Source of the DNA: a virus
Lineage: Duplodnaviria > Heunggongvirae > Uroviricota > Caudoviricetes
Length of the DNA stretch: 19,839 bases
Strand: one strand, 5' to 3'
Virus record (IMG/VR): IMGVR_UViG_2778261687_000006
Coordinates: 1 to 19,839 of that record
In this document: in pieces, positions 1-19,839 of the stretch
Layout of the letters: each line of letters begins with the position of its first letter
How positions within the stretch are numbered: the first letter of the stretch is position 1
The notes under the pieces: generated by a model
Database searches by the model: none
What the model was told of the DNA's origin: nothing
Seen by the model: the letters and a program-made list of their open reading frames with translations, nothing else
Program-made: the position numbers and the translations under genes

Positions 1-195
1 TTAATTATTCTGCTGATTTTCTTCCATCTCTGCTTCTGCTGCCAGTGATTCAATTTTGTCTGCGAATATTGCTGACAGCGTTGCAAATTCAGCATCAGTG
101 ACAGCGGGAATTGGAACAAACCTGATCCCACTATGTGCAAGCATGTTTGCAGTTTCAAGGCATTTCCTTAAATCTGCAGGTGATGCCCTGTTCAT
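1..195 (-). CDS. Hypothetical small phage protein (about 64 aa); start ATG overlaps the stop of the upstream methyltransferase gene (ATGA)
   Basis: ORF track frame 1..315; internal ATG at 193-195 overlaps the TGA of the 192..842 gene, suggesting translational coupling. The longer 315 start would overlap the methyltransferase by about 120 nt. No family recognised. Confidence 0.4.
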   Translation of the reverse strand: MNRASPADLRKCLETANMLAHSGIRFVPIPAVTDAEFATLSAIFADKIESLAAEAEMEENQQNN

Positions 196-842
196 GCTGC
201 ACGCTCCCGTCCCTGGTTGTCTGTTGGTGACAGCGGAGCATTGCTGAATGCATTTGTTAATCCGCCAATATCCAACGCGTATCCTGGGTGTAGTTGCACG
301 GCCGGGTCTTCGCACTGATTACCCCAAACATCGAAGCCATGAGACGACTGGCGGGCGAACAGTTCAATGCGAGAAACATCGCCTAACAATTGCACAAGTT
401 TTTCACGAACGACATCTGGTTTTCTTGAATGCTCAAGCCGCGGTGCGGTAAATGACTGAACGATCCCTGCATTAATGCGCGTAGGTAGTTTTCCCTTAAC
501 TGCAAACAGGCAATCTTCACTATTGGCGCGAGTCATGTGCCCCATACCCATAACCAGTTTATCTGGTTGTCGACTACCACATTTTATCCACGTGAAGCCC
601 TTCATGGTCATCAGACGGAATCCCCAGGCTTCAACAACTTTTAGTGCTTCGAGTGGTTGTGTTGGCACCCACCACATGGCCAACAGACAGTTTTCACCGG
701 CCAAATCCCACACAGGAAGGCGGCAGATATCCAGCACACTCATAACCGGATATTTAAAACCGGCACCGCGATTACCATCTGCGGCTTTGTCCCGGTATAC
801 CCAGGGTGGATCTGCATAGATTAGTGTGTATTTCTTAGTCAT
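192..842 (-). CDS. MT-A70 family DNA N6-adenine methyltransferase (phage orphan methylase)
   Basis: 216 aa ORF with the catalytic DPPW motif in context LIYADPPWVY near the N-terminus, typical of MT-A70/Dam-like phage methyltransferases. No restriction endonuclease partner adjacent. Confidence 0.85.
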   Translation of the reverse strand: MTKKYTLIYADPPWVYRDKAADGNRGAGFKYPVMSVLDICRLPVWDLAGENCLLAMWWVPTQPLEALKVVEAWGFRLMTMKGFTWIKCGSRQPDKLVMGMGHMTRANSEDCLFAVKGKLPTRINAGIVQSFTAPRLEHSRKPDVVREKLVQLLGDVSRIELFARQSSHGFDVWGNQCEDPAVQLHPGYALDIGGLTNAFSNAPLSPTDNQGRERAA

Positions 843-1134
843 AAACCACCCCGCAACATCCTATGCCGCTATAGTCGCCACGGCGAAGGCCGTTACCTTT
901 TGTGATACATTGGTCCCTGCGAACCGCGATCCTTGCACGCTCAACATCACCAGAAGCAACATCCATACACTGAAGCCAAAGGTGGGCAGCAATGCGGAAC
1001 TGCCCTTTTTTCTCTCTTTCAATCGCGCGTTTTTCGATCTCTATCGCCGCAGGAGTAACGGCAACAACCTTTGAAGGGCTGCGCATTGAAACCTTGTTCA
1101 TGTGATATTTTTCAAGTCGGCTTAACTTTCTCAC
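835..1134 (-). CDS. Hypothetical phage protein; start uncertain (GTG 1134, ATG 1101 or ATG 1086)
   Basis: ORF of 99 codons from the GTG; 3' end overlaps the methyltransferase start by 8 nt. AAGG lies 6 nt upstream of the ATG at 1086. No recognisable domain. Confidence 0.4.
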   Translation of the reverse strand: MRKLSRLEKYHMNKVSMRSPSKVVAVTPAAIEIEKRAIEREKKGQFRIAAHLWLQCMDVASGDVERARIAVRRDQCITKGNGLRRGDYSGIGCCGVVYD

Positions 1135-1243
1135 TTAATCCAACCCTCTCTGAAAATTAATGCCAGCAGATAAAGCCATGCTGAAACAGAGGCCAGGAAT
1201 AAGTACCATCCTGACCATTTGCTCCAGAGCCTTAGCAGTACAC

Positions 1244-1492
1244 TCATGCCGCGTTGCTCACAGGACGATATACACGTTGCTGAACAGGAGGTTTTTTACC
1301 CTGGAACTCTGCCGGGCTTGCTGCCTGACGTTCATCAAGCCAACGCTCAACTTCATCACGGTTCCATGCGCAGCGTTTGTCAGTGATATACCAGCGTTTA
1401 GGAAATTCCCCTGCGCGCTCCATACGGTCGATAGTGCTCCATGACAGTGGCACCACCGCCAGGAGTTCCTTCTTACCTAATGCACCTTTCAT
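1244..1492 (-). CDS. AlpA-family phage transcriptional regulator / excisionase-like HTH protein
   Basis: 82 aa; segment LLAVVPLSWSTIDRMERAGEFPKRWYITDKRCAWNRDEVERWL matches the AlpA/Xis-like HTH pattern (helix ... AGEFP ... W..E...W). RBS GAGAGG 6 nt upstream of the ATG. Confidence 0.7.
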   Translation of the reverse strand: MKGALGKKELLAVVPLSWSTIDRMERAGEFPKRWYITDKRCAWNRDEVERWLDERQAASPAEFQGKKPPVQQRVYRPVSNAA

Positions 1493-1541
1493 AAATACCT
1501 CTCTTGGTTGCAGTGCGGCGCGTGTGGCGCCGCGGTGGTGG

Positions 1542-2483
1542 TTACATAGATGTTTCGTTTAATTCTTCCCGACGAACGCTGTAAACGTCGGTGGCTTTTG
1601 CCAGCAGTTCGTCATCATCTGAAAGTTTTTGTGCAATGTATTTGTAAGCCTTATCCAGTTCGGAGACAGTGCTGTAATTCATCGCTGCGCTGGTAAAGGC
1701 CATCAGCATTTCTTCTGGATCACGGCTATCCGATTTACGCGTTTGCTCATCAGGCTTTTTCGCTGGTTTAGCGTTGATCAGACTGTTCATTCCCGCAGCA
1801 GTGGTCGTTTGCGGAGTAATGTCTCGCTCAACGCGCGGTGCCGTTTCCTGTAATTCGTCTGGGGTGTAGACGCCCATGATTACGTCAGGACAGTGCAGGC
1901 GAGACCAGCGTTTTGTCGCAAGGTATGCGAGTTGTTGTTTCGGATCACTGGCCCAAAGTGTGGAGTTTCTTACCTGTGCTTGAGACAGCATTAACTCAAG
2001 CACTCGAGGTTGATCCTCGCCCTTCATGGTTGCCCATACGCGAACACCGCAGCCTTCTTCGTCTTTTAGAGTCCAGCCTGGTGCGATATATGGATTGCCG
2101 TTTTTGGATGTTTTCTCAACAAACTTACCGATCACGCGTTCCCACGGCCCGAACCACTCGTAGTTGATGCGATCTTTTGTTGGCGACATCGTTGAGATAA
2201 CTGCGTTTACTAATTGGGCTTCATAACCTAGCGTGCCGTTCACAACATGGGTTTTCTGAGCCACGGCAAACGGGTTCATTCCCCACTGCGCAGCCTGCAT
2301 TGCCACGGCCATGCAATCAGCTGGTTTCCCGGCGAGGTGCGCCGGTACCGTTACGCGGCTTTGCGCCATTACCTCGGCGAATTTCATCAGTTGGTTCAAG
2401 CCGTCTGGGCTGAAAATAGTTGCAGCAGTTCCAGCGATTGCTGTGTCTACTGGTGCGTTGATGTTTGCGATGTCGTTGCTCAT
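1542..2483 (-). CDS. RecT/Redbeta-superfamily single-strand annealing protein (phage recombinase)
   Basis: About 313 aa from the ATG at 2481-2483, which overlaps the TGA of the upstream exonuclease gene. Motifs WGMNPF and ERDITP resemble the lambda Bet / RecT family as I recall it. Paired with an exonuclease. Confidence 0.8.
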   Translation of the reverse strand: MSNDIANINAPVDTAIAGTAATIFSPDGLNQLMKFAEVMAQSRVTVPAHLAGKPADCMAVAMQAAQWGMNPFAVAQKTHVVNGTLGYEAQLVNAVISTMSPTKDRINYEWFGPWERVIGKFVEKTSKNGNPYIAPGWTLKDEEGCGVRVWATMKGEDQPRVLELMLSQAQVRNSTLWASDPKQQLAYLATKRWSRLHCPDVIMGVYTPDELQETAPRVERDITPQTTTAAGMNSLINAKPAKKPDEQTRKSDSRDPEEMLMAFTSAAMNYSTVSELDKAYKYIAQKLSDDDELLAKATDVYSVRREELNETSM

Positions 2484-3301
2484 ATGTACATATCCTGTTT
2501 GCGTGCCCACTCAGGGCGTTTAATGATTTCCACACCGCCCCATTCATCATTGATGCGGCATTCGTGATAGGTATTCAGATCCCGGCGGAACAGAGCGTGC
2601 CCGGCATCGACATCCTGCGCATCCAGCTCGAACACGCGTACCGGATACCGACCACAATCAATGCTTTCGCTCACGGCAAGAAAGAAAAAACCATGCGGCT
2701 GACCAGTAACCCTCATTGCGCCTTCGCGGTACATTGCGTCCTGCACGTGGTAGCGGAATTCCTCGATGTGGCGTGCAAAACGGTCCATATCTGCAACCTT
2801 TTTCACGTCGACGATCACGTTGTGCTCGTTCAGCCATTTGTCTGGACGAATTCGGCACAACTCACCCGTCTCTTCATCGTTCCAGTACATTGATGCTTCG
2901 CAGTAACCAGGTGCTTCCAACATCCAGCGTGCCGCCGGGTGAGCCATTGCGCTATCACGCATCAGCTCCAGTTTCCGCCACTGCTCGGCATCAAGTACCG
3001 TAATCCCCATATCCGCCACATCACGAAGAAATGCCTCTTCGTCAGCTTTACCTTGTTTCGTCCGACGATCGAATTTCGGTGAAACAATGAAGCGTTTGTC
3101 GAACTCTCTAGGCTCCAGAAGCAGACAGTGCAATGCGGTTCCCATATCCAGTGCAGACTTTTTCTCTTCGTCTTCTGGTGCTGCCTGAACCCATTTAAGA
3201 AGCGCCGGATTCTTGGCAACCATGTCCAGTTGCGACTTACTCACGCCGTCACCGGCGTGGTAGTCCTCATTGCTGATGTCGAAATAGATGCCAGTATTCA
3301 T
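2480..3301 (-). CDS. Phage PD-(D/E)XK exonuclease (YqaJ-like viral recombinase nuclease)
   Basis: 273 aa; N-terminal ISNEDYHAGDGVSKSQLD and a D...E.K-like core (RIRPDKW ... IVDVKKV), typical of YqaJ/lambda-Exo-like nucleases found upstream of RecT. Gene overlaps both neighbours. Confidence 0.8.
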   Translation of the reverse strand: MNTGIYFDISNEDYHAGDGVSKSQLDMVAKNPALLKWVQAAPEDEEKKSALDMGTALHCLLLEPREFDKRFIVSPKFDRRTKQGKADEEAFLRDVADMGITVLDAEQWRKLELMRDSAMAHPAARWMLEAPGYCEASMYWNDEETGELCRIRPDKWLNEHNVIVDVKKVADMDRFARHIEEFRYHVQDAMYREGAMRVTGQPHGFFFLAVSESIDCGRYPVRVFELDAQDVDAGHALFRRDLNTYHECRINDEWGGVEIIKRPEWARKQDMYI

Positions 3302-3504
3302 AACTTAACCTTGTATTCGTTCTGCTTGTTGGAACGGGTTCCATCGTGGAAATATATTGCGCTCCTGGTTACCTCTACCCATTTGCGACGTTCAAGCTCA
3401 GCGATGAACCAAGAAACCTTCGATCTTGAGATACCAAGAATCTTTGCCATATCTCGGATGCTGTGTTTTCCACCTCGCAGCAATGAGAGGAGTGTTGGTT
3501 TCAT
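3298..3504 (-). CDS. Small HTH / winged-helix DNA-binding protein
   Basis: 68 aa; HSIRDMAKILGISRSKVSWFIAELERRKWVEV looks like a helix-turn-helix. Start ATG 3502-3504 overlaps the stop of the upstream gene; stop overlaps the exonuclease start. Confidence 0.5.
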   Translation of the reverse strand: MKPTLLSLLRGGKHSIRDMAKILGISRSKVSWFIAELERRKWVEVTRSAIYFHDGTRSNKQNEYKVKL

Positions 3505-3800
3505 GCCGCGTCCCTCTGCCCATCAAGCTGATCAGCCAGATCCCAGCGGGCGATAATTGCCATTGCCTCGCGCCGGTAGGCATCCATTAGTTCTTCGAAC
3601 TCAGGGCTGTCTTTAGCGGCCTCCAGTACTTCCTGGCGAACGCCTTTAACTGTTACAACGTCGAAAGTTGATGCCAGTTGATGAAGCCGGATACTCTCAA
3701 TCAGTTCAACTTGTCGGTCATATAGCTGTTCTGACAGACGGTAGTCCTTGTCGAATGCCAGCATGATTTTTTGAAGATTTTTCTGCTGATTAACGTTCAT
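3501..3800 (-). CDS. Hypothetical early phage protein (99 aa)
   Basis: ORF in the 3501..3815 frame; preferred start is the ATG at 3798-3800 (MNVNQQ...), preceded by GGAGG at a good spacing. No family recognised. Confidence 0.5.
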   Translation of the reverse strand: MNVNQQKNLQKIMLAFDKDYRLSEQLYDRQVELIESIRLHQLASTFDVVTVKGVRQEVLEAAKDSPEFEELMDAYRREAMAIIARWDLADQLDGQRDAA

Positions 3801-3802
3801 TA

Positions 3803-3955
3803 TCAGCCCTCCCATATCTCGTTATCGTTGGCCACATCGCGAGCTTCTTTGCTGACGAAAGCCCACTTAATGCCTTCCTGTAAGGTGCGGAACTTCCAGC
3901 TCATGAATCCGCATGCAGTAACGCAGTACCAACCGTTGATGATTTTCCACTGCAT
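3803..3955 (-). CDS. Small 50-aa ORF, first gene of the leftward early operon; not in the ORF track
   Basis: Hand translation MQWKIINGWYCVTACGFMSWKFRTLQEGIKWAFVSKEARDVANDNEIWEG; GAGG 9 nt upstream; stop TGA 3803-3805 lies 2 nt from the next start (TGATAATG). Confidence 0.3.
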   Translation of the reverse strand: MQWKIINGWYCVTACGFMSWKFRTLQEGIKWAFVSKEARDVANDNEIWEG

Positions 3956-3974
3956 AACTTGTTACCTCGGTCTG

Positions 3975-3989
3975 TTACCGTTTAGGTAA
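3975..3989. promoter_or_regulatory. Dyad operator-like site TTACCGTTTAGGTAA
   Basis: Inverted half-sites TTACC / GGTAA with a 5-bp spacer, overlapping the start of the leftward transcript. Confidence 0.5.
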
Positions 3990-4017
3990 TAATTATGCGT
4001 ATGTGGTTTGATGTCAA
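3989..4017 (-). promoter_or_regulatory. Candidate leftward early promoter (pL-like): -35 TTGACA at 4012-4017 (minus strand), -10-like TAATTA near 3989-3994
   Basis: Perfect TTGACA on the minus strand, about 16 bp spacer, A/T hexamer; flanked by dyad sites at 3975-3989 and 4037-4051. Confidence 0.4.
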
Positions 4018-4036
4018 TAGATATGAGTTAAAAAAA

Positions 4037-4051
4037 TTACCCGTTAGGTAA
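4037..4051. promoter_or_regulatory. Dyad operator-like site TTACCCGTTAGGTAA
   Basis: Same TTACC-N5-GGTAA dyad, upstream of the pL-like -35. Confidence 0.5.
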
Positions 4052-4060
4052 TCGAATAGG

Positions 4061-4086
4061 CAATAAAAAAGCCGCCATAAGGCGGC
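4061..4086 (-). terminator. Rho-independent terminator for the repressor-like gene
   Basis: On the minus strand: GCCGCC-ttat-GGCGGC hairpin followed by TTTTTTATTG, directly downstream of the stop of the 4109..4693 gene. Confidence 0.7.
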
Positions 4087-4108
4087 TTACTTACTGAAAA
4101 ATATGGTT

Positions 4109-4693
4109 TTATTGTTTGTTTTTTTCGTTCTGGTTGATGACAAATTCAATGTAACTTTCGATCTTTGCTTTCTCGGTTTCGGGTAACAATGCGTAGCGCG
4201 AGCGATCATAGTTGATGGTCGCAGGGTCGTGCGGGTGAATCAGTAATTCATAGCCGTGACGCCCGAATGCGGATGCAACATTCTCCAGGGTGGAAATGGA
4301 AACGCTGACCTCATTGTTTAACAGGCGGCTGATTGTCACCTGGGCGACGCCGGATGCGCGGTGTAGTTTTCCCTGCGTTGAAAGGTCGCGGCTTTCGCTC
4401 ATCCAGCGTTCCAGGTTGTGAGCCGCCAACTGACCAATGTCGCTTGGGCCGACAGGCTGAAAACCTTCCTGAGAAAGCGAGCGATCGATATCAAGCCAGT
4501 TACGGGGTTTATTGGCGGCAGCTTCAATTTTTCGTGCAACCTGGTCGCCGATAACCTTCTTGCCAAGAGCCCAGCGGTTTACCAGATTTGCCTGAGTTCC
4601 AAGTTTTTCAGCCATCCGCGTCTGAACACCATTGAATTCACGGTCGATCAAGTCGTTGAGATTTTGCCTGCGGACGTCCTGGATACTTTTCAT
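4109..4693 (-). CDS. Phage repressor-like protein with two XRE-type HTH domains, no peptidase S24 domain evident
   Basis: 194 aa; two HTH-like segments (TRMAEKLGTQANLVNRWALGKKVIGDQVARKIEAA and LHRASGVAQVTISRLLNNEVSVSISTLENVASAFG). Divergent from a Cro-like gene with operator repeats between. No Ala-Gly/Ser/Lys autocleavage signature seen. Confidence 0.65.
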   Translation of the reverse strand: MKSIQDVRRQNLNDLIDREFNGVQTRMAEKLGTQANLVNRWALGKKVIGDQVARKIEAAANKPRNWLDIDRSLSQEGFQPVGPSDIGQLAAHNLERWMSESRDLSTQGKLHRASGVAQVTISRLLNNEVSVSISTLENVASAFGRHGYELLIHPHDPATINYDRSRYALLPETEKAKIESYIEFVINQNEKNKQ

Positions 4694-4748
4694 TTTCTGG
4701 AAAATCGCCTCATATCTGAATCAGAAGATGATTCAATTTAAAGCAATA

Positions 4749-4822
4749 TTACCCAACAGGTAAATGCACCTCACGGGTAACTATCCTTGATTTTTGTTAC
4801 CTTATAGGTGAATATTTATTAT
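4749..4822. promoter_or_regulatory. Immunity-region operator/promoter cluster: three dyad sites (4749-4763, 4766-4780 degenerate, 4797-4811) and a PR-like promoter (-35 TTGTTA 4794-4799, -10 TATTAT 4817-4822)
   Basis: Three TTACC-N5-GGTAA-type sites spaced about 17-30 bp apart between the divergent genes; the third sits in the spacer of a plus-strand promoter 26 bp upstream of the Cro-like ATG. Confidence 0.5.
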
Positions 4823-4847
4823 CTGAAATAAATATCAGGCAATAGCT

Positions 4848-5078
4848 ATGAGCGATAACGGACATTTCGATTTCAAAAAGCACTGGCTTGCACTTACTCC
4901 GGATGAGCGTGAAGCCTTCGCACAGGAAGCCGGAACGACGAGTCACTATATCCAGACTCACTTAACAGGTAAGCGCAAAATGCCAGGTAAGGTATTGATG
5001 GATGGGCTTTTTAAAGCCTGTAAATCAAGACAATGGCTGCGCTCAAAAGCAGAACTGGCATACTTCTTCTACTCATGA
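4848..5078 (+). CDS. Cro-like small HTH regulator
   Basis: 76 aa, divergent from the repressor-like gene; HTH-like segment TPDEREAFAQEAGTTSHYIQTHLTGKRKMP; followed directly by an intrinsic terminator. Confidence 0.55.
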   Translation: MSDNGHFDFKKHWLALTPDEREAFAQEAGTTSHYIQTHLTGKRKMPGKVLMDGLFKACKSRQWLRSKAELAYFFYS

Positions 5079-5100
5079 TATCCAGCCACAACCCTCTGTA

Positions 5101-5122
5101 GACCGCCATCCGGCGGTCTTTT
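5101..5122 (+). terminator. Rho-independent terminator after the Cro-like gene
   Basis: GACCGCC-atcc-GGCGGTC hairpin followed by TTTT. Confidence 0.6.
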
Positions 5123-5133
5123 CATATCTATTC

Positions 5134-5148
5134 GTACCTCAAAGGTAA
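5134..5148. promoter_or_regulatory. Dyad operator-like site GTACCTCAAAGGTAA
   Basis: TTACC-N5-GGTAA family member just after the Cro terminator; an ATATGGTT box follows at 5160-5167. Confidence 0.45.
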
Positions 5149-5161
5149 TAAAAAACCAAAT

Positions 5162-5422
5162 ATGGTTGATCTTTTTTTTGTGTCAGCACAAAATAACCGT
5201 AATCCCAATACCAATAACAGGGCTTACCATGGAAATCATTACACGTATTTCGCTGTGATGCTCGCCACCGGAGAGATGGAACTGCACGAAGTGAAAGGTT
5301 TCTGGACCGACGACGCCAGGGTGAAAACCAAAGTCGCCGCAGATCAGTATCCGTTCCGAATCATCGGGGTAACGGTTAAACCAAAGAAAGCAGGTGGTGG
5401 CTGGAACATCGAAGAGTTCTGA
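5162..5422 (+). CDS. Hypothetical small protein; start codon uncertain (ATG 5162, or internal ATGs giving about 48-55 aa)
   Basis: ORF track entry; the first ATG lies inside the conserved ATATGGTT box and lacks an RBS. Coding status doubtful. Confidence 0.3.
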   Translation: MVDLFFVSAQNNRNPNTNNRAYHGNHYTYFAVMLATGEMELHEVKGFWTDDARVKTKVAADQYPFRIIGVTVKPKKAGGGWNIEEF

Positions 5423-5483
5423 ATCGACGATCTTTTTAGTTATCAATGTAATCAATAAGTTATGTGGATAAGCGAGGGTAAAG

Positions 5484-6197
5484 ATGGAAAGTAATATCAA
5501 AGGGTTAGTTTCCGCCGGGCATGAGATGGCTTCGGAACTGAAAGCAGAATGTGGTGCCGTTGATATGCGCAGTGTGGCAAAGCTGATCAGCGATTTGGCA
5601 ACGCAACTGGAAGTGCAACTGGTGCGTGCTAATGCGCTGGCCGAAGACCACCAGAGAGCCATTGAGTCAATTAAACAGGCTGATTCGGCTGTTAAGTTGG
5701 CACACGAGAAGTTTTCGGCGCTGGCTGCGGAGAATGCAAGACTGAAGGCCGGGGCTATGTATTTCTCATATGGCTCTGAATTTAGTTTCGAGTGTCACAA
5801 AACTGCTGAGGAGGCTATCGCTGCTGCTGAGGCTGCAATTGACGACTATAGAGGCGATGCTTGCGATGGATGGAGCGAAGAGGTCGAAAGCATTTGCTGG
5901 GGGGTAATTATTCAGCAGGCAACCAAGGTCGGTGAACGCAAGAAGAGGAAATGCGACAGAGTATCACCATGGATTGAAAGAGTTTGTGATTATGAGCTTC
6001 GACCTAATGTCGAAACCCCAGCCACCGATGCTTTCCTTGCTGAAGTTCGGGCGCAGGGGGTGGATATGGCTCGTAACGCGATGATTGATTTTGTTGATGG
6101 TGAAGTTGGGCCAAACAAGAACGTTCCGGGGCTGATTAGAGGCGCAGAGATATGCGTAAGTATTGCTGAACAGCTTCGCAAAGGAGGCAACCAGTGA
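5484..6197 (+). CDS. Hypothetical phage early protein with coiled-coil N-terminus (possibly Ea22-like)
   Basis: 237 aa; RBS GAGGG before the ATG; heptad-like Ala/Glu-rich N-terminal region; stop overlaps the start of the next gene. Confidence 0.55.
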   Translation: MESNIKGLVSAGHEMASELKAECGAVDMRSVAKLISDLATQLEVQLVRANALAEDHQRAIESIKQADSAVKLAHEKFSALAAENARLKAGAMYFSYGSEFSFECHKTAEEAIAAAEAAIDDYRGDACDGWSEEVESICWGVIIQQATKVGERKKRKCDRVSPWIERVCDYELRPNVETPATDAFLAEVRAQGVDMARNAMIDFVDGEVGPNKNVPGLIRGAEICVSIAEQLRKGGNQ

Positions 6198-6613
6198 GCG
6201 AAATTAATTACCAGGCACTGCGTGAGGCGGCGGAACGTGCAATTCCAGCAATGGAACGCCTGTTAATGTTGCCAGCTGATGATGATTTGTTAAGTGAACA
6301 GGAACTTAAAGATTACGGTGTGGATATTGATGCGCTCAACGCCTTCAAATTTCTGGCCGGACCAGAAACCGTGCTGGCACTACTGGATGAACGGGAAAGG
6401 AACCAGCAATACATCAAATCCCGCGATCAGGAGAACGAGGATATTGCGCTAACGGTTGGGAGGCTGCTAATCGAAAACGGCCGGCTTGTTGCCGATACGC
6501 TACGCCACTTAGCTGATAACGAAATCGACTCTGATTATTTTGCTATCACCTCAACGAATGAGAACGGTACTGAAATTGATCATGAGATGGCTATTACTGA
6601 GCCGCCAGGATGA
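6194..6613 (+). CDS. Ead/Ea22-like family phage protein (recollection-based assignment)
   Basis: 139 aa; GTG start with strong RBS AAGGAGG 6 nt upstream; N-terminus MSEINYQALREAAERA and VLALLDERERNQQ resemble lambdoid Ea22-like proteins as I remember them. Confidence 0.55.
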   Translation: MSEINYQALREAAERAIPAMERLLMLPADDDLLSEQELKDYGVDIDALNAFKFLAGPETVLALLDERERNQQYIKSRDQENEDIALTVGRLLIENGRLVADTLRHLADNEIDSDYFAITSTNENGTEIDHEMAITEPPG

Positions 6614-6761
6614 TGCACGTGTGCGCTGGCGTATAAAATCGATCAGCAGAAAACGGTGCGGTAAGTGCGGCGAGAGAGTTCCTGTTAATTCATGCCCGTG
6701 TAATGGTGACTCGCAATGCTGGGTGAATAAAGGCTGGCATGAAACGAAATTAATAGTGTGA
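6540..6761 (+). CDS. Possible small Cys-rich (zinc-ribbon-like) protein; coding status uncertain
   Basis: ORF overlaps the 3' end of the previous gene in another frame; C-terminal CGKCGERVPVNSCPCNGDSQCW has CxxC ... CxC spacing. Its stop codon lies inside the GTGACATGTCAC palindrome. Confidence 0.25.
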   Translation: MLSPQRMRTVLKLIMRWLLLSRQDDARVRWRIKSISRKRCGKCGERVPVNSCPCNGDSQCWVNKGWHETKLIV

Positions 6762-6769
6762 CATGTCAC
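6758..6769. repeat. Perfect 12-bp palindrome GTGACATGTCAC, copy 1
   Basis: Read directly; overlaps the stop codon of the 6540..6761 ORF, upstream of the terS terminator. Confidence 0.9.
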
Positions 6770-6810
6770 GAGTAGATTATGCATGATGAATTTGATGGGT
6801 TTTGAATACT

Positions 6811-6837
6811 GCCGCCAACTATGGCGGCTTTATTTTG
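6811..6837 (+). terminator. Terminator-like hairpin upstream of terS
   Basis: GCCGCC-aactat-GGCGGC followed by TTTATTTTG; same stem sequence as the 4061-4086 terminator. Confidence 0.5.
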
Positions 6838-6843
6838 CATGGT

Positions 6844-6872
6844 ACTATTACCACAACGGTAACTATTACCAC
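6844..6872 (+). repeat. Tandem direct repeat ACTATTACCAC (6844-6854 and 6862-6872) immediately upstream of terS
   Basis: GGTACTATTACCACAACGGTAACTATTACCACGG read directly; includes an inverted GGTAA-cta-TTACC arrangement. Confidence 0.8.
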
Positions 6873-6879
6873 GGTGGTT

Positions 6880-7476
6880 ATGATGCCTGCTGAACCTAAA
6901 ACCTATAAACGCAAATCAACGCAATTTAAGCCACTAACAGCAATGCAGGAGGCTTATTGCCAGTCATACATCAAAACGCCTGAAAACCAGACTCAGGCAG
7001 CGATTAACGCAGGATTTTCCCCAAATACAGCGGCAGTTAAAGCCAGTGTCATGATGCGCGATGAACGCATTCAAAAACGGATTGCCGAGTTGATGGAGGA
7101 GCGCAACAAACGAATGCGCGTCAGTGCTGATTACGTTCTCATGCGCCTGGTGGAGATCGACCAGATGGACGTGATTGATATCCTCAACGACGATGGGAGC
7201 CTTAAGCCAATCCGCGAGTGGCCGAAAATCTGGCGCACTACGCTTAGTGGCTTTGATCTGTCGTCGACCATCATGAACATGAACGAGGATTCGATAGAGA
7301 CAATCCTCAAAAAAATTAAATGGCCTGACAAGGTGAAGAACCTTGAGCTGATTGGTAAGCATGTTGATGTCAACGCGTTCAAAGAACGTCTGGATGTTAA
7401 TGTGAATGTGACAATTGCTGATCGCATAGCAGCAGCCAGGAAGCGACTCAAAGAACGTCAGGATGGTAATCAGTGA
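6880..7476 (+). CDS. Terminase small subunit (TerS)
   Basis: About 198 aa from the ATGATG at 6880; positioned immediately upstream of and overlapping the large terminase gene; basic helical N-terminal region (TAVKASVMMRDERIQKRIAEL) consistent with a DNA-binding small terminase. The track's TTG-start extension translates a direct-repeat region. Confidence 0.65.
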   Translation: MMPAEPKTYKRKSTQFKPLTAMQEAYCQSYIKTPENQTQAAINAGFSPNTAAVKASVMMRDERIQKRIAELMEERNKRMRVSADYVLMRLVEIDQMDVIDILNDDGSLKPIREWPKIWRTTLSGFDLSSTIMNMNEDSIETILKKIKWPDKVKNLELIGKHVDVNAFKERLDVNVNVTIADRIAAARKRLKERQDGNQ

Positions 7477-8948
7477 CAGATACAGCGTTATCTCCTGAAG
7501 AGCAGTTGATCGAGGATATTGCAGGGTTCACTCACGATCCGCTTGGCTATGCCCTCTATGCGTTCCCGTGGGGGGAAGAGGGGACTGAACTGGCACATGC
7601 TACCGGTCCACGTCAGTGGCAGGCTGATGCGTTCCGAGAGATACGTGATCACCTGCAGAATCCAGAGACGCGCTATCAGCCGCTTATGCTGGCACGTGCT
7701 TCTGGTCACGGTATTGGTAAATCCGCATTCATCTCAATGCTGATCAACTGGGGCATGTCCACTTGCGAGGATTGTAAGGTCGTGGTGACCGCCAATACCG
7801 ACAACCAGCTACGAACGAAGACCTGGCCGGAAATTATCAAGTGGTCGAACCTTGCTATCACGAAAGACTGGTTCACCTGTACCGCTACCGCGATGTACAG
7901 CAATGATCCTGGGCACGACAAGCGGTGGCGAGCTGACGCAATCCCCTGGTCTGAGCACAATACTGAGGCGTTCGCCGGACTACACAACGAGCGCAAACGT
8001 ATCATCGTGGTATTCGATGAAGCGTCGAACATTGCGGATCTGGTGTGGGAAGTTGCCGAGGGTGCGCTTACGGACGAAGACACTGAGATTATCTGGGTGG
8101 CGTTCGGAAACCCGACGCGTAATACCGGACGTTTCCGAGAATGTTTCCGCAAATATAAACACCGCTGGAAAACTGCGCAGATTGACAGCCGGACGGTTGA
8201 AGGCACTAACAAACAGCAGTTGCAGAAATGGGTTGATGACTACGGGGAAGACAGCGACTTCGTTAAAATCCGTGTGCGTGGCATATTCCCTGATGCATCT
8301 GAATTGCAGTTTATCCCTACCGGTCTTACTGACGAGGCAATGAAACGGGTGGTAACCGCTGCGCAGGTGGCACATGCTCCGGTGATAATCGGCGTTGACC
8401 CGGCATACTCCGGCGTTGATGACGCGGTGATATACCTGCGGCAGGGGCTGCACAGTAAGGTGCTGTGGACTGGCAACAAGACCACCGACGATCTGATTAT
8501 GGCGAAGCGTATCGCTGACTTTGAAGACCAGTATCAGGCCGACGCGGTGTTCATCGACTTCGGTTACGGTACTGGCCTGAAGTCAATCGGTGACGACTGG
8601 GGGCGCACATGGCAACTTGTTCCGTTCGGTGGCGCGTCTACTGACCCGCAGATGCTCAACAAGCGTGGGGAGATGTTCAACTCATGTAAGACATGGCTGA
8701 GGCTGGGCGGGATGCTGGATGACCAGGAAACAGCGGACGACCTGTCGACGGCAGAGTACAAAGTTCGCGTGGACGGTAAAATCGTTATCGAACCGAAGGA
8801 AGATATCAAAGAGCGACTTGGGCGTTCGCCGGGGAAAGGCGATGCGCTATTGCTGACGTTTGCTTTCCCTGTGTCGAAGCGCCTGCGAATTCCCGGTCAG
8901 CAGAACCAGCAAGGCAAGGCCATCACAGATTACGACCCGTTTGCGTGA
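7473..8948 (+). CDS. Terminase large subunit (TerL), ATPase plus nuclease
   Basis: 491 aa; Walker A-like ASGHGIGKSAF, Walker B-like RIIVVFDEASN, C-terminal acidic nuclease-like motif VIIGVDPAYSG. GTG start overlaps the terS stop (GTGA). Confidence 0.85.
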   Translation: MTDTALSPEEQLIEDIAGFTHDPLGYALYAFPWGEEGTELAHATGPRQWQADAFREIRDHLQNPETRYQPLMLARASGHGIGKSAFISMLINWGMSTCEDCKVVVTANTDNQLRTKTWPEIIKWSNLAITKDWFTCTATAMYSNDPGHDKRWRADAIPWSEHNTEAFAGLHNERKRIIVVFDEASNIADLVWEVAEGALTDEDTEIIWVAFGNPTRNTGRFRECFRKYKHRWKTAQIDSRTVEGTNKQQLQKWVDDYGEDSDFVKIRVRGIFPDASELQFIPTGLTDEAMKRVVTAAQVAHAPVIIGVDPAYSGVDDAVIYLRQGLHSKVLWTGNKTTDDLIMAKRIADFEDQYQADAVFIDFGYGTGLKSIGDDWGRTWQLVPFGGASTDPQMLNKRGEMFNSCKTWLRLGGMLDDQETADDLSTAEYKVRVDGKIVIEPKEDIKERLGRSPGKGDALLLTFAFPVSKRLRIPGQQNQQGKAITDYDPFA

Positions 8949-8949
8949 T

Positions 8950-9690
8950 TTATTGCTTATTTTTCACGGCTTCAGCAATCATTCTCTCAGCCTGTGATGT
9001 ATATGTTTTTCGCAAGGGTTCATGGCCCATATGCAATACGATACCTTCCTTTTCTTTTTCCTTTAATTCTTGTATGAGATTATTTATTTTGGCCTCCCTA
9101 TCTTCAAGCATTCTGGCGGACTTTTCTGCCTCAATCTTTAACGCTGCAGCCACTGATTGCATGTTTTCCAGCTTCTTATTCAATTCCAAAACCTTATCGG
9201 AGAGCCTATCTCTTTCCGCCGTTAGCTCACCCATCCTGGCCTGTGACTCCGTAATTCTTTCCTTCATAGCCTGTATGTCTTTTTCGGCGCCAGTCTTAAC
9301 TTTGTCGTATGTCACATCGTGCTTTGCCTTCAGGCGCTGCAGGCGTGTGGCGCGATGAATGCGCTTGGCCTTCCGGTGGTTCTCTATCGAATCGTAATTA
9401 TCAAGAGGTTTGGCTTGCCACTTTGAAATCACGTTGTTGATCCAGGGCATGCCGCCGCACAGGATTATTGCTGAAACACATGGGAATGCTAATACCGTTT
9501 TCCAACTGCTATTACTGGAAATGTAGGTGATCTTGTCGATGATGCTGGAGTCGCTGAGGAGTAAGTATAAAATCGACTTCCAGTTAAAGGCGCACCATGA
9601 CAGTGCGAACGCTCCAAACACTGGATTTCTGACCCTTTGCGCAGCGGTATTAACGGTTGAAGATAGGTATTCTTTAAGTGATTCAAGCAT
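8950..9690 (-). CDS. AT-rich cargo gene: membrane-anchored coiled-coil protein of unknown function (candidate superinfection-exclusion or abortive-infection factor)
   Basis: 246 aa; two hydrophobic segments near the N-terminus, then a long charged heptad-like region (KERITESQARMGELTAERDRLSDKVLELNKKLENMQ). AAGGG RBS. Convergent with terL with a 1-nt gap. Visibly AT-rich compared with neighbours. Confidence 0.55.
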   Translation of the reverse strand: MLESLKEYLSSTVNTAAQRVRNPVFGAFALSWCAFNWKSILYLLLSDSSIIDKITYISSNSSWKTVLAFPCVSAIILCGGMPWINNVISKWQAKPLDNYDSIENHRKAKRIHRATRLQRLKAKHDVTYDKVKTGAEKDIQAMKERITESQARMGELTAERDRLSDKVLELNKKLENMQSVAAALKIEAEKSARMLEDREAKINNLIQELKEKEKEGIVLHMGHEPLRKTYTSQAERMIAEAVKNKQ

Positions 9691-9720
9691 GTCCAGGCCC
9701 TTTTAGGTTTTTTTCTGATT

Positions 9721-9735
9721 CTACCTTTAAGGTAA
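9721..9735. promoter_or_regulatory. Dyad operator-like site CTACCTTTAAGGTAA in the promoter of the 8950..9690 gene
   Basis: Lies in the spacer of a candidate minus-strand promoter (ATGACC ... TAGAAT) about 40 bp upstream of the start codon. Confidence 0.45.
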
Positions 9736-9757
9736 TCTTCGGTCATTATGAAAAACG

Positions 9758-9803
9758 TATCCCTATGAGGGGATAATGTCGTTGATATCCTCTGATGAGG
9801 ATA
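9758..9803. promoter_or_regulatory. Two tandem dyads of a second type, TATCC-N8-GGATA (9758-9775 and 9786-9803)
   Basis: TATCCctatgaggGGATA and TATCCtctgatgaGGATA, 28 bp apart, upstream of the 8950..9690 promoter. Confidence 0.4.
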
Positions 9804-9829
9804 AAACAAAGCCAGCTCATCGGCTGGCT
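9801..9829 (-). terminator. Rho-independent terminator after the 9850..10221 gene
   Basis: On the minus strand: AGCCAGC-cgatgag-GCTGGCT hairpin followed by TTGTTTTAT, about 20 nt past the stop codon. Confidence 0.5.
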
Positions 9830-9833
9830 GTTT

Positions 9834-9845
9834 GTGACATGTCAC
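9834..9845. repeat. Perfect 12-bp palindrome GTGACATGTCAC, copy 2
   Basis: Read directly; 5 nt beyond the stop of the 9850..10221 gene, before its terminator hairpin. Confidence 0.9.
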
Positions 9846-9849
9846 GGTG

Positions 9850-10221
9850 TTATTGCTCGCTTAACTTCTGCTTCAGCAAGTAACCTTCAAGCATCCAGAT
9901 TTTGTTTACAGCATTCTGCCGGGCAATCTTCCGACCAATTTCCGCATCAAAGTTTTCCGGGCTTGCACAGGCGCTCTCTCCGGTGACGGTGAAGCCGTTG
10001 CGCAGCACCAGAACGCAGAACGTCAGCAGAGAAAGTGATTCGTGCGGCTGGTAGTTTACCTCTCCGCCAGTATGTTTCGCTTTTATGGCTACGCCAAAGA
10101 CACCATCTTCTGCTGTGAAATATGCCTCCTGAGCAATAATGCTCTCGATATGGTCTGGCGTAACGCGCGGCGCGGCTAAACCTTTAGCCTGAATTTCAGA
10201 TTCAATGTCTTTGTCACTCAT
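9850..10221 (-). CDS. Conserved hypothetical phage protein (123 aa)
   Basis: ORF with RBS AAGGTGA; sequence feels familiar from enterobacterial prophages but I cannot name the family with confidence. Confidence 0.55.
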   Translation of the reverse strand: MSDKDIESEIQAKGLAAPRVTPDHIESIIAQEAYFTAEDGVFGVAIKAKHTGGEVNYQPHESLSLLTFCVLVLRNGFTVTGESACASPENFDAEIGRKIARQNAVNKIWMLEGYLLKQKLSEQ

Positions 10222-10424
10222 AGTCTAATCTCACCTTAAAAAAATGCCCGGCGAACCGGGCGAACTGGAAGCAATGAGTTATGCCTTCCGTGGCTGTACT
10301 GGTTTACAGCATGAAGTCATCGCAATGGCGTCCTGCTGTAAAAAGGGCGGTGATAGTCCTTCAAGGGAAACCATCACCGCCAAGCCCCTGGAACTTCTGG
10401 CATCACGGTCCTTAGGCGTGATTC

Positions 10425-10501
10425 TGGCGTGGCATGCAGGATTCGAACCTGCGACCAACCGCTTAGAAGGCGGTTGCTCTGTCCAACTGAGCTAATGCCA
10501 C
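10425..10501 (-). tRNA. tRNA-Arg (anticodon UCU), phage-encoded
   Basis: Hand-folded cloverleaf on the minus strand: acceptor GTGGCAT/ATGCCAC, D-arm GCTC-AGTTGGACA-GAGC, anticodon arm ACCGC-CTTCTAA-GCGGT (U33, anticodon TCT, A37), variable loop TGGTC, T-arm GCAGG-TTCGAAT-CCTGC, discriminator G, encoded CCA. Acceptor and anticodon stems differ from host argU as I recall it. Confidence 0.85.
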
Positions 10502-10823
10502 AACGCTGAGAGCACTTAGCCTGTTAAGGCGCCACACTTTGTCGCGGCTCCATAAATGCTCTCATCGTTGCACCCTCGTCTCTTCCGAGGCGTCACACCG
10601 AATCGCCGGGATGGTGAATCCCCGTGCGCGGAATAAAACCGCTCGACTTGCACATTCCGGCTACCTGGTTCGTTTGCCCGAGCAAGGGAGGGTGCCCCTT
10701 AAACGTATCCAGACCGCTATCGTCGCATGTGCCATACGCCGTACTGCTCAACATAAAAGCTCACTCCACCTGTTCAATTTAACGACAAGCCAGTCAGGTT
10801 AGTAACCGGAATGAACTCTTTTG

Positions 10824-10838
10824 TTACCTGAAAGGTAA
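10824..10838. promoter_or_regulatory. Dyad operator-like site TTACCTGAAAGGTAA
   Basis: Lies beside a minus-strand TTGACA (10855-10860) and about 70 bp upstream of a -10-like GATAAT (10899-10904) for the plus-strand operon. Confidence 0.45.
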
Positions 10839-10928
10839 TAATTTGCGCATTAAATGTCAACTGTCTACGACAAGTAAATCATATGTGGTTAAATTGGTGA
10901 TAATTTAATTGCGTACGGAGTCATTGAT

Positions 10929-11186
10929 ATGTGCATGGGTAGCTCACCATCAGTGCCTGCAACACCAGAAGTTCAGGCAGCACCACAGGAGCAGGATGCC
11001 GCCGTTGTTGATGCCCGCGACGAAGAAACTCGTCGCCGTCGCGCTGCTGCTGGTCGTAGTTCTACGCTGCTTGAGGCGGTGCAGAACCGCATGAACGATA
11101 TGTTCAATAAGTCGAATCTCTACCAGTCGCTGCCGGTGTTCAGCGGTATCTGCGTGTTAACTACTCCGTCGCAACTGGCCCACTAA
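10929..11186 (+). CDS. Hypothetical protein (85 aa); may be part of a frame-disrupted larger gene
   Basis: RBS GGAG 8 nt upstream of the ATG. A second frame stays open from 11111 to 11267 without any start codon and translates to protein-like sequence. Confidence 0.4.
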   Translation: MCMGSSPSVPATPEVQAAPQEQDAAVVDARDEETRRRRAAAGRSSTLLEAVQNRMNDMFNKSNLYQSLPVFSGICVLTTPSQLAH

Positions 11187-11279
11187 CGGCTGGCGAATTC
11201 ACTGCTGGTATCAGTCTTGATGTTGATGCCAATACGCCGTATCCGATCCGCTCAAAAGTAACTGGTTAAGGTGATATCG

Positions 11280-11630
11280 ATGTCAGGTGAGAAACCAAGA
11301 TACCGCGTTCTGCGCCTCTCTCATATCCATAACACTCTGTGGCCGGAGGGGGCAGAAATCGAATACGAAGGTGAGCCTGGTAGCGCACTGGAACCTGTTA
11401 ACGATGCAGCCAGACAGGCAAAAGCAAAGGTAGCAGGAAAGGTGTCAATGGCAGCAACCAGTACCAAAATCATCAACGATGTGTCAGATGATGGTGAGCT
11501 GGATAAGCTCCGTGAAGAGTACGAATTGCTCTTTAACGAGAAGCCACACCATAACGCCAAAGCCGAAACGCTCCGCGAGAAGATCGCAGATAACCGGTTC
11601 TGGTATTCAGCGTGGAACATGGAAAGGTGA
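11280..11630 (+). CDS. Hypothetical protein (116 aa)
   Basis: ATG at 11280 with RBS GGTGA 6 nt upstream; acidic, helical-looking sequence. The +1 frame stays open across its last 150 nt. Confidence 0.5.
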   Translation: MSGEKPRYRVLRLSHIHNTLWPEGAEIEYEGEPGSALEPVNDAARQAKAKVAGKVSMAATSTKIINDVSDDGELDKLREEYELLFNEKPHHNAKAETLREKIADNRFWYSAWNMER

Positions 11631-11679
11631 ATTAACGAGAAGTGTTTTCCTGTTTAAATCGTTCCCTATCTCGGTGGTT

Positions 11680-12240
11680 ATGCGTCACTGGTCACGCGCT
11701 ATGGGTATGCCGTCTGCTGGTGGGCGTGCGGCATATATTGCGACGTTTATTGCCAGTACGACCATTCTTGGAGCTTTGTCGCAGCAACTTAACGACCTTG
11801 CGTCTGGTCGTAATCCTCGCGAGATGACAGGAGAAGATGCCGCAAAATTCTGGCTTGGTGCTCTATTGAAAGGTGGTGGTCTTGGCCTTTACGGTGACTT
11901 TTTATTGTCAGATCACACTAGGTACGGAAGCGGCGCGCTGGCGTCGATGCTTGGCCCGGTGGCTGGTCTGGTTGATGACGTAGTGAAGATTGCTCAGGGC
12001 ATACCGTTAAATGCTGTGGAAGGGAAGAGTGAGCAGACTGGTGGTGATCTGGTGAAGCTGGGGAAAGGTTTGATGCCAGGTGCGAATCTCTGGTACTTGA
12101 AGGCGGCTCTCGATCACATGATCTTTAACCAGATGCAGGAGTATTTTTCACCAGGCTATTTGCGTAAAATGGAGCAACGTTCGAAGAAAGAGTTTAACCA
12201 GACATACTGGTGGCGACCTCAGGATGTCACTCCGCAATAA
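11680..12240 (+). CDS. Hypothetical protein with Gly-rich hydrophobic segments; start poorly defined (ATG 11680 or GTG 11674), possible frameshift fusion with the upstream ORF
   Basis: Long open frame 11479..12240, protein-like only after about 11640; no well-spaced RBS at the candidate starts. Confidence 0.45.
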   Translation: MRHWSRAMGMPSAGGRAAYIATFIASTTILGALSQQLNDLASGRNPREMTGEDAAKFWLGALLKGGGLGLYGDFLLSDHTRYGSGALASMLGPVAGLVDDVVKIAQGIPLNAVEGKSEQTGGDLVKLGKGLMPGANLWYLKAALDHMIFNQMQEYFSPGYLRKMEQRSKKEFNQTYWWRPQDVTPQ

Positions 12241-12249
12241 GGATGAGAA

Positions 12250-12390
12250 ATGATTGCTTTTATTCTTGTTGTATTTGTGCTTGTTGCCCTTGGCGTTATG
12301 AATCGTAAATGTATCATTGAAGACGGTGAATTTGCTGTAGCAGTTGTTTTGATATTATCTGGTGTAGCAGGGTACATAGGTTTGTCATAG
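12250..12390 (+). CDS. Small hydrophobic peptide (46 aa, two predicted membrane segments); not in the ORF track
   Basis: Hand translation MIAFILVVFVLVALGVMNRKCIIEDGEFAVAVVLILSGVAGYIGLS; RBS AGGA upstream; stop TAG at 12388-12390. Confidence 0.35.
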   Translation: MIAFILVVFVLVALGVMNRKCIIEDGEFAVAVVLILSGVAGYIGLS

Positions 12391-12397
12391 CTTGAGT

Positions 12398-12409
12398 GTG
12401 ACATGTCAC
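12398..12409. repeat. Perfect 12-bp palindrome GTGACATGTCAC, copy 3 (extended form TGTGACATGTCACA)
   Basis: Read directly; in the convergent gap between the 12250..12390 ORF and the 12434..12691 gene. Confidence 0.9.
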
Positions 12410-12433
12410 AGGCCGCTTTCGCGGCCCTTAAAT

Positions 12434-12691
12434 TTACCGGATTTGTTTTCGTAATTGTTCGGCACAATAGTCGAGATGTGTTTGCAGATCCTGCATAGAC
12501 ATCTGTGAGCTGGTGACGTAGTTAATCAGTGCAGTCAGTTCGGCAAGTGGGCCATCGACATTAAATCCATCCTTATCGAGATCCCGGAGTAATTTCATCA
12601 AGTGCGATCCCTCCACCAGTGACCTGACGCCTCCCGGCGTGTGAATCCTTTCGGTAAATCCGTCTTCCAGTGGATAGTGATACTGCTGCAT
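12434..12691 (-). CDS. Hypothetical protein (85 aa from the ATG at 12691)
   Basis: ORF track 12434..12757 with a GTG at 12757; the internal ATG at 12689-12691 has GGAG about 8 nt upstream. Divergent from the tailspike gene. Confidence 0.45.
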   Translation of the reverse strand: MQQYHYPLEDGFTERIHTPGGVRSLVEGSHLMKLLRDLDKDGFNVDGPLAELTALINYVTSSQMSMQDLQTHLDYCAEQLRKQIR

Positions 12692-12767
12692 CTTATCTTC
12701 TCCATGCAATAACTGTATATTTATGCAGTAGCAAATAATTTGTTTGCTATCCAGCACGTTTTGCGAA

Positions 12768-12782
12768 TCACCTGAAAGGTAA
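12768..12782. promoter_or_regulatory. Dyad operator-like site TCACCTGAAAGGTAA
   Basis: In the divergent intergenic region between the 12434..12691 gene and the tailspike gene; followed by the ATCCATATGTGGTT box (12809-12822) and a -10-like TAGAAT (12833-12838). Confidence 0.45.
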
Positions 12783-12886
12783 TATCTGTTCGTATTTATG
12801 GTTTATCTATCCATATGTGGTTTTTCAGGTAATAGAATAACCGGATATGCGGCGCAACGGGTGCTGCGACTATCTGGAGATTTAAC

Positions 12887-15571
12887 ATGACGGTCTCAAC
12901 CGAAGTTGACCATAACGAATATACAGGTAATGGCGTTACGACTTCATTTCCTTATACCTTTCGAATTTTTCAGAAGTCAGACCTGGTTGTGCAGGTTGTT
13001 GATCTGGATGAAAATATAACCACTCTTGTGCTTGATACTGATTATTCGATTACAGGTACTGGTGGATACACGGGGGGGAATGTTGTTTTATCAACTGCTT
13101 TAGGCAATGGGTATAAGATTTCTATTTCAAGAGAGTTGCCGGTTACCCAAGAAACAGACCTAAGGAACCAGGGGAAGTTTTTTGCAGAAGTGCATGAGGA
13201 TGCATTTGATAAGTTAACTATGCTTGTTCAGCAGGTAAGAAGTTGGTTTAGTCTGTCGTTAAGAAAACCATCCTTTGTAGCCAACTATTATGACGCCCTG
13301 GGCAACTATATCAGAAATCTCAGGGATCCATCTCGGCCGCAAGATGCTGCTACAAAGAACTATGTAGACAGTATTTCTGAAACCAATCTCAACAGAACGC
13401 TAAGAACACCTGAACCTATACCCACACTTCCATCTGCCGCTGTCAGGGCGAACAAGATAATAGCCTTCGATAATAGTGGGTCTCCTTTTGTAACATTGCC
13501 GCCATCTGGTTCTGCCACTGATGTTCTTGTTGAATTAGTGAAACCAACAGGTGCCGGGTTATCAGGTTATAGCGATTCTATCCAGTATCCTGACGGTACT
13601 GTTGGTAGTGCCATTAAAGATCAGAATTTCAGGAAAAAAATAATCTACAAACTTCCATTTCAGTTCGCTGGGTATTCTGATGCACTGGCGGCAATTGGAG
13701 CTGGAAGCATCATATACCCGCAGGGTGCTGACTATGATGATGATGGTCTACTCTTCATTAACTATGTGCCTAATGCTGGAGGGGCGCTTAGGGTTATAGT
13801 TGTTTATAACCAGGCAGGAGAGCAAGTAACGTGGTTTTATAGTCCAAACAGTAGTAATCAGTCTGTGGCTATATATGGCGGAAGTTCATCACGTAGATTG
13901 TATGACAGACGTCTTGGGGATGATTTTGTTTATTATTATGACATAACCACATTACCCGCAGCAGGTAGCACGCTTTCAGGGCACACAATAACGACAATTC
14001 AGTCGGCTGGATCACATATGTGCATTGAGGGTAATTTACTCTTCTGCACATTAAACGCGACACCAGTAGGATTGTCACAATCACAGACTGTTATAAATTC
14101 TTATCGTCTTGATACAGGTGAGAAGCAGGGAACAATAAATGTCTCTCAGATGCTTACAGGGTTTGCAACTCCAGAGCTCTCCCCTACCTACTATTACATG
14201 GTATGGAAAATTCAGGGTATAGCATACAAAAATGGGATCCTTCATATAGGCGTAGGTGGCAGTTATCGTCCTACATTTGATGATGCAAAATACCCTGTTC
14301 ATGATTACGGAGTCCTCAGAGTGTCACTCTCTGGTGAGTTAATAGACCACTCTGTTGTGAAATCAGATAAGTTGATGACTTATCTGGCATCAAACGGTTG
14401 CACCGTCTCAAGAACAGAGTCAGAGGGATGTTTCAAGCACCCTGACGGCACTATCCATTCAATTCTTATCGGTGATATGGCTGAATCATCTCCTAGCACA
14501 CCCAATGGCATTGTTATAATGAGGGAGTTTTCAAGAGATGGGTTTGACATGCTGGATGCCGCTTCAGGATACTGCCCGATACCAACATATGGATTTAATA
14601 GGCTCATGCGTTCGGAGCATGGGGAACTGCGCGATCCAGTCTTAAATACAGTCTTCAGCAGTGTTACTCAAATTCTTGATTTAATGGCTTCATTAAACAT
14701 AACTGAGTTCTCTTGGTTTTCAACCATTGCTCCTTCGCTCACCACGATACCTGGTCTTAACTACGTAATAGGACAAATTTACCATGTTACTAATATGAAC
14801 AATGCAGGATTCATTATTGAATCCTCCGGTACTGTACTTGGGCTAGAAATTTATTCCGTAGTTGGCAGAATTGGGTCATGGACAGCTACAAGGCGCTCAT
14901 TGTCAGGAACAAAGCTTAATATTAATAATTCAGGTGGTTTAGGCAAAATATCATTTACAACGTCAACAGGAAAAGAAGTTGGCATCGCTCAAATAAACTA
15001 TACCGGAACCTCTACGCCTCTTGTTATCGGCTCAGGGGGTACTTTAAACCCTAATGCTATTTTCTTCTTCACAAATCCGACAGTGACAAGTGAAAGTGGT
15101 GGGACTCAATCTCTTCAGATTTACAGTGATCAGGTATTGCCTGGCGTCGCTAGCGCGCAGTCTAACGGGAGTGCATCATTTAAATGGACTCAGGTCTACG
15201 CCGATTCTGGTTCCATTAACACATCTGACAGAAGAAAGAAGACAGATTTCGAGGATATAAGTGAAGCCGAAAAGCGTGTGGCTATCAAGATTAAGGGAAT
15301 GATTTGTCGGTACAGAATGAAGGATGCGGTAGCTATTAAAGGCGATGGCGCAAGATATCATATAGGTGCAATTGTCCAGGATGTTATCTCTGCGTTCGAG
15401 GATGAAGGGCTAGATCCCATGCGTTATGGGATGGTTTGCTACGATAAGTGGGATAAGAAGGAACCAGAATATGATGAAAATGGAATCATGACATTCTCAG
15501 GTTGCGAAGCTGGTGATGGTTACTCTTTGAGATATGATGAGATGTTATGTTTCATTATTTCTGCTATTTAA
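12887..15571 (+). CDS. Tailspike / tail fibre protein with C-terminal intramolecular chaperone (peptidase S74-like self-cleaving domain)
   Basis: 894 aa; N-terminus MTVSTEVDHNEYTGNGVTTSFPYTFRIF resembles the T7-gp17-type particle-binding domain and, from memory, epsilon15-like tailspikes; Ser/Thr/Gly-rich central region; C-terminal ...INTSDRRKKTDFEDISEAEKRVAIKIK... matches the endosialidase-type chaperone domain. RBS GGAG. Confidence 0.85.
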   Translation: MTVSTEVDHNEYTGNGVTTSFPYTFRIFQKSDLVVQVVDLDENITTLVLDTDYSITGTGGYTGGNVVLSTALGNGYKISISRELPVTQETDLRNQGKFFAEVHEDAFDKLTMLVQQVRSWFSLSLRKPSFVANYYDALGNYIRNLRDPSRPQDAATKNYVDSISETNLNRTLRTPEPIPTLPSAAVRANKIIAFDNSGSPFVTLPPSGSATDVLVELVKPTGAGLSGYSDSIQYPDGTVGSAIKDQNFRKKIIYKLPFQFAGYSDALAAIGAGSIIYPQGADYDDDGLLFINYVPNAGGALRVIVVYNQAGEQVTWFYSPNSSNQSVAIYGGSSSRRLYDRRLGDDFVYYYDITTLPAAGSTLSGHTITTIQSAGSHMCIEGNLLFCTLNATPVGLSQSQTVINSYRLDTGEKQGTINVSQMLTGFATPELSPTYYYMVWKIQGIAYKNGILHIGVGGSYRPTFDDAKYPVHDYGVLRVSLSGELIDHSVVKSDKLMTYLASNGCTVSRTESEGCFKHPDGTIHSILIGDMAESSPSTPNGIVIMREFSRDGFDMLDAASGYCPIPTYGFNRLMRSEHGELRDPVLNTVFSSVTQILDLMASLNITEFSWFSTIAPSLTTIPGLNYVIGQIYHVTNMNNAGFIIESSGTVLGLEIYSVVGRIGSWTATRRSLSGTKLNINNSGGLGKISFTTSTGKEVGIAQINYTGTSTPLVIGSGGTLNPNAIFFFTNPTVTSESGGTQSLQIYSDQVLPGVASAQSNGSASFKWTQVYADSGSINTSDRRKKTDFEDISEAEKRVAIKIKGMICRYRMKDAVAIKGDGARYHIGAIVQDVISAFEDEGLDPMRYGMVCYDKWDKKEPEYDENGIMTFSGCEAGDGYSLRYDEMLCFIISAI

Positions 15572-15576
15572 AAAAT

Positions 15577-15600
15577 GCCCCGTAGAGGGGCTTTTTTTTT
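15577..15600. terminator. Bidirectional rho-independent terminator shared by the tailspike and acyltransferase genes
   Basis: GCCCC-gtaga-GGGGC hairpin flanked by AAAAA upstream and TTTTTTTTT downstream. Confidence 0.75.
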
Positions 15601-16588
15601 ACTTGGCTATCACCCTATTTAACAAAGGAGTTTTTGAAAGTATCACAGCTATCAACAGGGACGCAAAGACATAAAATATAGTTGCAACAGGTATTCCCCA
15701 TGCATAATTTGATACTGGAGCTATTTTCCATGTTATAAATATAATAATAGGATGTATAAGATAAATTCCAAATGCATATTCGGAAATTAGAGTTACAAGT
15801 TTATTTGCATTTTTGCTTATTCTGTCTGCGTATCCAATGCAGGCGCAGGTTGTTGCTATTGCTGTCATGCCAACAATGGGGCTAAAGTTGCTTAGGTTTA
15901 CTCCTTTGATCCCATGAATCAATATAGCCTTATTTGTAAAGACACATATAACCGCAAGGATAACAGCAGTTAACGAAATGAAAGCGCGTAATTTTATGAT
16001 ATGGCTTTCAAGTCGTGCAACTATACATCCGGCAAAAATATAGAACATTAATGTACTTACAAATGGAATATCTATAGATGGTGCATTAGGAATAAAATTC
16101 TTTAGTTGTGGGTATAAAGAATTTCCATAGAATAGAATTAAAAATATCATCACGTTATACCGCAAATCCATGCGTTGGCATCCAATAATTATCATCGGGA
16201 GAAACATGTAAATCGCAATATAATGATACATAAACCATAGATGAACAGCAGATGGCTTCATGATATTAAAGCTGCTTACTGAAGTATCTTTAAATATAAT
16301 GTAATAAGATGCATATATTACCCACCAAAATACAAGAGGGACAAATAAGACATTAAAACCCTTTTTAATGTAATCATGGAATTCGAATTCCTTTTTATGG
16401 TAGTAAAGAAACCCTGTTATAACTATGAAAATACCAATGCATTGCTTTGATATGGCGCTATATACGTTAGCCCAATCCCAATCAGGCGAAGACTTTGCAC
16501 CAACTGGACCAGCGGCAACATGCAGCAACACCACCAGCACAATGGCGATGAAACGAGCTAAAACTACGCCATAGTTCTTCTCATTCAT
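15599..16588 (-). CDS. Acyltransferase family 3 integral membrane protein, likely O-antigen acetyltransferase (lysogenic conversion)
   Basis: 329 aa, about 10 hydrophobic segments; N-terminal VLARFIAIVLVVLLHVAAG matches the acyltransferase-3 signature (R-x-x-x-H in TM1); visibly AT-rich; sits directly after the tailspike gene as serotype-converting acetylases do in P22-like/Sf6-like phages. Confidence 0.8.
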   Translation of the reverse strand: MNEKNYGVVLARFIAIVLVVLLHVAAGPVGAKSSPDWDWANVYSAISKQCIGIFIVITGFLYYHKKEFEFHDYIKKGFNVLFVPLVFWWVIYASYYIIFKDTSVSSFNIMKPSAVHLWFMYHYIAIYMFLPMIIIGCQRMDLRYNVMIFLILFYGNSLYPQLKNFIPNAPSIDIPFVSTLMFYIFAGCIVARLESHIIKLRAFISLTAVILAVICVFTNKAILIHGIKGVNLSNFSPIVGMTAIATTCACIGYADRISKNANKLVTLISEYAFGIYLIHPIIIFITWKIAPVSNYAWGIPVATIFYVFASLLIAVILSKTPLLNRVIAK

Positions 16589-16641
16589 TTTAATATTTAT
16601 CCAATATTTTTAATGGGTTCCACAATCATTAACTACAATAT

Positions 16642-16656
16642 ATACCCATAAGGTAA
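16642..16656. promoter_or_regulatory. Dyad operator-like site ATACCCATAAGGTAA
   Basis: Between the acyltransferase and lysis genes; followed by ATCCATATATGGTT (16685-16699) and a -10-like TATGAT (16706-16711). Confidence 0.45.
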
Positions 16657-16752
16657 TTTAGTTAAGAGTTATCAGAGGTAAACTTATCCATATATGGTTT
16701 ATTGTGTATGATGGACTTACCAACTAAGGGGGTTCATTATGCACAGTAAACG

Positions 16753-17166
16753 GTGGCTGATATGTCAGCTCAGCTAACCAGTGAGTCTTTAAATCAGTGG
16801 CTTAGCATGGGTTCTCTGGCTGCTGTCATTGTCGGGGTTCCTCCAGAGGTCGCTCTTGGTGCTTTATCCGGCGCGGTAATATTTATTACCTCTGCCGTTG
16901 AGTATCCAATACGCCGTCGGGTTCTCCTATCGATGCTCAGCTTTCTCTGCGGGCTACTCTTCTACAAACCGACTGCATCAATTCTTATCGGCGTAGCCAG
17001 CATGATCCCAACTATCACGCAGGACTCATTCGAGAAAGGGATCGTCTTTTCTGCTGGCGCGTTCGTGTCGGCAATAGTCGCAGTACGTATTGGAATCTGG
17101 CTCTATCACCGCTCAGACAATCCACGCGATTTAATCCCTGGGAGAAAAGACGATGACAACTCATGA
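16753..17166 (+). CDS. Holin-like membrane protein (about 3 TM segments, charged C-terminus); start uncertain (GTG 16753 or ATG 16762)
   Basis: First gene of the lysis cassette; hydrophobic segments and C-terminal [19 protein letters not shown] strong SD AAGGGGG (16725-16732) is positioned for an ATG at 16739 in another frame (12-codon ORF). Confidence 0.5.
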   Translation: MADMSAQLTSESLNQWLSMGSLAAVIVGVPPEVALGALSGAVIFITSAVEYPIRRRVLLSMLSFLCGLLFYKPTASILIGVASMIPTITQDSFEKGIVFSAGAFVSAIVAVRIGIWLYHRSDNPRDLIPGRKDDDNS

Positions 17167-17461
17167 TCTGCTTTTACTTATTGCCAATGCAGTTATTTGT
17201 ACTGGCATAGCAATTCGCGTTGTCACATTCCGGCGTAACGGATCTCAACATCGAAGATGGGGAGGGTGGCTTGCTTATTTCCTTATTGTTGCTGCGGCCA
17301 GTATTCCTGTTCGTGTCGTCTATGCAATCTGGTTACGCACGCCAATGGCTGTGGATTTATCTGAGGTTATTATCAACGCTGTCATGCTTGCCGCTGTTAT
17401 TAAAACACACGGTAACGTTGTTCAGATTTTCAAAATATCGAGGTCTAAACATGGAGATTAA
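17153..17461 (+). CDS. Second holin/antiholin-like small membrane protein
   Basis: 102 aa with three hydrophobic segments; RBS GGGAG; overlaps both neighbours, immediately upstream of the endolysin. Confidence 0.5.
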
Positions 17462-18080
17462 ACAATTCCAGCGAGCTGCTGGTATTAGCGAGGCGCTGGC
17501 CGCACGCTGGTTCTCGCATATAACTTCTGCGATGAAAGAGTTTGGTATCAGAAAACCCGAAGATCAGGCAATGTTTATTGCTCAGGTCGGGCATGAGTCT
17601 GGAGGCTTCACCCGGTTGCAGGAGAATTTCAACTACAGCGTAACTGGACTGGCTAACTTCGTTCGGGCTGGGCGTCTCACTCAGGGACAGGCCAACGCAT
17701 TGGGGCGACGCGCAGGAGAACCACCATTGCCACTTGAGCGCCAGAGAGCGATTGCCAATCTGGTGTACAGCAAACGCATGGGGAACAATGCCCCCGGCGA
17801 TGGCTGGAATTACCGAGGTCGCGGACTTATCCAGATTACCGGTTTGAATAACTATCGTGACTGCGGAAACGGCTTGAAAGTTGACTTGCTGGAGAATCCT
17901 GAACTGCTGGCGCAGGACGAATACGCGGCTCGTAGCGCGGCGTGGTTCTTCTCCAGCAAAGGTTGCATGAAGTATACAGGCGATATTGCACGTGTAACTC
18001 TGATTATCAATGGTGGCCGGAACGGCATCGACGACCGGCGCGCGCGGTACATCACTGCCAGTAAGGTGCTGGCGGTATGA
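17451..18080 (+). CDS. Endolysin, glycoside hydrolase family 19 (chitinase-like lysozyme)
   Basis: 209 aa from the ATG at 17451 (RBS GAGG); GHESGGF catalytic region and [16 protein letters not shown] matching the GH19 signature; located between holin-like and spanin genes. Confidence 0.85.
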
Positions 18081-18574
18081 TCTGGGCATTCGCAAAAGCA
18101 TACAGGAAACAGTTGGTTATCATGGTGATGCTTGCTGTTCTGGTCATATCAGGAGTTGTAGCTTGGAATGCACACGGCAGTCGTCAGTACGACGCCGGGT
18201 ATGCGCAGGCACAGGAAGATCAGAAACAGGCTAATGATAAGGCCAGGTCACAACGTGATCAGGAGAAAACACAAATTGAACGTGAAGCACAATCCCGTAT
18301 CGATGTGGCGCGTGTTGATGCTGAGCATGCTAATGCCGCTGCTGACAGCCTGCGCGCCGAGCTTGACAAAACCAAGCGACTCGCCGAACACTATACCGGA
18401 TCTTTCCCCACTGGCACGCCAGCCAGCAAGGTCATCGGTGTGCTCGCCGACATGCTTGAAGAAAGCAATCGAGTTTACAACGCAACAGCAGCTGAGGCTG
18501 AAAAGTATCGGATTGCAGGAGAATCCTGCGAACAGCAATACGATTCACTGAAGAAGCAAAAATCGTGGTACTGA
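18077..18574 (+). CDS. Rz-like i-spanin
   Basis: 165 aa; N-terminal TM ([18 protein letters not shown]) followed by a charged coiled-coil periplasmic domain; start overlaps the endolysin stop (ATGA). Confidence 0.7.
18303..18551 (+). CDS. Rz1-like o-spanin lipoprotein, embedded in the +1 frame of the Rz gene
   Basis: Embedded ORF with signal [17 protein letters not shown] (lipobox LTAC) and a Pro-rich mature region ([25 protein letters not shown]). Start codon choice uncertain (18303, 18318 or 18333). Confidence 0.5.
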   Translation: MWRVLMLSMLMPLLTACAPSLTKPSDSPNTIPDLSPLARQPARSSVCSPTCLKKAIEFTTQQQLRLKSIGLQENPANSNTIH

Positions 18575-18704
18575 TTTCCGGTGACGGTATATAAAACGGT
18601 ACTAGAAAAATTAAGTTTTGGAAAAATGTTATCACTCAATTGGTTATGATTGTCGTAAATAATTGAGTGGGAATGATTTGACCCTGCACTATGAATGAAC
18701 AAAA

Positions 18705-18730
18705 CCCTCTGTTACTACAGAGGGTTTTTT
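18705..18730. terminator. Bidirectional rho-independent terminator after the lysis cassette
   Basis: CCCTCTGT-tact-ACAGAGGG hairpin followed by TTTTTT, preceded by AAAA on the other side. Confidence 0.7.
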
Positions 18731-18768
18731 ATCTTCAAGAATTATAGGATTGAAGTTACTAACATCGA

Positions 18769-19308
18769 TTAATTAAACCAGCTGTCCGATTTGTTCTCTT
18801 CTGCTTTGCCCACGCTTTTCATCAGATCGCGACCGCCTTCAGTCATATTTCTGTTGGCGTCAGCTTCAGATTGCACCACATCGGTTTGCGCAGCTTTGTG
18901 CTTCAGTTCCTGATCGATAAATTCGTTTTCTCGCTTAACGCGGGCTTCTTCTTTCGCCAGCGCCAGTTTTTGTTTCTGAATCTCTAAGCTGCGTAGCTCA
19001 TCTTCATAACTTTGATCGCGTTTTTTGTCCGCAGAGGCTTCGGCGTCCAGTTTATCCTGACGAGCTTTCTTATTTGCCGCTGCCGTTGCCGCTCTTTTGT
19101 TAGCGGCGGCCTGGGCATTTGCGCGACGTTGCTTCTCTTGCTGGATTTCCCTGTTGCGCTCCGCGACCCATTCGTCATGCTGCCTTTGCTCTTCATTTTT
19201 ACCTTGCTGTTCCGCTTCTGCGACAGCAGAGAGTTGATCCTGCAATGATGAGGCGATAGCCGGATAGCTTAAGGAGGCTAAGATGGCGCAAAGAAAAACT
19301 TTCTTCAT
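18769..19308 (-). CDS. Secreted, highly charged coiled-coil protein (signal peptide; Lys/Glu/Gln/Ala-rich)
   Basis: 179 aa; N-terminal signal MKKVFLCAILASLSYPAIA, then low-complexity charged helical sequence. Could be a host gene or a phage moron. Confidence 0.55.
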   Translation of the reverse strand: MKKVFLCAILASLSYPAIASSLQDQLSAVAEAEQQGKNEEQRQHDEWVAERNREIQQEKQRRANAQAAANKRAATAAANKKARQDKLDAEASADKKRDQSYEDELRSLEIQKQKLALAKEEARVKRENEFIDQELKHKAAQTDVVQSEADANRNMTEGGRDLMKSVGKAEENKSDSWFN

Positions 19309-19323
19309 GACTCCTCCTGATTA

Positions 19324-19839
19324 TTAGCTCTTTTCAGGACATTTGGTATTTGGCTGAATACGCGTTTCGTTATACGTCGTGGTAATAACAACGGCTAAAC
19401 CTGTCGTAAACTGGCACTCTTTACCCACCTGGGTAGAGGTATACACTTTGGTGCCTTCCTTATAGGTTAAAGAAACACCTTCCACTAAGGTTTTATCATT
19501 CACCATAGAACCCGCTGCCGCGCCTACAGCTCCGCCGCCAACTGCACCTGCCGTCGTTCCGGAATTGCTGCCAGACCCGACGTTGTGGCCGATAACACCG
19601 CCAGCGACTGCGCCAATAAGCGCGCCGAAGGCTTGTGCGTTCCGTTTATTTTGGGAGTTGTCTACGGCAACTTTTGCGGGAAGAATGGAAATAATATTAA
19701 CGGTTTTAGTTTCTTGTTTGGTATTCAGTTGATCGGTTTGATAAACATCGGCAGCATGATCGTCAGCATTTGACTGGCATCCTGCCAGAGTGAATGACGC
19801 TAACATTGCCACAGGCAGAAGACATTTTTTAAATTTCAT
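19324..19839 (-). CDS. Outer-membrane lipoprotein with glycine-zipper domain (SlyB/Pcp-like)
   Basis: 171 aa; lipobox LAGC in MKFKKCLLPVAMLASFTLAGC; Gly/Ala zipper GALIGAVAGGVIGHNVG...GAVGGGAVGAAAG. Start codon is the last three bases of the window. Confidence 0.65.
   Translation of the reverse strand: MKFKKCLLPVAMLASFTLAGCQSNADDHAADVYQTDQLNTKQETKTVNIISILPAKVAVDNSQNKRNAQAFGALIGAVAGGVIGHNVGSGSNSGTTAGAVGGGAVGAAAGSMVNDKTLVEGVSLTYKEGTKVYTSTQVGKECQFTTGLAVVITTTYNETRIQPNTKCPEKS

Follow-up and report, generated by a model that had tools for sequence, protein, structure and literature searches.

A defective Uetakevirus prophage of the phiV10/epsilon15 type in Escherichia coli, very probably formed by recent microhomology-associated deletion

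The closest described relatives of the element analysed here are phiV10 (NC_007804), epsilon15, vB_EcoP_ZX5 and phiv142-3, and the attP of phiV10, epsilon15 and ZX5 carries one and the same core, ATTGAGTGGGAATGATT (PMC9782041). Full-length prophages of this family use the chromosomal slot guaA-int ... Rz-yfgI, and those of JML285 (NZ_AP024114) and E47 (NZ_CP121151) keep complete replication and morphogenesis blocks. Besides the integrase, the cryptic prophages of E. coli K-12 retain genes for recombination (RecET in Rac), immunity or lysis, but their morphogenesis genes are lost. Known as Rac, DLP12, Qin and e14, they are integrated lambdoid remnants (cf. PMC7918800 and PMC11879457).

The stretch of viral DNA studied here (19,839 nucleotides, called the window throughout) holds, with a probability of about 93%, almost the entire length of a Uetakevirus prophage of the phiV10/epsilon15/ZX5 type, which resides in E. 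coli and has been made defective (cryptic) by deletions at sites of microhomology. The kind is already well known: this is an ordinary E. coli prophage that decayed recently, neither a satellite nor a novel class of element. Unlike the K-12 cryptic prophages, which are of ancient date, have become widely fixed and show heavy erosion, it is recent, confined to few isolates and made of near-identical surviving genes. With phiV10 and its three relatives it shares gene order, the 17-bp core at guaA, the tRNA-Arg, the N-terminal domain of the tailspike and the position and orientation of oac.

The element occupies the same slot as the full-length prophages, and the 17-bp core ATTGAGTGGGAATGATT is present at both of its ends. 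An intact P4-type tyrosine integrase of 418 aa (domains Arm-DNA-bind_3, Phage_int_M and Phage_integrase) abuts position 1. The first-pass annotation had placed integrase and attachment sites outside the window; the integrase does lie outside, whereas attR lies inside, and the element, which had been drawn to 18730, actually stops at the phage right end, 18678. Intact portal, coat and tail genes just beyond the window were sought as evidence of one contiguous functional prophage, and the flanks hold none: on the left there are only the integrase and guaA, on the right yfgI and yfgH. The right-hand limit is marked by:

18662-18678, no strand: attR core ATTGAGTGGGAATGATT, an exact match to attL, which lies at the stop codon of guaA
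18769..19839, minus strand: host genes yfgI and yfgH, outside the element

Phage ancestry, loss of particle and replication genes, and bounding att sites characterize the element as a defective or cryptic prophage, and its colinearity with phiV10 and integration at the 3' end of guaA through the 17-bp core and a P4-type integrase assign it to Uetakevirus. The virion module (portal, protease, MCP, tail hub, ejection proteins) is incomplete, with 10 genes absent and 4 fragmentary, and the element is thus a defective derivative and no functional member of the genus.

The left arm carries the early recombination module and the immunity switch that had been proposed from the sequence, and both were borne out, the former by Pfam matches of RecT and a PD-(D/E)XK nuclease, the latter by a repressor and a cro-like gene:

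1..195, minus strand: DUF1382 gene, first prophage gene past the integrase (100% amino-acid identity to its JML285 homologue)
192..842, minus strand: MT-A70 DNA adenine methyltransferase (Pfam PF05063; PADLOC MTase_II)
835..1134, minus strand: PerC-family regulator (Pfam PF06069)
1244..1492, minus strand: AlpA-type HTH protein, putative excisionase/regulator (Pfam PF05930)
1542..2483, minus strand: RecT recombinase (Pfam PF03837; 100% amino-acid identity to JML285)
2480..3301, minus strand: RecE-like PD-(D/E)XK nuclease (Pfam PF12684)
4109..4693, minus strand: CI-type repressor (HTH_3; 100% amino-acid identity to the JML285 repressor)
4848..5078, plus strand: cro-like early gene, homologue of phiV10 p41
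5162..5422, plus strand: fusion ORF at junction J1, keeping just the C-terminal half of a DUF1064 protein
5484..6613, plus strand: two eae/Ea22-like accessory genes, the second truncated at junction J5
6594..6761, plus strand: C-terminal half of a p55-like 'transcriptional regulator', without a start codon of its own

The RefSeq accession of the JML285 repressor, WP_000836290.1, is also that of the annotated EC24 and E47 repressors. Both disrupted genes are recognizable from partial alignments: in the J1 fusion ORF the matches to phrog_18669 and phrog_190 are confined to the C-terminal part (tblastn q58-114), and the p55-like remnant aligns to positions 59-114 of 115 in phrog_536 (tblastn q58-112).

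The terminase genes are intact, as the first reading had stated, and are identified by Terminase_2 and phrog_2; a moron, a small gene and a tRNA follow:

6802..7476, plus strand: terS, terminase small subunit, intact (Pfam PF03592, Terminase_2; 100% amino-acid identity to JML285)
7473..8948, plus strand: terL, terminase large subunit, intact (phrog_2; 99% amino-acid identity over 491 aa)
8950..9690, minus strand: AT-rich moron of 246 aa (phrog_4780)
9850..10221, minus strand: Gp49/Sf6 gp66-family gene, phiV10 p03 (Pfam PF13876)
10425..10501, minus strand: tRNA-Arg(UCU) (ARAGORN, Rfam), kept in all relatives

The moron, a coiled coil plus two hydrophobic segments at the N-terminus, is extra relative to phiV10 and occupies the same slot after terL in the full-length E47 prophage, which has an additional ISKox3 insertion. 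As to function, profile searches with the moron and with the p55-like regulator gave just coiled-coil noise and an unannotated PHROG. The Rfam search of the window yielded no non-coding RNA besides the tRNA.

Between 8950 and 12886, no intact structural gene (portal, capsid or tail) was found by PHROG, Pfam or tblastn, in agreement with the earlier statement that no ORF there could encode a portal or major capsid protein; the longest ORFs are the 246-aa moron and one of 253 aa that corresponds to the C-terminal 27% of p20. The short disrupted ORFs noted after terL are truncated p06, portal, cement protein, p12 and p20 by PHROG and tblastn, and within 10929..12240 there is no complete p06, portal, cement protein or p20:

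10929..11072, plus strand: N-terminal 48 codons of p06, a small gene upstream of portal (phrog_831 positions 3-50 of 70), ending at J2
11069..11135, plus strand: portal gene island of 67 bp between J2 and J3
11130..11596, plus strand: 467-bp island with the C-terminus of a Bbp16-like cement protein and p12 (phrog_590), ending at J4
11589..12240, plus strand: C-terminal quarter of virion protein p20 (about 226/824 aa)
12250..12390, plus strand: p21, small membrane protein, intact
12434..12691, minus strand: p24 homologue, intact (phrog_450; 100% amino-acid identity)

The portal fragment amounts to 26 aa (residues about 103-128 of 559), while the 467-bp island is 99.6% identical to phiV10 7599-8065 and keeps p12 over 106 of its 111 aa. 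The p20 remnant aligns to positions 608-831 of 840 in phrog_684 (tblastn q599-824). PHROG and tblastn searches of the window recovered no trace of 10 morphogenesis genes, 2 replication genes and p42.

Alignment to phiV10 and to the full-length JML285 and E47 prophages mapped five base-precise junctions, each with 3-8 bp of microhomology, which sit inside unique sequence and cut reading frames, leaving gene debris:

5247-5249: J1, microhomology ATT, p42 start joined to mid-DUF1064 gene
6597-6600: J5, mid-Ea22-like gene joined to mid-p55-like gene
11069-11072: J2, microhomology GCTT
11130-11135: J3, microhomology CTGCCG
11589-11596: J4

J1 takes out 2.1 kb (phiV10 33227 to 35319) with two replication genes, one DnaT-like and one P-like, an extra loss that the first-pass annotation had missed. 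At J5, accessory genes (about 2 kb by comparison with strain AHB12) and half of a regulator are gone. J2, J3 and J4 jointly delete about 15 kb of morphogenesis genes, and what they leave of p20 is its last quarter, alongside fragments of portal, cement protein and p12; relative to phiV10 the window lacks 3500-18684, from portal through most of p20, save for the 67-bp and 467-bp islands. All retained segments are colinear with phiV10. Nucleotide identity to it amounts to 83-85% across the lysis genes and the N-terminal part of the tailspike, and to 95-99.6% across the early, immunity and terminase segments and the remnants.

The right arm is complete, and the earlier calls of a tailspike, an acetyltransferase and a full lysis cassette all hold, the last comprising two holins, a GH19 endolysin, Rz and an embedded Rz1:

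12887..15571, plus strand: tailspike of 894 aa, intact (phrog_1640, phrog_1171, PF13884)
15599..16588, minus strand: Acyl_transf_3 O-antigen acyltransferase in the oac position, intact (PF01757)
16762..18574, plus strand: lysis cassette (100% amino-acid identity to JML285)
16762-17166, plus strand: holin-like gene
17153-17461, plus strand: holin
17451-18080, plus strand: GH19 endolysin
18077-18574, plus strand: Rz
about 18303 to 18551, plus strand: Rz1 embedded in Rz (lipobox LLTAC)

The tailspike combines an epsilon15-type N-terminal domain with Peptidase_S74; its receptor-binding part differs from that of phiV10, and over its full length it has about 100% amino-acid identity to that of JML285 (a rounded BLAST figure). 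The acyltransferase is 26% identical to the Oac of phiV10 (E 2e-18), and the exact protein occurs in JML285, whose tailspike and lysis proteins are likewise essentially identical. The placement of lysis genes after the tailspike had been read as an anomaly relative to P22-like genomes. That comparison is irrelevant, since the order tailspike-oac-lysis-att is the native layout of Uetakevirus (phiV10/epsilon15).

The full-length JML285 prophage is 99.75% identical over window positions 11589-19839 (8.25 kb) and 99.4% identical over 1-3301, and the retained proteins are 99-100% identical to its own; this near-identity indicates that the loss was recent. In EC24, E100341 and 'phage' YDC107_2, prophages of the same family at the same site, the head and tail block is partly or wholly gone, but int, the early genes, the tailspike and the lysis genes have survived. 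The deletion runs from the tRNA to mid-p18 in EC24 and leaves a single portal'-'p20 fusion in E100341; unlike the window, these two keep the replication genes. The breakpoints of all three differ from those in the window, which indicates independent deletion events. A census gave full terL in about 517 genomes, a full portal-MCP block in about 518 and partial blocks in about 27, and as the terL and portal-MCP lists are not crossed per genome, it conveys the frequency of head-less derivatives only approximately.

The deletion variant itself is essentially private to a few assemblies. When ORFs spanning the junctions were looked up by exact match in a very large collection of assemblies, they turned up on 2-4 contigs; the J4 ORF was located in a 116-aa form and the J1 product on four contigs, one of them from a second sequencing run. 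BLAST against 5426 complete E. coli genomes recovered the junction region in none, and junction 28-34-mers had 0 matches in IMG/VR and in JGI metagenomes, whereas a non-junction 32-mer used as positive control matches at least 119 IMG/VR contigs.

The first-pass annotation had left two readings standing, a degraded prophage and a satellite-like element; the former is upheld, its deletion now mapped to the base, and the latter, which would give the element a packaging specificity and a receptor-binding protein of its own, is not supported. A helper-dependent element that keeps int, att, terS/terL and tailspike to enter and retarget a helper Uetakevirus capsid would account for the intact integrase, AlpA-like gene and att cores, the intact terminase genes (with a pac signal that, by analogy with other headful phages, would probably be retained if situated within or close to terS), the intact particle-binding domain of the tailspike and a size of about 20 kb, half a helper genome. 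P4-like, PICI and cfPICI satellites likewise resemble the window in their small size and in having terS and an integrase accompanied by an AlpA-type gene. Enterobacterial satellites, unlike the window, have a primase/replicase with their own origin, helper-sensing and capsid-redirecting genes and a conserved lineage, whereas each window gene is helper-type, at 95-100% identity. The phage replication genes were deleted without replacement: Pfam, PHROGs, NCBIfam and PADLOC searches of the called ORFs found no primase, replicase, helicase or capsid-redirection gene. No match to the P4-like psu/delta/sid/epsilon/alpha set emerged, each searched gene being of phiV10 type or a moron, and the own replication module, distinct packaging or capsid genes and lineage across many genomes that mark PICIs and cfPICIs are likewise lacking. 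Identity to the full-length prophage of 100% in terS, 99% in terL and about 100% in the tailspike speaks against a separate specificity, and the debris at frame-cutting junctions, the random, different breakpoints of other strains and the confinement to those few contigs, outside complete genomes, IMG/VR and JGI metagenomes, make the satellite reading very improbable. It was dropped on the absent replication module, the indistinct packaging genes and the missing spreading lineage.

A domesticated remnant, in which deletion removed the rest while host-benefit selection kept oac, repressor, tRNA, lysis and tailspike, is unlikely, if less so. Candidate benefits are O-antigen-based phage resistance, immunity and lysis-driven release of vesicles or enzymes; the surviving genes are all full length, phiV10 Oac blocks superinfection (PMC11854483), and lysis modules of defective prophages can serve the host, according to PMC7918800. 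The retained genes hardly differ, however, from their counterparts in a full-length prophage, leaving no time for visible selection, the variant is limited to few isolates, and truncation of the upstream regulator makes late-gene expression doubtful. Least probable of all is a collapsed or mis-joined assembly as the cause of the missing block. Multicopy prophage families can mislead short-read assemblers, and relatives can be present at as many as 8 sites in one genome, yet the window recurs at 100% identity over 18.9 kb in an independently built Logan assembly, the J1 product is seen in more than one sequencing run, and the junctions are microhomology joins in unique sequence rather than repeat collapses.

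On the preferred reading, that of a defective Uetakevirus prophage, an ancestor of roughly 40 kb, very close to the JML285 and E47 prophages, would have been reduced to about 20 kb through deletions that were microhomology-mediated and RecA-independent. One deletion would have taken the genes for the replication initiator and the helicase loader, another the accessory genes together with half of the small regulator that precedes terS, and three colinear junctions the 15 kb from portal to most of p20; the last three may represent a single template-switching event. The surviving gene set would then be whatever fell outside the breakpoints. The intactness of the retained genes could in principle mean selection; given the near-identity to a full-length prophage, recency suffices.

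Judged by its gene content, the element would be unable to replicate or to assemble particles. Repressor immunity, O-antigen acylation, DNA methylation and supply of tRNA-Arg(UCU) are functions that it probably retains. Excision could likewise still occur, given an intact integrase gene, an intact AlpA-like gene and intact att cores at both ends. A co-resident helper prophage may be present in the source genome. It is very unlikely that the remnant is mobilisable, that is, excises and is then packaged or RecET-rescued when a related Uetakevirus with the same terminase/pac specificity superinfects; if so, the tailspike-Oac serotype cassette would spread, or lateral transduction would begin on the yfgI side, and an incipient satellite would have been seen just after its birth by deletion. 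The proper label is a defective Uetakevirus prophage, and its importance beyond annotation is slight. It is of minor value as a clean, base-resolved case of a prophage deleted at several microhomology junctions, and as a reminder that the tailspike-oac-lysis-att order belongs natively to Uetakevirus.

This element belongs to Uetakevirus and is a prophage that was crippled recently. In a megablast search with the entire window, phiV10, vB_EcoP_ZX5, phiv142-3 and further members of Uetakevirus aligned at 95-97% identity, and related prophages turned up in roughly one in ten complete E. coli genomes. Annotated relatives share a constant layout, running from guaA, integrase, DUF1382, MT-A70 methylase, PerC, AlpA, RecT, nuclease and repressor/cro on the left, via DnaT-like and P replication genes, accessory genes, terS, terL, a moron slot and tRNA-Arg, to portal through p20 (phiV10 gene names), p24, tailspike, (oac), holins, endolysin, Rz, yfgI and yfgH. 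The window starts 3 nt past the integrase gene and ends within yfgH. The first-pass annotation had proposed inspecting the flanks for an integrase and att repeats, and both were found: a Logan assembly 100% identical to the window across 18.9 kb extended the sequence leftwards through an intact gene for a 418-aa tyrosine integrase to guaA and guaB, and the att core occurs at both ends.

Attachment sites
attL: guaA stop codon, 17-bp ATTGAGTGGGAATGATT
attR: 18662-18678, 17-bp ATTGAGTGGGAATGATT

This core is exactly the published attP/attB core of phiV10, epsilon15 and ZX5 (PMC9782041), and the element is therefore fully bounded, extending from guaA to window position 18678 (~20 kb; functional relatives, 39-40 kb).

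Profile searches (Pfam families, PHROGs) bore out every gene named from sequence alone, including the early recombination genes (RecT, PF03837, and a PD-(D/E)XK nuclease), the immunity genes (HTH repressor and cro-like gene), terS (PF03592), terL (phrog_2), an 894-aa tailspike with an epsilon15-type N-terminal domain and Peptidase_S74 chaperone, an acyltransferase (Acyl_transf_3) and the lysis genes (two holins, GH19 endolysin, Rz and embedded Rz1 with lipobox LLTAC). The position of the lysis genes after the tailspike and oac, previously read as anomalous, is what the phiV10/epsilon15 gene order natively gives after permutation of the genome at attP. A small MarR-like winged-helix gene (68 aa, 3298-3504, minus strand) sits in the early-left operon; present in E47 (NZ_CP121151, a strain with a full-length guaA prophage) and the element, and not in phiV10, EC24 or JML285, it is mosaic accessory content, not deletion.

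The gap in structural genes is real, with none intact within 8950-12886, and BLAST comparison with phiV10 gave a colinear map with sharp breaks. Base-level alignments resolved these as clean joins with short microhomology, and PHROG searches identified the frame-disrupted ORFs of the first-pass annotation as structural-gene remnants, not intact structural proteins.

Deletion junctions (window coordinates) and gene remnants (PHROG)
J1: 5247-5249, ATT, phiV10 33227 to 35319; lost: p42 except its first 21 nt, DnaT-like initiator, P-like loader, half of the DUF1064 gene
J5: 6597-6600, ~4 bp, mapped on AHB12, not phiV10; fuses a truncated Ea22-like gene to the C-terminal half of a p55-like regulator, just upstream of terS
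J2: 11069-11072, GCTT, phiV10 3500 to 3883; lost: p06 end and portal start
J3: 11130-11135, CTGCCG, phiV10 3949 to 7599; lost: remaining portal through most of the cement protein
J4: 11589-11596, GATAAnCG, phiV10 8065 to 18684; lost: p12 end through most of p20
p06 remnant: residues 1-48
Portal remnant: positions 102-130 of 560
p12 remnant: positions 1-106 of 111
p20 remnant: positions 608-831 of 840

J2, J3 and J4 jointly delete 15.2 kb, leaving a 67-bp portal piece and a 467-bp piece with the cement-protein C-terminus and p12. In tblastn searches with proteins of the full-length prophage of strain JML285 (NZ_AP024114), ten morphogenesis genes left no trace (Bbp19, protease, major capsid protein, staple, connector, tail p15 and p16-p19), and both replication genes and p42 were absent. 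The deletions arose at microhomologies of 3-8 bp, through illegitimate recombination independent of RecA. The J2, J3 and J4 microhomologies (4, 6 and 8 bp) are colinear and spaced by the 67-bp and 467-bp islands (11069-11596); judged from sequence, with such tiny islands they look like one serial template-switching event more than three independent deletions.

Five mapped junctions, gene remnants and phiV10 colinearity vindicate the earlier suggestion of a degraded prophage. The competing suggestion, a satellite supplying its own packaging specificity and receptor-binding protein while borrowing a helper's capsid and tail, is unsupported and failed every defining test that could be run: the element has no replication module, distinct packaging specificity, redirection genes or lineage of its own, and its junctions run through genes and leave debris behind. 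The retained proteins match their JML285 counterparts at 99-100% identity, identity across the 8.25 kb of the right arm (11589-19839) reaches 99.75%, and E47 carries a full-length prophage with the same moron; recency alone therefore suffices to explain why terS, terL, the tailspike, oac and the lysis genes are intact. With int, att, terS and terL undamaged, this crippled prophage might now and then be rescued or packaged by a helper, though this is very unlikely.

The AT-rich moron between terL and the tRNA (8950-9690, minus strand, 246 aa) combines a pair of N-terminal hydrophobic segments with a long coiled coil, and matches phrog_4780 (unknown function); matches to SMC, LmuB and JetC are weak and coiled-coil. 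A role in exclusion or abortive infection is possible. The slot after terL is variable, holding different genes in other relatives; this moron also occurs after terL in E47, the closest full-length relative sharing it, and in the UTME-9/10/12/14 prophages, and 41 contigs encode exactly this protein. Neither the receptor-binding part of the tailspike nor the acyltransferase (13422-16640) resembles phiV10 at the nucleotide level. The two are exchanged together, with JML285 and E47 having the same pair as the element, which fits a serotype-specific tailspike-Oac cassette for some O-antigen that is not O157. In E47, an ISKox3 (ISL3-family) insertion lies between p24 and the tailspike gene (35060-36280); the flanking alignment blocks overlap by 9 bases of the window (12717-12725), as a short target-site duplication would produce.

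The element can neither replicate nor assemble. Of the p55-like protein (phrog_536, 'transcriptional regulator'; 6594-6761, plus strand), encoded directly upstream of terS, J5 leaves only the C-terminal half; the full-length protein matched no family in Pfam or NCBIfam. If it is the late-gene activator, its truncation may silence the late operon, and the surviving terminase, tailspike and lysis genes may go untranscribed. The p55-like gene of JML285 (18197-18535) has an internal stop and a PGAP pseudogene flag, so this seemingly complete, full-length prophage may itself be impaired. Repressor immunity, adenine methylation, tRNA-Arg(UCU) and O-antigen acylation probably persist in the element, and excision possibly does. 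Superinfection is blocked by phiV10 Oac (PMC11854483), whereas the element's acyltransferase is only 26% identical to that protein.

This deletion variant is very rare. Junction-spanning ORFs were found on only 2-4 contigs of a large assembly collection (one NCBI draft and Logan SRR3988171; SRR21141495 for J1), and the junction region was covered in none of 5426 complete E. coli genomes. The J4 k-mer had no match in JGI metagenomes, and the J2 and J4 k-mers had none in IMG/VR, where an intact-p12 32-mer used as positive control matched at least 119 contigs, mostly ~40 kb. Other derivatives lost the same block differently: the EC24 deletion spans the tRNA to mid-p18, E100341 has one portal'-'p20 fusion, and YDC107_2 is an 18.6-kb remnant with a different deletion. 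Roughly 517 genomes carry full terL and 518 a full portal-MCP block, while ~27 have partial blocks only. Decay of this kind is a recurrent minority state, and the element is an ordinary case, with both the phenomenon and the phage genus already known.

Follow-up and report, generated by a model that had tools for sequence, protein, structure and literature searches.

Early leftward operons are exemplified by that of bacteriophage lambda, in which the operator-flanked promoter PL, located just past the repressor terminator, drives a recombination pair (Exo/Bet) and small accessory genes. In the Rac prophage, a different pair, RecE/RecT, is encoded, RecE carrying a long N-terminal part in front of its nuclease domain. 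The arrangement most similar to the locus analyzed here is that of genes p32-p39 of phage phiV10 (NC_007804.2, genus Uetakevirus), the annotation of which cross-references the epsilon15 counterparts of these genes. The locus also encodes an MT-A70 methyltransferase, for which relatives have been described. M.EcoGV of Escherichia coli O104:H4, closely related to the M.EcoPA8orf6770P protein treated next, was reported to methylate GATC in vivo if overproduced (PMC6602927 Table 3; PMC10810198). M.EcoPA8orf6770P, gp5 of the Stx2a-phage phiPA8, reportedly forms with PNB-2, the gene of which adjoins upstream, a two-subunit 16S rRNA methyltransferase, and the C-terminal ~27 residues of the STEC type were proposed to be required for holoenzyme formation (Gong et al. 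2023). The holoenzyme reportedly prefers 16S rRNA and 30S subunits, whereas the protein purified alone displayed almost no in vitro activity on dam- DNA (PMC10810198).

A repressor-proximal leftward operon

The window, i.e., the whole stretch of 19,839 nt of viral DNA analyzed here, contains a run of minus-strand genes (counted as eleven, ten of which are named below) that follows a PL-like promoter (3989-4017) and reaches position 1. Judging from the sequence, the region 1-~4017 is very likely a repressor-controlled early-left (PL-type) operon of a phiV10/epsilon15-like (Uetakevirus) E. coli prophage. It is an ordinary, well-known operon annotated before now: the module is 98% identical in nucleotide sequence to p32-p39 of phiV10 and likewise to 15 further phage records, and was found, carrying identical PGAP annotation, in 566 of 5426 complete E. 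coli genomes. The genes for the DUF1382 protein, methyltransferase, PerC-like protein, 38-aa membrane protein, AlpA-like protein, RecT, RecE-like protein, p38, and p39, followed by the terminator and the repressor gene, have the same order, strand, and overlaps as in phiV10. Unlike phiV10, the window prophage lacks the replication genes and most virion/morphogenesis genes, and any role of the operon in a lytic cycle may therefore have been lost.

The predicted sigma-70 promoter (TTGACA, 17-nt spacer, AATTAT; 10/12 consensus match; minus strand) is located downstream of the cI terminator and ahead of the operon's first gene. It is flanked by 2 operator-like dyads, TTACC-N5-GGTAA, at 3975-3989 and 4037-4051, a pattern that occurs 11 times in the window against 0.34 expected. 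Two exact dyads with 62 bp spacing are found at the corresponding region in phiV10, Tyrion, and SPN1S, i.e., the operator spacing is kept across 3 host genera. Upstream of the promoter, an intrinsic terminator (4069-4088, minus strand; 8-bp stem followed by TTTTTAT; −14.9 kcal/mol), the counterpart of which carries a terminator annotation in phiV10, closes the transcript of a CI-like repressor gene with HTH_3 domain(s) (4109-4693, minus strand; PF01381), which lies outside the operon. For the phiV10 repressor, the annotation mentions 2 HTH motifs and a resemblance to the putative repressor of epsilon15. As in lambda, a promoter with repeated candidate operator dyads thus adjoins the repressor gene; because the predicted promoter is flanked by candidate operators, the operon is probably silent in the lysogen and would fire upon derepression. 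The likeness to the lambda PL operon extends to the recombination pair and the small accessory genes. By contrast, RecE/RecT take the place of Exo/Bet, the integrase gene is outside the operon and on the opposite strand, the operator dyad is repeated at many further genome sites, and no N-like protein or boxB-like element was recognized in Pfam, PHROG, and Rfam scans, the Rfam scan of positions 1-5200 yielding no match at gathering score.

A single leftward transcript would carry, in order, the p39-like, p38-like, MarR-like, recE-like, recT, alpA-like, 38-aa membrane protein, perC-like, MT-A70, and DUF1382 genes. Seven junctions overlap, namely, five by ATGA (195/192, 1247/1244, 2483/2480, 3301/3298, and 3504/3501), one by GTGA (1134/1131), and one by 8 nt (ATGACTAA; 842/835), a layout that favors translational coupling. 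The preliminary description of an early-left, repressor-proximal, tightly coupled operon agrees with these junctions and with the positions of the promoter and the repressor gene. All starts and stops of the overlaps it listed exist; 3803/3800 is a 2-nt gap (TGA-ta-ATG) with the best-supported start, ATG 3800, for which GGGAGGG provides a ribosome-binding site; an overlap there is possible solely with the alternative ATG 3815. The description also ended the region at 3504, whereas the operon runs on via 3501-3800 and 3803-3955 to the promoter, and it overlooked the 38-aa gene at 1131-1247, and hence the 1247/1244 and 1134/1131 overlaps. Its domain calls were right, with matches of 77.5 bits for MT-A70 (cut-off 23.9), 151.9 for RecT, 82.5 for PDDEXK/DUF3799, 24.2 for AlpA (cut-off 21), 30.1 for PerC, and 105.7 for DUF1382.

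The first gene of the operon encodes a p39-like protein of 50 aa (3803-3955, minus strand; PHROG 898, E=2e-38) and the second a p38-like protein of 99 aa (3501-3800, minus strand; PHROG 856, E=5e-55). Both are annotated in phiV10 and by PGAP; neither product has a Pfam match, and both PHROGs are of unknown function. The third gene (3298-3504, minus strand), encoding a 68-aa winged-helix protein (Pfam MarR_2/HTH_24; “MarR family transcriptional regulator” in PGAP), is an accessory cassette with ATGA junctions at both ends, inserted between p38 and the exonuclease gene. It is missing from phiV10 (blast gap 3302-3496) and present in only 7 of 51 close relatives.

Recombination genes and the hairpin downstream of recT

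The preliminary description of an Exo/RecT pair holds for both partners. The 273-aa exonuclease (2480-3301, minus strand) is a RecE-type PD-(D/E)XK 5′-3′ exonuclease (PF12684) containing RPD...VDVK. Its residues 12-268 match E. coli exodeoxyribonuclease VIII (PDB 3H4R; E=9e-79), an alignment of 257 residues with the Rac nuclease domain, and the protein corresponds to positions 606-873 of the 877 in NCBIfam PRK09709. Unlike Rac RecE, it thus consists of the C-terminal nuclease domain only. As in Rac, the gene for a RecT-family single-strand annealing protein (1542-2483, minus strand; 313 aa; PF03837; PHROG 561, E=1e-146) lies immediately downstream and is probably coupled, here by the ATGA overlap, which should help co-production of the two proteins; together they would form a RecET-type recombination pair. 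The tblastn offset between the exonuclease and recT (2683 to 3501), a spacing that corresponds to the ATGA overlap here, is identical in 79 of 80 relatives. In phiV10, one additional A fuses RecE and RecT into a 586-aa open reading frame, whereas the window and 79 of the 80 relatives keep 2 genes.

The 49-nt spacer between recT and alpA, the only sizeable one in the operon, contains a hairpin between the recT stop codon and the alpA ribosome-binding site (1515-1533, minus strand; arms 1515-1521 and 1527-1533). Its 7-bp stem is composed of G-C pairs only and closed by a 5-nt loop (−15.2 kcal/mol, z=−3.96). The hairpin had been noted before at this place and without a T-tract, both correctly, with coordinates one base off. 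It is kept in 23 of 25 distinct variants drawn from 80 relatives; stem cells are paired in 159 of 161 cases, and the covariation score was reached by none of 500 shuffles. Two pairs underwent double-sided changes (C-G to U-A and C-G to G-C), each defining one clade and hence amounting to 2 events rather than many, and G-U wobbles and freely varying loops were also observed. No Rfam match was found for the hairpin.

The conserved pairing suggests that the hairpin is probably an intercistronic mRNA element, which might act as a 3′-exonuclease barrier or as a pause/processing element and would cause the levels of the recombination genes to differ from those of the accessory genes farther along. 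It would be rather surprising if it were instead a protein-binding palindrome at the DNA level or a noncanonical terminator/attenuator splitting 2 transcription units, even though it sits at a nonoverlapping junction on a module boundary, is as stable as the cI terminator hairpin, and is flanked by a conserved CCACCAC. The substitutions preserve pairing, not sequence, and the loops, 4 to 5 nt long, are unrelated, which argues against sequence-specific recognition of the DNA or of the loop. The stem-loop is GC-rich as in intrinsic terminators, but it does not look like one: a U-tract follows it in 0 of the 25 variants, and in the window the stem is succeeded by ACUGCAACC, with no T-run on either strand. 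Furthermore, a consensus scan found no downstream promoter-like site to restart transcription of alpA through the DUF1382 gene. Read-through past the hairpin is assumed in the mRNA-element reading, an antitermination component or nut-like site not being among the features identified.

The MT-A70 methyltransferase and its small neighbors

Downstream of the hairpin, the alpA-like gene (1244-1492, minus strand; PF05930; PHROG 66, E=2e-16, labeled “excisionase and transcriptional regulator”) encodes a winged-helix protein that is probably an excisionase or a transcriptional regulator. It is followed by the gene for the 38-aa predicted membrane protein (1131-1247, minus strand; PHROG 17484, E=5e-25), equivalent to phiV10 p35 and annotated in phiV10 and YDC107_2, and by a gene for a small PerC-family transcriptional activator (835-1134, minus strand; PF06069; PHROG 868, E=1e-54). 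The GTG start of the latter at 1134 is preceded by the ribosome-binding site GAGAGGG, alternative ATG starts being available at 1101 and 1086; in Tyrion and SPN1S, the annotated start of this gene creates a 4-nt overlap with the gene upstream. The last gene of the operon (1-195, minus strand; PF07131) encodes a 64-aa DUF1382 family protein, its start overlapping the methylase stop (ATGA). The protein shares 49% identity with gp4 of phiPA8, whose gene likewise comes after the MT-A70 gene in that phage; about half of the close relatives have a phosphatase-like gene in place of the DUF1382 gene.

The methyltransferase (192-842, minus strand; 216 aa) is of the beta class of N6-adenine enzymes and matches MT-A70 (PF05063) over all 172 profile positions (1-172/172) with residues 5-176, as well as PHROG 359 (E=1e-119). 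Its motif IV, YADPPW (residues 9-14, with DPPW at 11-14), is near the N-terminus, in the permuted order, and lines up with the DPPW in Tetrahymena MTA1; among PDB entries, Tetrahymena MTA1/MTA9 and METTL3 come closest. The preliminary description, in which the target specificity was considered unknown, passes over the biochemically studied M.EcoPA8orf6770P, published targets in this group being GATC and 16S rRNA: the cores are 82.9% identical over aa 1-187 (E=2e-123) and share the MT-A70 fold and DPPW. The alignment ends at residue 187, and the C-terminal tails (last ~29 residues) are unrelated; the tail encoded here does not match the STEC-type C-terminal ~27 residues, yet between E. coli and Enterobacter phages it is conserved as well as the catalytic core. 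As in phiPA8 and for M.EcoGV, a DUF1382 gene is immediately downstream, near the integrase end of a leftward operon. Unlike phiPA8, a lambdoid phage of the Sepvirinae, the podovirus-type Uetakevirus of the window has no gene for PNB-2, a 143-aa winged-helix protein, the place next to the methylase gene being taken by a PerC-family gene; among the window operon proteins, the best match to PNB-2 had E=3.1.

No restriction endonuclease was detected among the scanned open reading frames of the window, in which the RecE domain is the sole nuclease found and the methylase neighbors are the PerC-family and DUF1382 genes; in the absence of a cognate nuclease beside it, the methylase is an orphan, as described earlier. 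The gene upstream of it varies among relatives, encoding PerC, DUF1317, a winged-helix protein, DndB-like or ASCH-like proteins, or another methylase, and some relatives lack the MT-A70 gene altogether. With such varying neighbors and absences, the gene behaves as cargo: it is a movable phage gene of the M.EcoGV/M.EcoPA8orf6770P group.

The likeliest activity, to which we would give about an even chance by analogy with M.EcoGV, is a Dam-like one: after induction, the enzyme would methylate N6 of the adenine in GATC sites of replicating phage and host DNA. A GATC methylase is undetectable in the methylome of a dam+ host. The near-inactivity of purified M.EcoPA8orf6770P on dam- DNA weakens the GATC assignment, and, given the differing tail and the lack of PNB-2, neither published activity transfers with certainty to the window enzyme. 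The main alternative is a partner-dependent RNA activity, in which the protein would be mainly a 16S rRNA methyltransferase acting with a small operon-encoded partner, such as the PerC-family protein (8-nt overlap), the DUF1382 protein, or the accessory winged-helix protein. We regard it as unlikely. Its appeal stems from the core identity to an enzyme whose holoenzyme prefers 16S rRNA and 30S subunits (PMC10810198), from the heteromeric mode of action of all the closest solved structures, MTA1/MTA9 and METTL3 (PMC7544214), from the small winged-helix genes abutting MT-A70 in phiPA8 (4-nt overlap) and Tyrion (11-nt overlap), and from the conservation of the tail. However, no PNB-2 homologue was found in the operon, the changing upstream neighbor speaks against PerC as a conserved partner, about half of the close relatives have another gene in place of DUF1382, and the published rRNA claim is based on SAM-consumption assays, in which the modified base was not identified (PMC10810198). 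A broader and still more doubtful conjecture is that the small phage MT-A70 enzymes of this group are catalytic modules for which an exchangeable, adjacently encoded partner sets the substrate (GATC DNA or rRNA), with the PerC-family or DUF1382 protein docking here on the clade-specific tail. If so, a non-PNB-2 partner on the methylase tail would constitute a second, different holoenzyme.

A 12-bp palindrome, GTGACATGTCAC, had been proposed as a candidate methylase site in the description of the region 1-3504. Its copies are at 6758, 9834, and 12398, outside that region and the operon. A novel DNA specificity of the methylase, with this palindrome as its regulatory target, appears highly improbable. 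The palindrome is strongly nonrandom (3 copies observed against 0.04 expected) and offers adenines in a symmetric context, but it lacks GATC, the reported DNA target of the homologue, and with residues 5-176 of 216 forming the MT-A70 domain, the ~40 C-terminal residues leave little room for a reader of 12 bp. The 3 copies are intergenic, sit at operon boundaries beside terminators, far from the early-left operon, and are exactly conserved at 3 syntenic sites in 4 phages (the window phage, phiV10, Tyrion, and SPN1S) from 3 host genera, a distribution more in keeping with some other kind of conserved intergenic element than with a methylase site.

Organization and control of the early-left operon

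The first 4.1 kbp of the window contain 11 successive minus-strand genes, of which 10 were tabulated with coordinates: a p39-like gene (3955-3803), a p38-like gene (3800-3501), a gene for a 68-aa MarR-like winged-helix protein (3504-3298), a PD-(D/E)XK exonuclease gene (3301-2480), recT (2483-1542), an AlpA-like gene (1492-1244), a gene for a 38-aa membrane protein (1247-1131), a PerC-family gene (1134-835), an MT-A70 methylase gene (842-192), and a DUF1382 gene (195-1). Consecutive start and stop codons overlap as ATGA at 5 junctions, as GTGA at 1, and by 8 nucleotides at another (842/835). The tight minus-strand operon noted in the preliminary description is confirmed, with small corrections, and the interpretation given to it is partly supported. 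The gene starts and stops listed there agree with the junctions read in the window sequence, but 1 small gene, and with it 2 overlaps, had been overlooked, and the operon continues past position 3504, where it had been ended. The supposed overlap at 3803/3800 becomes a 2-nucleotide gap (TGA-ta-ATG) if the better-supported start, with a good ribosome-binding site, is taken. Between p38 and the exonuclease gene, the MarR-like gene (3298-3504) forms a precisely inserted cassette that only 7 of 51 close relatives carry, with ATGA overlaps retained on both sides.

A predicted promoter (4017-3989, minus strand; TTGACA, 17 nucleotides, AATTAT) lies just past the rho-independent terminator (4088-4069, minus strand) that ends the CI-like repressor gene (4109-4693), and is flanked by TTACC-N5-GGTAA dyads at 4037-4051 and 3975-3989. 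By sequence, this is a PL/OL-type arrangement, and the early-left promoter would be repressed in the lysogen. The window holds 11 copies of the dyad versus 0.34 expected (3975, 4037, 4749, 4797, 5134, 6848, 6866, 9721, 10824, 12768, and 16642), its sites corresponding to OL, OR, a position upstream of terS, and several scattered positions. In the region matching the window's control region, Escherichia phage phiV10, Enterobacter phage Tyrion, and Salmonella phage SPN1S each carry a pair of exact dyads spaced 62 bp apart, and their overall dyad layout resembles that of the window. Since these operator-like dyads spread beyond OL and OR, with a similar layout in relatives, the CI-like repressor may bind many sites genome-wide. 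The sole Rfam match in positions 1-5200 (E ≤ 1), a Phe-leader in the cI terminator, was dismissed as chance.

Relatives and state of the prophage

The 4.1-kbp region is 98% identical to p32-p39 of phiV10 (NC_007804.2; Uetakevirus) and, to the same degree, to approximately 15 other phage records. The module is present in 566 of 5,426 complete E. coli genomes, with concordant PGAP gene names; it is thus already known, common, and annotated in phiV10, related phage records, and hundreds of E. coli genomes, and carries little weight as a discovery. In strain R18, the intact prophage adjoins guaA, and its integrase lies directly beyond the left end (position 1) of the window. Comparison with phiV10 (window positions 5200-12430) shows that the DnaT-like and P genes for replication are missing from the window prophage, as are most of the genes for portal, capsid, and tail, and none of the complete E. 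coli genomes carries at least 80% of the window in one place. Its gene content marks the window prophage as a deletion derivative, probably a cryptic, non-inducible remnant. A segment without a phiV10 counterpart contains a minus-strand ORF of 246 aa (8950-9690) with a weak, below-threshold Pfam match.

The recombination pair and the recT-alpA hairpin

The Exo/RecT assignment was borne out by homology searches: the exonuclease matches the solved RecE nuclease domain (PDB 3H4R, E = 9e-79) and covers positions 606-873 of the model for exodeoxyribonuclease VIII, and RecT matches PF03837 with 151.9 bits; the RecT sequence retrieved nothing from the PDB. The exonuclease and RecT are encoded by 2 overlapping genes in the window and in 79 of 80 IMG/VR relatives, with the spacing underlying the ATGA overlap identical in those 79. 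The "RecE-RecT fusion" of phiV10 (29722-31482 of its genome) arises because an A-run 20 nucleotides upstream of the exonuclease stop codon (2500-2503 in the window) is longer by a single A in that phage; the fused state may be a genuine frameshift or may stem from faulty sequencing.

The spacer between recT and the AlpA-like gene carries the GC-rich hairpin reported in the preliminary description, with all-G-C arms at 1515-1521 and 1527-1533, a 5-nucleotide loop, and a folding energy of -15.2 kcal/mol. Among 25 distinct variants from 80 relatives, 23 retain the full 7-bp stem; pair 2 changes from C-G to U-A in one clade, pair 5 from C-G to G-C in another, and G-U wobbles occur at 2 positions. 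In the re-aligned, trimmed hairpins, 159 of 161 stem cells are paired, and the covariation score was reached by none of 500 shuffles. The absence of a T-tract extends to all 25 variants, none of which has a U-tract after the stem, and the hairpin matched no Rfam family (positions 1-5200, E ≤ 1). A boxB-like element was ruled out because the loops are not conserved, varying in both length and sequence. We infer, with modest confidence, that the hairpin acts on the mRNA, where, lying between the recombination and accessory genes, it would serve as an exonuclease barrier or mark a point of pausing and processing.

The MT-A70 methylase and the 12-bp palindrome

The MT-A70 protein is minimal: it comprises 216 aa, carries the DPPW motif at residues 11-14, and matches the full length of PF05063. 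A scan of the window ORFs found no endonuclease gene near it, so the methylase is an orphan, as had been proposed. Its core is 83% identical to gp5 of the Stx2a phage phiPA8 (M.EcoPA8orf6770P), the two differing in a C-terminal tail of approximately 29 residues, and a DUF1382 gene lies 3′ of the methylase gene in both phage types. The gene directly upstream varies among relatives; the methylase is present in the Uetakeviruses SPN1S and BUCT554, and none was seen within the sequence examined at some relatives' loci. We therefore treat it as putative movable cargo with no fixed partner. Small winged-helix genes lie upstream of MT-A70 genes in Tyrion (29880-31123; gp30, annotated as winged-helix, with the unannotated 68-aa gp28 downstream) and in phiPA8 (2851-3282; PNB-2), which hints at exchangeable nucleic-acid-binding partners. 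A protein cluster of 3 members (P0003; 297 aa, 98% identical to the window proteins) joins PerC and MT-A70 domains; as evidence for a PerC/MT-A70 partnership it was set aside, an indel in the 8-nucleotide overlap being the more likely origin.

The specificity of the methylase had been called unknown, yet its 83%-identical relative has published, conflicting activities. M.EcoPA8orf6770P, which reportedly raises spontaneous prophage induction, is reported to have next to no activity on DNA or RNA by itself; it forms a 1:1 complex with PNB-2, the winged-helix protein encoded upstream, and this complex prefers 16S rRNA in 30S subunits (Gong et al., PMC10810198). The closely similar M.EcoGV of E. 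coli O104:H4 methylates GATC in vivo on overproduction, according to the same paper, and PMC6602927 includes it among the Dam homologues, with GATC as its specificity. A Dam-like GATC activity after induction is our best estimate, with roughly even chances of being correct. The main rival, a partner-dependent RNA activity such as that of the PNB-2 complex, appears rather unlikely; no PNB-2 or PNB-1 homologue was found among the operon proteins. The GATC count in the window (73 observed, against 94 predicted by a Markov estimate built on trinucleotides) is not usable as a methylase signal, and the methylome comparison proposed in the preliminary description would be blind to a GATC activity in a dam+ lysogen.

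The suggestion that a 12-bp perfect palindrome, GTGACATGTCAC, may be the methylase target is disfavored by its sequence and distribution. It contains no GATC, and its 3 copies (6758-6769, 9834-9845, and 12398-12409; 0.04 expected) all lie outside the early-left operon: one precedes terS, another follows the terL terminator, and the remaining one comes after the last structural gene, adjacent to a terminator hairpin. The palindrome is exactly conserved at the 3 syntenic intergenic places in phiV10, Tyrion, and SPN1S, with divergent flanks, and looks like a conserved intergenic element. Together with the conserved hairpin lacking a U-tract, the 3 invariant palindromes are small candidate regulatory features of Uetakeviruses. 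In both the phiV10 and Tyrion records, the linearization point falls inside the palindrome.

What the first reader, a model, noticed from the sequence alone, without database searches (positions are those of the whole stretch)
3955..5148. Immunity switch with a tandem-HTH repressor lacking an autocleavage domain, three operators, and a terminator right after cro
The repressor-like protein carries two XRE-type HTH segments and no visible LexA-like peptidase S24 domain. This suggests prophage induction is not by RecA-stimulated self-cleavage but by an antirepressor or another signal, though no antirepressor gene is evident in the window. The Cro-like gene is followed within 25 nt by a strong intrinsic terminator, so rightward early transcription toward the Ea22-like and terminase genes needs antitermination or a separate promoter, which the dyad and box at 5134-5167 may provide. 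Three operators lie between the divergent genes in a lambda-like arrangement.
Basis: partly seen in the sequence, partly recalled or inferred. Interest (0 to 1): 0.45.

Follow-up and report, generated by a model that had tools for sequence, protein, structure and literature searches.

The report
Known Rep/Ant prophage immunity switch
This is the immunity region of a decayed phiV10/epsilon15-like (Uetakevirus) prophage of E. coli, whose non-cleavable repressor is switched off by a small SOS-controlled antirepressor; that mechanism has already been solved in the related Salmonella phage SPC32H, so the finding is real but ordinary.

Summary
The features are real. They are a 194-aa all-helical repressor with no S24 domain, operator dyads TTACC-N5-GGTAA, a Cro-like gene, and a hairpin terminator 21 nt after it.

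They are not new. The repressor is 100% identical to that of phages phiV10 and ZX5. It is a full-length homologue (42% identity, E=4e-42) of SPC32H Rep (PDB 5D50/5D4Z).

One is present at 12434-12691(-). It is 88% identical to SPC32H Ant (5D50 chain E) and has a LexA box 20 nt upstream of its start.

According to the structural literature, the second "HTH" is Rep's dimerisation domain, followed by a C-terminal tetramerisation and Ant-binding element.

Downstream of the cro terminator, 12 relatives from about 10 genera share an almost invariant TTGATC-N16/17-(C)AAAAT promoter (P2). A separate promoter, not antitermination, is therefore the likely route to the replication genes.

In this window those genes are deleted about 50 nt further on. 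The prophage is a multiply deleted remnant at guaA/yfgI.

Side observations:
- The operator dyad recurs at nearly every promoter region genus-wide.
- A second conserved box lies near many promoters.
- The LexA box carries a unique point change.

Verdict: already known; low interest.

The parts
3975..3989 (.). OL1 operator dyad TTACCGTTTAGGTAA. It abuts the -10 and start region of the leftward promoter.
   Evidence: Perfect motif match. Orthologous sites occur in phiV10, SPC32H and BUCT711.
3989..4017 (-). PL, the leftward early promoter (TTGACA-17-AATTAT). It drives p39, p38, recE/recT and downstream genes (3955 leftwards).
   Evidence: 10/12 consensus match. It is bracketed by OL1 and OL2.
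4037..4051 (.). OL2 operator dyad TTACCCGTTAGGTAA, 62 bp from OL1 and 20 bp upstream of the PL -35.
   Evidence: The same 62/63-bp pairing is seen in SPC32H, BUCT711 and at the DUF1064 promoter of phiV10.
4069..4088 (-). Intrinsic terminator ending the rep transcript.
   Evidence: 8-bp stem followed by UUUUUUAUU. -21.1 kcal/mol, z=-5.7. Annotated in the phiV10 record.
4109..4693 (-). rep, the prophage repressor (194 aa). Domains: N-terminal HTH DNA-binding domain, HTH_3-like middle dimerisation domain, C-terminal tetramerisation and Ant-binding helix.
   Evidence: 100% identical to phiV10 p40 and ZX5 ORF21. Matches 5D50_A at E=4e-42 over aa 1-190. 42% identical to SPC32H Rep. Further support from the AF2 model and Foldseek and Pfam.
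4749..4763 (.). OR-a operator TTACCCAACAGGTAA (rep-proximal).
4766..4780 (.). OR-b, a weaker operator GCACCTCACGGGTAA (2 mismatches).
   Evidence: The position is conserved in 13 loci, and variation among 80 close relatives is confined to the central spacer.
4787..4822 (+). PR, the rightward promoter for the cro-like gene. The conserved -35 is TTGATT at 4787-4792. The -10 is GAATAT (4810-4815) or TATTAT (4817-4822).
   Evidence: Consensus scan. TTGATTTTT is conserved in 13 loci. The exact start site was not determined.
4797..4811 (.). OR-c operator TTACCTTATAGGTGA, lying between the -35 and -10 of PR.
4848..5078 (+). Cro-like gene (76 aa), the first and only gene of the PR unit.
   Evidence: phrog_35 'transcriptional repressor', E=8.7e-13. 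No Pfam or PDB hit. 59-84% identical across genera. The Cro function is inferred from synteny only.
5100..5123 (+). Hairpin plus short U-tract: an intrinsic terminator of moderate predicted strength after cro.
   Evidence: A GC hairpin at the same place folds in all 13 relatives, with a variable U-tract.
5134..5148 (.). Operator-like dyad GTACCTCAAAGGTAA upstream of P2.
   Evidence: Only the right half-site GGTAA is invariant across relatives, so it is a weaker candidate.
5156..5165 (.). Conserved box CCAAATATGG, part of the near-palindrome AACCAAATATGGTT, abutting the P2 -35.
   Evidence: The binding factor is unknown.
5166..5194 (+). P2, a candidate promoter for the replication operon: TTGATC-17-CAAAAT.
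   Evidence: GGTTGAT.TTT and AAAAT are invariant in 12 loci of about 10 genera, with a variable 16-17-nt spacer. Both hexamers are retained across a mosaic breakpoint. It is below the threshold of the consensus scan (8/12).
5229..5249 (+). Remnant of the p42 start, cut by a deletion junction at 5247-5249. The deletion removes phiV10 33228-35318 (p42, DnaT-like and P-like replication genes, DUF1064 N-terminus).
   Evidence: blastn against phiV10. None of 80 close relatives has this junction.
12434..12691 (-). ant, the small SPC32H-type antirepressor (85 aa).
   Evidence: 5D50_E at E=1.6e-46. 88% identical to SPC32H Ant. Same position between the membrane-protein gene and the tail-fibre gene as in SPC32H.
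12711..12730 (.). LexA box AACTGTATATTTATGCAGTA, 20 nt upstream of the ant ATG.
   Evidence: It aligns with the SPC32H box, whose CAG-to-AAG change distinguishes SPC32N. The window carries a unique CTGT-to-CTGC change compared with 62 relatives.
12768..12782 (.). Operator-like dyad TCACCTGAAAGGTAA in the divergent ant / tail-fibre control region.
   Evidence: Orthologous sites occur in phiV10 (20877), SPC32H (20013) and BUCT711 (16965).

Best explanation
The region is the immunity switch of a Uetakevirus (phiV10/epsilon15-like) prophage. It works like the SPC32H Rep-Ant-LexA system.

Repression (inferred from homology and site positions):
- Rep (4109-4693, minus strand) binds TTACC-N5-GGTAA dyads through its N-terminal HTH.
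- It oligomerises through a middle HTH-like dimerisation domain and a C-terminal tetramerisation element.
- It thereby shuts the leftward early promoter PL (sites 3975 and 4037), the rightward promoter PR (site 4797 between -35 and -10; sites 4749 and 4766 upstream), and probably P2.

Induction (inferred from the homologous system):
- Rep has no S24 domain and is not cleaved.
- DNA damage removes LexA from the box at 12711-12730.
- The 85-aa Ant (12434-12691, minus strand) is then made and strips Rep from DNA.

Rightward transcription:
- The PR transcript carries only the Cro-like gene and largely ends at the hairpin at 5100-5123.
- The next unit starts at its own promoter P2 (5166-5194), not by antitermination.

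Status of the claims:
- Shown here: the homologies, the motifs, their conservation and their positions.
- Inferred: DNA binding, Ant-Rep interaction, LexA control, terminator efficiency and P2 activity.

In this window the prophage is a deletion remnant without replication, portal, capsid or most tail genes. The switch can at most confer immunity and supply Ant in trans.
For: Identity of the element:
- The window is 95-98% identical to phiV10, ZX5 and related phages in collinear pieces.
- It is integrated at guaA / yfgI-yfgH, matching the ZX5 attachment site (PMC9782041).

Rep:
- It is 100% identical to phiV10 p40 and ZX5 ORF21. ZX5 ORF21 overexpression abolished free phage and cut lysis-gene transcripts by more than 99.9% (PMC9782041).
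- It matches 5D50_A (E=4e-42, aa 1-190) and 5D4Z (E=4e-20). Foldseek's top hits are 5D50 and 5D4Z.
- The model is all-helical and Pfam gives no S24 hit.

Ant:
- It matches 5D50_E at E=1.6e-46 and is 88% identical to SPC32H Ant. Its gene position is syntenic with SPC32H.

LexA box:
- It aligns with the SPC32H box. The H/N difference sits in that box.
- 62 relatives keep a perfect CTGT-N8-ACAG.
- phiV10-species prophages are induced by a DNA-damaging microcin (bioRxiv 10.64898/2026.05.26.727859).

Mechanism of the homologue:
- Rep binds DNA as a tetramer on palindromic sites, and tetrameric Ant disassembles it (PMC9638917).
- Rep's domain order is DBD-MDD-CAD (PMC9986798).

Operators:
- They are enriched and positionally conserved in 13 loci.
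- Rep's recognition-helix segment NLVNRW is conserved between the window and SPC32H. In the 24-member alignment only N35, R39 and W40 of it are invariant.

P2:
- The -35 and -10 blocks are invariant and are retained across a mosaic junction.

Terminator:
-.
Against: - No binding, transcript or induction data exist for this sequence.
- The primary SPC32H papers (PMC3807360, PMC4983836) and the epsilon15 genome paper (PMC2698709) are not held in the library. The mechanism is therefore cited from secondary descriptions and from my own recollection of the abstracts.
- Rep is only 42% identical to the crystallised protein.
- P2 scores 8/12 and was not called by the consensus scan. No consensus promoter was called for ant either.
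- The left half-site of the 5134 dyad is degenerate in several relatives.
- The U-tract after the hairpin is short. It is lacking in Salmonella, Citrobacter and Klebsiella relatives, where the hairpin may not terminate.
- Formal covariation in the stem is weak, because the stem sequence is largely conserved and the alignment slipped.
- The window's LexA box carries a consensus-position change (CTGC) of unknown effect.
Confidence: 0.85

Rival explanations
1. Rightward early transcription comes only from PR and must read through the 5100-5123 terminator with the help of a phage antiterminator, as with lambda N or Q.
For: A plausible intrinsic terminator sits directly after cro. P2 is a sub-threshold consensus match. 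The small leftward genes p39 and p38 have no known function and could in principle encode such a factor.
Against: The -35 and -10 blocks after the terminator are invariant in 12 diverse loci and survive a module swap. No N-, Q- or nut-like element was identified. The phiV10 genome carries eight annotated putative terminators, and most of the units that follow start with their own operator-bearing region. In several genera the hairpin lacks a U-tract.
Confidence: 0.1
2. The TTACC-N5-GGTAA dyads are bound mainly by a regulator other than Rep. Candidates are the Cro-like protein, or the AlpA-like or PerC-like regulators of the left operon. They would then be a general phage promoter element rather than immunity operators.
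For: The dyads occur upstream of late, lysis, int and terS units, far from the core promoter in some cases. The half-site is the same in phages whose Reps are only 42% identical. No footprint could be consulted.
Against: The densest clusters flank rep itself at PL and PR, in positions that occlude -35/-10. Rep's recognition-helix segment NLVNRW is the same in the window and SPC32H, although only N35, R39 and W40 are invariant family-wide. Secondary literature says SPC32H Rep binds palindromic sites. Sharing of sites by Rep and Cro would be normal and is not exclusive.
Confidence: 0.12
3. In this particular window the switch is an inert relic. The prophage is decaying, and rep, cro and ant are no longer expressed or selected.
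For: There are at least five deletions with micro-homology junctions. These include loss of the replication module about 50 nt downstream of the P2 -10 hexamer and loss of the portal, capsid and tail genes. The LexA box has a unique consensus-position mutation. No complete E. coli genome and none of 80 IMG/VR relatives share this arrangement.
Against: rep is intact and 100% identical to that of active phages. cro, ant, all the operators and both terminators are intact. Repressor retention in remnants commonly gives superinfection immunity (general knowledge).
Confidence: 0.2
4. Rep is inactivated by RecA-stimulated self-cleavage through a cryptic site, as with lambda CI.
For: None, beyond the general precedent.
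Against: There is no S24 match in Pfam. The model is all-helical. Foldseek finds only Rep and XRE-HTH folds. The homologous SPC32H Rep is reported to be controlled by Ant.
Confidence: 0.02

Closest known systems
Salmonella phage SPC32H Rep-Ant-LexA antirepression switch (Kim & Ryu 2013, J Virol; Kim et al. 2016, PNAS; PDB 5D4Z, 5D50)
   Same: Same genus (Uetakevirus) and the same gene order. Rep is homologous over its full length (42% identity, E=4e-42). Ant is 88% identical. A LexA box sits at the same place upstream of ant. Both use TTACC-N5-GGTAA dyads in OL, OR and after cro.
   Different: Rep sequence, and the central operator bases, differ (C/G-containing spacers here, A/T-rich in SPC32H). 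OL has two sites here against three. The post-cro hairpin has a U-tract here but not in SPC32H. The window's LexA box reads CTGC. The prophage here is defective.
Escherichia phages phiV10 (DQ126339) and vB_EcoP_ZX5 (MW722083; PMC9782041)
   Same: Rep is 100% identical, and the immunity region is 98% identical at the DNA level up to 5249. The phiV10 record already notes 'two helix-turn-helix motifs' and both terminators. ZX5 Rep overexpression blocks lytic growth.
   Different: Those phages are complete. They additionally carry a Bro-type antirepressor downstream of small ant, which the window lacks. The ZX5 paper attributes antirepression to the Bro-type ORF4 and does not mention small Ant or LexA.
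Lambda CI/Cro switch with OL, OR and divergent PRM/PR
   Same: Repressor and cro-like genes are divergent, with three dyads between them. A second operator cluster lies at a leftward early promoter. The repressor gene is insulated between the two.
   Different: There is no S24 autocleavage domain. Induction is by antirepressor. Cro is a monocistronic, terminator-bounded unit followed by its own promoter. Dyads also occur at many other promoters. The repressor acts as a tetramer in a 'trans' DNA-binding arrangement, according to the SPC32H literature.
LexA-controlled antirepressors of Gifsy/Fels-2 prophages (PMC3121763) and P22 Ant
   Same: The logic is the same: a non-cleavable repressor is inactivated by an SOS-induced (Gifsy) or separately regulated (P22) antirepressor, with the possibility of action in trans.
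   Different: The Ant fold is unrelated. Here it is an 85-aa protein, phrog_450, whose only weak PHROG tie to antirepressors is E=4.5e-7 over aa 27-75. It is not a Bro, KilA-N or ANT-domain protein.
Phage P1 C1 repressor with operators scattered over the genome (from my own knowledge, not checked here)
   Same: One dyad type recurs at many separately repressed transcription units.
   Different: The protein is unrelated, and P1 operators are asymmetric. Occupancy of the distributed sites has not been shown here.

Membership tests
SPC32H-type Rep/Ant antirepression switch | Repressor homologous to SPC32H Rep over all three domains (DBD, MDD, CAD) | tested here: met
   phmmer against 5D50_A gives E=4e-42 over aa 1-190. 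BLASTP gives 42% identity over 196 columns. Foldseek's top hits are 5D50 and 5D4Z.
SPC32H-type Rep/Ant antirepression switch | No LexA-like S24 autocleavage domain | tested here: met
   Pfam shows HTH families only. The AF2 model is all-helical. No S24 fold appears among 384 Foldseek matches at E<=10, of which the top 50 were inspected.
SPC32H-type Rep/Ant antirepression switch | Small Ant homologous to SPC32H Ant, encoded between the tail-module end and the tailspike or fibre gene | tested here: met
   12434-12691(-) matches 5D50_E at E=1.6e-46 and is 88% identical. Synteny with SPC32H_020.
SPC32H-type Rep/Ant antirepression switch | LexA box overlapping the ant promoter | tested here: inconclusive
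   A box is present at 12711-12730, aligned with the SPC32H and phiV10 boxes. It retains CTG...CAG but reads CTGC in one half, a change unique among 62 relatives. Its effect on LexA binding is unknown.
SPC32H-type Rep/Ant antirepression switch | Aromatic residues of the tetramer interface (Phe187 and Phe190 in SPC32H Rep, per PMC9986798) | tested here: met
   The aligned residues are Tyr and Phe in ...IESYIEFVI.... Phe183 is invariant in 24 family members. Oligomeric state was not tested.
SPC32H-type Rep/Ant antirepression switch | Rep binds palindromic operators, and Ant binding releases it | not testable with these tools
   Only the candidate dyads and their conservation could be shown.
Lambda CI / LexA-type autocleaving repressors | C-terminal peptidase S24 domain with a Ser-Lys dyad and an Ala-Gly cleavage site | tested here: not met
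Lambda-like tripartite OR between divergent repressor and cro genes | Three dyad operators overlapping divergent promoters | tested here: met
   Three dyads at 4749, 4766 and 4797. The last lies between the PR -35 and -10. The promoter for rep itself was not identified.
Bro / KilA-N / ANT-domain antirepressors (P22 Ant, phiV10 p23, ZX5 ORF4) | A Bro-N or ANT domain protein encoded in the element | tested here: not met
   The phiV10 segment 19522-20542 that carries p23 has no counterpart in the window. No such ORF lies between 12426 and 12434.
Rho-independent terminator | GC-rich hairpin immediately followed by a U-run | tested here: met
   5100-5119 has 8 bp with 6 GC, then UUUUCAU. The hairpin is present in all 13 relatives and the U-run in about half. 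Efficiency is not testable here.

The most novel reading that the evidence does not exclude
The Rep dyad is not just an OL/OR operator. It marks nearly every transcription unit of Uetakeviruses:
- the terS region, the head operon, the ant/tail-fibre region, the lysis cassette, int and the DUF1064 gene;
- often as pairs 62 bp apart that bracket a promoter.

Under this reading a tetrameric, loop-forming Rep directly silences the whole genome in a P1-C1-like distributed fashion.

A second, unassigned palindromic box (about AACCATATATGGTT) would define the lytic promoters.

In this remnant, a point-mutated LexA box could make a trans-acting Ant leaky enough to influence co-resident or incoming phiV10-like phages.

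I could not check whether the primary SPC32H or epsilon15 papers already describe the distributed sites.
Probability: 0.3. Interest if true: 0.4.

Novelty: already known. Interest (0 to 1): 0.15.

Why it matters
It matters little as a discovery. The switch is a textbook example of a mechanism already solved structurally in a congeneric phage, and the repressor is identical to that of published E. coli phages.

Its practical value lies in annotation:
- The 85-aa 'hypothetical protein' next to the tail-fibre gene of E. coli Uetakevirus prophages is the SPC32H-type antirepressor, with a LexA box.
- The one E. coli study of this repressor (ZX5) did not note this.
- The record shows that a heavily deleted prophage can keep a complete SOS-wired immunity cassette.

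Tried and rejected
- I tried to read the primary papers (PMC3807360, PMC2698709, PMC4983836). None is held, so the published operator maps could not be compared.
- I searched Pfam and the PDB for the Cro-like protein and found nothing. Only a PHROG 'transcriptional repressor' family matched.
- The formal covariation test of the post-cro hairpin was uninformative. MAFFT mis-registered loops of different length and the stem is mostly conserved. I relied instead on independent folding of each homologue.
- The strict sigma-70 scan found neither P2 nor an ant promoter. P2 rests on conservation alone.
- I looked for the window's arrangement in 5,426 complete E. coli genomes and in 80 IMG/VR relatives. 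There was no full-length match and no shared deletion junction.
- I considered ORF 5162-5422 as a gene and rejected it. It is a junction artefact that fuses upstream non-coding sequence to the DUF1064 C-terminus.
- I considered the ATATGTGGTT box as a DnaA or IHF site, from memory of their consensus sequences. The fit is poor and I dropped the idea.
- Rfam found only the tRNA.
Full report
WHAT THE WINDOW IS

Megablast places 3700-5249 at 98% identity on Escherichia phages phiV10, ZX5, PAS61, phiv142-3 and others of the genus Uetakevirus.

A blastn map of the whole window on phiV10 shows collinear pieces separated by deletions:
- window 1-3301 = phiV10 28181-31482
- 3497-5249 = 31475-33227
- 5247-5641 = 35319-35713
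- 6762-8944 = 1-2183 (terminase genes)
- four short pieces of the head and tail region between 9769 and 12426
- 12434-13422 = 20543-21531
- 16640-18678 = 24689-26736

The junctions overlap by 3-8 nt. The right end of the window is host DNA (yfgI, yfgH), and related prophages sit at the 3' end of guaA, the published ZX5 attachment site (PMC9782041).

The window is therefore a multiply deleted prophage remnant. It lacks the replication module, the portal, the capsid and most tail genes. No complete E. coli genome and none of 80 close IMG/VR relatives has this exact arrangement.

CHECKING THE OBSERVATION

The repressor ORF (4109-4693, minus strand, 194 aa) matches Pfam HTH_3 at aa 106-147 (E=1.2e-9). 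It also matches a Cro/YdaS-type HTH weakly at aa 21-61, and nothing else.

An AlphaFold model built on 24 family members (mean pLDDT 77.9) is entirely helical. It shows two 4-5-helix bundles and a long C-terminal helix. Foldseek against the PDB returns the SPC32H repressor first and XRE-type HTH proteins after it. No S24 fold appears.

The spacer between rep and the Cro-like gene (4848-5078) holds three dyads of the form TTACC-N5-GGTAA, at 4749, 4766 and 4797.

The motif is far above chance:
- 23 sites with up to 2 mismatches against 5.9 expected;
- 11 sites with up to 1 mismatch against 0.66 in shuffles.

The hairpin at 5100-5119 followed by UUUUCAU starts 21 nt after the cro stop codon.

The described features are therefore real. 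However, the terminator is moderate rather than strong. The operators are more numerous than three. And the statement that no antirepressor is visible is wrong.

WHAT IT IS

A sequence search of the PDB identifies the repressor as a full-length homologue of Rep from Salmonella phage SPC32H: 5D50 chain A at E=4e-42, and 5D4Z (residues 92-198) at E=4e-20. The two are 42% identical.

ORF 12434-12691 (minus strand, 85 aa) is 88% identical to SPC32H Ant, the antirepressor in the same crystal (5D50 chain E, E=1.6e-46). It occupies the same position as ant in SPC32H, between a small membrane-protein gene and the tail-fibre gene.

The sequence AACTGTATATTTATGCAGTA (12711-12730) lies 20 nt upstream of the ant start codon. 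It aligns with the CTGT-N8-ACAG boxes of phiV10 and SPC32H. Comparing the SPC32H and SPC32N records shows that one of their two differences is CAG to AAG in this very box. This agrees with my recollection of the Kim & Ryu 2013 abstract, which reports that a LexA-box mutation makes Ant constitutive.

Secondary sources describe the mechanism of the homologue:
- Rep binds palindromic sites as a tetramer whose DNA-binding pairs come from different dimers, and tetrameric Ant disassembles it (PMC9638917).
- Rep consists of an N-terminal DNA-binding domain, a middle dimerisation domain and a C-terminal tetramerisation and Ant-binding element with Phe187 and Phe190 at the interface (PMC9986798).
- The aligned residues here are Tyr and Phe.

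Two further reports fit the model. The identical ZX5 repressor blocks lytic growth when overexpressed (PMC9782041). phiV10-species prophages are induced by a DNA-damaging microcin (bioRxiv 10.64898/2026.05.26.727859).

THE OPERATORS AND PROMOTERS

PL is a good sigma-70 match (TTGACA-17-AATTAT, 4017-3989, minus strand). It is bracketed by dyads at 3975-3989 (at the -10 and start) and 4037-4051 (20 bp upstream of the -35), which are 62 bp apart. rep is insulated from PL by a strong terminator at 4088-4069 (-21.1 kcal/mol).

At PR, the dyad at 4797 lies between a genus-wide conserved TTGATT -35 and the -10. The other two dyads lie upstream, towards rep.

Thirteen loci were compared: window, SPC32H, Tyrion, BUCT554, BUCT711, two Citrobacter, Erwinia, Kluyvera, Buttiauxella, Pseudocitrobacter, Scandinavium and Klebsiella. 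All keep the same three-site layout.

Among 80 near-identical relatives, the variation inside the sites falls in the central N5 and at the outermost base of the weak sites. The ACC...GGT cores do not vary.

The Rep segment NLVNRW in the predicted recognition helix is conserved between the window and SPC32H. This fits the shared half-site. In the 24-member family alignment, only N35, R39 and W40 of that segment are invariant.

AFTER CRO: TERMINATOR AND A SECOND PROMOTER

Each of the 13 homologous regions folds into a GC-rich hairpin 22-25 nt past the cro stop codon. The U-tract varies:
- good in Buttiauxella and Scandinavium;
- short in the E. coli and Enterobacter group;
- missing in Salmonella, Citrobacter and Klebsiella.

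An alignment of the next ~110 nt in 12 loci shows three invariant blocks separated by variable sequence: GGTAA (the right half of a dyad), GGTTGAT(C)TTT, and AAAAT located 16-17 nt further on. This is the signature of a promoter with -35 TTGATC and -10 (C)AAAAT (window 5166-5194).

In some relatives a different replication module is joined exactly at TTGATC, and it brings its own GCAAAAT at the right distance.

P2 is below the threshold of the consensus scan (8/12), so its activity is an inference from conservation.

The phiV10 record marks eight putative terminators, including those after rep, cro, the replication genes, terL and the lysis genes. Most of the units that follow begin with an operator-bearing region.

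In this window P2 has almost nothing left to express. The p42 ORF starting at 5229 is cut after seven codons by the deletion junction at 5247-5249. 'ORF 5162-5422' is a junction artefact carrying only the C-terminal third of the DUF1064 protein.

BEYOND THE FINDING

The dyad recurs in orthologous intergenic regions of phiV10, SPC32H and the Klebsiella phage BUCT711. These regions are:
- upstream of terS (window 6848 and 6866);
- upstream of the head operon (10824);
- in the ant/tail-fibre divergent region (12768);
- upstream of the lysis cassette (16642);
- upstream of int;
- as a 62-bp pair at the DUF1064 promoter, which is deleted here.

In phiV10, 12 of 14 sites lie in the 6.5% of the genome that is non-coding (P=4.5e-13). 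The other two lie upstream of the SPC32H-type terS start.

A second box, about AACCATATATGGTT, abuts the P2 -35. It also occurs 9 nt upstream of -10-like hexamers before the head, tail-fibre and lysis units. Its binding factor is unknown.

The window's LexA box differs by one base (CTGT to CTGC) from the commonest version. All 62 informative relatives keep a perfect box.

COMPARISON AND VERDICT

The element is a member of the SPC32H-type Rep/Ant/LexA family. The homology, domain content, gene order and LexA-box features were tested and met. The one caveat is the mutated box. Binding steps cannot be tested here.

It resembles lambda in the layout of OL, OR and divergent promoters, but fails lambda's defining S24 feature. 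It lacks the Bro-type antirepressor that phiV10 and ZX5 carry in addition.

Nothing in 3955-5148 is new. The phiV10 GenBank record already annotates the 'two helix-turn-helix motifs' and both terminators.

I rate it already known and of low interest. The distributed dyads, the second box and the remnant's altered LexA box are modest side leads.

Noticed in passing
window 12711-12730: The LexA box upstream of ant reads CTGC in one half-site (ant strand TACTGCATAAATATACAGT). The commonest box among close IMG/VR relatives differs only at that base, and all 62 informative relatives keep a perfect CTGT-N8-ACAG. SPC32N's constitutive-ant mutation is in the other half of the box (CAG to AAG).
   Followed up: partly
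window 6848-6880, 9721-9735, 10824-10838, 12768-12782, 16642-16656; phiV10 L002 87, 3252, 20877, 24692, 26870, 35070, 35132; SPC32H L007; BUCT711 L100: The TTACC-N5-GGTAA dyad recurs in orthologous intergenic regions of three diverged Uetakeviruses: terS, head operon, ant/tail fibre, lysis, int and the DUF1064 gene. In phiV10, 12 of 14 sites lie in the 6.5% non-coding DNA (P=4.5e-13). Pairs 62-63 bp apart bracket PL and the DUF1064 promoter.
   Followed up: partly
window 3997-4008, 5156-5167, 10881-10890, 12813-12822, 16690-16699: A second conserved box (about AACCATATATGGTT / CATATGTGGTT) abuts the P2 -35. It also lies 9 nt upstream of -10-like hexamers before the head, tail-fibre and lysis units. 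It is conserved between phiV10 and SPC32H. The binding factor is unknown.
   Followed up: partly
window 5247-5249, 11069-11072, 11130-11135, 11589-11596: Deletion junctions with 3-8 nt of overlap remove the replication module and the portal, capsid and tail genes. The prophage is a defective remnant at guaA/yfgI. Neither complete E. coli genomes nor 80 IMG/VR relatives share the 5247 junction.
   Followed up: yes
window 8945-9768: An ~825-bp insertion relative to phiV10, between terL and the gp49-like gene, carries a 246-aa minus-strand ORF (8950-9690). It matches phrog_4780 (unknown function), has no significant Pfam hit, and is preceded by an operator-like dyad at 9721.
   Followed up: partly
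window 12434-12691 versus 4109-4693: Ant is 88% identical to SPC32H Ant, while its partner Rep is only 42% identical. This hints that Ant contacts a conserved surface and might act on heterologous Reps in trans.
   Followed up: no
window 4812-4835: An inverted repeat ATTTATT-N-AATAAAT lies at the -10 and start of PR. Relatives have a different palindrome at the same position (SPC32H ATTCAGATATGAAT; BUCT711 TTAGTCCGGGACTAA). It may form a 5' RNA hairpin or serve as a second-factor site.
   Followed up: no
window 10425-10501 (-), 15599-16588 (-), 12887-15571 (+): The window also carries a tRNA-Arg(tct), an Acyl_transf_3 O-antigen acetylase-like gene, and an 894-aa tail fibre with an S74 chaperone domain. 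Only the first ~540 nt of the tail-fibre gene (12887-13422) match phiV10, at about 85% identity; the rest has no match, so the gene is mosaic.
   Followed up: partly
ZX5 locus L010 1078-2346; phiV10 L002 19646-20800: In complete E. coli Uetakeviruses, the small ant gene is followed in the same operon by a Bro-type antirepressor. The ZX5 paper tested only the Bro-type protein and left small ant annotated as hypothetical.
   Followed up: partly

Follow-up and report, generated by a model that had tools for sequence, protein, structure and literature searches.

Organization of the prophage and its regulatory genes

The window analyzed here, a stretch of 19,839 nucleotides, is a phiV10/epsilon15-type (Uetakevirus) prophage riddled with deletions. 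The repressor gene (positions 4109 to 4693, minus strand) encodes Rep, a protein of 194 amino acids with an N-terminal HTH, a second HTH_3 domain (Pfam; residues 106-147), and a C-terminal region. The two HTH-like domains agree with the dual-HTH repressor described in a first-pass annotation of this DNA, and a Pfam search found no S24 peptidase domain in Rep. Rep shares 100% identity with both phiV10p40 and the ZX5 repressor, and it matches the SPC32H Rep (PDB 5D50_A) over its full length (E = 4e-42). The N-terminal recognition helix, NLVNRW (N36 to W41), is invariant among Reps that are 43-44% identical.

Divergent from rep lies the gene for a small Cro-like HTH protein (4848 to 5078, plus strand; 76 amino acids), a homologue of epsilon15 gp39 that matches phrog_35, "transcriptional repressor" (8.7e-13). 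Five phages share its HTH (AGTTSHYIQ) without change, and its overall conservation is higher than that of Rep; a search for a solved structure of the protein found none. The antirepressor gene, ant (12434 to 12691, minus strand), encodes 85 amino acids that match the "Anti-repressor protein" of PDB 5D50_E (E = 1.6e-46). Just upstream of ant is a LexA-like SOS box (AACTGTATATTTATGCAGTA, 12711 to 12730) that matches the SOS consensus at 17 of 20 positions. It is the sole such site in the window, none occurred in shuffles, and phiV10 carries CTGT-N8-ACAG at the equivalent position. LexA control is common among Ant-type antirepressors (bioRxiv 2025.11.27.690993). The window also encodes a PerC-like activator, AlpA-like and MarR-like proteins, and a phrog_536 regulator from the distal end of the early-right operon.

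An enriched, strictly intergenic dyad

Five exact copies of the dyad TTACC-N5-GGTAA were found in the window, compared with 0.01 expected, and 11 copies had at most one mismatch. With up to two mismatches allowed there were 23, compared with 5.9 expected; except for the one at 4766, the two-mismatch matches were genic noise. No shuffle reached either the exact or the two-mismatch count. All 11 copies with at most one mismatch are intergenic, although intergenic DNA makes up 10.8% of the window (p = 2e-11). In an unbiased enumeration of all dyads consisting of a 5-mer, a gap of 0 to 12 nucleotides, and the reverse complement, TTACC-N5-GGTAA ranked first with its five copies; the maximum for any dyad in 200 resamples was three. 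A 150-kb sample of the E. coli K-12 chromosome held one exact copy and four with at most one mismatch (2.7 per 100 kb), so that the density in the window (55 per 100 kb) is about 20 times this background.

The first-pass annotation had listed nine dyads and a degenerate copy at 4766 to 4780, and all were recovered at the positions given. Its description of these nine sites as intergenic, with the right half-site GGTAA kept in eight and an A/T-rich spacer of 5 bp, was correct, and the comparison with shuffled DNA that it proposed, like that with E. coli DNA, gave the enrichment reported above.

Among 80 prophages with an identical Rep, the OL and OR half-sites varied at 0 of 50 positions, the dyad spacers at 9 of 25, and other intergenic DNA at 46 of 339. 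Epsilon15, SPC32H, Tyrion, and a Klebsiella phage also carry the dyad at orthologous positions; overall, orthologous sites and pair spacings of 62 bp and 17-18 bp are shared by six genomes, among which Rep identity is only 43-78%. The A/T-rich spacers and flanks might suggest a compositional or chance feature of intergenic DNA, a reading with practically no probability left to it: a chance or compositional origin was refuted by the statistics of enrichment, density, and conservation. The dyad is thus a real feature that is strongly enriched, strictly intergenic, and selectively maintained.

Dyads at early, packaging, and cargo-gene promoters

Promoters named below are predictions, and the total of promoter-like sites in a consensus scan of the window was not above that in shuffles. 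Two exact dyads, OL1 (TTACCGTTTAGGTAA, 3975 to 3989) and OL2 (TTACCCGTTAGGTAA, 4037 to 4051), lie 62 bp apart and flank a predicted minus-strand promoter, PL (3989 to 4017), with TTGACA (4017-4012) and AATTAT (3994-3989) separated by 17 bp (10 of 12 positions matched). PL probably drives the leftward recombination/regulator operon. OL1 adjoins its -10 hexamer and would cover about -7 to +8. The half-sites of OL1 and OL2 are invariant in the 80 prophages, the OL2 spacer varies at four of its five positions, and a pair spacing of 62-63 bp also occurs in phiV10, Tyrion, epsilon15, SPC32H, and BUCT711.

As had been proposed, the region that separates the divergent genes for the repressor and the Cro-like protein is OR-like, with three copies of the dyad. 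OR-a (4749 to 4763) is exact, orthologous to the epsilon15 site at 33341, and variable at none of its 15 positions in the 80 prophages. OR-b (GCACCTCACGGGTAA, 4766 to 4780), 17 bp away, is degenerate; its orthologue is a perfect dyad with the same 17-bp spacing in epsilon15, SPC32H, and BUCT711. OR-c (TTACCTTATAGGTGA, 4797 to 4811) lies within the predicted rightward early promoter, for which the candidates are TTGTTA (4794)/17/TATTAT (4822) and TTGATT (4787-4792)/17/GAATAT (4810-4815). A further dyad (GTACCTCAAAGGTAA, 5134 to 5148), just past the cro terminator (5100 to 5119), is kept in phiV10 and Tyrion and is under weaker constraint than the others, with two of 10 half-site positions variable.

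A pair of dyads between a terminator (6811 to 6828) and the start of the terminase small-subunit gene was absent from the first-pass list. The first (6848 to 6862) is exact, lies directly 3' of an extended -10 motif, TGgTACTAT (6840-6848), and is orthologous to positions 12-26 of epsilon15, which are annotated "protein_bind repressor". The second (TTACCACGGTGGTTA, 6866 to 6880; one mismatch) follows at 18 bp and spans the Shine-Dalgarno sequence of the small-subunit gene. This 18-bp pair is kept in phiV10, Tyrion, and epsilon15.

The inserted cargo gene (8950 to 9690, minus strand) has a dyad in its predicted promoter (CTACCTTTAAGGTAA, 9721 to 9735), where it fills the spacer of minus-strand ATGACC/17/TAGAAT. 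A copy, CTACCATAACGGTAT, lies upstream of the homologue in a Klebsiella Uetakevirus, and the dyad is absent from the lambdoid phage KO-TP1, in which the upstream DNA is also homologous; at this promoter the dyad is retained only in Rep-encoding phages.

Likely 5' leaders contain some of the copies, and an RNA hairpin (attenuator, processing site, or terminator) could be formed there instead of a protein-binding site, and the terminase pair (6848-6880) folds as RNA at -10.4 kcal/mol. The stems are, however, just 5 bp long, and the folding energy of single sites is -2 to -7.5 kcal/mol, for most of them no better than that of shuffles. The one-mismatch variants (TCACC..GGTAA, GTACC..GGTAA, and ATACC..GGTAA) are uncompensated, many copies precede or fall within core promoters of one strand or the other, and the Rfam matches in the window are tRNA only. 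We consider an RNA function very improbable.

Late-region dyads at a fixed distance from a second motif

Three dyads lie in late regions. The exact copy at 10824 to 10838, flanked by minus-strand tRNA-Arg and the plus-strand gp3/portal unit, and the copy at 12768 to 12782 (TCACCTGAAAGGTAA), in the divergent ant/tailspike region, are orthologous to epsilon15 positions 2932-2946 and 19896-19910, both annotated as repressor-binding. The third (ATACCCATAAGGTAA, 16642 to 16656), in the divergent O-acetyltransferase (oac)/lysis-cassette region, is kept in phiV10, Tyrion, epsilon15, and SPC32H. Recurrence of the dyad at the left operon, past cro, and at the cargo, gp3/tRNA, ant/tailspike, and oac/lysis regions was therefore as the first-pass annotation had described, with the terminase site now added. 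Its claim that every copy overlaps or adjoins a candidate promoter agrees with the core-promoter overlap at the early and packaging promoters; in each of the three late units, the center of the dyad is about 70-82 bp upstream of a conserved -10-like hexamer. These late dyads are too far upstream for simple occlusion, which counts against their being ordinary repressor operators.

The core promoter of the three late units is occupied by a second conserved dyad, motif 2 (about AACCATATATGGTT). It lies just upstream of a conserved GGT(A/G)ATAATTT -10-like region in the gp3/portal unit (AATCATATGTGGTT, 10877 to 10890), upstream of the invariant GGTAATAGAAT in the tailspike unit (ATCCATATGTGGTT, 12809 to 12822), and upstream of TATGAT in the lysis unit (ATCCATATATGGTT, 16686 to 16699). 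The distance from dyad to motif 2 is exactly 38 bp (10824) and 26 bp (12768) in six genomes and 29 bp (16642) in five; it is fixed although the intervening DNA is only 31-69% identical. Another motif 2 (AACCAAATATGGTT, 5154 to 5167) lies 19.5 bp, center to center, from the post-cro dyad, and a degenerate copy (3995 to 4008) fills the -35/-10 spacer of PL, where Tyrion has a near-perfect motif 2 at the equivalent position.

These late dyads may mainly control leftward promoters (of ant, oac, and the tRNA-Arg side), late genes being switched on in a cascade by an early-encoded activator at motif 2. We regard this as a possible reading that falls short of an even chance. The distance to the rightward hexamers fits it, as do the encoded PerC-like activator and the other regulators. 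So do minus-strand promoter-like sites that adjoin the dyad at 10824 (TAGACA/18/AATTAT; 10867-10838), placing it at about -7 to +8, or contain the dyad at 16642 in their spacer (TTAACT/17/TATATT; 16665-16637), and the distance of about 40 bp between the dyad at 12768 and the LexA-like box upstream of ant. If it were true, Rep would repress ant and Ant would inactivate Rep, giving a bistable double-negative switch. Against it, the fixed distance to motif 2 through drifting DNA argues for a physical link to the rightward promoter, the predicted leftward promoters are not conserved in epsilon15, and there is little reason for a lysogen to repress oac, a lysogenic-conversion gene. A repressor site at the predicted oac-proximal promoter is odd for Rep operators too and counts against them as the main explanation; the two explanations are not mutually exclusive. 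The site first assigned to the tailspike does lie in the ant-tailspike region, but, beside the LexA-like box, it may control ant.

Binding of the same dyads by the Cro-like protein, with or instead of Rep, and class-I-like activation of late promoters from about -70 or -80 appears unlikely. This protein has an invariant HTH and stronger conservation than Rep, and it constantly accompanies Rep and the dyad, pOW20-A included. The putative dyad positions (about -70, -70, and -82) and their rigid spacing resemble upstream activator geometry, and an early lytic regulator would then double as a late activator. The transcription start sites are guesses, however, the epsilon15 record assigns the sites to the repressor, and the protein's own site might be motif 2. 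Because Rep and the Cro-like protein co-occur constantly across the phage collection, sequence alone does not decide which of them, or whether both, bind the dyad.

Dyads as probable operators of Rep

We favor, with a probability of roughly 0.8, the reading that the TTACC-N5-GGTAA dyads are operators of the prophage's own non-cleavable, two-HTH, SPC32H/epsilon15-type Rep. The GenBank record of epsilon15 holds seven "protein_bind: repressor" features, late-gene sites included, and all seven coincide with the dyad; this phage has 15 dyads with at most one mismatch, compared with 0.56 expected. Two distant phages, whose CI proteins have nothing but the N-terminal HTH domain in common with Rep, have (T/A)TACC-N4/5-GGTA(A/T) dyads beside cI. 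The proposal of an operator-type protein site is supported, with an arrangement conserved across the genus. The single dimer that had been suggested as the binder is not, since the homologous SPC32H Rep binds palindromic sites as a tetramer, which Ant takes apart (PMC9638917). This Rep tetramerizes through a fold of the DNA-looping type (PMC9986798). When the ZX5 repressor was overexpressed, transcripts of holin and endolysin fell by 99.97-99.99% (PMC9782041), a result equally compatible with direct and indirect repression.

By analogy with these homologues, a Rep tetramer would use its N-terminal HTH domains, in pairs, to bind palindromic operators, and DNA damage would lead to synthesis of LexA-controlled Ant and release of Rep all at once. 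At the PL, PR, terminase, and cargo-gene promoters, the dyad is predicted to overlap the core promoter, either because the -10 hexamer extends as far as the first T in TTACC or because the dyad fills the -35/-10 spacer, so bound Rep should block RNA polymerase directly. Pairs 62 bp apart appear to bracket PL and the replication-unit promoter (the latter deleted in the window), as would suit a tetramer holding two dyads. At the single dyads of the gp3/portal, ant-tailspike, and oac-lysis regions, Rep would most likely be an anchor cooperating with the occupant of the core promoter, and/or would control the adjacent leftward promoter.

In lambdoid relatives that share the N-terminal HTH of Rep, this half-site is used only at OL and OR, whereas here it is dispersed, so the dispersal is specific to the genus and, as first suggested, departs from the lambda paradigm. 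The suggested likeness to mycobacteriophage stoperators extends to dispersal only: the window dyads are mostly at promoters and, unlike stoperators, are symmetric and so cannot encode orientation. Dispersed repressor operators are not a new system but a rediscovery, since such sites are already annotated in the epsilon15 GenBank record. The claim that nearly every unit is controlled directly rather than through a cascade stands for the near-ubiquity of the sites and for core overlap at early and packaging promoters; the distant late dyads, motif 2 in the late core promoters, and the encoded PerC-like activator and other regulators speak against its second half. One repressor would thus touch nearly every transcription unit of the prophage, probably working together with early-encoded regulators rather than replacing them.

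The dyad is enriched and intergenic in a defective prophage

The window is a Uetakevirus prophage (epsilon15/phiV10 group); its collinearity with phiV10 begins immediately behind int and extends beyond the lysis genes. Four deletion junctions (5247-5249, 11069-11072, 11130-11135, and 11589-11596) were located, and a 0.8-kb insertion (8945-9768) carries a cargo gene. Because the replication genes (phiV10 33227-35319) and almost the whole virion structural module (phiV10 3500-3883, 3949-7599, and 8065-18684) are deleted, the prophage is defective. Retained are the genes for the repressor, Ant, the terminase, the tailspike, the O-acetyltransferase, and lysis, along with the regulatory regions and all operators except the replication-unit pair, which was lost by deletion. 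A tRNA-Arg(UCU) gene (10425-10501, minus strand) is overlapped on the opposite strand by a phiV10p04-like ORF (10244-10495, plus strand) that is probably not a real gene.

Exact copies of TTACC-N5-GGTAA, the candidate operator of the repressor Rep, numbered 5 in the 19.8-kb window against 0.01 expected, a count reached in no shuffle. Allowing up to two mismatches gave 23 sites versus 5.9 expected. To avoid circularity, all dyads consisting of a 5-mer, a spacer of 0 to 12 nt, and the reverse complement were enumerated: the TTACC-N5 dyad ranked first with its 5 copies, and 200 first-order resamples never gave more than 3 copies of a single dyad. A 150-kb sample of the E. coli K-12 chromosome contained 1 exact copy and 4 with at most one mismatch (2.7 per 100 kb), compared with 55 per 100 kb in the window. 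The exact-copy count, the enumeration rank, and the K-12 comparison rule out an origin by chance or composition.

All 11 sites with at most one mismatch are intergenic, in a window whose intergenic share is 10.8% (p = 2e-11). Matches with two mismatches are genic noise, with the degenerate copy at 4766 as the sole exception, and its inclusion brings the total to 12 dyads, 7 of which lie outside OL (the pair at the leftward promoter) and OR (the sites between the divergent repressor and cro-like genes). The nine sites and the degenerate copy listed by the first-pass annotation were all found where it had placed them, including the three at OR (4749, 4766, and 4797), but two others had been overlooked, an exact copy at 6848-6862 and its partner at 6866-6880, both before the terminase small-subunit gene. 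A reading of the dyads as RNA hairpins was ruled out, since they fold weakly and single mismatches in them are not compensated. An Rfam scan found no known RNA family besides the tRNA.

A perfect 12-bp palindrome, GTGACATGTCAC, occurs in three copies (0.04 expected) at 6758-6769, 9834-9845, and 12398-12409, each adjoining a predicted intrinsic terminator at an operon end. In epsilon15 and SPC32H it stands at all three corresponding positions, whereas phiV10, Tyrion, and BUCT711 have it at two or three; the ends of the phiV10 record fall within a copy. None was present in 150 kb of K-12 or in two distant phages.

Rep probably belongs to an antirepressor-controlled immunity system

The Rep/Ant/LexA immunity of Salmonella phage SPC32H (PDB 5D50 and 5D4Z) was reportedly described by Kim and Ryu in 2013 and by Kim et al. 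in 2016. Rep of the window (4109-4693, minus strand) shares its entire sequence with phiV10p40 and the phage ZX5 repressor (100% identity), and it matches the crystallised SPC32H Rep (PDB 5D50_A) over its full length, with residues 1-190 aligned (E = 4e-42). Pfam placed HTH_3 at residues 106-147 and a weaker HTH-like match at 21-61; only HTH families were found, and no S24 peptidase domain. On this domain content, Rep lacks the RecA-dependent cleavage domain and would not be autocleavable; induction would proceed through an antirepressor. The antirepressor Ant (85 aa; 12434-12691, minus strand) matches PDB 5D50_E (E = 1.6e-46) and is encoded divergently from the tailspike gene, at the position of SPC32H ant. 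Directly 5' of ant is the only LexA-like box of the window, AACTGTATATTTATGCAGTA (12711-12730), with 17 of 20 positions matching the SOS consensus. The box reads CTGT-N8-GCAG here versus the canonical CTGT-N8-ACAG in phiV10, a variant by which LexA could have less hold over ant here. According to a preprint, LexA control is frequent among antirepressors of the Ant type (bioRxiv 2025.11.27.690993).

The dyads had been ascribed to one DNA-binding dimer, presumably Rep or the Cro-like protein (4848-5078). The word dimer does not fit the homologous SPC32H Rep, which citing papers describe as a tetramer on palindromic DNA whose DNA-binding pairs come from different dimers, and which is disrupted by a tetrameric Ant (PMC9638917). 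Its tetramerization fold is likened elsewhere to those of DNA-looping regulators (PMC9986798). Rep and the Cro-like protein are both carried by the same ~35 phage records, so their co-occurrence cannot separate one from the other as the binder of the dyad. Overexpression of the ZX5 repressor, identical to Rep, lowered holin and endolysin transcripts by 99.97-99.99% (PMC9782041), a drop that is consistent with direct control without proving it.

The dyad is conserved across the genus, and its OL/OR half-sites are invariant in 80 prophages

The epsilon15 genome is reportedly the subject of a paper by Kropinski et al. from 2007. Its GenBank record (AY150271.2) holds seven features labelled as protein-binding, repressor, and lysogeny sites, and 7/7 contain TTACC-N5-GGTAA. 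These annotated sites lie before the terminase, gp3/portal, and tailspike genes, in the left operon (three sites), and at the replication unit; those at the terminase, gp3, tailspike, and left operon correspond to sites of the window. With at most one mismatch, epsilon15 has 15 dyads against 0.56 expected, among them unannotated ones at OR, lysis, and int. The dyad is also found at the same orthologous positions in phiV10, SPC32H, Enterobacter phage Tyrion, and Klebsiella phage BUCT711. The Reps of these relatives are just 43-78% identical to that of the window. All five Reps have the same putative recognition helix, N36-L-V-N-R-W41, in the N-terminal HTH, in keeping with the invariant half-site.

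Variation within a single immunity type was assessed in 80 IMG/VR viral-contig loci (L015-L094) retrieved with the repressor, all 80 of which encode a Rep 100% identical to that of the window. Among these prophages, none of 50 positions in the OL/OR half-sites was variable, compared with 9 of 25 in the 5-bp spacers and 46 of 339 in other intergenic DNA. A dimer-type recognition site leaves just such a footprint, with fixed half-sites and free spacers. Among prophages of E. coli, immunity of this type is very common and shows little diversity.

Covariation of helix and half-site was followed in two distant lambdoid phages, a protein search with the N-terminal domain having returned only truncated close relatives. 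PseuP_224 (Pseudomonas) and pOW20-A (Psychrobacter) encode S24-type CI proteins that have only the N-terminal HTH domain in common with Rep. Beside cI, PseuP_224 carries TTACC-N4-GGTAA and pOW20-A carries (A/T)TACC-N5-GGTA(A/T). In both phages the homologous dyads are confined to OL and OR, which makes dispersal specific to the Uetakeviruses. A Q antiterminator is annotated in PseuP_224.

Predicted early, packaging, and cargo promoters overlap the dyad

All promoters described here are predictions, so their geometry is predicted as well. The leftward early promoter PL is a minus-strand TTGACA/17/AATTAT (10/12 match) that ends in the first T of OL1 (3975-3989), and OL2 (4037-4051) lies on its other side, 62 bp from OL1. 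The same layout, in which a dyad is followed after 20 bp by a -35, a 17-bp spacer, and a -10 running into the next dyad 62-63 bp away, recurs at the replication-unit promoter of phiV10, Tyrion, epsilon15, SPC32H, and BUCT711. OR-c (4797) is inside the predicted rightward early promoter PR. At the terminase, an extended -10 (TGgTACTAT, 6840-6848) follows a terminator (6811-6828) and runs into the first dyad, and the Shine-Dalgarno sequence lies under the second. The cargo-gene dyad occupies the spacer of a minus-strand ATGACC/17/TAGAAT. At PL, PR, and the terminase and cargo promoters, bound Rep would thus occlude RNA polymerase.

Two further observations concern these regions. An A/T-rich inverted repeat (ATATTTAT / ATAAATAT, 8-nt loop) is located at 4812-4835 in the leader of the Cro-like gene, just 3' of the PR -10; it is kept in Tyrion, not in epsilon15. 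The longest ORF for the terminase small subunit begins at TTG 6802 (position 41 in the phiV10 annotation) and spans the strong terminator at 6811-6828 and both dyads. Given this arrangement of promoter, terminator, and dyads, the start is placed at ~6883 rather than at TTG 6802; by alignment with epsilon15 the true start is probably ATG 6883, after a GGTGG Shine-Dalgarno sequence, and the phiV10 annotation is likely too long.

A separate Rep dyad serves the inserted cargo gene (phrog_4780; 8950-9690, minus strand) and lies within its predicted promoter, in upstream DNA at 9691-9768. Homologous upstream DNA accompanies the gene's homologue in the Klebsiella Uetakevirus BUCT711, with a dyad-like site (CTACCATAACGGTAT), and is also found in KO-TP1, a lambdoid phage, with the dyad disrupted (GTATCTTATGGTAAA). 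Among these three, the dyad is kept only in the phages that encode Rep (BUCT711 and the window versus KO-TP1).

A second motif is held at fixed distances from the dyad at late promoters

Each late unit, gp3/portal (dyad at 10824), ant-tailspike (12768), and oac-lysis (16642; oac, O-acetyltransferase), has a single dyad between divergent genes and, to its right, a second dyad-like element that we call motif 2 (consensus ~AACCATATATGGTT). Copies are at 10877-10890, 12809-12822, and 16686-16699, with another at 5154-5167, 19.5 bp from the post-cro dyad, and a degenerate one at 3995-4008. The first ATG of ORF 5162-5422 sits within motif 2; this ORF is a deletion artefact in which the start region of a phiV10p42 homologue is fused to the C-terminal part of a DUF1064 protein. 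With at most two mismatches, motif 2 occurs 4 times in the window against 0.09 expected and 0 times in 150 kb of K-12, a post hoc statistic because the motif was found by eye. Independent support is that all relatives have kept it. At the three late units, exactly 38, 26, and 29 bp separate the Rep dyad from motif 2 in every genome examined (5-6), while the intervening DNA is 31-69% identical to the window in relatives besides phiV10 (55-92% in phiV10).

Motif 2 lies 19.5 to 52.5 bp, centre to centre, to the right of the Rep dyad, in or just 5' of core promoters. At the late units it is immediately 5' of conserved -10-like hexamers, GGT(A/G)ATAATTT at gp3/portal, GGTAATAGAAT at the tailspike, and TATGAT/TATAAT at lysis, and it also occupies the stretch between -35 and -10 at PL and at the replication-unit promoter. 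It carries no annotation in the epsilon15 or phiV10 records. A role as a -35 element is unlikely, since its spacing to the -10-like hexamers varies by 3 bp among units, and an informal comparison with consensus sequences gave no convincing fit to a DnaA, IHF, CRP, or Fis site.

Given those predicted -10 assignments, the late-unit dyads are centred at ~-70, -70, and -82, too distant for occlusion. Such a geometry is compatible with upstream activation, or with cooperative or looping repression that would use motif 2 as a weak site in the core promoter. Another possibility is that the late-unit dyads serve the leftward promoters of ant and oac and on the tRNA side.

Direct control by one regulator of essentially every transcription unit, without a cascade, had been proposed from the site distribution. 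Repressor operators are indeed present at nearly every unit; the cascade-free part of the proposal is unsupported, as the window encodes other regulators, namely a PerC-like activator (835-1134), AlpA-like and MarR-like proteins, and a phrog_536 'transcriptional regulator' (6540-6761), whose gene immediately precedes the terminase. In our view, a cascade likely coexists with direct Rep control. The scanned parts of the window gave no recognisable N- or Q-type antiterminator.

Comparison with known systems

The window shares every testable feature of the SPC32H-type Rep/Ant/LexA system and of the sites annotated in epsilon15. Epsilon15 belongs to the same genus and has a homologous repressor and the same dyad (often ATTACC...GGTAAT) at orthologous positions; it differs in that its repressor is ~43% identical and in that its record has 7 sites although 15 fit the dyad, whereas the window has an extra site on the inserted cargo gene and lacks the replication-unit pair. 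SPC32H likewise combines Rep and Ant with a LexA-like box 5' of ant, palindromic operators, and no S24 domain. One tetramer is enough for repression in SPC32H, according to PMC9638917, whereas the window has 12 sites per 20 kb.

Like the window, lambda has three dyads in the region separating its divergently transcribed repressor and cro-like genes and two more at the leftward promoter, and the CI proteins of PseuP_224 and pOW20-A, distant relatives of the Rep N-terminal HTH, come with exactly lambda's OL/OR layout. In contrast to lambda, the window has sites beyond OL/OR and a repressor that lacks a cleavage domain and would be induced through an antirepressor. The L5/cluster A stoperators are similar to the window in having one immunity repressor and genome-wide sites, some of them in transcribed leaders after terminators, where the dyads at 5134 and 6866 may also lie; most dyads overlap predicted promoters. 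Stoperators are >20 asymmetric 13-mers to which a monomer binds by means of two domains, and they require a defined orientation relative to transcription (PMC9283540), unlike the symmetric dyads considered here, which number ~12-15 per genome and are mostly at promoters. By description, the cluster A monomer (HTH plus stoperator domain) is also set apart from Rep, a homologue of the tetrameric SPC32H protein. The stoperator likeness drawn in the first-pass annotation thus holds for dispersal and not for mechanism. P1, an enterobacterial phage as well, has dispersed operators and Coi/Ant antirepression of its C1 repressor, and its late genes depend on the activator Lpa. C1 has ~22 dispersed operators and is inactivated by a small protein that binds it non-covalently (PMC8546580); these operators are asymmetric 17-mers (ATTGCTCTAATAAATTT; PMC8546580), whereas the window motif is symmetric and different.

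Literature searches with the operator strings gave no match, and for Uetakevirus operators they returned only the ZX5 paper, in which operators are not mapped. Among papers citing the primary SPC32H work, we found no published account of genome-wide sites or late-promoter geometry.

Significance

The dispersed dyad and its scattered distribution are already known, because the epsilon15 record annotates dyad sites and structures of the repressor system are available. In itself the dispersed dyad alters little, as it repeats the epsilon15 annotation and fits the SPC32H Rep/Ant system. In practice, it supplies an operator map, clean and open to testing, for an immunity type that is very common in E. 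coli prophages; phiV10-type phages serve as O157:H7 reporter phages. Since Reps from other hosts, 43-78% identical, keep the half-sites, one may ask whether there is cross-immunity within the genus.

Three points may be new: motif 2 with its locked spacing at late promoters, the difference from lambdoid relatives, and a cargo dyad that occurs only together with Rep. One tentative reading is given a probability of roughly 0.3: the Uetakeviruses would have rewired a lambda-type repressor/operator module, with TACC/GGTA only at OL/OR in lambdoid relatives, into a whole-genome lock that places a Rep dyad on every unit. The late dyads would stand at a fixed, helically phased distance from the core-promoter motif 2; a single Ant-sensitive tetramer, or the Cro-like protein acting on the same dyads, would set late silencing and timing without an antiterminator; and incoming cargo genes would gain a dyad in order to be tolerated. 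With these three leads, it could be asked by what means late genes are timed in a phage that has no recognisable antiterminator of the N or Q type.

Follow-up and report, generated by a model that had tools for sequence, protein, structure and literature searches.

A short sequence box recurs at several promoters of the window (the whole 19,839-nucleotide stretch of DNA analysed here), which belongs to a deleted (defective) phiV10/epsilon15-like (Uetakevirus) prophage of E. coli, and this raises the question of what the box does there. The box spans 14 bp as an imperfect palindrome, most often in the form AACCATATATGGTT. Of these bases, the asymmetric core CATATRTGGTT is conserved and the leftmost three vary freely. 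Five copies were found in the window, each of them intergenic and each adjoining one or more TACC-N5-GGTAA dyads. Three are on the plus strand, namely AATCATATGTGGTT (10877-10890) in the promoter of the structural-gene operon, which is truncated in this prophage, ATCCATATGTGGTT (12809-12822) in the tailspike promoter and ATCCATATATGGTT (16686-16699) in the promoter of the lysis cassette, where the 5' edge of the box is a mosaic junction with variable cargo genes. A weaker plus-strand copy, ATGCGTATGTGGTT (3995-4008), lies within the spacer of PL, an early promoter that reads leftward, and a palindromic copy, AACCAAATATGGTT (5154-5167), lies 3' of the terminator of the cro-like gene. A preliminary description had reported the box at three plus-strand promoters together with two weaker copies, and all five are present. 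Compared with the coordinates it gave, the lysis box starts at 16686 rather than 16685, and the TATGAT that follows it is one base further on, at 16707-16712 rather than 16706-16711.

When up to three mismatches were allowed, 10 matches to the box were observed in the window against 2.0 expected, a number reached in none of 200 shuffles. The window has 12 TACC-N5-GGTAA dyads, and half of the matches (5 of 10) have one of these no more than 60 nt to their 5' side (binomial P = 4.6e-7). The complete phiV10 genome has the box at all five positions seen in the window, and five of its six box sites are in intergenic DNA, which makes up 6.7 % of that genome (P = 7.6e-6). A scan of viral contigs for exact matches to AACCATATATGGTT pointed to no other phage group with several copies. 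Among the matches listed, each was the only copy on its contig, and many of the contigs came from environmental metagenomes, as chance would give. At least some of these matches share contigs with Uetakevirus loci.

At the three late promoters, the box is followed on the plus strand by a -10-like hexamer. GATAAT (10899-10904; AATAAT in most relatives) is found 8 nt 3' of the structural box, TATGAT (16707-16712) is 7 nt 3' of the lysis box, and the TAGAAT of the tailspike promoter (12833-12838) follows a Rep-type half-site, GGTAAT, within GGTAATAGAAT (12828-12838), every base of which is invariant across 54 contexts (2.0 bits each). The distance from the end of the box to the conserved -10 is thus 7-10 nt, and relative to the predicted start sites the box spans roughly -33 to -20. 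The second base of all three hexamers is A and the sixth is T, and both are kept in the hexamers of relatives (AATAAT, TATAAT, CATGAT and CATAAT). In the lysis promoter, where the hexamer is TATGAT, TATAAT, CATGAT or CATAAT, the gap is constant at 7. A standard sigma-70 -35 element is missing from all three, the best -35 matches in the window being 2-3/6, and a two-hexamer scan that detected PL and the cro promoter found no plus-strand promoter at 10877-10904, 12809-12838 or 16686-16712. The earlier observation that the box occupies the -35 position with no likeness to TTGACA is therefore borne out. In phiV10, a TTAACC overlapping the box is a weak -35 match (4/6), and some basal sigma-70 activity of the late promoters of that phage is possible. 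The lysis promoter includes a second decent hexamer (TATTGT or TATCAT) directly next to the box, an arrangement also seen in the early promoters described below. The only elements common to the three late promoters are the box and the -10-like hexamer. The late-promoter copies are the best matches to the palindrome, and the GGTT end of the box points at the -10 in these promoters, in the promoter of the DUF1064/RuvC gene and in the post-cro promoter.

An action on the transcript was also considered. Promoters of the Q/AlpA antitermination type have a regulator site within a constitutive promoter, with an intrinsic terminator before the first gene. In a terminator scan of the window, no terminator separates the box promoters from their start codons (10929, 12887 and 16753). 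A search of Rfam matched only a tRNA, and hence no other RNA family. As the late boxes are upstream of the proposed start sites and beside genes on the opposite strand, a role at the level of DNA is assumed here.

A box in place of the -35 element might be recognised by a sigma factor, either an alternative one or one encoded by the phage, as the preliminary description had allowed, and the asymmetric core and its consistent orientation to the -10 would suit such a reading. However, no sigma family was detected in Pfam and PHROG scans of the window ORFs and the small ORFs of phiV10, no sigma gene is annotated in the complete phiV10, epsilon15, Tyrion and SPC32H genomes, and the box, when compared by eye with consensus sequences, is unlike those of sigma-54, -32, -28 and -24. 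The box also ends 7-10 nt from the -10, which is much closer than known -35 to -10 spacings, and this distance varies. We consider this explanation very improbable.

Late-promoter copies of the box were also found in epsilon15, Tyrion and SPC32H, and in prophages of Citrobacter, Klebsiella, Buttiauxella, Pantoea, Rahnella and Samsonia, with orthologous copies at the structural promoter in 17 genomes or prophages. Alignment of 41 distinct contexts upstream of the lysis cassette revealed unrelated cargo followed by conservation that begins exactly at the box, the information content rising from at most 0.7 bits to 1.5-2.0 bits at box position 3-4. This indicates that everything the lysis promoter needs starts at the box. 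In the tailspike promoter (54 contexts), the box is an island of conservation, with 1.7-2.0 bits in the box and 0.4-0.9 bits in the flanks. Overall, base-specific conservation of about 2 bits extends over 11 positions, G and C included, in more than 100 independent contexts. Judged from this conservation, selection acts on the box as an element in its own right.

The remaining copies are associated with early promoters. PL (TTGACA-17-AATTAT, 3989-4017, minus strand; 10/12 matches in the two-hexamer scan) is flanked by dyads at 3976-3989 and 4038-4051, and the 3995-4008 box sits inside its 17-nt spacer. An antisense transcript driven by this copy (as 4000-4008) had been suggested as a speculation, but there is no usable plus-strand -10 and the box is instead part of PL. 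A perfect copy is at the same place in Tyrion, and is missing from epsilon15, whose PL is otherwise intact. The right end of the 5154-5167 box overlaps the -35 (TTGATC, 5166-5171) of a rightward early promoter with the -10 CAAAAT (5189-5194), an arrangement kept in 14 lineages. The box is also in the spacer of a sigma-70-type promoter that precedes the DUF1064/RuvC gene in all these Uetakevirus phages. The gap from the box to the -10 is 0 nt in the PL and DUF1064/RuvC promoters, 7-10 nt (7, 8 or 10) in the late promoters and about 21 nt in the post-cro promoter.

A common module, namely the box, a 6-nt -10 and then a dyad, is found in PL, in the DUF1064/RuvC promoter and on the leftward side of the post-cro region. 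The copies of this module look like duplicated promoter cassettes, and in the post-cro region the similarity is due in part to the -35 TTGATC and an A/T-rich upstream stretch, an arrangement that persists in distant relatives. It could be argued from this that the box has no dedicated binder, and is only a part of a duplicated promoter module or an intrinsically melting or bent CATATATG core that aids the host RNA polymerase. However, the conservation described above (11 positions at about 2 bits) far exceeds the needs of a spacer or a melting element, the PL of epsilon15 is intact except for the box, and the late promoters have no -35 element. This explanation is improbable, though less so than a dedicated sigma factor.

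The dyads near the late promoters are TACCTGAAAGGTAA (10825-10838), 52 nt 5' of the structural box and abutting the -10 of a promoter that reads leftward towards the tRNA-Arg gene, CACCTGAAAGGTAA (12769-12782), 40 nt 5' of the tailspike box, and TACCCATAAGGTAA (16643-16656), 43 nt 5' of the lysis box and within the spacer of the leftward acyltransferase promoter. From the start of the dyad to the -10 there are 64, 64 and 74 nt, a regular phasing. With a start site 7 nt past the -10, the dyads would be centred at approximately -69.5 or -79.5; class I activator sites are near -61.5, -71.5 or -82, all on one face of the helix. The preliminary description had suggested that the dyad acts as a class-I-like site. 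In the RefSeq record for epsilon15, however, the dyads are annotated as repressor sites (the box is not annotated), and the window includes a gene for a repressor, Rep (4109-4693, minus strand), with two helix-turn-helix (HTH) domains (Pfam HTH_3) and a match to SPC32H Rep (PDB 5D50, E = 4e-42). On this annotation and homology, the dyads are operators of the Rep repressor and not activator sites. Moreover, the dyads overlap divergent leftward promoters as well, and the dyad is missing in 13 of the 41 lysis-promoter contexts, in which the box is perfect. Rep homologues are confined to the Uetakevirus-type phage group.

The box resembles the SPC32H/epsilon15-type Rep operators in that it is found in the same genomes and intergenic regions, has an ACC...GGT flavour and is part of an arrangement with fixed inter-motif spacing. 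However, Rep operators have conserved outer TTACC/GGTAA arms and a free 5-base centre, whereas the box has six conserved central bases, a variable left half and GGTT, not GGTAA, on the right. The dyad-to-box spacing is limited to 19-20, 40-43 or 52 nt, approximately whole helical turns, and this pattern hints at cooperation with Rep.

Another explanation is that the box is a purely negative operator for the Cro-like protein or Rep, which would be bipartite with the dyad and would occlude both the early and the late core promoters. Rep might contact it either as a second, weaker site for the tetramer or via its C-terminal XRE-type HTH. Each box overlaps a core-promoter element (the spacer, the -35 or the -33 to -20 region), and the variable distance to the -10 would be better tolerated by a repressor operator overlapping the core promoter than by an activator site. 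In addition, the box and the dyad always co-occur by lineage, with spacings that are constrained and roughly in phase. Rep carries the second HTH_3 domain, and the recognition helix of the Cro-like protein, which differs from that of Rep, could read another site. The part of PMC9638917 that deals with Kim et al. 2016 describes Rep as tetrameric, its DNA-binding domains forming two pairs. In phage ZX5, over-expression of Rep reduced the holin and endolysin mRNA approximately 10,000-fold; the four promoters reported for that phage were predicted by software and the box is not mentioned (PMC9782041).

Against a purely negative role, the conservation patterns of the box and the dyad differ, so the same N-terminal pair of Rep domains is unlikely to read both, and in 13 of the 41 lysis promoters a perfect box is present and the dyad is not. 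The 2016 model of Kim et al. is said to assign the Rep C-terminal domain to oligomerisation and to binding of Ant. A Cro-type repressor with its best sites on late promoters also makes little biological sense, and the activation of promoters with no -35 element would be left unexplained. We regard this explanation as somewhat unlikely, though it deserves more weight than the other two.

A search of the element for an activator or sigma-like gene had been suggested, and while sigma genes were not found, as detailed above, two candidates for the binding factor are proposed by inference. The Cro-like HTH gene (phrog_35; 4848-5078, plus strand) encodes a homologue of the Rep N-terminal domain, and a PerC-family 'transcriptional activator' gene (Pfam PF06069, E = 6e-7) is at 835-1134 on the minus strand. 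Phylogenetic profiling, aimed at separating Rep, the Cro-like protein and gp42 from the box, was uninformative, as Cro-like and gp42 homologues are present alongside the box in loci as distant as any examined. No informative matches were obtained when the Cro-like, gp42 and PerC-like proteins were searched against PDB sequences, and full-text literature searches for the box motif returned only unrelated primers.

Other candidates were rejected. A gp55-like regulator (phrog_536) is represented in the window by a C-terminal remnant (6609-6761, plus strand), the N-terminal 60 codons having been deleted here. Its homologues (48-80 % identity) are found in approximately 40 prophages and in phage ZF40 where there is neither box nor dyad, and the gene is nearly always followed by a different palindrome, GTGACATGTCAC. 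Nor is gp55 a homologue of the P1 late activator Lpa (BLASTP E = 15). Sites for host factors (IHF, DnaA, Fis, CRP, PhoP and sigma-54) were compared by eye using consensus sequences, and none fits all copies of the box.

Among known systems, the Lpa-dependent late promoters of P1 are the closest analogue. There too the -35 is absent and a 9-bp palindrome, AAGTGACTT, is followed after 4-9 nt by the -10 (7-10 nt for the box), several late operons each have their own copy of the palindrome, and many scattered operators of the lysogenic repressor are present, some adjoining late promoters. However, CATATRTGGTT is unrelated to the P1 -22 box, AAGTGACTT, the Uetakevirus box is longer and is centred near -26 rather than -22, and it is also found inside early sigma-70 promoters. 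No Lpa homologue is encoded in the window, phiV10, epsilon15 or Tyrion (tblastn, best E 0.52). In T4 middle promoters, a MotA box, (a/t)(a/t)TGCTT(t/c)A, at -30 replaces the -35 in conjunction with AsiA and is a fixed distance from the -10. This is likewise an asymmetric, oriented box upstream of a normal -10, but the host and the type of phage are unrelated, and no MotA or AsiA homologue is annotated here, a comparison that is limited to family scans. The p4 protein of phi29 binds far upstream (around -82), acts via the C-terminal domain of the alpha subunit, and activates late and represses early promoters. The likeness to p4 is one of logic only, in that one type of site is present at late promoters that need assistance and also within early promoters, which its occupancy should repress; neither the sequences nor the proteins are related.

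A -10 by itself is a poor promoter. The late promoters therefore need a positive determinant, for which the box is the one candidate that all three have in common. Given the missing -35 and a box that appears to be under selection, the most economical reading is a factor-dependent class of promoter, and the finding that late promoters have the closest matches to the palindrome fits an activator rather than a Cro-type repressor for early shut-off. Thus, the part of the preliminary description that proposed a class of promoter dependent on some factor remains the best reading. We tentatively propose, at somewhat less than even confidence, that the box is a cis-acting core-promoter element of the Uetakevirus phages and a probable docking site for a phage-encoded late activator. 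We infer that a putative phage-encoded factor docks on the box and substitutes for the -35 contact, and this would switch on the structural, tailspike and lysis units during lytic growth. Occupancy of the box inside the early-promoter spacers (PL and DUF1064/RuvC) would shut off early transcription, and in the lysogen Rep bound to the dyads would silence the late promoters, or the divergent ones.

A further possibility, which we consider unlikely, is that the box and dyad form a bipartite module read by related HTH domains. In one version, both domains of Rep would be used, the N-terminal HTH on the dyad and the C-terminal XRE-type HTH on the box, clamping every late promoter. In the other, the Cro-like protein would be a dual switch, shutting early promoters in which the box is in the spacer and turning on the late promoters that have no -35 and a box at -33 to -20.

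Phages of the epsilon15/phiV10/SPN1S type bring about serotype conversion in Salmonella and E. coli, and they are also employed as reporter phages for E. coli O157. In the searchable literature on this group, only the repressor/anti-repressor switch has been studied, and late-gene activation is not described in the searchable papers and database records. A defined 11-14-bp element is now seen to mark exactly the structural, tailspike and lysis promoters. The lysis promoter and the lysis cassette move together as one unit starting at the box, which explains the point at which serotype-conversion cargo is swapped in. The box also offers a handle for start-site mapping, for pull-down of binding proteins and for expression cassettes that are tightly specific to lytic growth. 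If the factor is the Cro-like protein or Rep itself, the early-to-late switch would be unusually compact, and if the box and dyad are indeed read as a bipartite module, a temperate podovirus would make this switch without a late regulator of the Q, Ogr, Lpa or sigma type.

A search of the window with the pattern ATCCATATGTGGTT, allowing up to 3 mismatches, found 10 matches to the box, a short conserved element proposed to lie upstream of the -10 hexamers at late promoters. Only 2.0 matches are expected, and none of 200 shuffled sequences reached 10. All five copies named in the preliminary description are present, at 10877-10890 (structural operon), 12809-12822 (tailspike), 16686-16699 (lysis), 3995-4008 and 5154-5167, though two of its positions had slipped by one base, namely those of the lysis box and of the TATGAT hexamer (16707-16712). 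Of the 10 matches, five are no more than 60 nt 3' of a TACC-N5-GGTAA palindrome, here called a dyad, of which the window has 12 (P = 4.6e-7). The complete phiV10 genome carries the box at the same five positions, and five of its six core matches are intergenic, with intergenic DNA making up 6.7 % of the genome (P = 7.6e-6).

The window is about 95 % identical, piecewise, to Escherichia phage phiV10 and relatives in the genus Uetakevirus, and the prophage ends near 18662 in the attR core attgagtgggaatgatt, the same core as in attP (PMC9782041). In this defective prophage the gp42 homologue (5' end at about 5229-5250) retains only about 8 codons and is joined to a DUF1064 fragment (region 5229-5260), with loss of the replication genes between them. 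Only the C-terminal 52 codons, the zinc-finger half, of the gp55-like regulator are left (region 6423-6761), and the structural operon (10929-12240) consists of fragments of the gp06, gp08 and gp20 homologues, most structural genes between gp06 and gp20 being absent. The genes for the repressor Rep (4109-4693, minus strand), the Cro-like protein (4848-5078), the tailspike (12887-15571) and the acyltransferase (15599-16588, minus strand) are intact, as are the lysis cassette (16753-18574), the early-left operon and the terminase. Tailspike, acyltransferase and lysis cassette still stand intact behind their box promoters.

Conservation was examined in 80 viral contigs (found via the first lysis-operon protein), 57 genome loci (via the gp55-like protein) and four annotated phage genomes. 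The lysis promoter occurs in 41 distinct upstream contexts, because varied serotype-conversion cargo genes occupy that place. Across these, information content stays at or below 0.7 bits as far as box position 2-3, beyond which it is 1.5-2.0 bits; the mosaic junction coincides with the 5' edge of the box, and as a transferable unit the lysis promoter therefore starts with the box. At the tailspike promoter (54 contexts) conservation falls into three islands divided by stretches of 0.0-1.0 bits: the dyad, the box, with 1.7-2.0 bits at 11 of its 14 positions, and GGTAATAGAAT, with 2.0 bits at every position. The structural-operon box, together with the AAATTGGTAATAAT after it, persists in prophages of Citrobacter, Klebsiella, Buttiauxella, Pseudescherichia, Pantoea and Rahnella, and a Samsonia prophage has recognisable versions, GCAAATATGGTT and TACCATATATGGTA, at its tail-fibre and putative lysis promoters. 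The core conserved over all lineages is CATATRTGGTT, with an almost invariant right half. The outer three left bases are free (AAC, ATC, AAT, ATT, ATA, TTC, CTC, ACC or TAC), and the 'palindrome' AACCATATATGGTT is merely the commonest form.

The box is separated from the -10 hexamer by 7 nt at the lysis, 8 nt at the structural and 10 nt at the tailspike promoter, and the hexamer keeps A2 and T6 in all lineages. A two-hexamer sigma-70 scan, which recovered the leftward early promoter PL (TTGACA-17-AATTAT, 4017 to 3989) and the cro promoter, found no plus-strand promoter at any of the three late units, where the proposal of a box standing in the -35 position without a -35 element holds. Separately, a Rep-type half-site, GGTAAT, lies 4-5 nt 3' of the box, overlapping the -10 of the tailspike and structural promoters (12828-12838 and 10895-10904; GGTGAT in the window's structural promoter). 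The GGTT of the box and the GGTA of the half-site form a 9-nt direct repeat, and the invariance of GGTAATAGAAT over the 54 contexts exceeds what a -10 alone needs. The tailspike 5' leader includes a conserved hairpin-forming stretch, GCGGCGCAACGGGTGCTGC, with no T-run (12847-12866; about 19965-19985 in epsilon15). The epsilon15 record lists 'RNaseIII mRNA processing' sites in comparable leaders, one of which (24755-24817) overlaps the lysis box.

The dyads are operators of the repressor: in the epsilon15 RefSeq record they carry the annotation 'protein_bind: repressor, lysogeny', the stretch between rep and the cro-like gene holds three of them, and the window Rep shows full-length homology to that of SPC32H (PDB 5D50, E = 4e-42). 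Dyads adjoining late promoters overlap leftward promoters too: that at 16643-16656 is in the spacer of TTAACT-17-TATATT, facing the acyltransferase gene, and that at 10825-10838 abuts the -10 of TAGACA-18-AATTAT, facing tRNA-Arg (10425-10501). The dyad is missing from 13 of the 41 lysis contexts; its suggested role as a class-I-activator site is therefore not supported. In contexts that have it, its distance to the box is 43 +/- 1 nt at the lysis, 40 nt at the tailspike and 52 nt at the structural promoter, and its distance to the -10 is 64, 64 and 74 nt, respectively. These spacings are roughly whole helical turns, kept although the sequence between is free.

Rep dyads also occur as pairs 62 nt apart flanking whole promoters (PL and the DUF1064 promoter) and in tandem, 17-18 nt apart, before terS and in the rep-cro region (window 3976-4051 and 6849-6880; phiV10 35071-35146); this layout would suit a tetramer with two DNA-binding pairs. 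A LexA-box-like sequence, CTGTATATTTATGCAG (12709-12735), lies upstream of a small anti-repressor (Ant-like) gene (12434-12757, minus strand), and epsilon15 has a perfect CTGT-N8-ACAG at the matching position. This fits the SOS-controlled anti-repression that reportedly operates in SPC32H.

The two box copies previously described as weaker are different in kind from those at late promoters. The box at 3995-4008 is within the 17-nt spacer of PL and borders directly on the -10, with a dyad immediately beyond. All genomes examined repeat this order (-35, 3 nt, box, 6-nt -10, dyad) at the rightward promoter preceding the DUF1064/RuvC gene; in epsilon15 the box is missing from PL. The plus strand after 4008 has no usable -10, so that an antisense transcript from this copy is not supported. 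The box at 5154-5167 shares bases with the -35 (TTGATC, 5166-5171) of a promoter that runs rightward, has its -10 (CAAAAT) at 5189-5194 and lies 3' of the terminator of the cro-like gene, an arrangement conserved in 14 lineages.

The main rival explanation, which we regard as possible but doubtful, is that the box acts only negatively, as an operator for the Cro-like protein or Rep. The variable box-to-(-10) distance, the in-phase dyad-box spacing and the tetrameric state of Rep (PMC9638917) agree with this. It leaves the firing of -35-less promoters unexplained, however, and is at odds both with the way box and dyad differ in conservation and with perfect boxes lacking a dyad. A protein-free, duplicated promoter module is an improbable further alternative. 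We tentatively favour a factor-dependent late promoter class, in which a predicted factor on the box would replace the -35 contact, and the same site within early-promoter spacers would give early shut-off. A -10 alone is a poor promoter, and the late promoters have only box and -10 in common. The lack of conservation upstream of the lysis box, the location of the best boxes at late promoters and the orientation of the core towards the -10 point the same way.

Pfam and PHROG scans of the window ORFs and phiV10 small ORFs found neither a sigma-like gene nor a known late-activator family; an alternative sigma factor reading the box, as had been envisaged, is very improbable. Wherever the box occurs, the Rep, Cro-like and gp42 early region is there too, and Rep homologues are confined to this phage group, so phylogenetic profiles cannot separate the three. 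The Cro-like protein shows weak homology (E = 0.004) to the N-terminal domain of Rep. Although conserved, its recognition helix differs from that of Rep (TTSHYIQTH versus QANLVNRW), and on this comparison the protein could read a site other than Rep's. Proteins of the PerC and AlpA families are likewise conserved across the four complete genomes. A 68-aa ORF (3298-3504, minus strand) between the RecE-like gene and the gp38 homologue is winged-helix-like (MKPTLLSLLRGGKHSIRDMAKILGISRSKVSWFIAELERRKW...); its sole family match is weak, to an uncharacterised PHROG, and phiV10 has no separate ORF annotated there. Its product is another possible regulator, specific to this sub-lineage.

The gp55-like protein (phrog_536), whose gene is in the classical 'late regulator' position, is an unlikely box binder; about 40 prophages with neither box nor dyad, and phage ZF40 likewise, encode homologues of 48-80 % identity. 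A different palindrome, GTGACATGTCAC, almost always follows its gene (about 42 of 57 prophages), often overlapping the stop codon, and in loci L087-L143 lies just past position 10336. These prophages come from many Enterobacterales genera and one Pseudomonas, and some of them have no dyads or boxes. In the window, GTGACATGTCAC marks three operon ends, between stop codon and intrinsic terminator (6769-6780, 9838-9849 and 12398-12409). Gene, palindrome and terminator look like a regulator followed by its target site and by a terminator that precedes the late genes, which recalls Q/qut; a literature search for GTGACATGTCAC gave no match. Two further palindromes, TATCCCTATGAGGGGATA (9758-9775) and TATCCTCTGATGAGGATA (9785-9802), lie between an inserted 246-aa ORF (8950-9690, minus strand, phrog_4780) and the gp49/66-family gene (9850-10221, minus strand). 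Both are TATCC-N8-GGATA, which we take to be the HipB operator pattern, and no HipB-like gene was seen within the window.

The closest known layout is the P1 late promoter, in which the palindrome AAGTGACTT is followed after 4-9 nt by a -10, with no -35, and scattered C1 operators lie nearby. However, the box sequence is unlike AAGTGACTT, and there is no Lpa homologue in the window, phiV10, epsilon15 or Tyrion. None of the phiV10, epsilon15, Tyrion and SPC32H records annotates the box, nor did a full-text search find it in literature outside the original papers on epsilon15 and SPC32H. Phage late promoters that lack a -35 and are of the activator type are already known, and the box promoters may belong among them. 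The box makes the late-gene switch of this phage genus, which the literature searched does not describe, directly testable.

Follow-up and report, generated by a model that had tools for sequence, protein, structure and literature searches.

A 14-bp site, Y-GTGAC-NN-GTCAC-R, accompanies epsilon15 gp49 and phiV10 p55 (phrog_536), a small uncharacterized gene with a product of approximately 112 aa, and we put at about 0.5 the probability that this site is the cognate binding site of the gp49/p55 protein and acts as a transcription boundary element. The data show conservation of the site, a specific spacing of its half-sites, linkage to the gene, and a position next to terminators.

Three Palindromes at Transcription Unit Boundaries

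The window, that is, the whole stretch of 19,839 nt that was analyzed, is a decayed epsilon15/phiV10-like (Uetakevirus) prophage. Exact matching identified exactly three copies of the palindrome GTGACATGTCAC, and a scan of the whole window returned no fourth copy with two or fewer mismatches. The first-pass annotation had held that three copies are more than chance would give, and this was borne out by 200 dinucleotide-preserving shuffles of the window, which contained a mean of 0.01 exact copies and in no case three. Outside the palindrome, a preceding T and a following R are the sole bases shared by the three copies, and there is no longer repeat. The sites and their neighbors are:

6540 to 6761, plus strand: remnant of a gp49/p55-like gene (phrog_536), C-terminal part only (end of helix B and zinc ribbon, ending ...CGKCGERVPVNSCPCNGDSQCWVNKGWHETKLIV and stop)
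6758 to 6769: site 1, GTGACATGTCAC; palindrome bases 2–4 (6759–6761) are the TGA stop of the preceding open reading frame
6802 to 8948, plus strand: terminase small and large subunit genes, 97% identity to phiV10 1–2183, named after the phiV10 annotation
6811 to 6836, plus strand: intrinsic-terminator-like hairpin GCCGCCAACTATGGCGGC plus TTTATTTT, situated 41 nt past site 1 and ahead of the terminase genes
9800 to 9829, minus strand: terminator-like hairpin AGCCAGCCGATGAGCTGGCT plus TTGTTTT, z −2.6, 5 nt past site 2 in the minus direction
9834 to 9845: site 2, GTGACATGTCAC, flanked by the plus-strand terminator that follows TerL and by the stop codon of the Phage_gp49_66 gene on the minus strand
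9850 to 10221, minus strand: Phage_gp49_66 family gene (phiV10 p03-like; Pfam PF13876, E 2.4e-35)
12250 to 12390, plus strand: gene for a 46-aa membrane protein (phiV10 p21-like), TAG stop, last gene before site 3
12398 to 12409: site 3, GTGACATGTCAC, 7 nt beyond the final gene of the structural operon, with a terminator hairpin 1 nt further on
12411 to 12436, plus strand: terminator-like hairpin GGCCGCTTTCGCGGCC (hairpin 12411–12426), z −3.7, 1 nt past site 3

All three copies are boundaries of transcription units; the first-pass annotation had placed them at boundaries between functional blocks. At each of them, the transcript passes first the stop codon, next the palindrome, and last the intrinsic terminator. 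Its statement that every copy directly follows a stop codon did not hold: site 1 overlaps a TGA, site 2 lies 4 nt from a minus-strand stop, and site 3 lies 7 nt past a TAG. Sites 1 and 2 bracket the terminase transcription unit. Site 2 is also 5 nt from a bidirectional terminator hairpin (9810–9829). The transcript of the minus-strand gene enters site 2 and then the terminator, and the hairpin at 9800–9829 doubles as the plus-strand terminator after TerL. A terminator is annotated in the epsilon15 record at the position equivalent to the hairpin at 6811–6836, and phiV10 has annotated terminators at 2238–2257 and 19505–19522, the counterparts of the hairpins at 9800–9829 and 12411–12436.

The site is found at the same three places in phiV10, epsilon15, SPN1S, and Tyrion despite diverged flanks, with site 2 at 2262, 2142, 2174, and 2702, and site 3 at 19493, 19517, 19662, and 20377, respectively. 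At site 1, the register nnG TGA CATGTCAC is common to epsilon15, SPN1S, Tyrion, phiV10 (with one mismatch), and most homologs. The phiV10 record opens in the middle of site 1 because it ends at the p55 stop codon; three copies, together with copies far from the terminase genes in other phages, speak against a genome end or pac site with a role in packaging. SPN1S and epsilon15 have a degenerate fourth copy at the end of the lysis operon that is absent from the window and phiV10. The related phage ZX5 integrates at guaA.

The open reading frame at 6540–6761 matches the phrog_536 profile at positions 59–114 only, and in an alignment with phiV10, epsilon15, and SPN1S the putative DNA-binding N-terminal part is missing. 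The window retains site 1 and the C-terminal 55–73 codons of the gene in the correct register, with the N-terminal half replaced; it holds a truncated version of what we take to be a phrog_536 gene-plus-site module. With the N-terminal half of the gp49-like gene gone and the prophage itself decayed, the window probably carries its three sites as orphaned relics, barring supply of the protein by a resident relative.

Linkage of the Site to phrog_536 in Unrelated Phages

A count over 1.2 Mb surrounding phrog_536 homologs of 64 species gave 85 occurrences of GTGAC-N2-GTCAC, spread over 60 loci, where approximately one was expected; all other half-site spacings are at chance level throughout. The half-sites GTGAC and GTCAC are invariant, the center is variable and usually AT, and the information content of the aligned sites is at background outside the 14 bp. 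These comparative data (invariant half-sites, variable center, strict 2-bp spacing, 14-bp limit of information) favor the earlier suggestion of a binding site for a dimeric regulator. Two doubts that had been raised beforehand were not borne out: a palindrome common in the host chromosome, of which a 100-kb sample of E. coli K-12 contains 0 copies, and mere conserved coding sequence, for where the site is coding in relatives the protein changes (Arg/Cys) and the DNA motif is kept.

The phages that carry the gene infect Enterobacterales, Vibrio, and Aeromonas, and the link between gene and site extends to the myovirus ZF40, a P2-like phage, the N15-like phage phiKO2, and a Vibrio phage. In most cases the site and the TGA stop codon of the phrog_536 gene overlap, and some sites lie inside coding sequence, for example in a cII-like gene. 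Gene and site travel as one unit. The center dinucleotide is TG/CA at all three phiKO2 sites, and enteric loci mix AT with AC, AG, and CC, which is only suggestive of co-evolution of the center with the protein lineage. Neither the phrog_536 protein nor its site is annotated as such in the phage records examined, and a literature search for the site sequence and for the N15/phiKO2 homologs found no relevant report.

The variable center also bears on the proposal that the palindrome is a target of a nuclease or an orphan methyltransferase, to neither of which we could link it. That the site is such a target (of the restriction-modification type or homing), or else an RNA element, strikes us as most improbable. 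The perfect palindrome with its CATG/ACATGT core is type II-like, and these phages do encode methyltransferases, in ZF40 and one IMG/VR contig as the adjoining gene; however, the CATG-core center varies (AC, CT, GC, TG) with the outer half-sites fixed, and methyltransferases do not consistently adjoin the gene in the different phage types. The RNA fold of the palindrome is weak (−2.9 kcal/mol, z −0.49), and a conserved C5/G8 around a 2-nt center is not a requirement of a hairpin. We also rejected the palindrome as an intrinsic terminator on the same folding values, the real terminators being separate adjacent hairpins. The likeness to a CRP half-site pair noted in the first-pass annotation was dropped because the TGTGA-N6-TCACA spacing does not occur: the gap between TGTGA and TCACA is 4 rather than 6, the full TGTGA...TCACA is found at site 3 only, and the conserved unit is GTGAC-NN-GTCAC, whose half-sites match matS minus one central base.

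Another early proposal, a module-exchange junction, stood in part: homology does often break at the palindrome, but five of the seven breakpoints between the window and phiV10 are nowhere near it. At site 1, 35 loci are similar to the window on the gene side only versus 10 on both sides, and at site 2 the corresponding numbers are 14 on one side only versus 7. Different accessory genes abut sites 2 and 3 from phage to phage, and one window/phiV10 breakpoint is at the outer edge of the site 3 terminator and another 65 nt from site 2. All this would fit a mainly recombinational role, as a short conserved "linker" for homologous or site-specific module swaps between phages. The same pattern is nevertheless expected at any conserved functional island in mosaic phages, and most deletion and insertion breakpoints in the window are elsewhere. 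Moreover, 12–14 bp falls short of the length needed for efficient homologous exchange, site-specific recombination could take no direction from a perfect palindrome, which lacks polarity, there is no recombinase that co-varies with the site, and sites within genes, such as the one in the cII-like gene, are no module junctions. We therefore consider a recombinational role quite unlikely.

A Candidate Binding Protein and Its Proposed Action

The phrog_536 family comprises 235 protein clusters at 50% identity. The gp49/p55 protein has a basic N-terminal helix and a C-terminal zinc ribbon, and its AF2 model, which has a pLDDT of 81.5 with Vibrio homologs added and 55 with a shallow alignment, contains a strand-helix-helix core that looks like ribbon-helix-helix. 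On the strength of this model, the N-terminus is probably a ribbon-helix-helix module for dimerization and DNA reading. Searches of the protein against Pfam, NCBIfam, and PDB sequences gave nothing significant, and neither did a Foldseek search of the model against the PDB.

Binding of the gp49/p55 protein at the site, and the effect of that binding, are what we infer. A dimer on the site would be next to RNA polymerase at the terminator, directly behind it or ahead of it, and would form a boundary element, either as a roadblock or insulator or as a modulator of termination. Such boundaries would keep the early-right, terminase, and structural operons apart from one another and from the oppositely transcribed accessory genes; in Uetakeviruses, the two extra copies of the site lie where the terminase unit and the structural operon end.

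A variant of regulation by this protein is Q-like late control, in which the gp49-like protein loads onto RNA polymerase at the site, the polymerase reads through the terminator, and terminase and late genes are turned on, with site 1 as the analog of a Q-binding element with its promoter. The synteny is lambda-like, with a regulator gene followed within a few nucleotides by the site, then 22–41 nt on by a terminator, and then by late genes; in the established Q geometry, a DNA-bound factor at a site 25–45 nt upstream of the termination point could touch the RNA exit channel. GTGACA matches the −35 hexamer at five of six positions, TAAATT follows at 17 nt in epsilon15 and SPN1S, and site 1 of the window has a 9/12 promoter-like match. 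This match is no better than chance, however, sites 2 and 3 have no −10 element, and several relatives have the ribosome-binding site of the next gene directly after the palindrome, which leaves no space for a promoter. At site 2 the plus strand reaches the terminator before the site, the gp49-like protein has no similarity to any Q family (no match in Pfam), and some gene-carrying phages have a Q-like gene in addition (ZF40 gp25, phiKO2 gp38). On balance, Q-like control appears unlikely. A promoter as such was also rejected, as a properly spaced −10 accompanies GTGACA only in some site 1 contexts and not above chance, and so was an operator of the immunity repressor: the epsilon15 record lists repressor sites of a different type, ATTACC-N5-GGTAAT, which occurs in the window at 6844–6872, and the immunity region contains no palindrome-like site.

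One Base Pair from matS

The half-sites are identical to those of E. coli matS (GTGAC-RNY-GTCAC), and the palindrome equals the consensus GTGACATTGTCAC minus one central T. This raises the possibility that a host protein, with MatP as the obvious candidate or another host dimer, reads the site and that the phage borrows it for boundary formation or organization. The orders of the hosts of gene-carrying phages (Enterobacterales, Vibrio, and Aeromonas) overlap the range of MatP. The 13-bp motif GTGAC-[AG]-N-[TC]-GTCAC is not what the phages carry, however: the spacer is 2 bp in all sites of the window and in all 85 enriched sites, a 3-bp spacer turns up a single time in the 1.2 Mb, with TTT as its center, and the RNY form is absent. 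Rigid dimers rarely tolerate the loss of one base pair, and a site for a host factor would not be expected to keep a fixed position relative to the stop codon of a single phage gene in phages of unrelated types. Furthermore, prophages avoid matS according to a published analysis. A host reader of the site is thus rather improbable.

The likeness to matS might instead lie with the phage protein itself. MatP reads matS partly through a ribbon-helix-helix, and the protein of enteric and Vibrio phages might be a MatP in miniature, with a ribbon-helix-helix and a zinc ribbon, that reads "matS-minus-one" GTGAC-NN-GTCAC sites on the phage genome. It would use them either to control termination via RNA polymerase or for the bridging of phage DNA or its protection from MukBEF or Wadjet-type SMC machines; this, too, we consider unlikely. 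It is very unlikely that the role is MatP-like and architectural only, with gp49/p55 looping or condensing phage DNA through bridges between the dispersed sites, or marking it for or against host SMC complexes, and having no direct role in transcription.

Implications

Should the gp49/p55 protein bind the site as we propose, a portable gene-plus-site module would be common to podo-, myo-, P2-like, N15-like, and Vibrio phages, and would offer a cheaply testable handle on how epsilon15-like phages, whose late regulation is poorly understood, delimit their transcription units. It would also provide a natural 14-bp operator of high specificity for synthetic use. If a miniature MatP-like protein were involved, its coupling, as a factor bound to DNA, with RNA polymerase at intrinsic terminators would be a new form of site-specific termination control, and shielding from SMC complexes would parallel the role of MatP at the chromosome terminus. 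The near-identity to matS raises the question of whether phages stay deliberately one base pair off a host chromosome-organizing signal or exploit a related recognition chemistry.

Comparison with Known Systems

With matS/MatP, the phage system shares the half-sites, several dispersed copies per replicon, and a ribbon-helix-helix, which in the phage protein is a feature of the model. It differs in the strict 2-bp rather than 3-bp spacer and in the location of the sites on prophages and phages of many types, without the concentration in the Ter macrodomain that is seen for matS. The phage protein of about 112 aa has a zinc ribbon and lacks the four-helix bundle of MatP, and hhalign and Smith-Waterman comparisons detected no homology between the two.

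As with lambda Q, the regulator gene is the last before the late genes, and its stop codon is closely followed by the site and, a short way on, by a terminator; unlike the lambda-type Q-binding element, the phage site has no convincing overlapping promoter and has extra copies at operon ends, and the protein is dissimilar to Q. The stoperators of cluster A mycobacteriophages (L5, Bxb1) are asymmetric 13-bp sites, oriented with transcription, present in 20–35 copies per genome and bound by the immunity repressor, and are thought to stop elongating RNA polymerase when the phage protein is bound. Both kinds of site are short, exactly conserved, and scattered in short intergenic gaps near stop codons, whereas the phage site is a perfect palindrome in 3–4 copies (three in the window) and unlike predicted repressor operators.

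Conserved boundary ("linker") sequences were reportedly proposed for lambdoid phage mosaicism by Susskind and Botstein and by Clark et al. on HK620. These are likewise short conserved sequences at gene or module borders where the homology of relatives starts or stops, whereas the phage site has the sharp information content of a protein site, strict half-site spacing, and intragenic copies. Finally, ribbon-helix-helix regulators such as Arc, CopG, the ParD/TacA antitoxins, and AmrZ are similarly small, with a strand-helix-helix core of the kind predicted here, and act as dimers on short symmetric sites, often with the gene beside the site; gp49/p55 differs from them in its atypical extra C-terminal Cys-rich zinc ribbon, in belonging to no Pfam family, and in having its linked sites at the 3′ ends of genes rather than at its own promoter.

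Palindrome Copies at Gene Ends in a Decayed Prophage

The window is an E. coli prophage of the epsilon15/phiV10 type (Uetakevirus), decayed relative to phiV10: the replication genes, the Bro-N antirepressor gene, and nearly all genes from the portal gene through the one for the last large virion protein are absent, with short remnants of portal and p11/p12 kept. Among the complete E. coli genomes in the collection searched, none covers 80% or more of the window.

Decay features of the window relative to phiV10
near 5249, 8944/9769, 11072, 11135, 11596, and 12426: decay breakpoints
8945-9768: 825-bp insertion, past the large terminase stop and ahead of that gene's terminator
8950-9690, minus strand: ORF in the insertion, 246 aa, phrog_4780, coiled-coil-like

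A tRNA-Arg gene (anticodon TCT; 10425-10501, minus strand) lies beneath an ORF annotated in phiV10 as hypothetical protein p04, a protein annotation that may be spurious.

The first-pass annotation had reported three exact, nonrandom copies of a 12-bp palindrome, and a scan of the whole window bears this out: GTGACATGTCAC occurs exactly three times (sites 1-3), whereas in 200 dinucleotide-preserving shuffles exact matches average 0.01 copies and no shuffle has three. Further copies with up to two mismatches were not found in the window. Because the flanks common to all three copies consist only of a preceding T and a following purine, the copies are not fragments of a longer repeat. They had been placed directly after stop codons; all are indeed near gene ends, but site 1 contains the stop and the other two are offset from theirs by a few nucleotides.

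Palindrome copies in the window
6758-6769: site 1, containing the TGA stop (6759-6761) of the ORF at 6540-6761; terminator-like hairpin 41 nt after the site
9834-9845: site 2, 4 nt from the stop of the minus-strand gene 9850-10221; bidirectional terminator hairpin 5 nt after the site in the minus direction
12398-12409: site 3, 7 nt past the stop of a 46-aa membrane-protein gene (12250-12390); terminator hairpin beginning 1 nt after the site

Conservation in Uetakeviruses

The palindrome is found at the same three syntenic places in all four relatives compared (phiV10, epsilon15, SPN1S, and Tyrion), which share only about 80% mutual identity in their conserved parts. Along the transcript that ends at each place the order is stop codon, palindrome, intrinsic terminator; the Uetakevirus sites adjoin terminators at the ends of transcription units. 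Because the phiV10 record stops with the p55 stop codon, the point at which that record opens the genome falls midway through site 1. The palindrome is not annotated as a site in the epsilon15 record or in the phiV10 record.

Syntenic places of the palindrome
place 1: stop of the last early-right gene (epsilon15 gp49, phiV10 p55)
place 2: beside the terminator separating the large terminase gene from a variable minus-strand accessory gene
place 3: after the final gene of the structural operon and ahead of the operon's terminator

The suggestion that the palindrome marks junctions of module exchange holds in part, as a description: homology between relatives often ends at it, but most breakpoints in the window lie elsewhere, and a 12-14-bp palindrome without a matching recombinase would make a poor recombination site.

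A fourth, degenerate copy lies at the end of the lysis operon, as GTGACATGTCAT in SPN1S (locus L002, 26722-26733) and GTGACATGGCAT in epsilon15 (locus L004, 26618-26629), and its decay has gone further in phiV10 and the window (18560-18580). In Providencia and Proteus, Uetake-like prophages carry a copy within the head operon (loci L155 17605, L164 17936, and L178 17146), where its central ATG is the start codon of the next gene.

The Site Travels with the gp49/p55-Like Gene

The gene that ends at site 1 encodes a small protein of the gp49/p55 family (phrog_536). An IMG/VR scan with a 14-mer returned at least 120 stretches, many of them Uetake-like; among the matches listed, the palindrome stands directly 3' of a gene ending ...GWHETKL.. 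at 42 sites with 38 distinct protein tails, nearly always with the register nnG-TGA-CATGTCAC. A number of these contigs are otherwise dissimilar to Uetakeviruses, and in them the gene adjoins integrases or methyltransferases.

A sample anchored on the protein instead comprised homologs from 64 species genomes with 10-kb flanks (1.2 Mb in total; Citrobacter, Klebsiella, Pantoea, Xenorhabdus, Proteus, Providencia, Yersinia, Serratia, Rahnella, and others). It contains 85 occurrences of GTGAC-N2-GTCAC, in 60 of the 64 loci, against approximately 1.15 expected, and the site is at the gene end in 38 loci. Other spacings (GTGAC-Nk-GTCAC, k = 0, 1, and 3-8) gave 0-4 occurrences each in the same sequence, and the reversed arrangement of the half-sites gave 0-2. 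A sharply defined, spacing-specific, symmetric site thus travels with the gp49/p55-like gene.

The link holds for distant homologs in unrelated phage types as well. Pectobacterium myovirus ZF40 has three copies of TGTGACATGTCACA, located 3 nt after the gene, inside a cII-like gene, and inside an early-left gene; the P2-like Yersinia phage YenM56.17 has GTGACGCGTCAC across the TGA stop of the gene; N15-like phiKO2 (homolog 37% identical) has GTGACTGGTCAC across the TGA stop and two further copies that share its center; and Vibrio phage K303 (homolog 31% identical) has three sites with a 2-bp spacer, one just upstream of terS. Lambda has neither the gene nor such a site. As for the host, a 100-kb sample of E. 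coli K-12 contains no copy of the 12-bp version and one true 13-bp matS, the binding site of MatP (GTGACAGTGTCAC; control locus L194 22741, K-12 position 1322741, within trpE).

Nature of the Site

A symmetrized count over 102 sites, in which the half-site columns were fixed by the search pattern and the flank and center columns were free, gives Y-GTGAC-(A/n)(T/n)-GTCAC-R, with information at background immediately outside. The central two bases are AT in 69 of 85 sites and otherwise AC, CT, GC, TG, or GG. Fixed half-sites at fixed spacing around a variable center are the hallmark of a twofold-symmetric dimer that recognizes a pair of half-sites. An earlier likening to a pair of CRP half-sites fails on the spacing. 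Nor is the palindrome merely conserved coding sequence: copies inside genes read (C/T)GT GAC ATG TCA C(A/G)n, and their first residue switches between Arg and Cys with the base always a pyrimidine, which argues for a constraint on the DNA rather than on the protein. Folded as RNA, the palindrome is weak (-2.9 kcal/mol, z -0.49); it is the adjacent terminators that form stable structures. We have high confidence that the putative site is a selected protein-binding site.

Several further placements were seen. Lambdoid prophages with a gp49-like gene carry the 12-mer in the 3' part of a cII-like gene, approximately 70 nt ahead of the stop, with Arg or Cys as the residue (ZF40, locus L189, 7622-7633; L168, L170, L181, and other loci); this is roughly where, we presume, the antisense oop RNA of lambda ends. 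In IMG/VR contigs L071, L109, L023, L042, L052, and L057, half-sites (TGTCACG / CGTGACA) cluster in both orientations around one full palindrome and look like iteron or operator arrays. In contigs L011, L016, L021, L073, L114, and L123 the palindrome coincides with the very beginning of a gene; the product starts MRDMSQVLERW... (ATGCGTGACATGTCACAG), a sequence that we take to resemble the N-terminus of a lambdoid Q-type antiterminator; this could be another regulated point or a coincidence.

The Linked Protein

The phrog_536 family, labeled "transcriptional regulator," comprises 235 clusters at 50% identity (E value of 1e-3 or less), and all database names seen for its members are "hypothetical protein." Searches for Pfam or PDB sequence matches to the family found none. 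Members, about 112 aa long, begin with a basic helix, continue with a segment of ribbon-helix-helix (RHH) pattern (..RKLELVLD..EMLARNCAARR...EYIALLIRQDDA..), and end in a Cys-rich, zinc-ribbon-like C-terminal tail. There is an NCBIfam match to the RHH protein YbfE (E value 0.05), and PF10723, presumably a member of the RHH clan, is recorded for three Vibrio homologs; Foldseek returned no match. Support for the predicted RHH fold is weak but consistent. With moderate confidence we predict that the linked phage protein is the binder of the site. The copy of the gene in the window retains only the end of helix B and what follows it, and thus lacks the putative DNA-binding part.

A Possible Role at Transcription Boundaries

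A strict terminator-like hairpin lies no more than 60 nt away, and in most cases 0-6 nt away, at 55 of 207 nonredundant sites, compared with 2.3% of random positions, a count inflated by kinship of the sequences. A dimer of a gp49/p55-like protein would occupy the site and form a boundary element, serving as a roadblock or insulator or modulating termination. We infer such a role for the protein-site pair with low to moderate confidence.

Q-like antitermination at site 1 is a possible alternative, since regulator gene, site, terminator, and late genes follow one another as they do in lambda, but a promoter-like match at site 1 does not exceed chance level, and the scheme does not suit sites 2 and 3. 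The epsilon15 record has separate predicted repressor-type operators (ATTACC-N5-GGTAAT) ahead of the terminase, structural, and tail-fiber operons, and annotates a repressor-binding site at the position equivalent to two exact repeats in the window.

Repressor-type repeats in the window
6844-6854 and 6862-6872: ACTATTACCAC (TTACC-N5-GGTAA type), immediately ahead of the small terminase gene or at its start

These operators suggest that the immunity repressor directly represses the late operons and that these have promoters of their own, which would make insulation a more natural role than antitermination. Other phages have sites within a cII-like gene and within repA, between cistrons, and upstream of terS, which indicates that the role of the protein is not confined to terminators.

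Comparison with Known Systems

Neither the sequence nor its variants were found in a phage context in the literature searched, and we rate palindrome and gene together as a putative phage regulator-and-operator module of an uncharacterized family. The closest functional analogy is with the stoperators of cluster A mycobacteriophages, which differ from the phage site in symmetry, copy number, and binder. The nearest known sequence is matS (motif GTGAC-RNY-GTCAC), which MatP contacts through a ribbon-helix-helix: the palindrome is the E. coli matS consensus, GTGACATTGTCAC, minus one central base. Its unusual placement and this near-identity to matS make the module notable.

Follow-up and report, generated by a model that had tools for sequence, protein, structure and literature searches.

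The closest described counterpart of the locus analyzed here is found in Salmonella phage epsilon15, whose RefSeq record (NC_004775.2) carries seven ‘protein_bind: repressor’ features with the consensus ATTACC-N5-GGTAAT. Some of these sites belong to the immunity region, others precede gp3 and the tailspike gene, and one, annotated at 12–27, stands directly 5' of terS, the gene for the small terminase subunit, just after a terminator. In lambda, cI operators control the early promoters, and Q antitermination turns on the late genes. Conserved inverted repeats serve as genome-wide repressor sites in Streptomyces phage phiC31. The stoperators of mycobacteriophages L5 and Bxb1 give one immunity repressor many sites throughout the genome, late and structural genes included, and act on elongating polymerase in one orientation. 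Headful phages that have been studied well have their pac sites inside terS or close to it, and those of SPP1, P22 and Sf6 are unique in the genome and recognized by TerS.

Rep, the repressor of the Rep/Ant switch in phage SPC32H, binds palindromic DNA as a tetramer in which DNA-binding domains are paired from different dimers, and in this family an antirepressor reportedly inactivates it, both according to one paper (PMC9638917, citing Kim et al. 2016 for the binding mode). In the ZX5 paper, which maps no operators, repressor overexpression stops lysis-gene transcription, and a value of 42% is given between the epsilon15 repressor and the repressor common to ZX5, phiV10 and two other phages.

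Here, we analyze a viral DNA stretch of 19,839 nucleotides (the window), in which an earlier note, made from the letters alone, had described a tandem repeat between a terminator-like hairpin and terS and had offered a packaging recognition site, or translational or transcriptional control of terminase, as its possible role. We find that the ‘tandem repeat’ is most likely two neighboring Rep operators, O1 and O2, laid over a small putative promoter (Table 1).

Results

The sequence of the window marks it as the remnant of a phiV10/epsilon15-like (Uetakevirus) prophage. From approximately 6594 on, it is 97–98% identical to phiV10, TL-2011b, PAS61 and other Uetakevirus-type temperate podophages. 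This phiV10-like homology starts inside a gp49-like remnant gene, the start of which is uncertain (ATG 6558 or 6582). Homology of its product is limited to the C-terminal 54 residues, which are 94% identical to residues 59–112 of TL-2011b gp20; the protein matches PHROG 536 and no Pfam or NCBIfam family. The prophage is degraded: after a gp3-like start come a fragment of a gp17-like virion protein and the tailspike gene, in that order, and the window has neither the portal-to-injection-protein block nor replication genes. A 161-bp query covering window positions 6740–6900 is present in 502 of 5,426 complete E. coli genomes.

Table 1 Features of the window around terS and the operator sites found elsewhere in it.
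Feature	Position	Strand	Basis or remark
Leftward early promoter PL, two operators 62 bp apart	3974–4052	−	operators 3974–3990 and 4036–4052
Operator pair, ≤1 mismatch	3974 and 4036		at PL, 3' of rep
Rep, prophage repressor and presumed O1/O2-binding protein	4109–4693	−	SPC32H repressor homologue
Operator site, ≤1 mismatch	4748		between rep and the cro-like gene
Operator sites, 2 mismatches	5133, 9720, 16641		16641 upstream of the lysis genes
epsilon15 gp49-like small Cys-rich ‘transcriptional regulator’, remnant	6582–6761	+	last gene 5' of the terminator
Intrinsic (rho-independent) terminator, end of the rightward early operon	6811–6837	+	terminator scan
Predicted extended −10 promoter TGgTACTAT	6840–6848	+	TG 6840–6841, hexamer TACTAT 6843–6848
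Operator O1	6847–6863		ATTACCACAACGGTAAC; 1 mismatch to ATTACC-N5-GGTAAT (pattern search)
Operator-like O2	6865–6881		ATTACCACGGTGGTTAT; 1 mismatch to ATTACC-N5-GGTAAT (pattern search)
Shine–Dalgarno sequence GGTGG of terS	6873–6877	+	5 nt 5' of ATG 6883; kept in most lineages
terS, small terminase subunit, 197 aa, Terminase_2/PF03592	6883–7476	+	Pfam 1e-29; PHROG 51 8e-58
terL	7473–8948		follows terS; PHROG 2 match
Operator site, ≤1 mismatch	10823		upstream of the gp3-like gene
Operator site, ≤1 mismatch	12767		upstream of the tailspike gene

Read from 6811, the sequence runs GCCGCCA-ACTA-TGGCGGC TTTATTTTG CA TGgTACTAT TACC ACAAC GGTAAC T ATTACC ACGGT GGTTAT G ATG. The hairpin at its head has a 7-bp stem with six GC pairs (6811–6817 with 6822–6828), the 4-nt loop ACTA and a T-run at 6829–6836, and thereby brings together a GC-rich stem-loop, a T-run and the end of a transcription unit. 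With the terminator scan agreeing and a rho-independent terminator annotated at the equivalent place in the epsilon15 record, what had been called terminator-like is a canonical intrinsic terminator. It is kept in most relatives and is missing where the upstream gene differs, and there the promoter and operator sequences are still present. At the other end of the spacer, the terS start needs to be moved from 6880, as previously proposed, to the conserved ATG at 6883: changes at 6882 in some relatives kill the first ATG, other terS lineages have the second ATG only, and 6883 matches the annotations of TL-2011b and of the epsilon15 RefSeq record. The long TTG-start ORF (6802) that reads through the repeat was rightly suspected of being an annotation artefact, because it contains in-frame stops in 26 of the 59 upstream haplotypes of related loci. 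The phiV10, PAT1 and SPN1S records run terS through the spacer from a TTG start.

The tandem repeat string GGTACTATTACCACAACGGTAACTATTACCACGG stands 5' of terS just as the earlier note gave it, and a repeat finder places ACTATTACCAC exactly twice, at 6844–6854 and 6862–6872, 18 bp from start to start. By itself the repeat is only mildly surprising, given that one exact 11-mer direct repeat with a spacing of ≤30 nt is seen in the 19.8-kb window against 0.15 per shuffle. The conserved unit is not this 11-mer direct repeat; it is the 17-bp palindrome ATTACC-N5-GGTAAT. The duplication is a by-product of the O1/O2 layout, in which every left half-site (ATTACC), taken together with some bases at its flanks, gives one copy of ACTATTACCAC. 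O1 shares 2 bp with the end of the −10 hexamer and spans the predicted transcription start, and O2, 18 bp from O1, spans the Shine–Dalgarno sequence and extends to the start codon. The inverted arrangement GGTAA-cta-TTACC, previously read as operator half-sites, is indeed made of them, but the pairing it describes is the place where O1, by its right half, meets the left half of O2; a single operator reads ATTACC-N5-GGTAA. O1 aligns with epsilon15 positions 11–27, over the site annotated there. Two differences from epsilon15 are seen: the phiV10-type O1 ends in C, not T, and a one-mismatch O2 follows 18 bp downstream and creates the exact 11-mer duplication, whereas epsilon15 annotates one site at this place.

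The operator motif is strongly over-represented in the window. At ≤1 mismatch to ATTACC-N5-GGTAAT there are 7 sites against 0.05 expected, at ≤2 mismatches 11 against 0.8, and at ≤3 mismatches 24 against 7.5, with a shuffle maximum of 15. The same layout is found in phiV10, epsilon15 and SPN1S (7–10 sites per genome, the window included), and the order of terminator followed by operator occurs again at 5100–5149. The element that holds these sites also codes for a cognate repressor of the Rep family, and the motif flanks the gene for it (3974, 4036, 4748 and 4796). This protein has an HTH_3 domain, matches the SPC32H repressor (PDB 5D50) with E = 4e-42 over residues 1–190, is roughly half identical to SPC32H Rep across the aligned residues, and is near-identical to the repressor common to ZX5, phiV10 and two other phages. 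At PL, the promoter scan calls TTGACA-17-AATTAT on the minus strand, ending at 3989, with a 2-bp overlap with the operator at 3974–3990. Operator pairs spaced 17 bp apart (abutting) occur in the rep/cro region of epsilon15 and SPN1S, and 62-bp pairs occur at other promoters. The Cro-like protein encoded at 4848–5078 may use the same operators as Rep.

To describe the spacer across relatives, terS loci were collected from GenBank phages, GTDB genomes and IMG/VR, giving 267 loci with 59 distinct upstream sequences. The first scan of viral contigs returned only 100% identical TerS, and the diversity comes from three more scans with divergent TerS queries. All 59 upstream haplotypes match TG-n-TAnnAT-TACC-N5-RGTAAY, including lineages that have no terminator, a different upstream gene or unrelated sequence farther upstream. 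The operator within the repeat shows no variation across Escherichia, Salmonella, Klebsiella, Citrobacter, Enterobacter, Erwinia, Scandinavium and Pseudocitrobacter. O2 is not universal. In the phiV10 type it reads ATTACC-N5-GGTTAT and in the epsilon15 type ATTACT-N5-GGTAAC (ATTACTTCGGTGGTAAC in epsilon15), both 18 bp from O1; the Erwinia/environmental type has ATTACT-N5-GGTAAT at 20 bp, with an independent sequence in the Erwinia dacicola prophage (ATTACTAATGTGGTAAT). The Klebsiella type and one other lineage have a degenerate version. When relatives with a different repressor type were looked for, every sampled lineage was found to share one operator consensus. In two loci (L062 and L045) terS operators are present and the 10 kb upstream contain no Rep homologue; since their sequences hardly differ, these loci are not informative on the pairing of Rep and operator.

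Among 79 loci with identical TerS (20 haplotypes), the variable positions are 6842 (the n of TGn), 6845 (the third −10 position), 6854, 6855 and 6857 (the O1 spacer), 6864 (between the operators), 6872 (the O2 spacer, with three alternative bases) and 6882, and the right half of O2 varies in two singletons. The distance between the Shine–Dalgarno sequence and ATG places a further constraint on sequence that this right half overlaps. In these loci, none of the 18 positions in the left and right halves of O1 and the left half of O2 is variable, against 10 of the 27 others (Fisher p = 0.003); for all four half-sites the count is 2/24 against 8/21 (p = 0.03). Only 58 of the 79 loci retain the exact 11-mer duplication, whereas all 79 retain the ATTACC cores; selection therefore acts on the half-sites of the palindrome and not on the direct repeat.

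The promoter call at terS rests on the conserved TGn and TAnnAT. The standard −35/−10 promoter scan calls no promoter there, because there is no −35 element. The candidate has TG one base 5' of the hexamer and the T1, A2 and T6 of an extended −10 element, and TG-n-TAnnAT is kept in every one of the distinct upstream haplotypes. Differences in the hexamer are confined to its two middle positions (TACTAT, TAGTAT, TATTAT, TACCAT and TACAAT), and the base after TG is free. This pattern is as expected of an extended −10 promoter rather than of an extension of the palindromic operator, and would place the terS transcription start near 6855. The other operators in the window do not have TG-n-TAnnAT on their left flank. 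The last two bases of the −10 hexamer are the first two of O1, which is the same overlap as at PL. PL is the sole reference for this geometry, because the phiV10 promoter 5' of the DUF1064 gene was likewise missed by the scan; its hexamer, TTTAAT, lacks A2.

Discussion

We conclude that positions 6838–6882 are probably the control region of the terS–terL packaging operon, in the form of a Rep-repressed promoter behind the early-operon terminator. Of the roles first proposed for the repeat, transcriptional control of terminase is the best reading, on the grounds of the operator excess, the conservation of the half-sites, the presence of a cognate Rep and the orthology with the epsilon15 site. 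The terminator would end the rightward early transcript and be followed directly by a −35-independent extended −10 promoter, with O1 overlaying the end of the −10 element and the predicted start, and O2 the ribosome-binding site. In the lysogen, Rep on O1 and O2 would keep RNA polymerase off the terminase promoter, and once Rep is inactivated this promoter would fire. Binding of Rep at O1 and O2, the activity of the promoter and the position of its start are predictions from sequence features. Joint occupancy of O1 and O2 by one Rep tetramer is plausible, because the SPC32H Rep tetramer pairs domains from different dimers and abutting operator pairs occur.

The same sites could also be read as roadblocks, at which bound Rep stops polymerases that have read through the terminator, with no occlusion of a promoter. 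We consider this unlikely, although the window shares with the L5 and Bxb1 systems an operator motif found genome-wide at the head of most transcription units, late ones included, and the terS site lies directly 3' of a terminator, where read-through arrives. Stoperators are an established mechanism for L5-type repressors, but they are described as asymmetric and bound by a monomer (PMC9283540), whereas the window sites are palindromic and intergenic and overlap a −10 element at both terS and PL. Moreover, TG-n-TAnnAT at O1 is invariant and is kept without an upstream terminator or co-oriented early genes, which fits a promoter better; roadblock and promoter occlusion are not mutually exclusive. 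Control at the level of RNA, in which a leader hairpin with GGUAA-CUA-UUACC and ACCAC/GUGGU pairing would sequester the Shine–Dalgarno sequence or start codon and so regulate terS translation, appears highly improbable. A fold of 6800–6890 does contain a second long hairpin (6837–6890) that includes the Shine–Dalgarno sequence and AUG (MFE −35.7 kcal/mol, z = −6.1), and the pairing of the right half of O1 with the left half of O2 is kept in some relatives, for example as AGUAAU/AUUACU in the Erwinia dacicola prophage. Two adjacent palindromes necessarily fold in this manner, however, and much of the z-score is likely to come from the terminator: leaders that begin at the predicted start fold no better than shuffles (z of −1.4 to +0.5), the structures differ between lineages, and the commonest polymorphism in the predicted stem (6842, 10 loci) breaks a pair with no compensation. 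A search of Rfam gave sub-threshold matches only, none above chance.

A TerS-binding pac site for headful packaging, with the repeats acting like the repeated boxes around SPP1 gene 1, was another of the suggested roles, and we hold it to be very unlikely. As in SPP1, P22 and Sf6, the site is at or beside terS, the product of which belongs to Terminase_2 as SPP1/SF6 G1P does, and notes in the epsilon15 RefSeq record relate TerS to that of Bacillus phage SF6 and TerL to gp2 of Shigella phage Sf6. A pac site is to be expected somewhere in these genomes, given that the relative Tyrion is reported to be terminally redundant and circularly permuted (PMC5754475), in the only announcement that a literature search for headful, pac or repressor-binding statements on this phage group returned. 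A pac site is unique, but this motif occurs at 7–10 places per genome, before most transcription units and in the immunity region too, where it matches the immunity operators. The direct-repeat unit itself is not conserved, and its second copy decays in some lineages even though TerS remains approximately 78–88% identical. GenBank records start at several points in the spacer (window positions 6762, 6782, 6801, 6808 and 6837), which suggests conventional origins rather than mapped ends; binding of TerS to DNA nearby is conceivable. A cos site with unique cohesive ends, like that of lambda with its cosB repeats beside the small terminase gene, was also considered and was rejected because Tyrion is circularly permuted, which is evidence from a relative and not from this element. 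That the repeat arose by chance or by a recent local duplication and has no function is hardly credible. The shuffle expectation makes such a repeat only modestly unlikely, and the exact duplication is restricted to the phiV10-type lineage, but the embedded operator is invariant across genera and the pattern of polymorphism is that of selection on the half-sites.

If positions 6838–6882 are a Rep-repressed promoter, a wider arrangement comes into view, which we put forward tentatively and think rather doubtful: a modular layout in which a Rep operator heads most transcription units and packaging is gated by the lysogeny repressor, not by a late activator or antiterminator. The units may be early left, early right, packaging, head, tailspike and lysis, some of them with the operator directly behind a terminator, and at the packaging unit one Rep tetramer would perhaps bridge O1 and O2, from the −10 element to the ribosome-binding site. 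The lambda PL and PR promoters resemble the window in that a palindromic operator lies over the −10 hexamer and adjacent operators could allow cooperative binding. Unlike in lambda, the window motif stands directly before the packaging, head, tailspike and lysis units. The head, tailspike and lysis units have, in addition, a second conserved palindrome, AACCATATATGGTT, which is absent at terS; if the modular layout is true, this palindrome would mark a separate regulatory class. That the same DNA doubles as the pac recognition region of TerS is a less likely extension of this layout, and a most improbable one.

The window agrees with epsilon15 and SPC32H in its Uetakevirus-like group, the 17-bp palindrome, the position upstream of terS after the same terminator and a homologous repressor, as well as in the placing of further sites, within the immunity region and before gp3 and the tailspike gene. 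The feature is an ordinary one, most likely the phiV10-type form of the repressor operator that the epsilon15 record annotates. These results leave the current understanding of phage regulation unchanged, and their value is mostly for annotation: the spacer is to be read as a promoter and operator region and not as coding sequence, with no sign of a packaging site. If it is true that Rep gates the terminase promoter, silencing of the packaging genes would depend on the immunity repressor alone, and this would bear on the behavior of defective remnants that keep terS–terL, the tailspike gene and the lysis genes after the head genes have been lost.

Public records start terS about 27 codons too far upstream, at a position that is not conserved, so that the annotated gene runs across the operators and into the terminator. 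This extended start is a TTG in the phiV10-type sequence (window position 6802), and the extended stretch is interrupted by in-frame stops in relatives. The arrangement at terS, an intrinsic terminator with a Rep-type operator a few bases on, is also seen after the cro-like gene (5100-5149).

Upstream of terS, the gp49-like gene ends in a stop codon that is overlapped by GTGACATGTCAC, a perfect palindrome of 12 bp (6757-6768). This palindrome is kept in relatives from E. coli, Salmonella, Enterobacter, Citrobacter and Scandinavium, even in those with a different spacer after it. The gp49-like Cys-rich regulator (region 6540-6761) is reduced to its C-terminal 54 residues, which share 94% identity with residues 59-112 of TL-2011b gp20. 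Window DNA upstream of about 6594 resembles P22-like ead/Ea22 regions, and this switch in DNA similarity places a mosaic junction inside the gp49-like gene, near 6594.

The prophage in the window is a deletion remnant. The genes for portal, protease, capsid, tail-tube and injection proteins are missing, the gp3-like start (from about 10929) bears a head-tail-adaptor fragment (10929-11186), and the next feature is the C-terminal part only of a gp17-like virion protein (11479-12240). By comparison with phiV10, the replication genes behind the gp42-like start (5162 onward) also appear to have been deleted. In two IMG/VR contigs (L062 and L045) operators are present at terS and gp3, and within approximately 10 kb upstream of terS neither a Rep homologue nor further operator motifs were found. 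Either these loci are hybrids whose early region is of another type, or their immunity region lies further off; both are possibilities.

Besides the Rep operator, another motif is conserved, the near-palindrome ATCCATATGTGGTTT / AACCATATATGGTT. It gave seven matches at up to three mismatches, against 0.75 expected, and is also carried by phiV10, epsilon15 and SPN1S. For five of the seven matches a Rep operator lies 4-40 nt upstream, the units concerned being gp3, tailspike, lysis and early; terS lacks the motif. A further regulator could bind here, or the motif could be an element close to promoters that sets apart a different regulatory class.

Coordinates of predicted regulatory features and extended terS annotations
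Feature	Sequence	Position	Strand
ATCCATATGTGGTTT / AACCATATATGGTT motif	window	3995-4009	
ATCCATATGTGGTTT / AACCATATATGGTT motif	window	5153-5167	minus
ATCCATATGTGGTTT / AACCATATATGGTT motif	window	10877-10891	
ATCCATATGTGGTTT / AACCATATATGGTT motif	window	12809-12823	
ATCCATATGTGGTTT / AACCATATATGGTT motif	window	16686-16700	
62-bp operator pair	window	3974-3990 / 4036-4052	
62-bp operator pair	phiV10	35069 / 35131	
62-bp operator pair	epsilon15	32554 / 32616	
62-bp operator pair	epsilon15	35906 / 35968	
Intrinsic terminator after cro-like gene	window	5100-5119	
Operator-like site behind that terminator	window	5133-5149	
Extended terS annotation	phiV10 (L010)	41-715	
Extended terS annotation	PAT1 (L002)	1498-2169	
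Extended terS annotation	SPN1S (L009)	1-669	

Operator pairs recur at a spacing of exactly 62 bp, centre to centre, with a promoter flanked by the pair. This recurring exact spacing around a promoter suggests that a tetrameric repressor loops or bridges the DNA.

What the first reader, a model, noticed from the sequence alone, without database searches (positions are those of the whole stretch)
8950..9829. AT-rich membrane coiled-coil cargo gene with its own regulated promoter, candidate exclusion or defense factor
The 246-aa protein has two N-terminal hydrophobic segments and a long charged heptad-like C-terminal region. It is visibly more AT-rich than the terminase gene it converges on (1-nt gap, no intervening terminator) and occupies the slot where a portal gene would normally follow terL. 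Upstream it has a private control region: a TTACC-N5-GGTAA dyad in the promoter spacer (9721-9735), two tandem TATCC-N8-GGATA dyads of a different type (9758-9775, 9786-9803), and the terminator of the preceding gene. Insertion at a module junction, distinct composition, opposite orientation and independent regulation are the usual marks of a moron, and many such genes are superinfection-exclusion or abortive-infection factors. The function here is not established.
Basis: inference. Interest (0 to 1): 0.65.

Follow-up and report, generated by a model that had tools for sequence, protein, structure and literature searches.

The report
Prophage membrane coiled-coil cargo gene
A defective phiV10-like prophage of E. 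coli carries an optional gene for an inner-membrane protein with a long coiled coil; the family is uncharacterised and looks like a phage-exclusion factor, but its "private" control signals turn out to be the prophage's own genome-wide operator and backbone hairpins.

Summary
A 246-aa ORF (8950-9690, minus strand) converges on terL with a 1-nt gap.

The element is a phiV10/epsilon15-like (Uetakevirus) prophage, here badly deleted. Compared with phiV10, the gene plus 68 nt of promoter is an 812-bp indel in a variable cargo slot between terL and the portal module.

The protein belongs to a large family with no curated entry. PHROGs lists it as unknown function, and nothing real matches in Pfam, NCBIfam, PADLOC, PDB or BFVD. 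The first 160 residues are conserved (77% identity) and the C-terminus is hypervariable (14%).

Members are always lone, opposite-strand cargo in temperate phages. Two distant members sit in the P2 gpA-gpQ defence hotspot. A SieB-like exclusion or abortive-infection role is the best guess, but it is untested.

The control region is not private:
- TACC-N5-GGTA occurs 8 times in the window (0.14 expected), including both sides of the repressor gene, so it is probably the phage's immunity operator.
- The TATCC dyads and the terminator are also present in phiV10, which lacks the gene.

Interest is moderate.

The parts
8950..9690 (-). CDS of 246 aa: conserved N-terminal membrane module (about residues 1-160, hydrophobic segments 24-45 and 64-86, basic juxtamembrane helix) plus a hypervariable C-terminal coiled coil (161-246)
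   Evidence: (phrog_4780, E 4e-89)
9698..9702 (-). Shine-Dalgarno-like AAGGG, 7 nt before the ATG, within an A-rich leader (9691-9717)
   Evidence: read from the sequence; the leader is conserved in homologues
9718..9746 (-). Sigma-70-like promoter: -35 ATGACC (9746-9741), 17-nt spacer, -10 TAGAAT (9723-9718)
   Evidence: the same architecture is conserved in 41 distinct homologue upstream regions
9722..9734 (.). Operator-like palindrome TACCTTTAAGGTA, centred about -17 and overlapping the spacer and the first two bases of the -10; one of 8 copies of the phage-wide TTACC-N5-GGTAA motif
9750..9775 (-). Stem-loop TATCCC-CTCATA-GGGATA followed by CGTTTTTCAT: a terminator-like insulator just upstream of the promoter. 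The boundary of the indel relative to phiV10 lies at about 9758.
9786..9803 (.). Second TATCC-N8-GGATA stem-loop; part of the backbone, also present in phiV10
9810..9829 (-). Rho-independent terminator hairpin plus TTTGTTTT after the Gp49-family gene. phiV10 annotates the same hairpin as the + strand terminator after terL.
7473..8948 (+). Terminase large subunit, the convergent neighbour; its stop codon lies 1 nt from the stop of the cargo gene
9850..10221 (-). Gp49/Sf6 gp66 family gene (PF13876), the more common alternative cargo of the same slot
4109..4693 (-). CI-like HTH_3 repressor (phiV10 gp40 homologue), flanked by copies of the same dyad (3976, 4038, 4750); the inferred binder of the promoter dyad

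Best explanation
The gene is an optional cargo gene (moron-like) of Uetakevirus prophages.

It encodes an inner-membrane protein. The inferred topology is N-in, a TM hairpin, and a C-terminal coiled coil in the cytoplasm. The family-defining part is the membrane hairpin plus a basic juxtamembrane helix. The last roughly 90 residues are a coiled coil that is swapped or diversified between otherwise near-identical alleles.

The most likely function is phage-phage conflict, in the manner of lambda/P22 SieB or RexB. In this model the variable cytoplasmic coiled coil recognises a component of an incoming or developing rival phage, and the conserved membrane module then either compromises the membrane (abortive infection) or blocks a membrane-associated step of infection.

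Expression comes from its own sigma-70 promoter. The spacer and -10 of that promoter carry one copy of the prophage's genome-wide TTACC-N5-GGTAA operator, so the resident CI-like repressor probably holds the gene down in the lysogen and it rises on derepression. In lambdoid and Serratia hosts of the family, where the operator has no partner or is absent, expression would be constitutive. Because the gene converges on terL with no terminator, late transcription should silence it by collision or antisense.

Shown here: the gene, the indel, the family structure, the contexts, the conserved promoter and the genome-wide motif. Inferred: topology, repressor binding, lysogen expression level, transcriptional interference and the defence function itself.
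For: - Optional gene: the 812-bp indel relative to phiV10 holds only the ORF and its promoter. The family occupies 12 of 77 otherwise 98-99% identical terL-gp06 slots, alternating with other small genes. phiV10 is a viable phage without it.
- Real, selected protein: more than 200 close homologues. An exhaustive profile search found 275 cluster representatives at E<=1e-10.
- Modular, conflict-like evolution: mean pairwise identity is 77% for residues 1-160 and 14% for 161-end. Of 259 pairs that are at least 80% identical in the N-part, 206 are below 30% in the C-part.
- The residues conserved down to about 20% identity lie in the membrane hairpin (R19, F28, W32, N36, W37, S46, P70, P82). That suggests an active membrane module rather than a plain anchor.
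- Context is always a lone gene on the strand opposite to the flanking phage genes. It follows terL in Uetakeviruses of E. coli, Klebsiella, Cronobacter and Serratia, even at 25-29% identity. It lies between replication and nin genes in lambdoids and next to parA in a phage-plasmid-like element.
- Two distant members are cargo of the gpA-gpQ locus of P2-like prophages. That locus is a documented anti-phage hotspot holding old and tin (PMC9122126).
- Same architecture and placement as lambda sieB: two TM segments, a basic helix and a cytoplasmic C-domain, on the opposite strand inside a lytic operon, with 0-nt convergence on N.
- Promoter and dyad are conserved in 41 distinct upstream regions.
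- The motif occurs 8 times in the window and 10 times in phiV10, always intergenic, with tripartite and bipartite clusters around the repressor gene.
- The known exclusion gene oac carries the same motif upstream.
Against: - No experiment and no homology to any characterised defence or exclusion protein. PADLOC, Pfam and NCBIfam give only coiled-coil noise. hhalign against SieB, DS-13B and DS-43 gives probabilities below 1%.
- Fold searches return only generic long helices.
- If the dyad is a repressor operator centred at -17, the gene should be largely off in the lysogen. That fits a lytic-cycle function better than constitutive defence.
- None of the alternative cargos of the same slot is a known defence gene.
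- TM1 is only marginally hydrophobic, so the topology is uncertain.
- Guilt by association in prophage hotspots also applies to non-defence accessory genes.
Confidence: 0.45

Rival explanations
1. The gene is a lytic-cycle accessory for the phage itself. It would be repressed in the lysogen through the immunity operator and made after induction or infection. Possible roles are transient exclusion of secondary infections during lytic growth (as T4 Imm/Sp do), tuning of lysis timing, or tethering a replication or packaging step to the membrane.
For: - The operator-like dyad is centred about -17 in its promoter. The same motif lies next to the terS and gp06/portal starts and in the int promoter (in phiV10), and it flanks the PL-like promoter.
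- The family has stayed in the same terL-portal slot across Uetakeviruses while diverging to 25% identity. That looks like a long-term resident rather than a random moron.
Against: - It is dispensable: phiV10 and about 84% of close relatives lack it.
- It is oriented against the late operon with no terminator between, so late transcription should oppose it.
- Alleles differ widely among phages with 98-99% identical terL, so it does not co-evolve with the packaging machinery.
- The same cassette works outside Uetakeviruses, where no cognate operator network exists. The Serratia version has a plain TATAAT promoter without the full dyad.
- oac, which acts in lysogens, carries the same motif.
Confidence: 0.25
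2. The gene is a lysogenic-conversion factor that changes host physiology rather than phage sensitivity. Examples would be a membrane-anchored coiled-coil modulator of division, envelope stress or motility, similar in architecture to EzrA or ZapG.
For: - It shows the moron pattern and inner-membrane location, with a coiled coil facing the cytoplasm where host machineries sit.
- A related Uetakevirus prophage (phiv142-3) is reported to raise stress survival, as cited in PMC9782041. That phage lacks this gene in the slot.
Against: - A hypervariable C-terminus is unexpected for a partner that is a conserved host protein.
- The exact allele is rare: 5 of 5426 complete E. coli genomes.
- No homology to any host regulator was found.
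Confidence: 0.15
3. The gene is a membrane toxin or addiction element that stabilises the (now defective) prophage. The antisense terL read-through transcript, or repressor control, would act as the antidote.
For: - Convergent, terminator-less overlap with terL transcription.
- The gene is intact in a prophage that has lost its replication, portal-capsid, tail and antirepressor genes.
- The membrane hairpin contains conserved polar residues.
Against: - At 246 aa with a long polymorphic coiled coil, it is unlike small type I toxins.
- No antitoxin gene or known sRNA is present; Rfam finds only the tRNA.
- The identical protein also sits in intact prophages, so its retention in the remnant may simply be recent.
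Confidence: 0.1

Closest known systems
Lambda / P22 SieB (Pfam PF14163), a superinfection-exclusion (abortive) protein
   Same: Both have two N-terminal hydrophobic segments, a basic juxtamembrane helix and a cytoplasmic C-terminal part. Both are single genes on the strand opposite to the surrounding lytic operon. Both converge on the neighbouring gene with a 0-1 nt gap and no terminator (lambda sieB 34482-35036 against N 35037-35438).
   Different: There is no detectable homology (no PF14163 hit; hhalign probability 0.75%). The C-terminal part here is a long polymorphic coiled coil rather than a compact domain. The slot differs: terL-portal rather than the PL operon. Function is untested here.
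phiV10 Oac (O-antigen acetyltransferase), the known exclusion gene of the same phage genus
   Same: It is a reverse-strand, AT-rich cargo gene in the same prophage (15599-16588), with a copy of the same TACC-N5-GGTA dyad just upstream (16643).
   Different: Oac is a polytopic acyltransferase (PF01757) that changes the receptor. The present protein has no enzymatic domain.
Membrane effectors of abortive-infection systems (RexB; Csx28-like DS-43 and the two-gene DS-13 of DefensePredictor; 2TM effectors of CBASS, Pycsar and retrons)
   Same: These are small proteins with an N-terminal TM helix or helices followed by helical cytoplasmic parts. Several of them are carried on mobile elements.
   Different: There is no homology (hhalign probabilities below 1%). 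Most of those effectors depend on a separate sensor protein or signal, whereas this gene is always alone. Its sensor would have to be its own variable coiled coil.
Cargo of the P2 gpA-gpQ hotspot (old, tin and others; Rousset et al. 2022, PMC9122126)
   Same: Two distant family members (P0200, 514 aa; P0183, 396 aa) sit in exactly this locus of P2-like prophages.
   Different: The window gene itself is in a Uetakevirus, not in P2. No family member was found among the E. coli hotspot sequences held in that paper's supplements; the motif search found nothing.
Morons as defined for lambdoid phages (Hendrix and colleagues; reviewed in PMC3594210)
   Same: The gene is present or absent between otherwise adjacent genes of close relatives, has its own promoter, and has a terminator-like hairpin upstream.
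   Different: It has no terminator of its own downstream. Its composition is not distinct from the element as a whole. Its promoter is wired into the phage's own operator network rather than being independent.

Membership tests
Moron (independent transcription unit added to a phage genome) | Present in some and absent from other closely related phages, inserted between genes that are adjacent in the relatives | tested here: met
   The indel is 812 bp relative to phiV10. The family occupies 12 of 77 close slots.
Moron (independent transcription unit added to a phage genome) | Own promoter upstream and own terminator downstream | tested here: inconclusive
   A promoter-like site is conserved in 41 upstream variants. 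No terminator-like site lies between the gene's stop codon and terL.
Moron (independent transcription unit added to a phage genome) | Nucleotide composition distinct from the host phage | tested here: not met
   GC is 44.8% for the gene against 47.3% for the window and 46.7% for terS. Only terL (54.6%) differs clearly.
Moron (independent transcription unit added to a phage genome) | Expressed from the repressed prophage | not testable with these tools
   The operator-like dyad in the spacer argues for at least partial repression. No expression data are available.
SieB (PF14163) | Sequence or profile membership | tested here: not met
   No PF14163 hit at E<=0.01. hhalign of the family profile against lambda SieB gives probability 0.75%. 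Lambda SieB itself scores 1e-29.
SieB (PF14163) | Aborts lytic growth of superinfecting phage when expressed from the prophage | not testable with these tools
   This needs plating and one-step growth assays.
Known anti-phage defence systems (PADLOC-DB v2) | A significant match to a system component outside low-complexity or coiled-coil regions | tested here: not met
   Only LmuB/JetC coiled-coil segments match, at E 5e-4 to 6e-3 for the window protein. The same is true for 55 distant members.
i-spanin (Rz-like) or holin of a lysis cassette | Located in the lysis cassette beside the endolysin, with an o-spanin partner | tested here: not met
   The phage's own lysis module is about 7 kb away: it matches the phiV10 holin-endolysin-spanin block, and its spanin-like ORF is a DUF2514 protein at 18077-18574 (phiV10 annotation). 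The gene studied here is alone beside terL.
phrog_4780 and related PHROGs (13369, 35327, 24478), unknown function | Profile match over the conserved N-terminal module | tested here: met
   E 4.3e-89 over residues 1-215, with weaker matches to the three related PHROGs.

The most novel reading that the evidence does not exclude
The family would be a new, widespread, single-gene anti-phage system of temperate phages. A conserved membrane hairpin would act as the effector, fused to an exchangeable cytoplasmic coiled-coil sensor. Different prophage lineages (Uetakevirus, lambdoid, P2-like, phage-plasmid) would carry it as swappable alleles. In Uetakeviruses it would be plugged into a previously undescribed regulatory design, in which one operator (TTACC-N5-GGTAA) sits at nearly every transcription unit of the genome, so that the immunity repressor gates defence, conversion and lytic genes alike.
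Probability: 0.3. Interest if true: 0.65.

Novelty: new variant of a known kind. Interest (0 to 1): 0.45.

Why it matters
If the exclusion role holds, this adds a new membrane-anchored, single-protein defence family with a naturally modular specificity domain. That would be convenient for domain-swap experiments on how coiled coils could sense phages. It would also mark the Uetakevirus terL-portal slot as a cargo hotspot worth mining, since several other unknown small genes alternate there.

Separately, the genome-wide operator motif gives a directly testable model of how epsilon15/phiV10-type phages control all their transcription units, including the known conversion gene oac. phiV10 is used as an O157 reporter phage.

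If the role does not hold, the gene is one more conserved hypothetical protein in a prophage.

Tried and rejected
- Structural or housekeeping identity. Pfam, PHROGs, PADLOC and NCBIfam on the protein and on 55 distant members gave only coiled-coil noise (PEARLI-4, UPF0242, SMC, LmuB, JetC).
- Named relatives. All source names are 'hypothetical' or 'coiled-coil domain-containing'.
- Literature. Searches by accession and PHROG number found nothing. The Vassallo 2022 DUF4041 protein has a different architecture. The DefensePredictor TM proteins are not homologous. The Rousset 2022 supplements contain no family member by motif search. Brenes & Laub 2025 is not held in the library.
- TATCC-N8-GGATA as a second operator type. 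Rejected in favour of stem-loops for four reasons: only these two copies exist in the window; they are present in phiV10 without the gene; the loop sequence and even the loop length vary between homologues while the arms persist; and the proximal one is followed by a T-run.
- MqsA-type palindrome (ACCT-N3-AGGT). I recalled this from memory as a possible host regulator site. I dropped it once the motif proved to be a phage-wide repeat that clusters around the prophage repressor gene.
- Species-representative genomes. The scan found no relative. An IMG/VR scan with the Pantoea member also found none. The diverse alignment was too divergent to seed a locus search.
- A known RNA in the region. Rfam finds only tRNA-Arg.

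Full report
**1. What is there**

The window is a phiV10/epsilon15-type (genus Uetakevirus) prophage of E. coli. terS, terL, a Gp49-family gene, tRNA-Arg and gp06 match phiV10 and many E. coli prophages at 96-98%.

The ORF at 8950-9690 (minus strand) encodes 246 aa. It ends 1 nt from the terL stop codon, and no terminator-like site lies between them.

- Residues 64-86 are strongly hydrophobic; residues 24-45 are marginally so.
- The stretch after the second segment carries 12 K/R residues. The positive-inside rule therefore favours N-in/C-in with a cytoplasmic C-terminal part. This topology is an inference.
- Residues 134-214 sit in one heptad register: 78% aliphatic at a/d positions against 21% elsewhere, period 3.50, with 5/1000 shuffles reaching that power. 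AF2 models them as a single helix with pLDDT above 90.

**2. The indel**

I aligned the window, phiV10 and E. coli UTME-9. Relative to phiV10 the window has an extra 812 bp, from about 8947 to 9758. That is exactly the ORF plus 68 nt upstream.

Everything beyond 9758 is also present in phiV10, directly after its terL. This includes both TATCC-N8-GGATA dyads and the hairpin that phiV10 annotates as a terminator.

So these elements belong to the backbone. They are better read as stacked stem-loops separating terL, the Gp49-family gene and the cargo gene. In homologues the arms persist while the loop sequence and length vary. The promoter-proximal stem-loop is followed by a T-run, and in other hosts a different GC-rich terminator takes its place.

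**3. The slot**

In 77 IMG/VR contigs whose terL is 98-99% identical, the terL-gp06 interval is 0.8-2.0 kb. Its cargo varies:

| Cargo | Slots |
|---|---|
| Gp49 family | 27 |
| None of the listed cargos | 25 |
| This family | 12 |
| 140-aa protein | 6 |
| 113-aa protein | 4 |
| 115-aa protein | 2 |

One further slot carries both the 140-aa and the 113-aa gene. None of the alternatives matches Pfam or PADLOC.

The exact allele is rare: 5 of 5426 complete E. coli genomes. The identical protein also occurs in intact prophages.

**4. The family**

- The best match is phrog_4780 (E 4e-89, unknown function), with three related PHROGs.
- There are more than 200 close homologues in Enterobacteriaceae.
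- An exhaustive profile search gave 1710 cluster representatives at E<=1e-3 and 275 at E<=1e-10.
- No Pfam, NCBIfam or PADLOC model covers the conserved N-terminal module, either in the window protein or in 55 distant members. All hits are coiled-coil noise.
- Every source name is 'hypothetical' or 'coiled-coil'.
- I found no paper on the family.

There is a sharp break at residue 160. Mean pairwise identity is 77% before it and 14% after it, and C-terminal lengths range from 63 to 115 aa. Of 259 pairs at least 80% identical in the N-part, 206 are below 30% in the C-part.

At about 20% overall identity, the surviving invariant residues lie in the membrane hairpin.

**5. Contexts**

The gene is always alone and on the strand opposite to its neighbours.

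- **After terL in Uetakeviruses.** This holds for E. coli, Klebsiella and Cronobacter, and for Serratia homologues at 25-29% identity. In 57 of 69 IMG/VR loci both terL and the portal are on the opposite strand.
- **Between replication and nin genes in lambdoid prophages** of Klebsiella, Enterobacter and Salmonella.
- **Beside parA in a phage-plasmid-like element**.
- **In a small chromosomal islet in Serratia**.
- **In the gpA-gpQ locus of P2-like prophages**, for two distant members. Rousset et al. describe this locus as an anti-phage hotspot holding old and tin (PMC9122126).

Lambda sieB has the same architecture and the same kind of placement, including zero-gap convergence on N. It shows no homology.

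**6. Regulation**

The roughly 75 nt upstream are conserved in 41 distinct homologue loci. The layout is:

- a terminator hairpin with a T-run;
- a -35 element (A/G)TGAC(C/T);
- a 17-nt spacer;
- a -10 element TAnAAT or TATACT;
- an A-rich leader.

In the spacer, TACC-N5-GGTA is conserved while the adjacent bases vary.

The decisive finding is that this dyad is not private. It occurs 8 times in the window, against 0.14 expected, and 0 of 200 shuffles reach 8. All copies lie outside coding sequence if terS starts at the in-frame ATG at 6880 or 6883 (see section 8); the listed TTG-start ORF from 6802 would include the 6849 copy.

- Two copies bracket a perfect TTGACA-16-TAATTA promoter next to the repressor gene.
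- One copy lies between the repressor gene and the cro-like gene.
- Others lie before terS, before gp06, before oac and after an early terminator.

phiV10 has 10 exact copies, all intergenic. Near-copies complete a tripartite cluster between gp40 and gp41. One copy overlaps the -10 of the int promoter, with the same architecture as here.

Lambdoid hosts of the family carry only the one copy that travels with the cassette. There the left arm is degenerate more often: intact in 6/10 upstream variants against 22/24 in Uetakevirus contexts. The Serratia homologue has a plain TTACCTATAAT promoter.

I infer that the dyad is the operator of the CI-like repressor (4109-4693). This has not been shown. 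The one paper on a Uetakevirus repressor does not define operators (PMC9782041).

A site centred at -17 predicts repression in the lysogen. However oac, which acts in phiV10 lysogens, has the same motif upstream. The motif therefore cannot simply mean 'off'.

**7. Verdict**

- It is an optional, reverse-strand cargo gene with its own promoter, and nothing refutes a defence role.
- The polymorphic C-module, the consistent lone reverse-strand placement in several phage types and the P2 hotspot members add circumstantial support.
- The regulation is not independent: the promoter is wired into the phage's operator network.
- The TATCC dyads and the terminator are backbone elements.
- The compositional contrast exists only against terL.
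- Function remains untested. I put the exclusion or abortive-infection reading at about 0.45.

**8. Side observations**

- The prophage is grossly defective. Against phiV10 it lacks the replication genes (phiV10 33228-35318), gp06-3' through the capsid gene (3501-7598), the tail and ejection genes (8066-18683) and the Bro-N antirepressor (19522-20542).
- The tailspike C-terminus and oac differ from those of phiV10.
- The terS start is probably the in-frame ATG at 6880 or 6883, not the TTG at 6802, because the TTG-start ORF would include the 6849 dyad.

Noticed in passing
window 3976-3988, 4038-4050, 4750-4762, 5135-5147, 6849-6861, 9722-9734, 10825-10837, 16643-16655; phiV10 (L081) 88, 3253, 20498, 26871, 31954, 32016, 32728, 33113, 35071, 35133: A genome-wide operator-like dyad, TTACC-N5-GGTAA, sits at almost every intergenic promoter or terminator junction of this phage type. 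There are 8 copies in the window against 0.14 expected. They include a bipartite cluster around a perfect TTGACA-16-TAATTA promoter and a tripartite cluster between the repressor gene and the cro-like gene. I found no description of this motif in the papers I could search.
   Followed up: partly
window 5247-5249, 11072-11130, 11589-11596, 12426-12434 (junctions relative to phiV10): The prophage is a deleted remnant. Relative to phiV10 it lacks the DnaT/P replication genes, the portal-protease-capsid block, the tail and ejection-protein block, and the Bro-N antirepressor. It keeps the immunity region, RecET-like genes, terS/terL, the cargo gene, the tailspike, oac and the lysis genes.
   Followed up: partly
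terL-gp06 slot in L083-L162 (window equivalent 8949-10928): The slot alternates between several small reverse-strand genes of unknown function: the Gp49/Sf6 gp66 family and unrelated 140-aa, 113-aa and 115-aa proteins. None matches Pfam or PADLOC. It may be a cargo hotspot of Uetakeviruses.
   Followed up: partly
window 12887-16588: The 894-aa tailspike (with a C-terminal Peptidase_S74 chaperone domain) and the very AT-rich acyltransferase (35% GC) diverge from phiV10 after the tail-fibre N-terminus. This suggests a swapped serotype-specific receptor-binding and O-antigen-modification module.
   Followed up: no
window 6802-6885: The terS ORF is listed from a TTG at 6802, and that version includes the 6849 dyad. 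In-frame ATG codons at 6880 and 6883, preceded by GGTGG, would give the 197-aa terS called in related contigs. The annotated 224-aa start is therefore probably too far upstream.
   Followed up: no
window 10425-10501 (-): tRNA-Arg (anticodon UCU) lies on the reverse strand inside the slot. It overlaps the listed 83-aa gp04-like ORF (10244-10495, +), so one of the two annotations may be spurious.
   Followed up: no
window 192-842 (-): An MT-A70 family DNA methyltransferase matches a PADLOC type II methyltransferase model (E 1e-77). No cognate nuclease is nearby, so it is probably an orphan phage methylase.
   Followed up: no
L169 1-513 and L173 10776-12560: The P2-like prophages that carry distant family members also hold other candidate defence genes nearby: a NACHT/STAND NTPase next to the CI-type repressor gene, and a KAP-NTPase-like gene with a faint match.
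   Followed up: no

Follow-up and report, generated by a model that had tools for sequence, protein, structure and literature searches.

Two questions are raised by this phage locus, namely what the long untranslated leader between a promoter and a tRNA gene might do and how the gene beyond two terminator-like hairpins is transcribed. The locus lies on the minus strand of a 19,839-nt stretch of Caudoviricetes DNA (IMG/VR record IMGVR_UViG_2778261687_000006, hereafter the window). The original prediction had described, from right to left, a candidate promoter, an unexplained leader without a convincing open reading frame (ORF), a tRNA-Arg(UCU), two terminator-like hairpins, and a gene at 9850-10221 that appeared to need read-through or antitermination.

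The -35 hexamer TTGACA of the candidate leftward promoter, as read from the sequence, lies precisely where it had been placed (10855-10860, minus strand) and is followed, after a 17-nt spacer, by the -10 hexamer TACCTT (10832-10837, minus strand). The same TTGACA-17-TACCTT arrangement is kept in the Klebsiella phage ST512-KPC3phi13.3 and in epsilon15, with either TTGACA or TTGACC as the -35 hexamer. The -10 hexamer is covered by a perfect copy (10824-10838) of the operator palindrome TTACCTnnnAGGTAA, which occurs 8 times in the window versus 0.04 expected occurrences. Five of the copies cluster around a helix-turn-helix (HTH) repressor/cro-like gene pair at 3975-5148, and the matching site in the epsilon15 record is annotated as 'repressor, lysogeny'. 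Since the -10 hexamer lies within a perfect copy of the prophage operator, we infer an early lytic unit, and for the same reason a constitutively expressed prophage add-on was rejected. The unit is thus predicted to be silent in the lysogen and to fire early after induction. The 5' segment of the leader, which runs from the promoter to the structured domain described below (10743-10823, minus strand), is conserved among Uetakevirus-type relatives with the pattern GTCGTTAAAT...GGTGGAGTG.GCTT. Overall, this region of the window is 98% identical to phiV10, the O157 typing phages 9 and 10, TL-2011b, and many E. coli prophages, and of the 5426 complete E. coli genomes searched, 1162 were matched by a 901-nt query that comprises the leader, tRNA, and terminators together with part of the gene on either side.

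ARAGORN identified a single tRNA in the window, a tRNA-Arg with anticodon tct and an encoded CCA (10425-10501, minus strand), which confirms the original assignment. It scores 73.3 bits with the Rfam tRNA covariance model (RF00005, gathering score 29) and is annotated in several records of related phages. It had also been proposed that this tRNA is phage-borne, which agrees with the intact relatives, where the genes flanking the cassette are those of the large terminase and the portal, on the opposite strand, and no integrase is nearby. The suggested comparison of AGA/AGG usage between phage and host found the phage genes to be 5-8 times richer, with AGA+AGG frequencies of 14.6 per 1000 codons in the window ORFs and 9.0 in an intact relative versus 1.8 in host core genes (n = 43), although foreign genes as a rule contain more of these codons anyway. 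As a share of all arginine codons, the corresponding values are 26% in the long ORFs of the window, 15.8% in the intact relative, and 3.6% in the same 43 host core genes. This enrichment fits codon supplementation, and the tRNA most likely supplies AGA/AGG decoding for phage genes rich in these codons. As such, it is an ordinary tRNA that is already known from phiV10-like phages.

The leader itself, 10502-10850, is among the most conserved stretches of the region and can no longer be called unexplained, as it is composed of a conserved structured RNA domain of 172 nt (domain A; 10571-10742, minus strand) followed by a helical module that directly abuts the tRNA. A covariance model built from an alignment of 43 copies of domain A with pairwise identity <95% detected the window copy at 133 bits (E 3e-40) as the only one in the window. 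In the proposed fold, a 9-bp hairpin (P1) is accompanied by a helix (P2) formed around a variable hairpin and by a third helix (P3) that encloses a second variable hairpin together with a 4-bp hairpin having a T-loop-like loop. The CACC of this T-loop-like loop pairs with a GGUG located further downstream to form a pseudoknot, so that domain A comprises five helices plus the pseudoknot. It also includes the hairpin CCUCG-GAAGAGA-CGAGG, whose GAAGAGA loop is conserved, and an invariant 19-mer, GGUAGCCGGAAUGUGCAAG, also given as GGTAGCCGGAATGTGCAAG.

Support for this fold comes from comparison of the 43 copies, in which 97.4% of cells are paired, versus only 28-47% in slid registers. Two-sided changes were found at 11 pairs (88 cells), and none of 500 shuffles was as good. 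The pseudoknot itself covaries, as CACC/GGUG is replaced by AACC/GGUU in 5 copies, and the lower P1 stem is likewise backed by covariation. There are also 50 positions that are invariant among the 43 copies. RNAalifold proposed an alternative pairing of the P1 loop GCACAU with an invariant AUGUGC, for which both strands are invariant and no covariation signal is possible. Folding of the leader as a single sequence was uninformative (z = -1.0), the signal arising from the comparison between sequences. From these results, domain A is almost certainly a genuine conserved structured RNA.

The leader contains a single ORF, of 53 aa (10593-10754) and with an upstream GGAG motif, which is not conserved in the relatives, consistent with the earlier view that the leader contains no convincing ORF. 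Its product has no Pfam or PHROG match, and no frame on either strand is open through domain A in all 43 relatives. The proposed check for a degraded coding sequence gave the same answer, with broken frames and with substitutions in the helices that are compensatory, so a coding origin fails to account for the leader. It should be noted that the phiV10 and TL-2011b records carry hypothetical proteins annotated over the leader RNA, while the RNA itself is unannotated in every record examined.

The leader RNA also has no counterpart among the Rfam families. A scan of 10100-11100 with Rfam 15 yielded no match at E<=5 for 10502-10850, domain A and its adjacent module had none at E<=0.1 in 12 related loci, and a scan of the whole window at gathering scores returned only the tRNA besides unrelated families. 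Elsewhere, C4 and isrK were recognized by their Rfam models in the lambdoid phage 2H10, and sub-threshold matches to RprA, STnc100, and RyhB were also seen. The literature covered, which was incomplete for subscription papers, contained no account of this RNA family, so an earlier description is possible. The RNA svsR, which lies inside the 3' end of cI, was considered and found to be a different RNA (PMC12803456). The domain A family deserves an Rfam entry, and several GenBank records place hypothetical proteins over the RNA.

The module following domain A (M1; 10501-10570, minus strand) forms a long helix, CAACGAUGAGAGCAUU...AGUGCUCUCAGCGUUG, with compensatory changes in 8 relatives, and the last pair of this helix uses G1 of the tRNA-Arg. 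M1 is also found in the late leader of phage lambda immediately after tR', where it has a similar closing helix, which suggests that leader pieces have been shuffled among phage operon leaders. Similarly, the slot filled by the tRNA in the window is occupied in most lineages by a tRNA-like module having a 7-bp acceptor-like stem (GUUGUGG/CCACAAC). Immediately downstream of the tRNA lies the hairpin AUCACG-CCUAAGGAC-CGUGAU (10402-10422, minus strand), which is nearly invariant in 9 relatives and is likewise found after the tRNA-like module where a lineage has no tRNA.

Both of the terminator-like hairpins that had been noted on the minus strand were recovered in a terminator scan, and the stems of both covary in relatives. 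T1 (10340-10381, minus strand) has a stem of 14 pairs (10381-10346) followed by CTTTTT (CUUUUU in the RNA), with compensatory changes at 3 pairs in 9 sequences. T2 (10238-10261, minus strand) has the form GCCCGG-UUCG-CCGGGC followed by A and U7, with 6 G-C pairs (10261-10246) closed by a UUCG loop, and 2 of its pairs show compensatory change (GCCCGG/CCGGGC versus GCCCAC/GUGGGC). Between them, the alignment and pair counts identify two further conserved hairpins, ACAGCA...UGCUGU and GGAAG...CUUCC (10267-10339, minus strand). This stretch also gave a RyhB-like Rfam match, at chance level only. As a whole, 10225-10426 has a fold z-score of -3.1. With a G+C-rich hairpin placed directly before a U-run in each case, T1 and T2 are predicted to be ordinary intrinsic (Rho-independent) terminators. 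An attenuator-type pairing between domain A and T1 was dropped, because the AACC/GGUU variant of the pseudoknot is unmatched by changes in T1.

Beyond T2, the Shine-Dalgarno sequence AAGGUGA (10231-10237) precedes a 123-aa gene, the two together spanning 9850-10237 on the minus strand. T2 is indeed close to this gene, as originally described, except that the gap is 16 nt rather than about 19 nt (the T-run ends at 10238 and the ATG is at 10221). No promoter-like site was found by scanning between T1/T2 and the gene, which indicates that expression of 9850-10221 requires read-through. Thus, of the two means originally offered, read-through is supported, with antitermination being a candidate explanation for it. 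The gene matches the Pfam family PF13876 (Phage_gp49_66; E 2.4e-35, 121 bits versus a cut-off of 27), which corresponds to Acb4 (anti-CBASS 4), a sponge that soaks up cyclic nucleotide signals (bioRxiv 10.1101/2024.12.30.630793). The family profile of the gene also matches the sequence of SPO1 Acb4 in PDB 9e4w (E 1.1e-5). By its sequence, the gene product is therefore assigned to the Acb4 family of anti-CBASS sponges, though only ~50 residues align with SPO1 Acb4 and a sponge role for the window protein is predicted from the family.

The distribution of the leader RNA extends far beyond the close relatives of the window. It is present at 75% identity in the Klebsiella phage and at 83% in 2H10, where the tRNA is absent. 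A wider search added Stx2c and Stx2a phages, mEp460, cdtI, mEp390, and a phage recorded with a Stenotrophomonas host, and the RNA was also found in many Uetakeviruses as well as in P1, P7, D6, SJ46, and RCS47. Copies of the invariant 19-mer are present in 24 genome contigs, almost exclusively of Enterobacteriaceae origin, as well as in more than 120 contigs from viruses. Together these provide 159 sites, equal to 135 distinct sequences or 60 clusters at 93% identity. The domain A family is widespread in temperate enterobacterial phages. The tRNA-Arg is present in only 5 of the 60 lineages, which indicates that the tRNA is a passenger in the cassette of the RNA and not the reverse.

Wherever its control is known, domain A belongs to an early operon governed by a repressor, and intrinsic terminators usually follow it. 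There are three such early-operon contexts: that of the phiV10/epsilon15-like phages, the position after cI (the PL position) in lambdoid phages without N, and the region upstream of ban in P1. The upstream gene on the same strand encodes a cI-like repressor in at least 22 clusters, and among the divergent cI-like repressors tested, a Peptidase_S24 domain was detected in all 8 and an HTH domain in 7 of these. The promoter that separates cI from the RNA in 2H10 bears an operator like those located between cI and cro (OR-type), which identifies this promoter as PL. An annotated N gene and a put-like sequence are both missing from 2H10, and neither its whole genome nor the window has a second copy of domain A in the manner of putR. 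The first genes downstream are not N-like either, being PHROGs of unknown function with none annotated as an antiterminator. For a close relative, LLS, which lacks N, RNA-mediated antitermination has been suggested as possible (PMC12315714). In P1, domain A is found between tRNA-Ile and ban within the C1-controlled ban operon. In P1-type phages, it is 2.4 kb from Pban and directly follows tRNA-Ile, M1 is absent, and there is no terminator within 700 nt of the domain. Across the family, a terminator-like site is present 100-800 nt downstream on the sense strand in 46 of 55 clusters versus 28% of random windows (counted without ORF limits). Between the 19-mer and the first terminator there are 241-729 nt, which hold variable modules or a tRNA.

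In the mechanism we propose, the locus would form one early unit of a phiV10/epsilon15-like (Uetakevirus) prophage under the control of the prophage repressor, reading from a promoter within its operator through ~80 nt of leader, domain A, M1, tRNA-Arg(UCU), and the adjoining hairpin, and then through T1, the two intervening hairpins, and T2 into the Acb4-family anti-CBASS sponge gene. Once the repressor is lost, the nascent leader RNA would act in cis on the transcribing RNA polymerase, like the HK022 put RNA, and transcription would proceed through T1 and T2 to provide the tRNA together with the counter-defence protein at an early stage of lytic growth. Where lambdoid phages lack N, domain A would open the early-left operon. 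By analogy with put, we therefore regard a cis-acting antiterminator leader as a tentative, if plausible, assignment for domain A. The gap between the domain and the terminator is variable and can hold a tRNA, which fits a processive mechanism rather than an adjacent expression platform. With somewhat more reserve, we suggest that domain A might represent a new class, of which it would be the first member, consisting of processive antiterminators made solely of RNA or, more broadly, of RNAs able to reprogram RNA polymerase. Domain A would then be unrelated to put, would replace N in many temperate enterobacterial phages including Stx2-converting phages, and would drive the early counter-defence genes of P1 and phiV10/epsilon15-like phages. 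Several observations run against antitermination. The put RNA is unlike domain A in both sequence and structure, and the rightward operon of 2H10 has no second copy. The P1-type arrangement lacks M1 and a nearby terminator and is 2.4 kb from Pban. Furthermore, T1 and T2 resemble the 3' ends of small RNAs and the sequence upstream of them is conserved.

The main rival of the antiterminator reading is a processed trans-acting RNA, which we consider possible but rather unlikely. Here, domain A would be a stable RNA, for instance a decoy or a binder of a host or phage protein, released from the early transcript by RNase P at the tRNA or tRNA-like module. Additional small RNAs would end at T1 and T2, with leaky read-through supplying the downstream gene. 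A tRNA follows the domain in the window, tRNA-Ile precedes it in P1, and the tRNA-like module follows it in most lineages, so RNase P could free the domain, an arrangement that suits a stand-alone RNA equally well or better. Early-left operons are known to give rise to processed small RNAs. A long invariant single-stranded 19-mer would suit recognition by a conserved partner, the sequence upstream of T1 and T2 is conserved, and a dicF-like region is annotated in the same P1 operon as domain A. In some relatives, the stretch before T1 is RprA-like at a sub-threshold 50 bits versus a gathering score of 70, but the window itself contains no RprA-like sequence. No target or partner can be named for such an RNA, and in the lambdoid phages the domain is situated between a PL-type promoter and the terminator preceding the early-left genes, and no alternative route through this terminator was found, 2H10 having no annotated N and no put-like sequence.

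The remaining explanations are each improbable, and increasingly so. If the structured leader were a processing or stability element, either a 5' cap against 5'-end-dependent RNases or a maturation guide, it would make sense that the end of the M1 helix directly abuts G1 of the tRNA, that in phage P1 the domain would become the 5' end of the ban mRNA after removal of tRNA-Ile, and that an RNase III site is predicted nearby in the epsilon15 record. A simple hairpin would be enough for this purpose, however, whereas 172 nt, a pseudoknot, and 50 invariant positions imply a more specific role, and in 55 of the 60 lineages there is no tRNA to mature; we accordingly judge this explanation doubtful. 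A riboswitch aptamer through which a small molecule would control T1/T2 termination is more doubtful still. The size of domain A, its pseudoknot, and its invariant junction nucleotides are all aptamer-like and there are terminators downstream, but the distance to these varies by hundreds of nucleotides with modules including a tRNA inserted, there is no shared expression platform, and the gene sets under domain A are unrelated. The plainest reading, in which only the tRNA matters and the leader amounts to inert spacer, a small ORF, or the remains of a coding sequence, can scarcely be entertained. It could appeal to the 53-aa ORF with its GGAG and to the hypothetical proteins of phiV10 and TL-2011b, but the frame is broken in many relatives (e.g. 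10-24 open codons in the loci L024, L027, L042, and L046) and the substitutions are compensatory in the helices and follow no codon pattern. In addition, conservation of the RNA extends from phages of E. coli to those of Klebsiella, and also to P1 and to lambdoid phages that lack the tRNA.

Returning to the antiterminator reading, its interest lies partly in an existing gap. Many lambdoid phages, including Shiga-toxin phages, have no N, and how their early operons are opened is a question still raised in recent genome papers. A strongly covarying RNA exactly at the nutL/putL position makes this question directly testable. If the reading is true, domain A would be a second, structurally unrelated RNA acting on RNA polymerase. 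The region itself now reads not as a stray tRNA with odd hairpins, but rather as a repressor-controlled early cassette delivering a rare-codon tRNA together with an Acb4-type sponge.

Among the known systems, the most obvious comparison is with the putL and putR sites of HK022, which are cis-acting antiterminator RNAs that bind the zinc-binding domain of the RNA polymerase beta' subunit. Like put, domain A is a conserved structured RNA that has no partner gene, and in lambdoid phages without N it is placed between a repressor-controlled early promoter and terminators. A -10-like AACGAT adjoins domain A, and putL has a comparable NANNAT. The two nevertheless share no similarity, as HK022 alone was recovered at E<=1 when putL and putR served as nhmmer queries on the window and every locus retrieved, while the domain A covariance model found nothing in the HK022 immunity region. 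Put consists of two stems in ~70 nt, a fold not seen in the 172 nt of domain A with its five helices and pseudoknot. Domain A is also present as a single copy per genome, whereas HK022 has putR in addition, and unlike put it occurs outside the lambdoid phages, in Uetakevirus and P1.

With respect to lambda, domain A holds the position of nutL and N after the repressor gene, but it is not followed by an N-like gene and is itself absent from lambda. The 3' strand of M1 (UGCUCUC/UGCUCUUU) resembles boxA and the GAAGAGA loop of domain A resembles the nutL boxB loop, both of which we take as leads only; unlike in lambda boxA, the boxA-like stretch of M1 is base-paired. The tRNA has parallels as well, since the Stx phage 933W carries an ileZ-argN-argO tRNA cluster in an operon leader and the P1 ban operon similarly has a rare-codon tRNA (Ile CAU in P1, Arg UCU here) in a long non-coding leader, with the matching codons enriched. 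Unlike the tRNAs of the P1 ban operon, the window tRNA is part of an early unit that reads leftward and is flanked by the terminase and portal genes. More distantly, the EAR RNA of Bacillus eps operons promotes processive antitermination and shares with domain A the concept of a structured operon RNA that overrides terminators, although its host, sequence, and context are unrelated and the Rfam scan returned no hit. The leader RNA is thus closest in kind to the cis-acting antiterminator leaders, while being structurally unrelated to those that are known.

By comparison with an intact relative (L001), the prophage in the window is degraded, with losses at 5247-5250 and 11069-11600. It lacks the DnaT-like and P replication genes as well as most of gp3 and the genes for the portal, the protease, and the major capsid protein, the portal gene surviving only as a 67-bp fragment. 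The palindrome TTACCTnnnAGGTAA occurs eight times in the window (3975, 4037, 4749, 4797, 5134, 9721, 10824, and 12768) versus 0.04 occurrences expected, and it is likely the operator of the HTH repressor encoded at 4109-4693 on the minus strand. Copies also precede the tailspike gene and a 246-aa ORF at 8950-9690 (within 8945-9765, minus strand), the latter having a promoter-like site of its own and an operator copy at 9718-9746. This ORF belongs to PHROG 4780, which is of unknown function, and relative to phiV10 it is an extra insertion, with the terminase gene on one side and the Acb4-like gene on the other. The Acb4-like gene itself (9850-10221, minus strand) is annotated as "Gp49 family" and is a member of Pfam PF13876, now the Acb4 anti-CBASS sponge family (bioRxiv 10.1101/2024.12.30.630793). 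Of the 67 AGA/AGG codons counted across the window, 25 lie in the tailspike gene alone (12887-15571, plus strand), which encodes a Peptidase_S74 chaperone domain and is followed by an acyltransferase gene (15599-16588, minus strand).

T1 is the first of the two terminator hairpins upstream of the Acb4-family gene. Many relatives carry UGCUGUGUGUAGUCUU followed by a terminator in the stretch directly before T1 (L013 1631-1750; also L051, L052, L074, L113, and others), a variant that is absent from the window. This stretch is similar to the 3' half of RprA, a host sRNA, with an Rfam score of 50 bits, which is under the gathering score of 70. Epsilon15 (L007 2540-2600) retains only the first ~70 nt of domain A, the conserved pseudoknotted leader RNA. 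A deletion fuses the first variable hairpin with the T1 loop and apparently arose via the repeated sequence CCCTTGATGCT. Epsilon15 therefore has neither domain A nor the tRNA, while T1, the second terminator hairpin T2, and the gene behind them are all kept.

Among the other phages, 2H10 (L005) has Rfam matches to both isrK and C4 antisense RNA at 6286-6474, each over its own gathering score and located within an annotated antirepressor gene (6217-6762). The matches may mark an immI control region of the P1 type inside a lambdoid phage. M1, the helix module between domain A and the tRNA, is present together with a similar closing helix in the lambda late leader directly after tR' (L167 990-1140, corresponding to lambda 44789-44940), a stretch without annotation in the lambda record. 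A sequence like the 5' strand of M1, CAACAGGTAAGGGCG, is also found in the P1 ban operon leader (L006 1044, or P1 69066), flanked by a dicF-like region on one side and tRNA-Asn on the other, which suggests that the same set of modules is dispersed along the length of the P1 ban operon.
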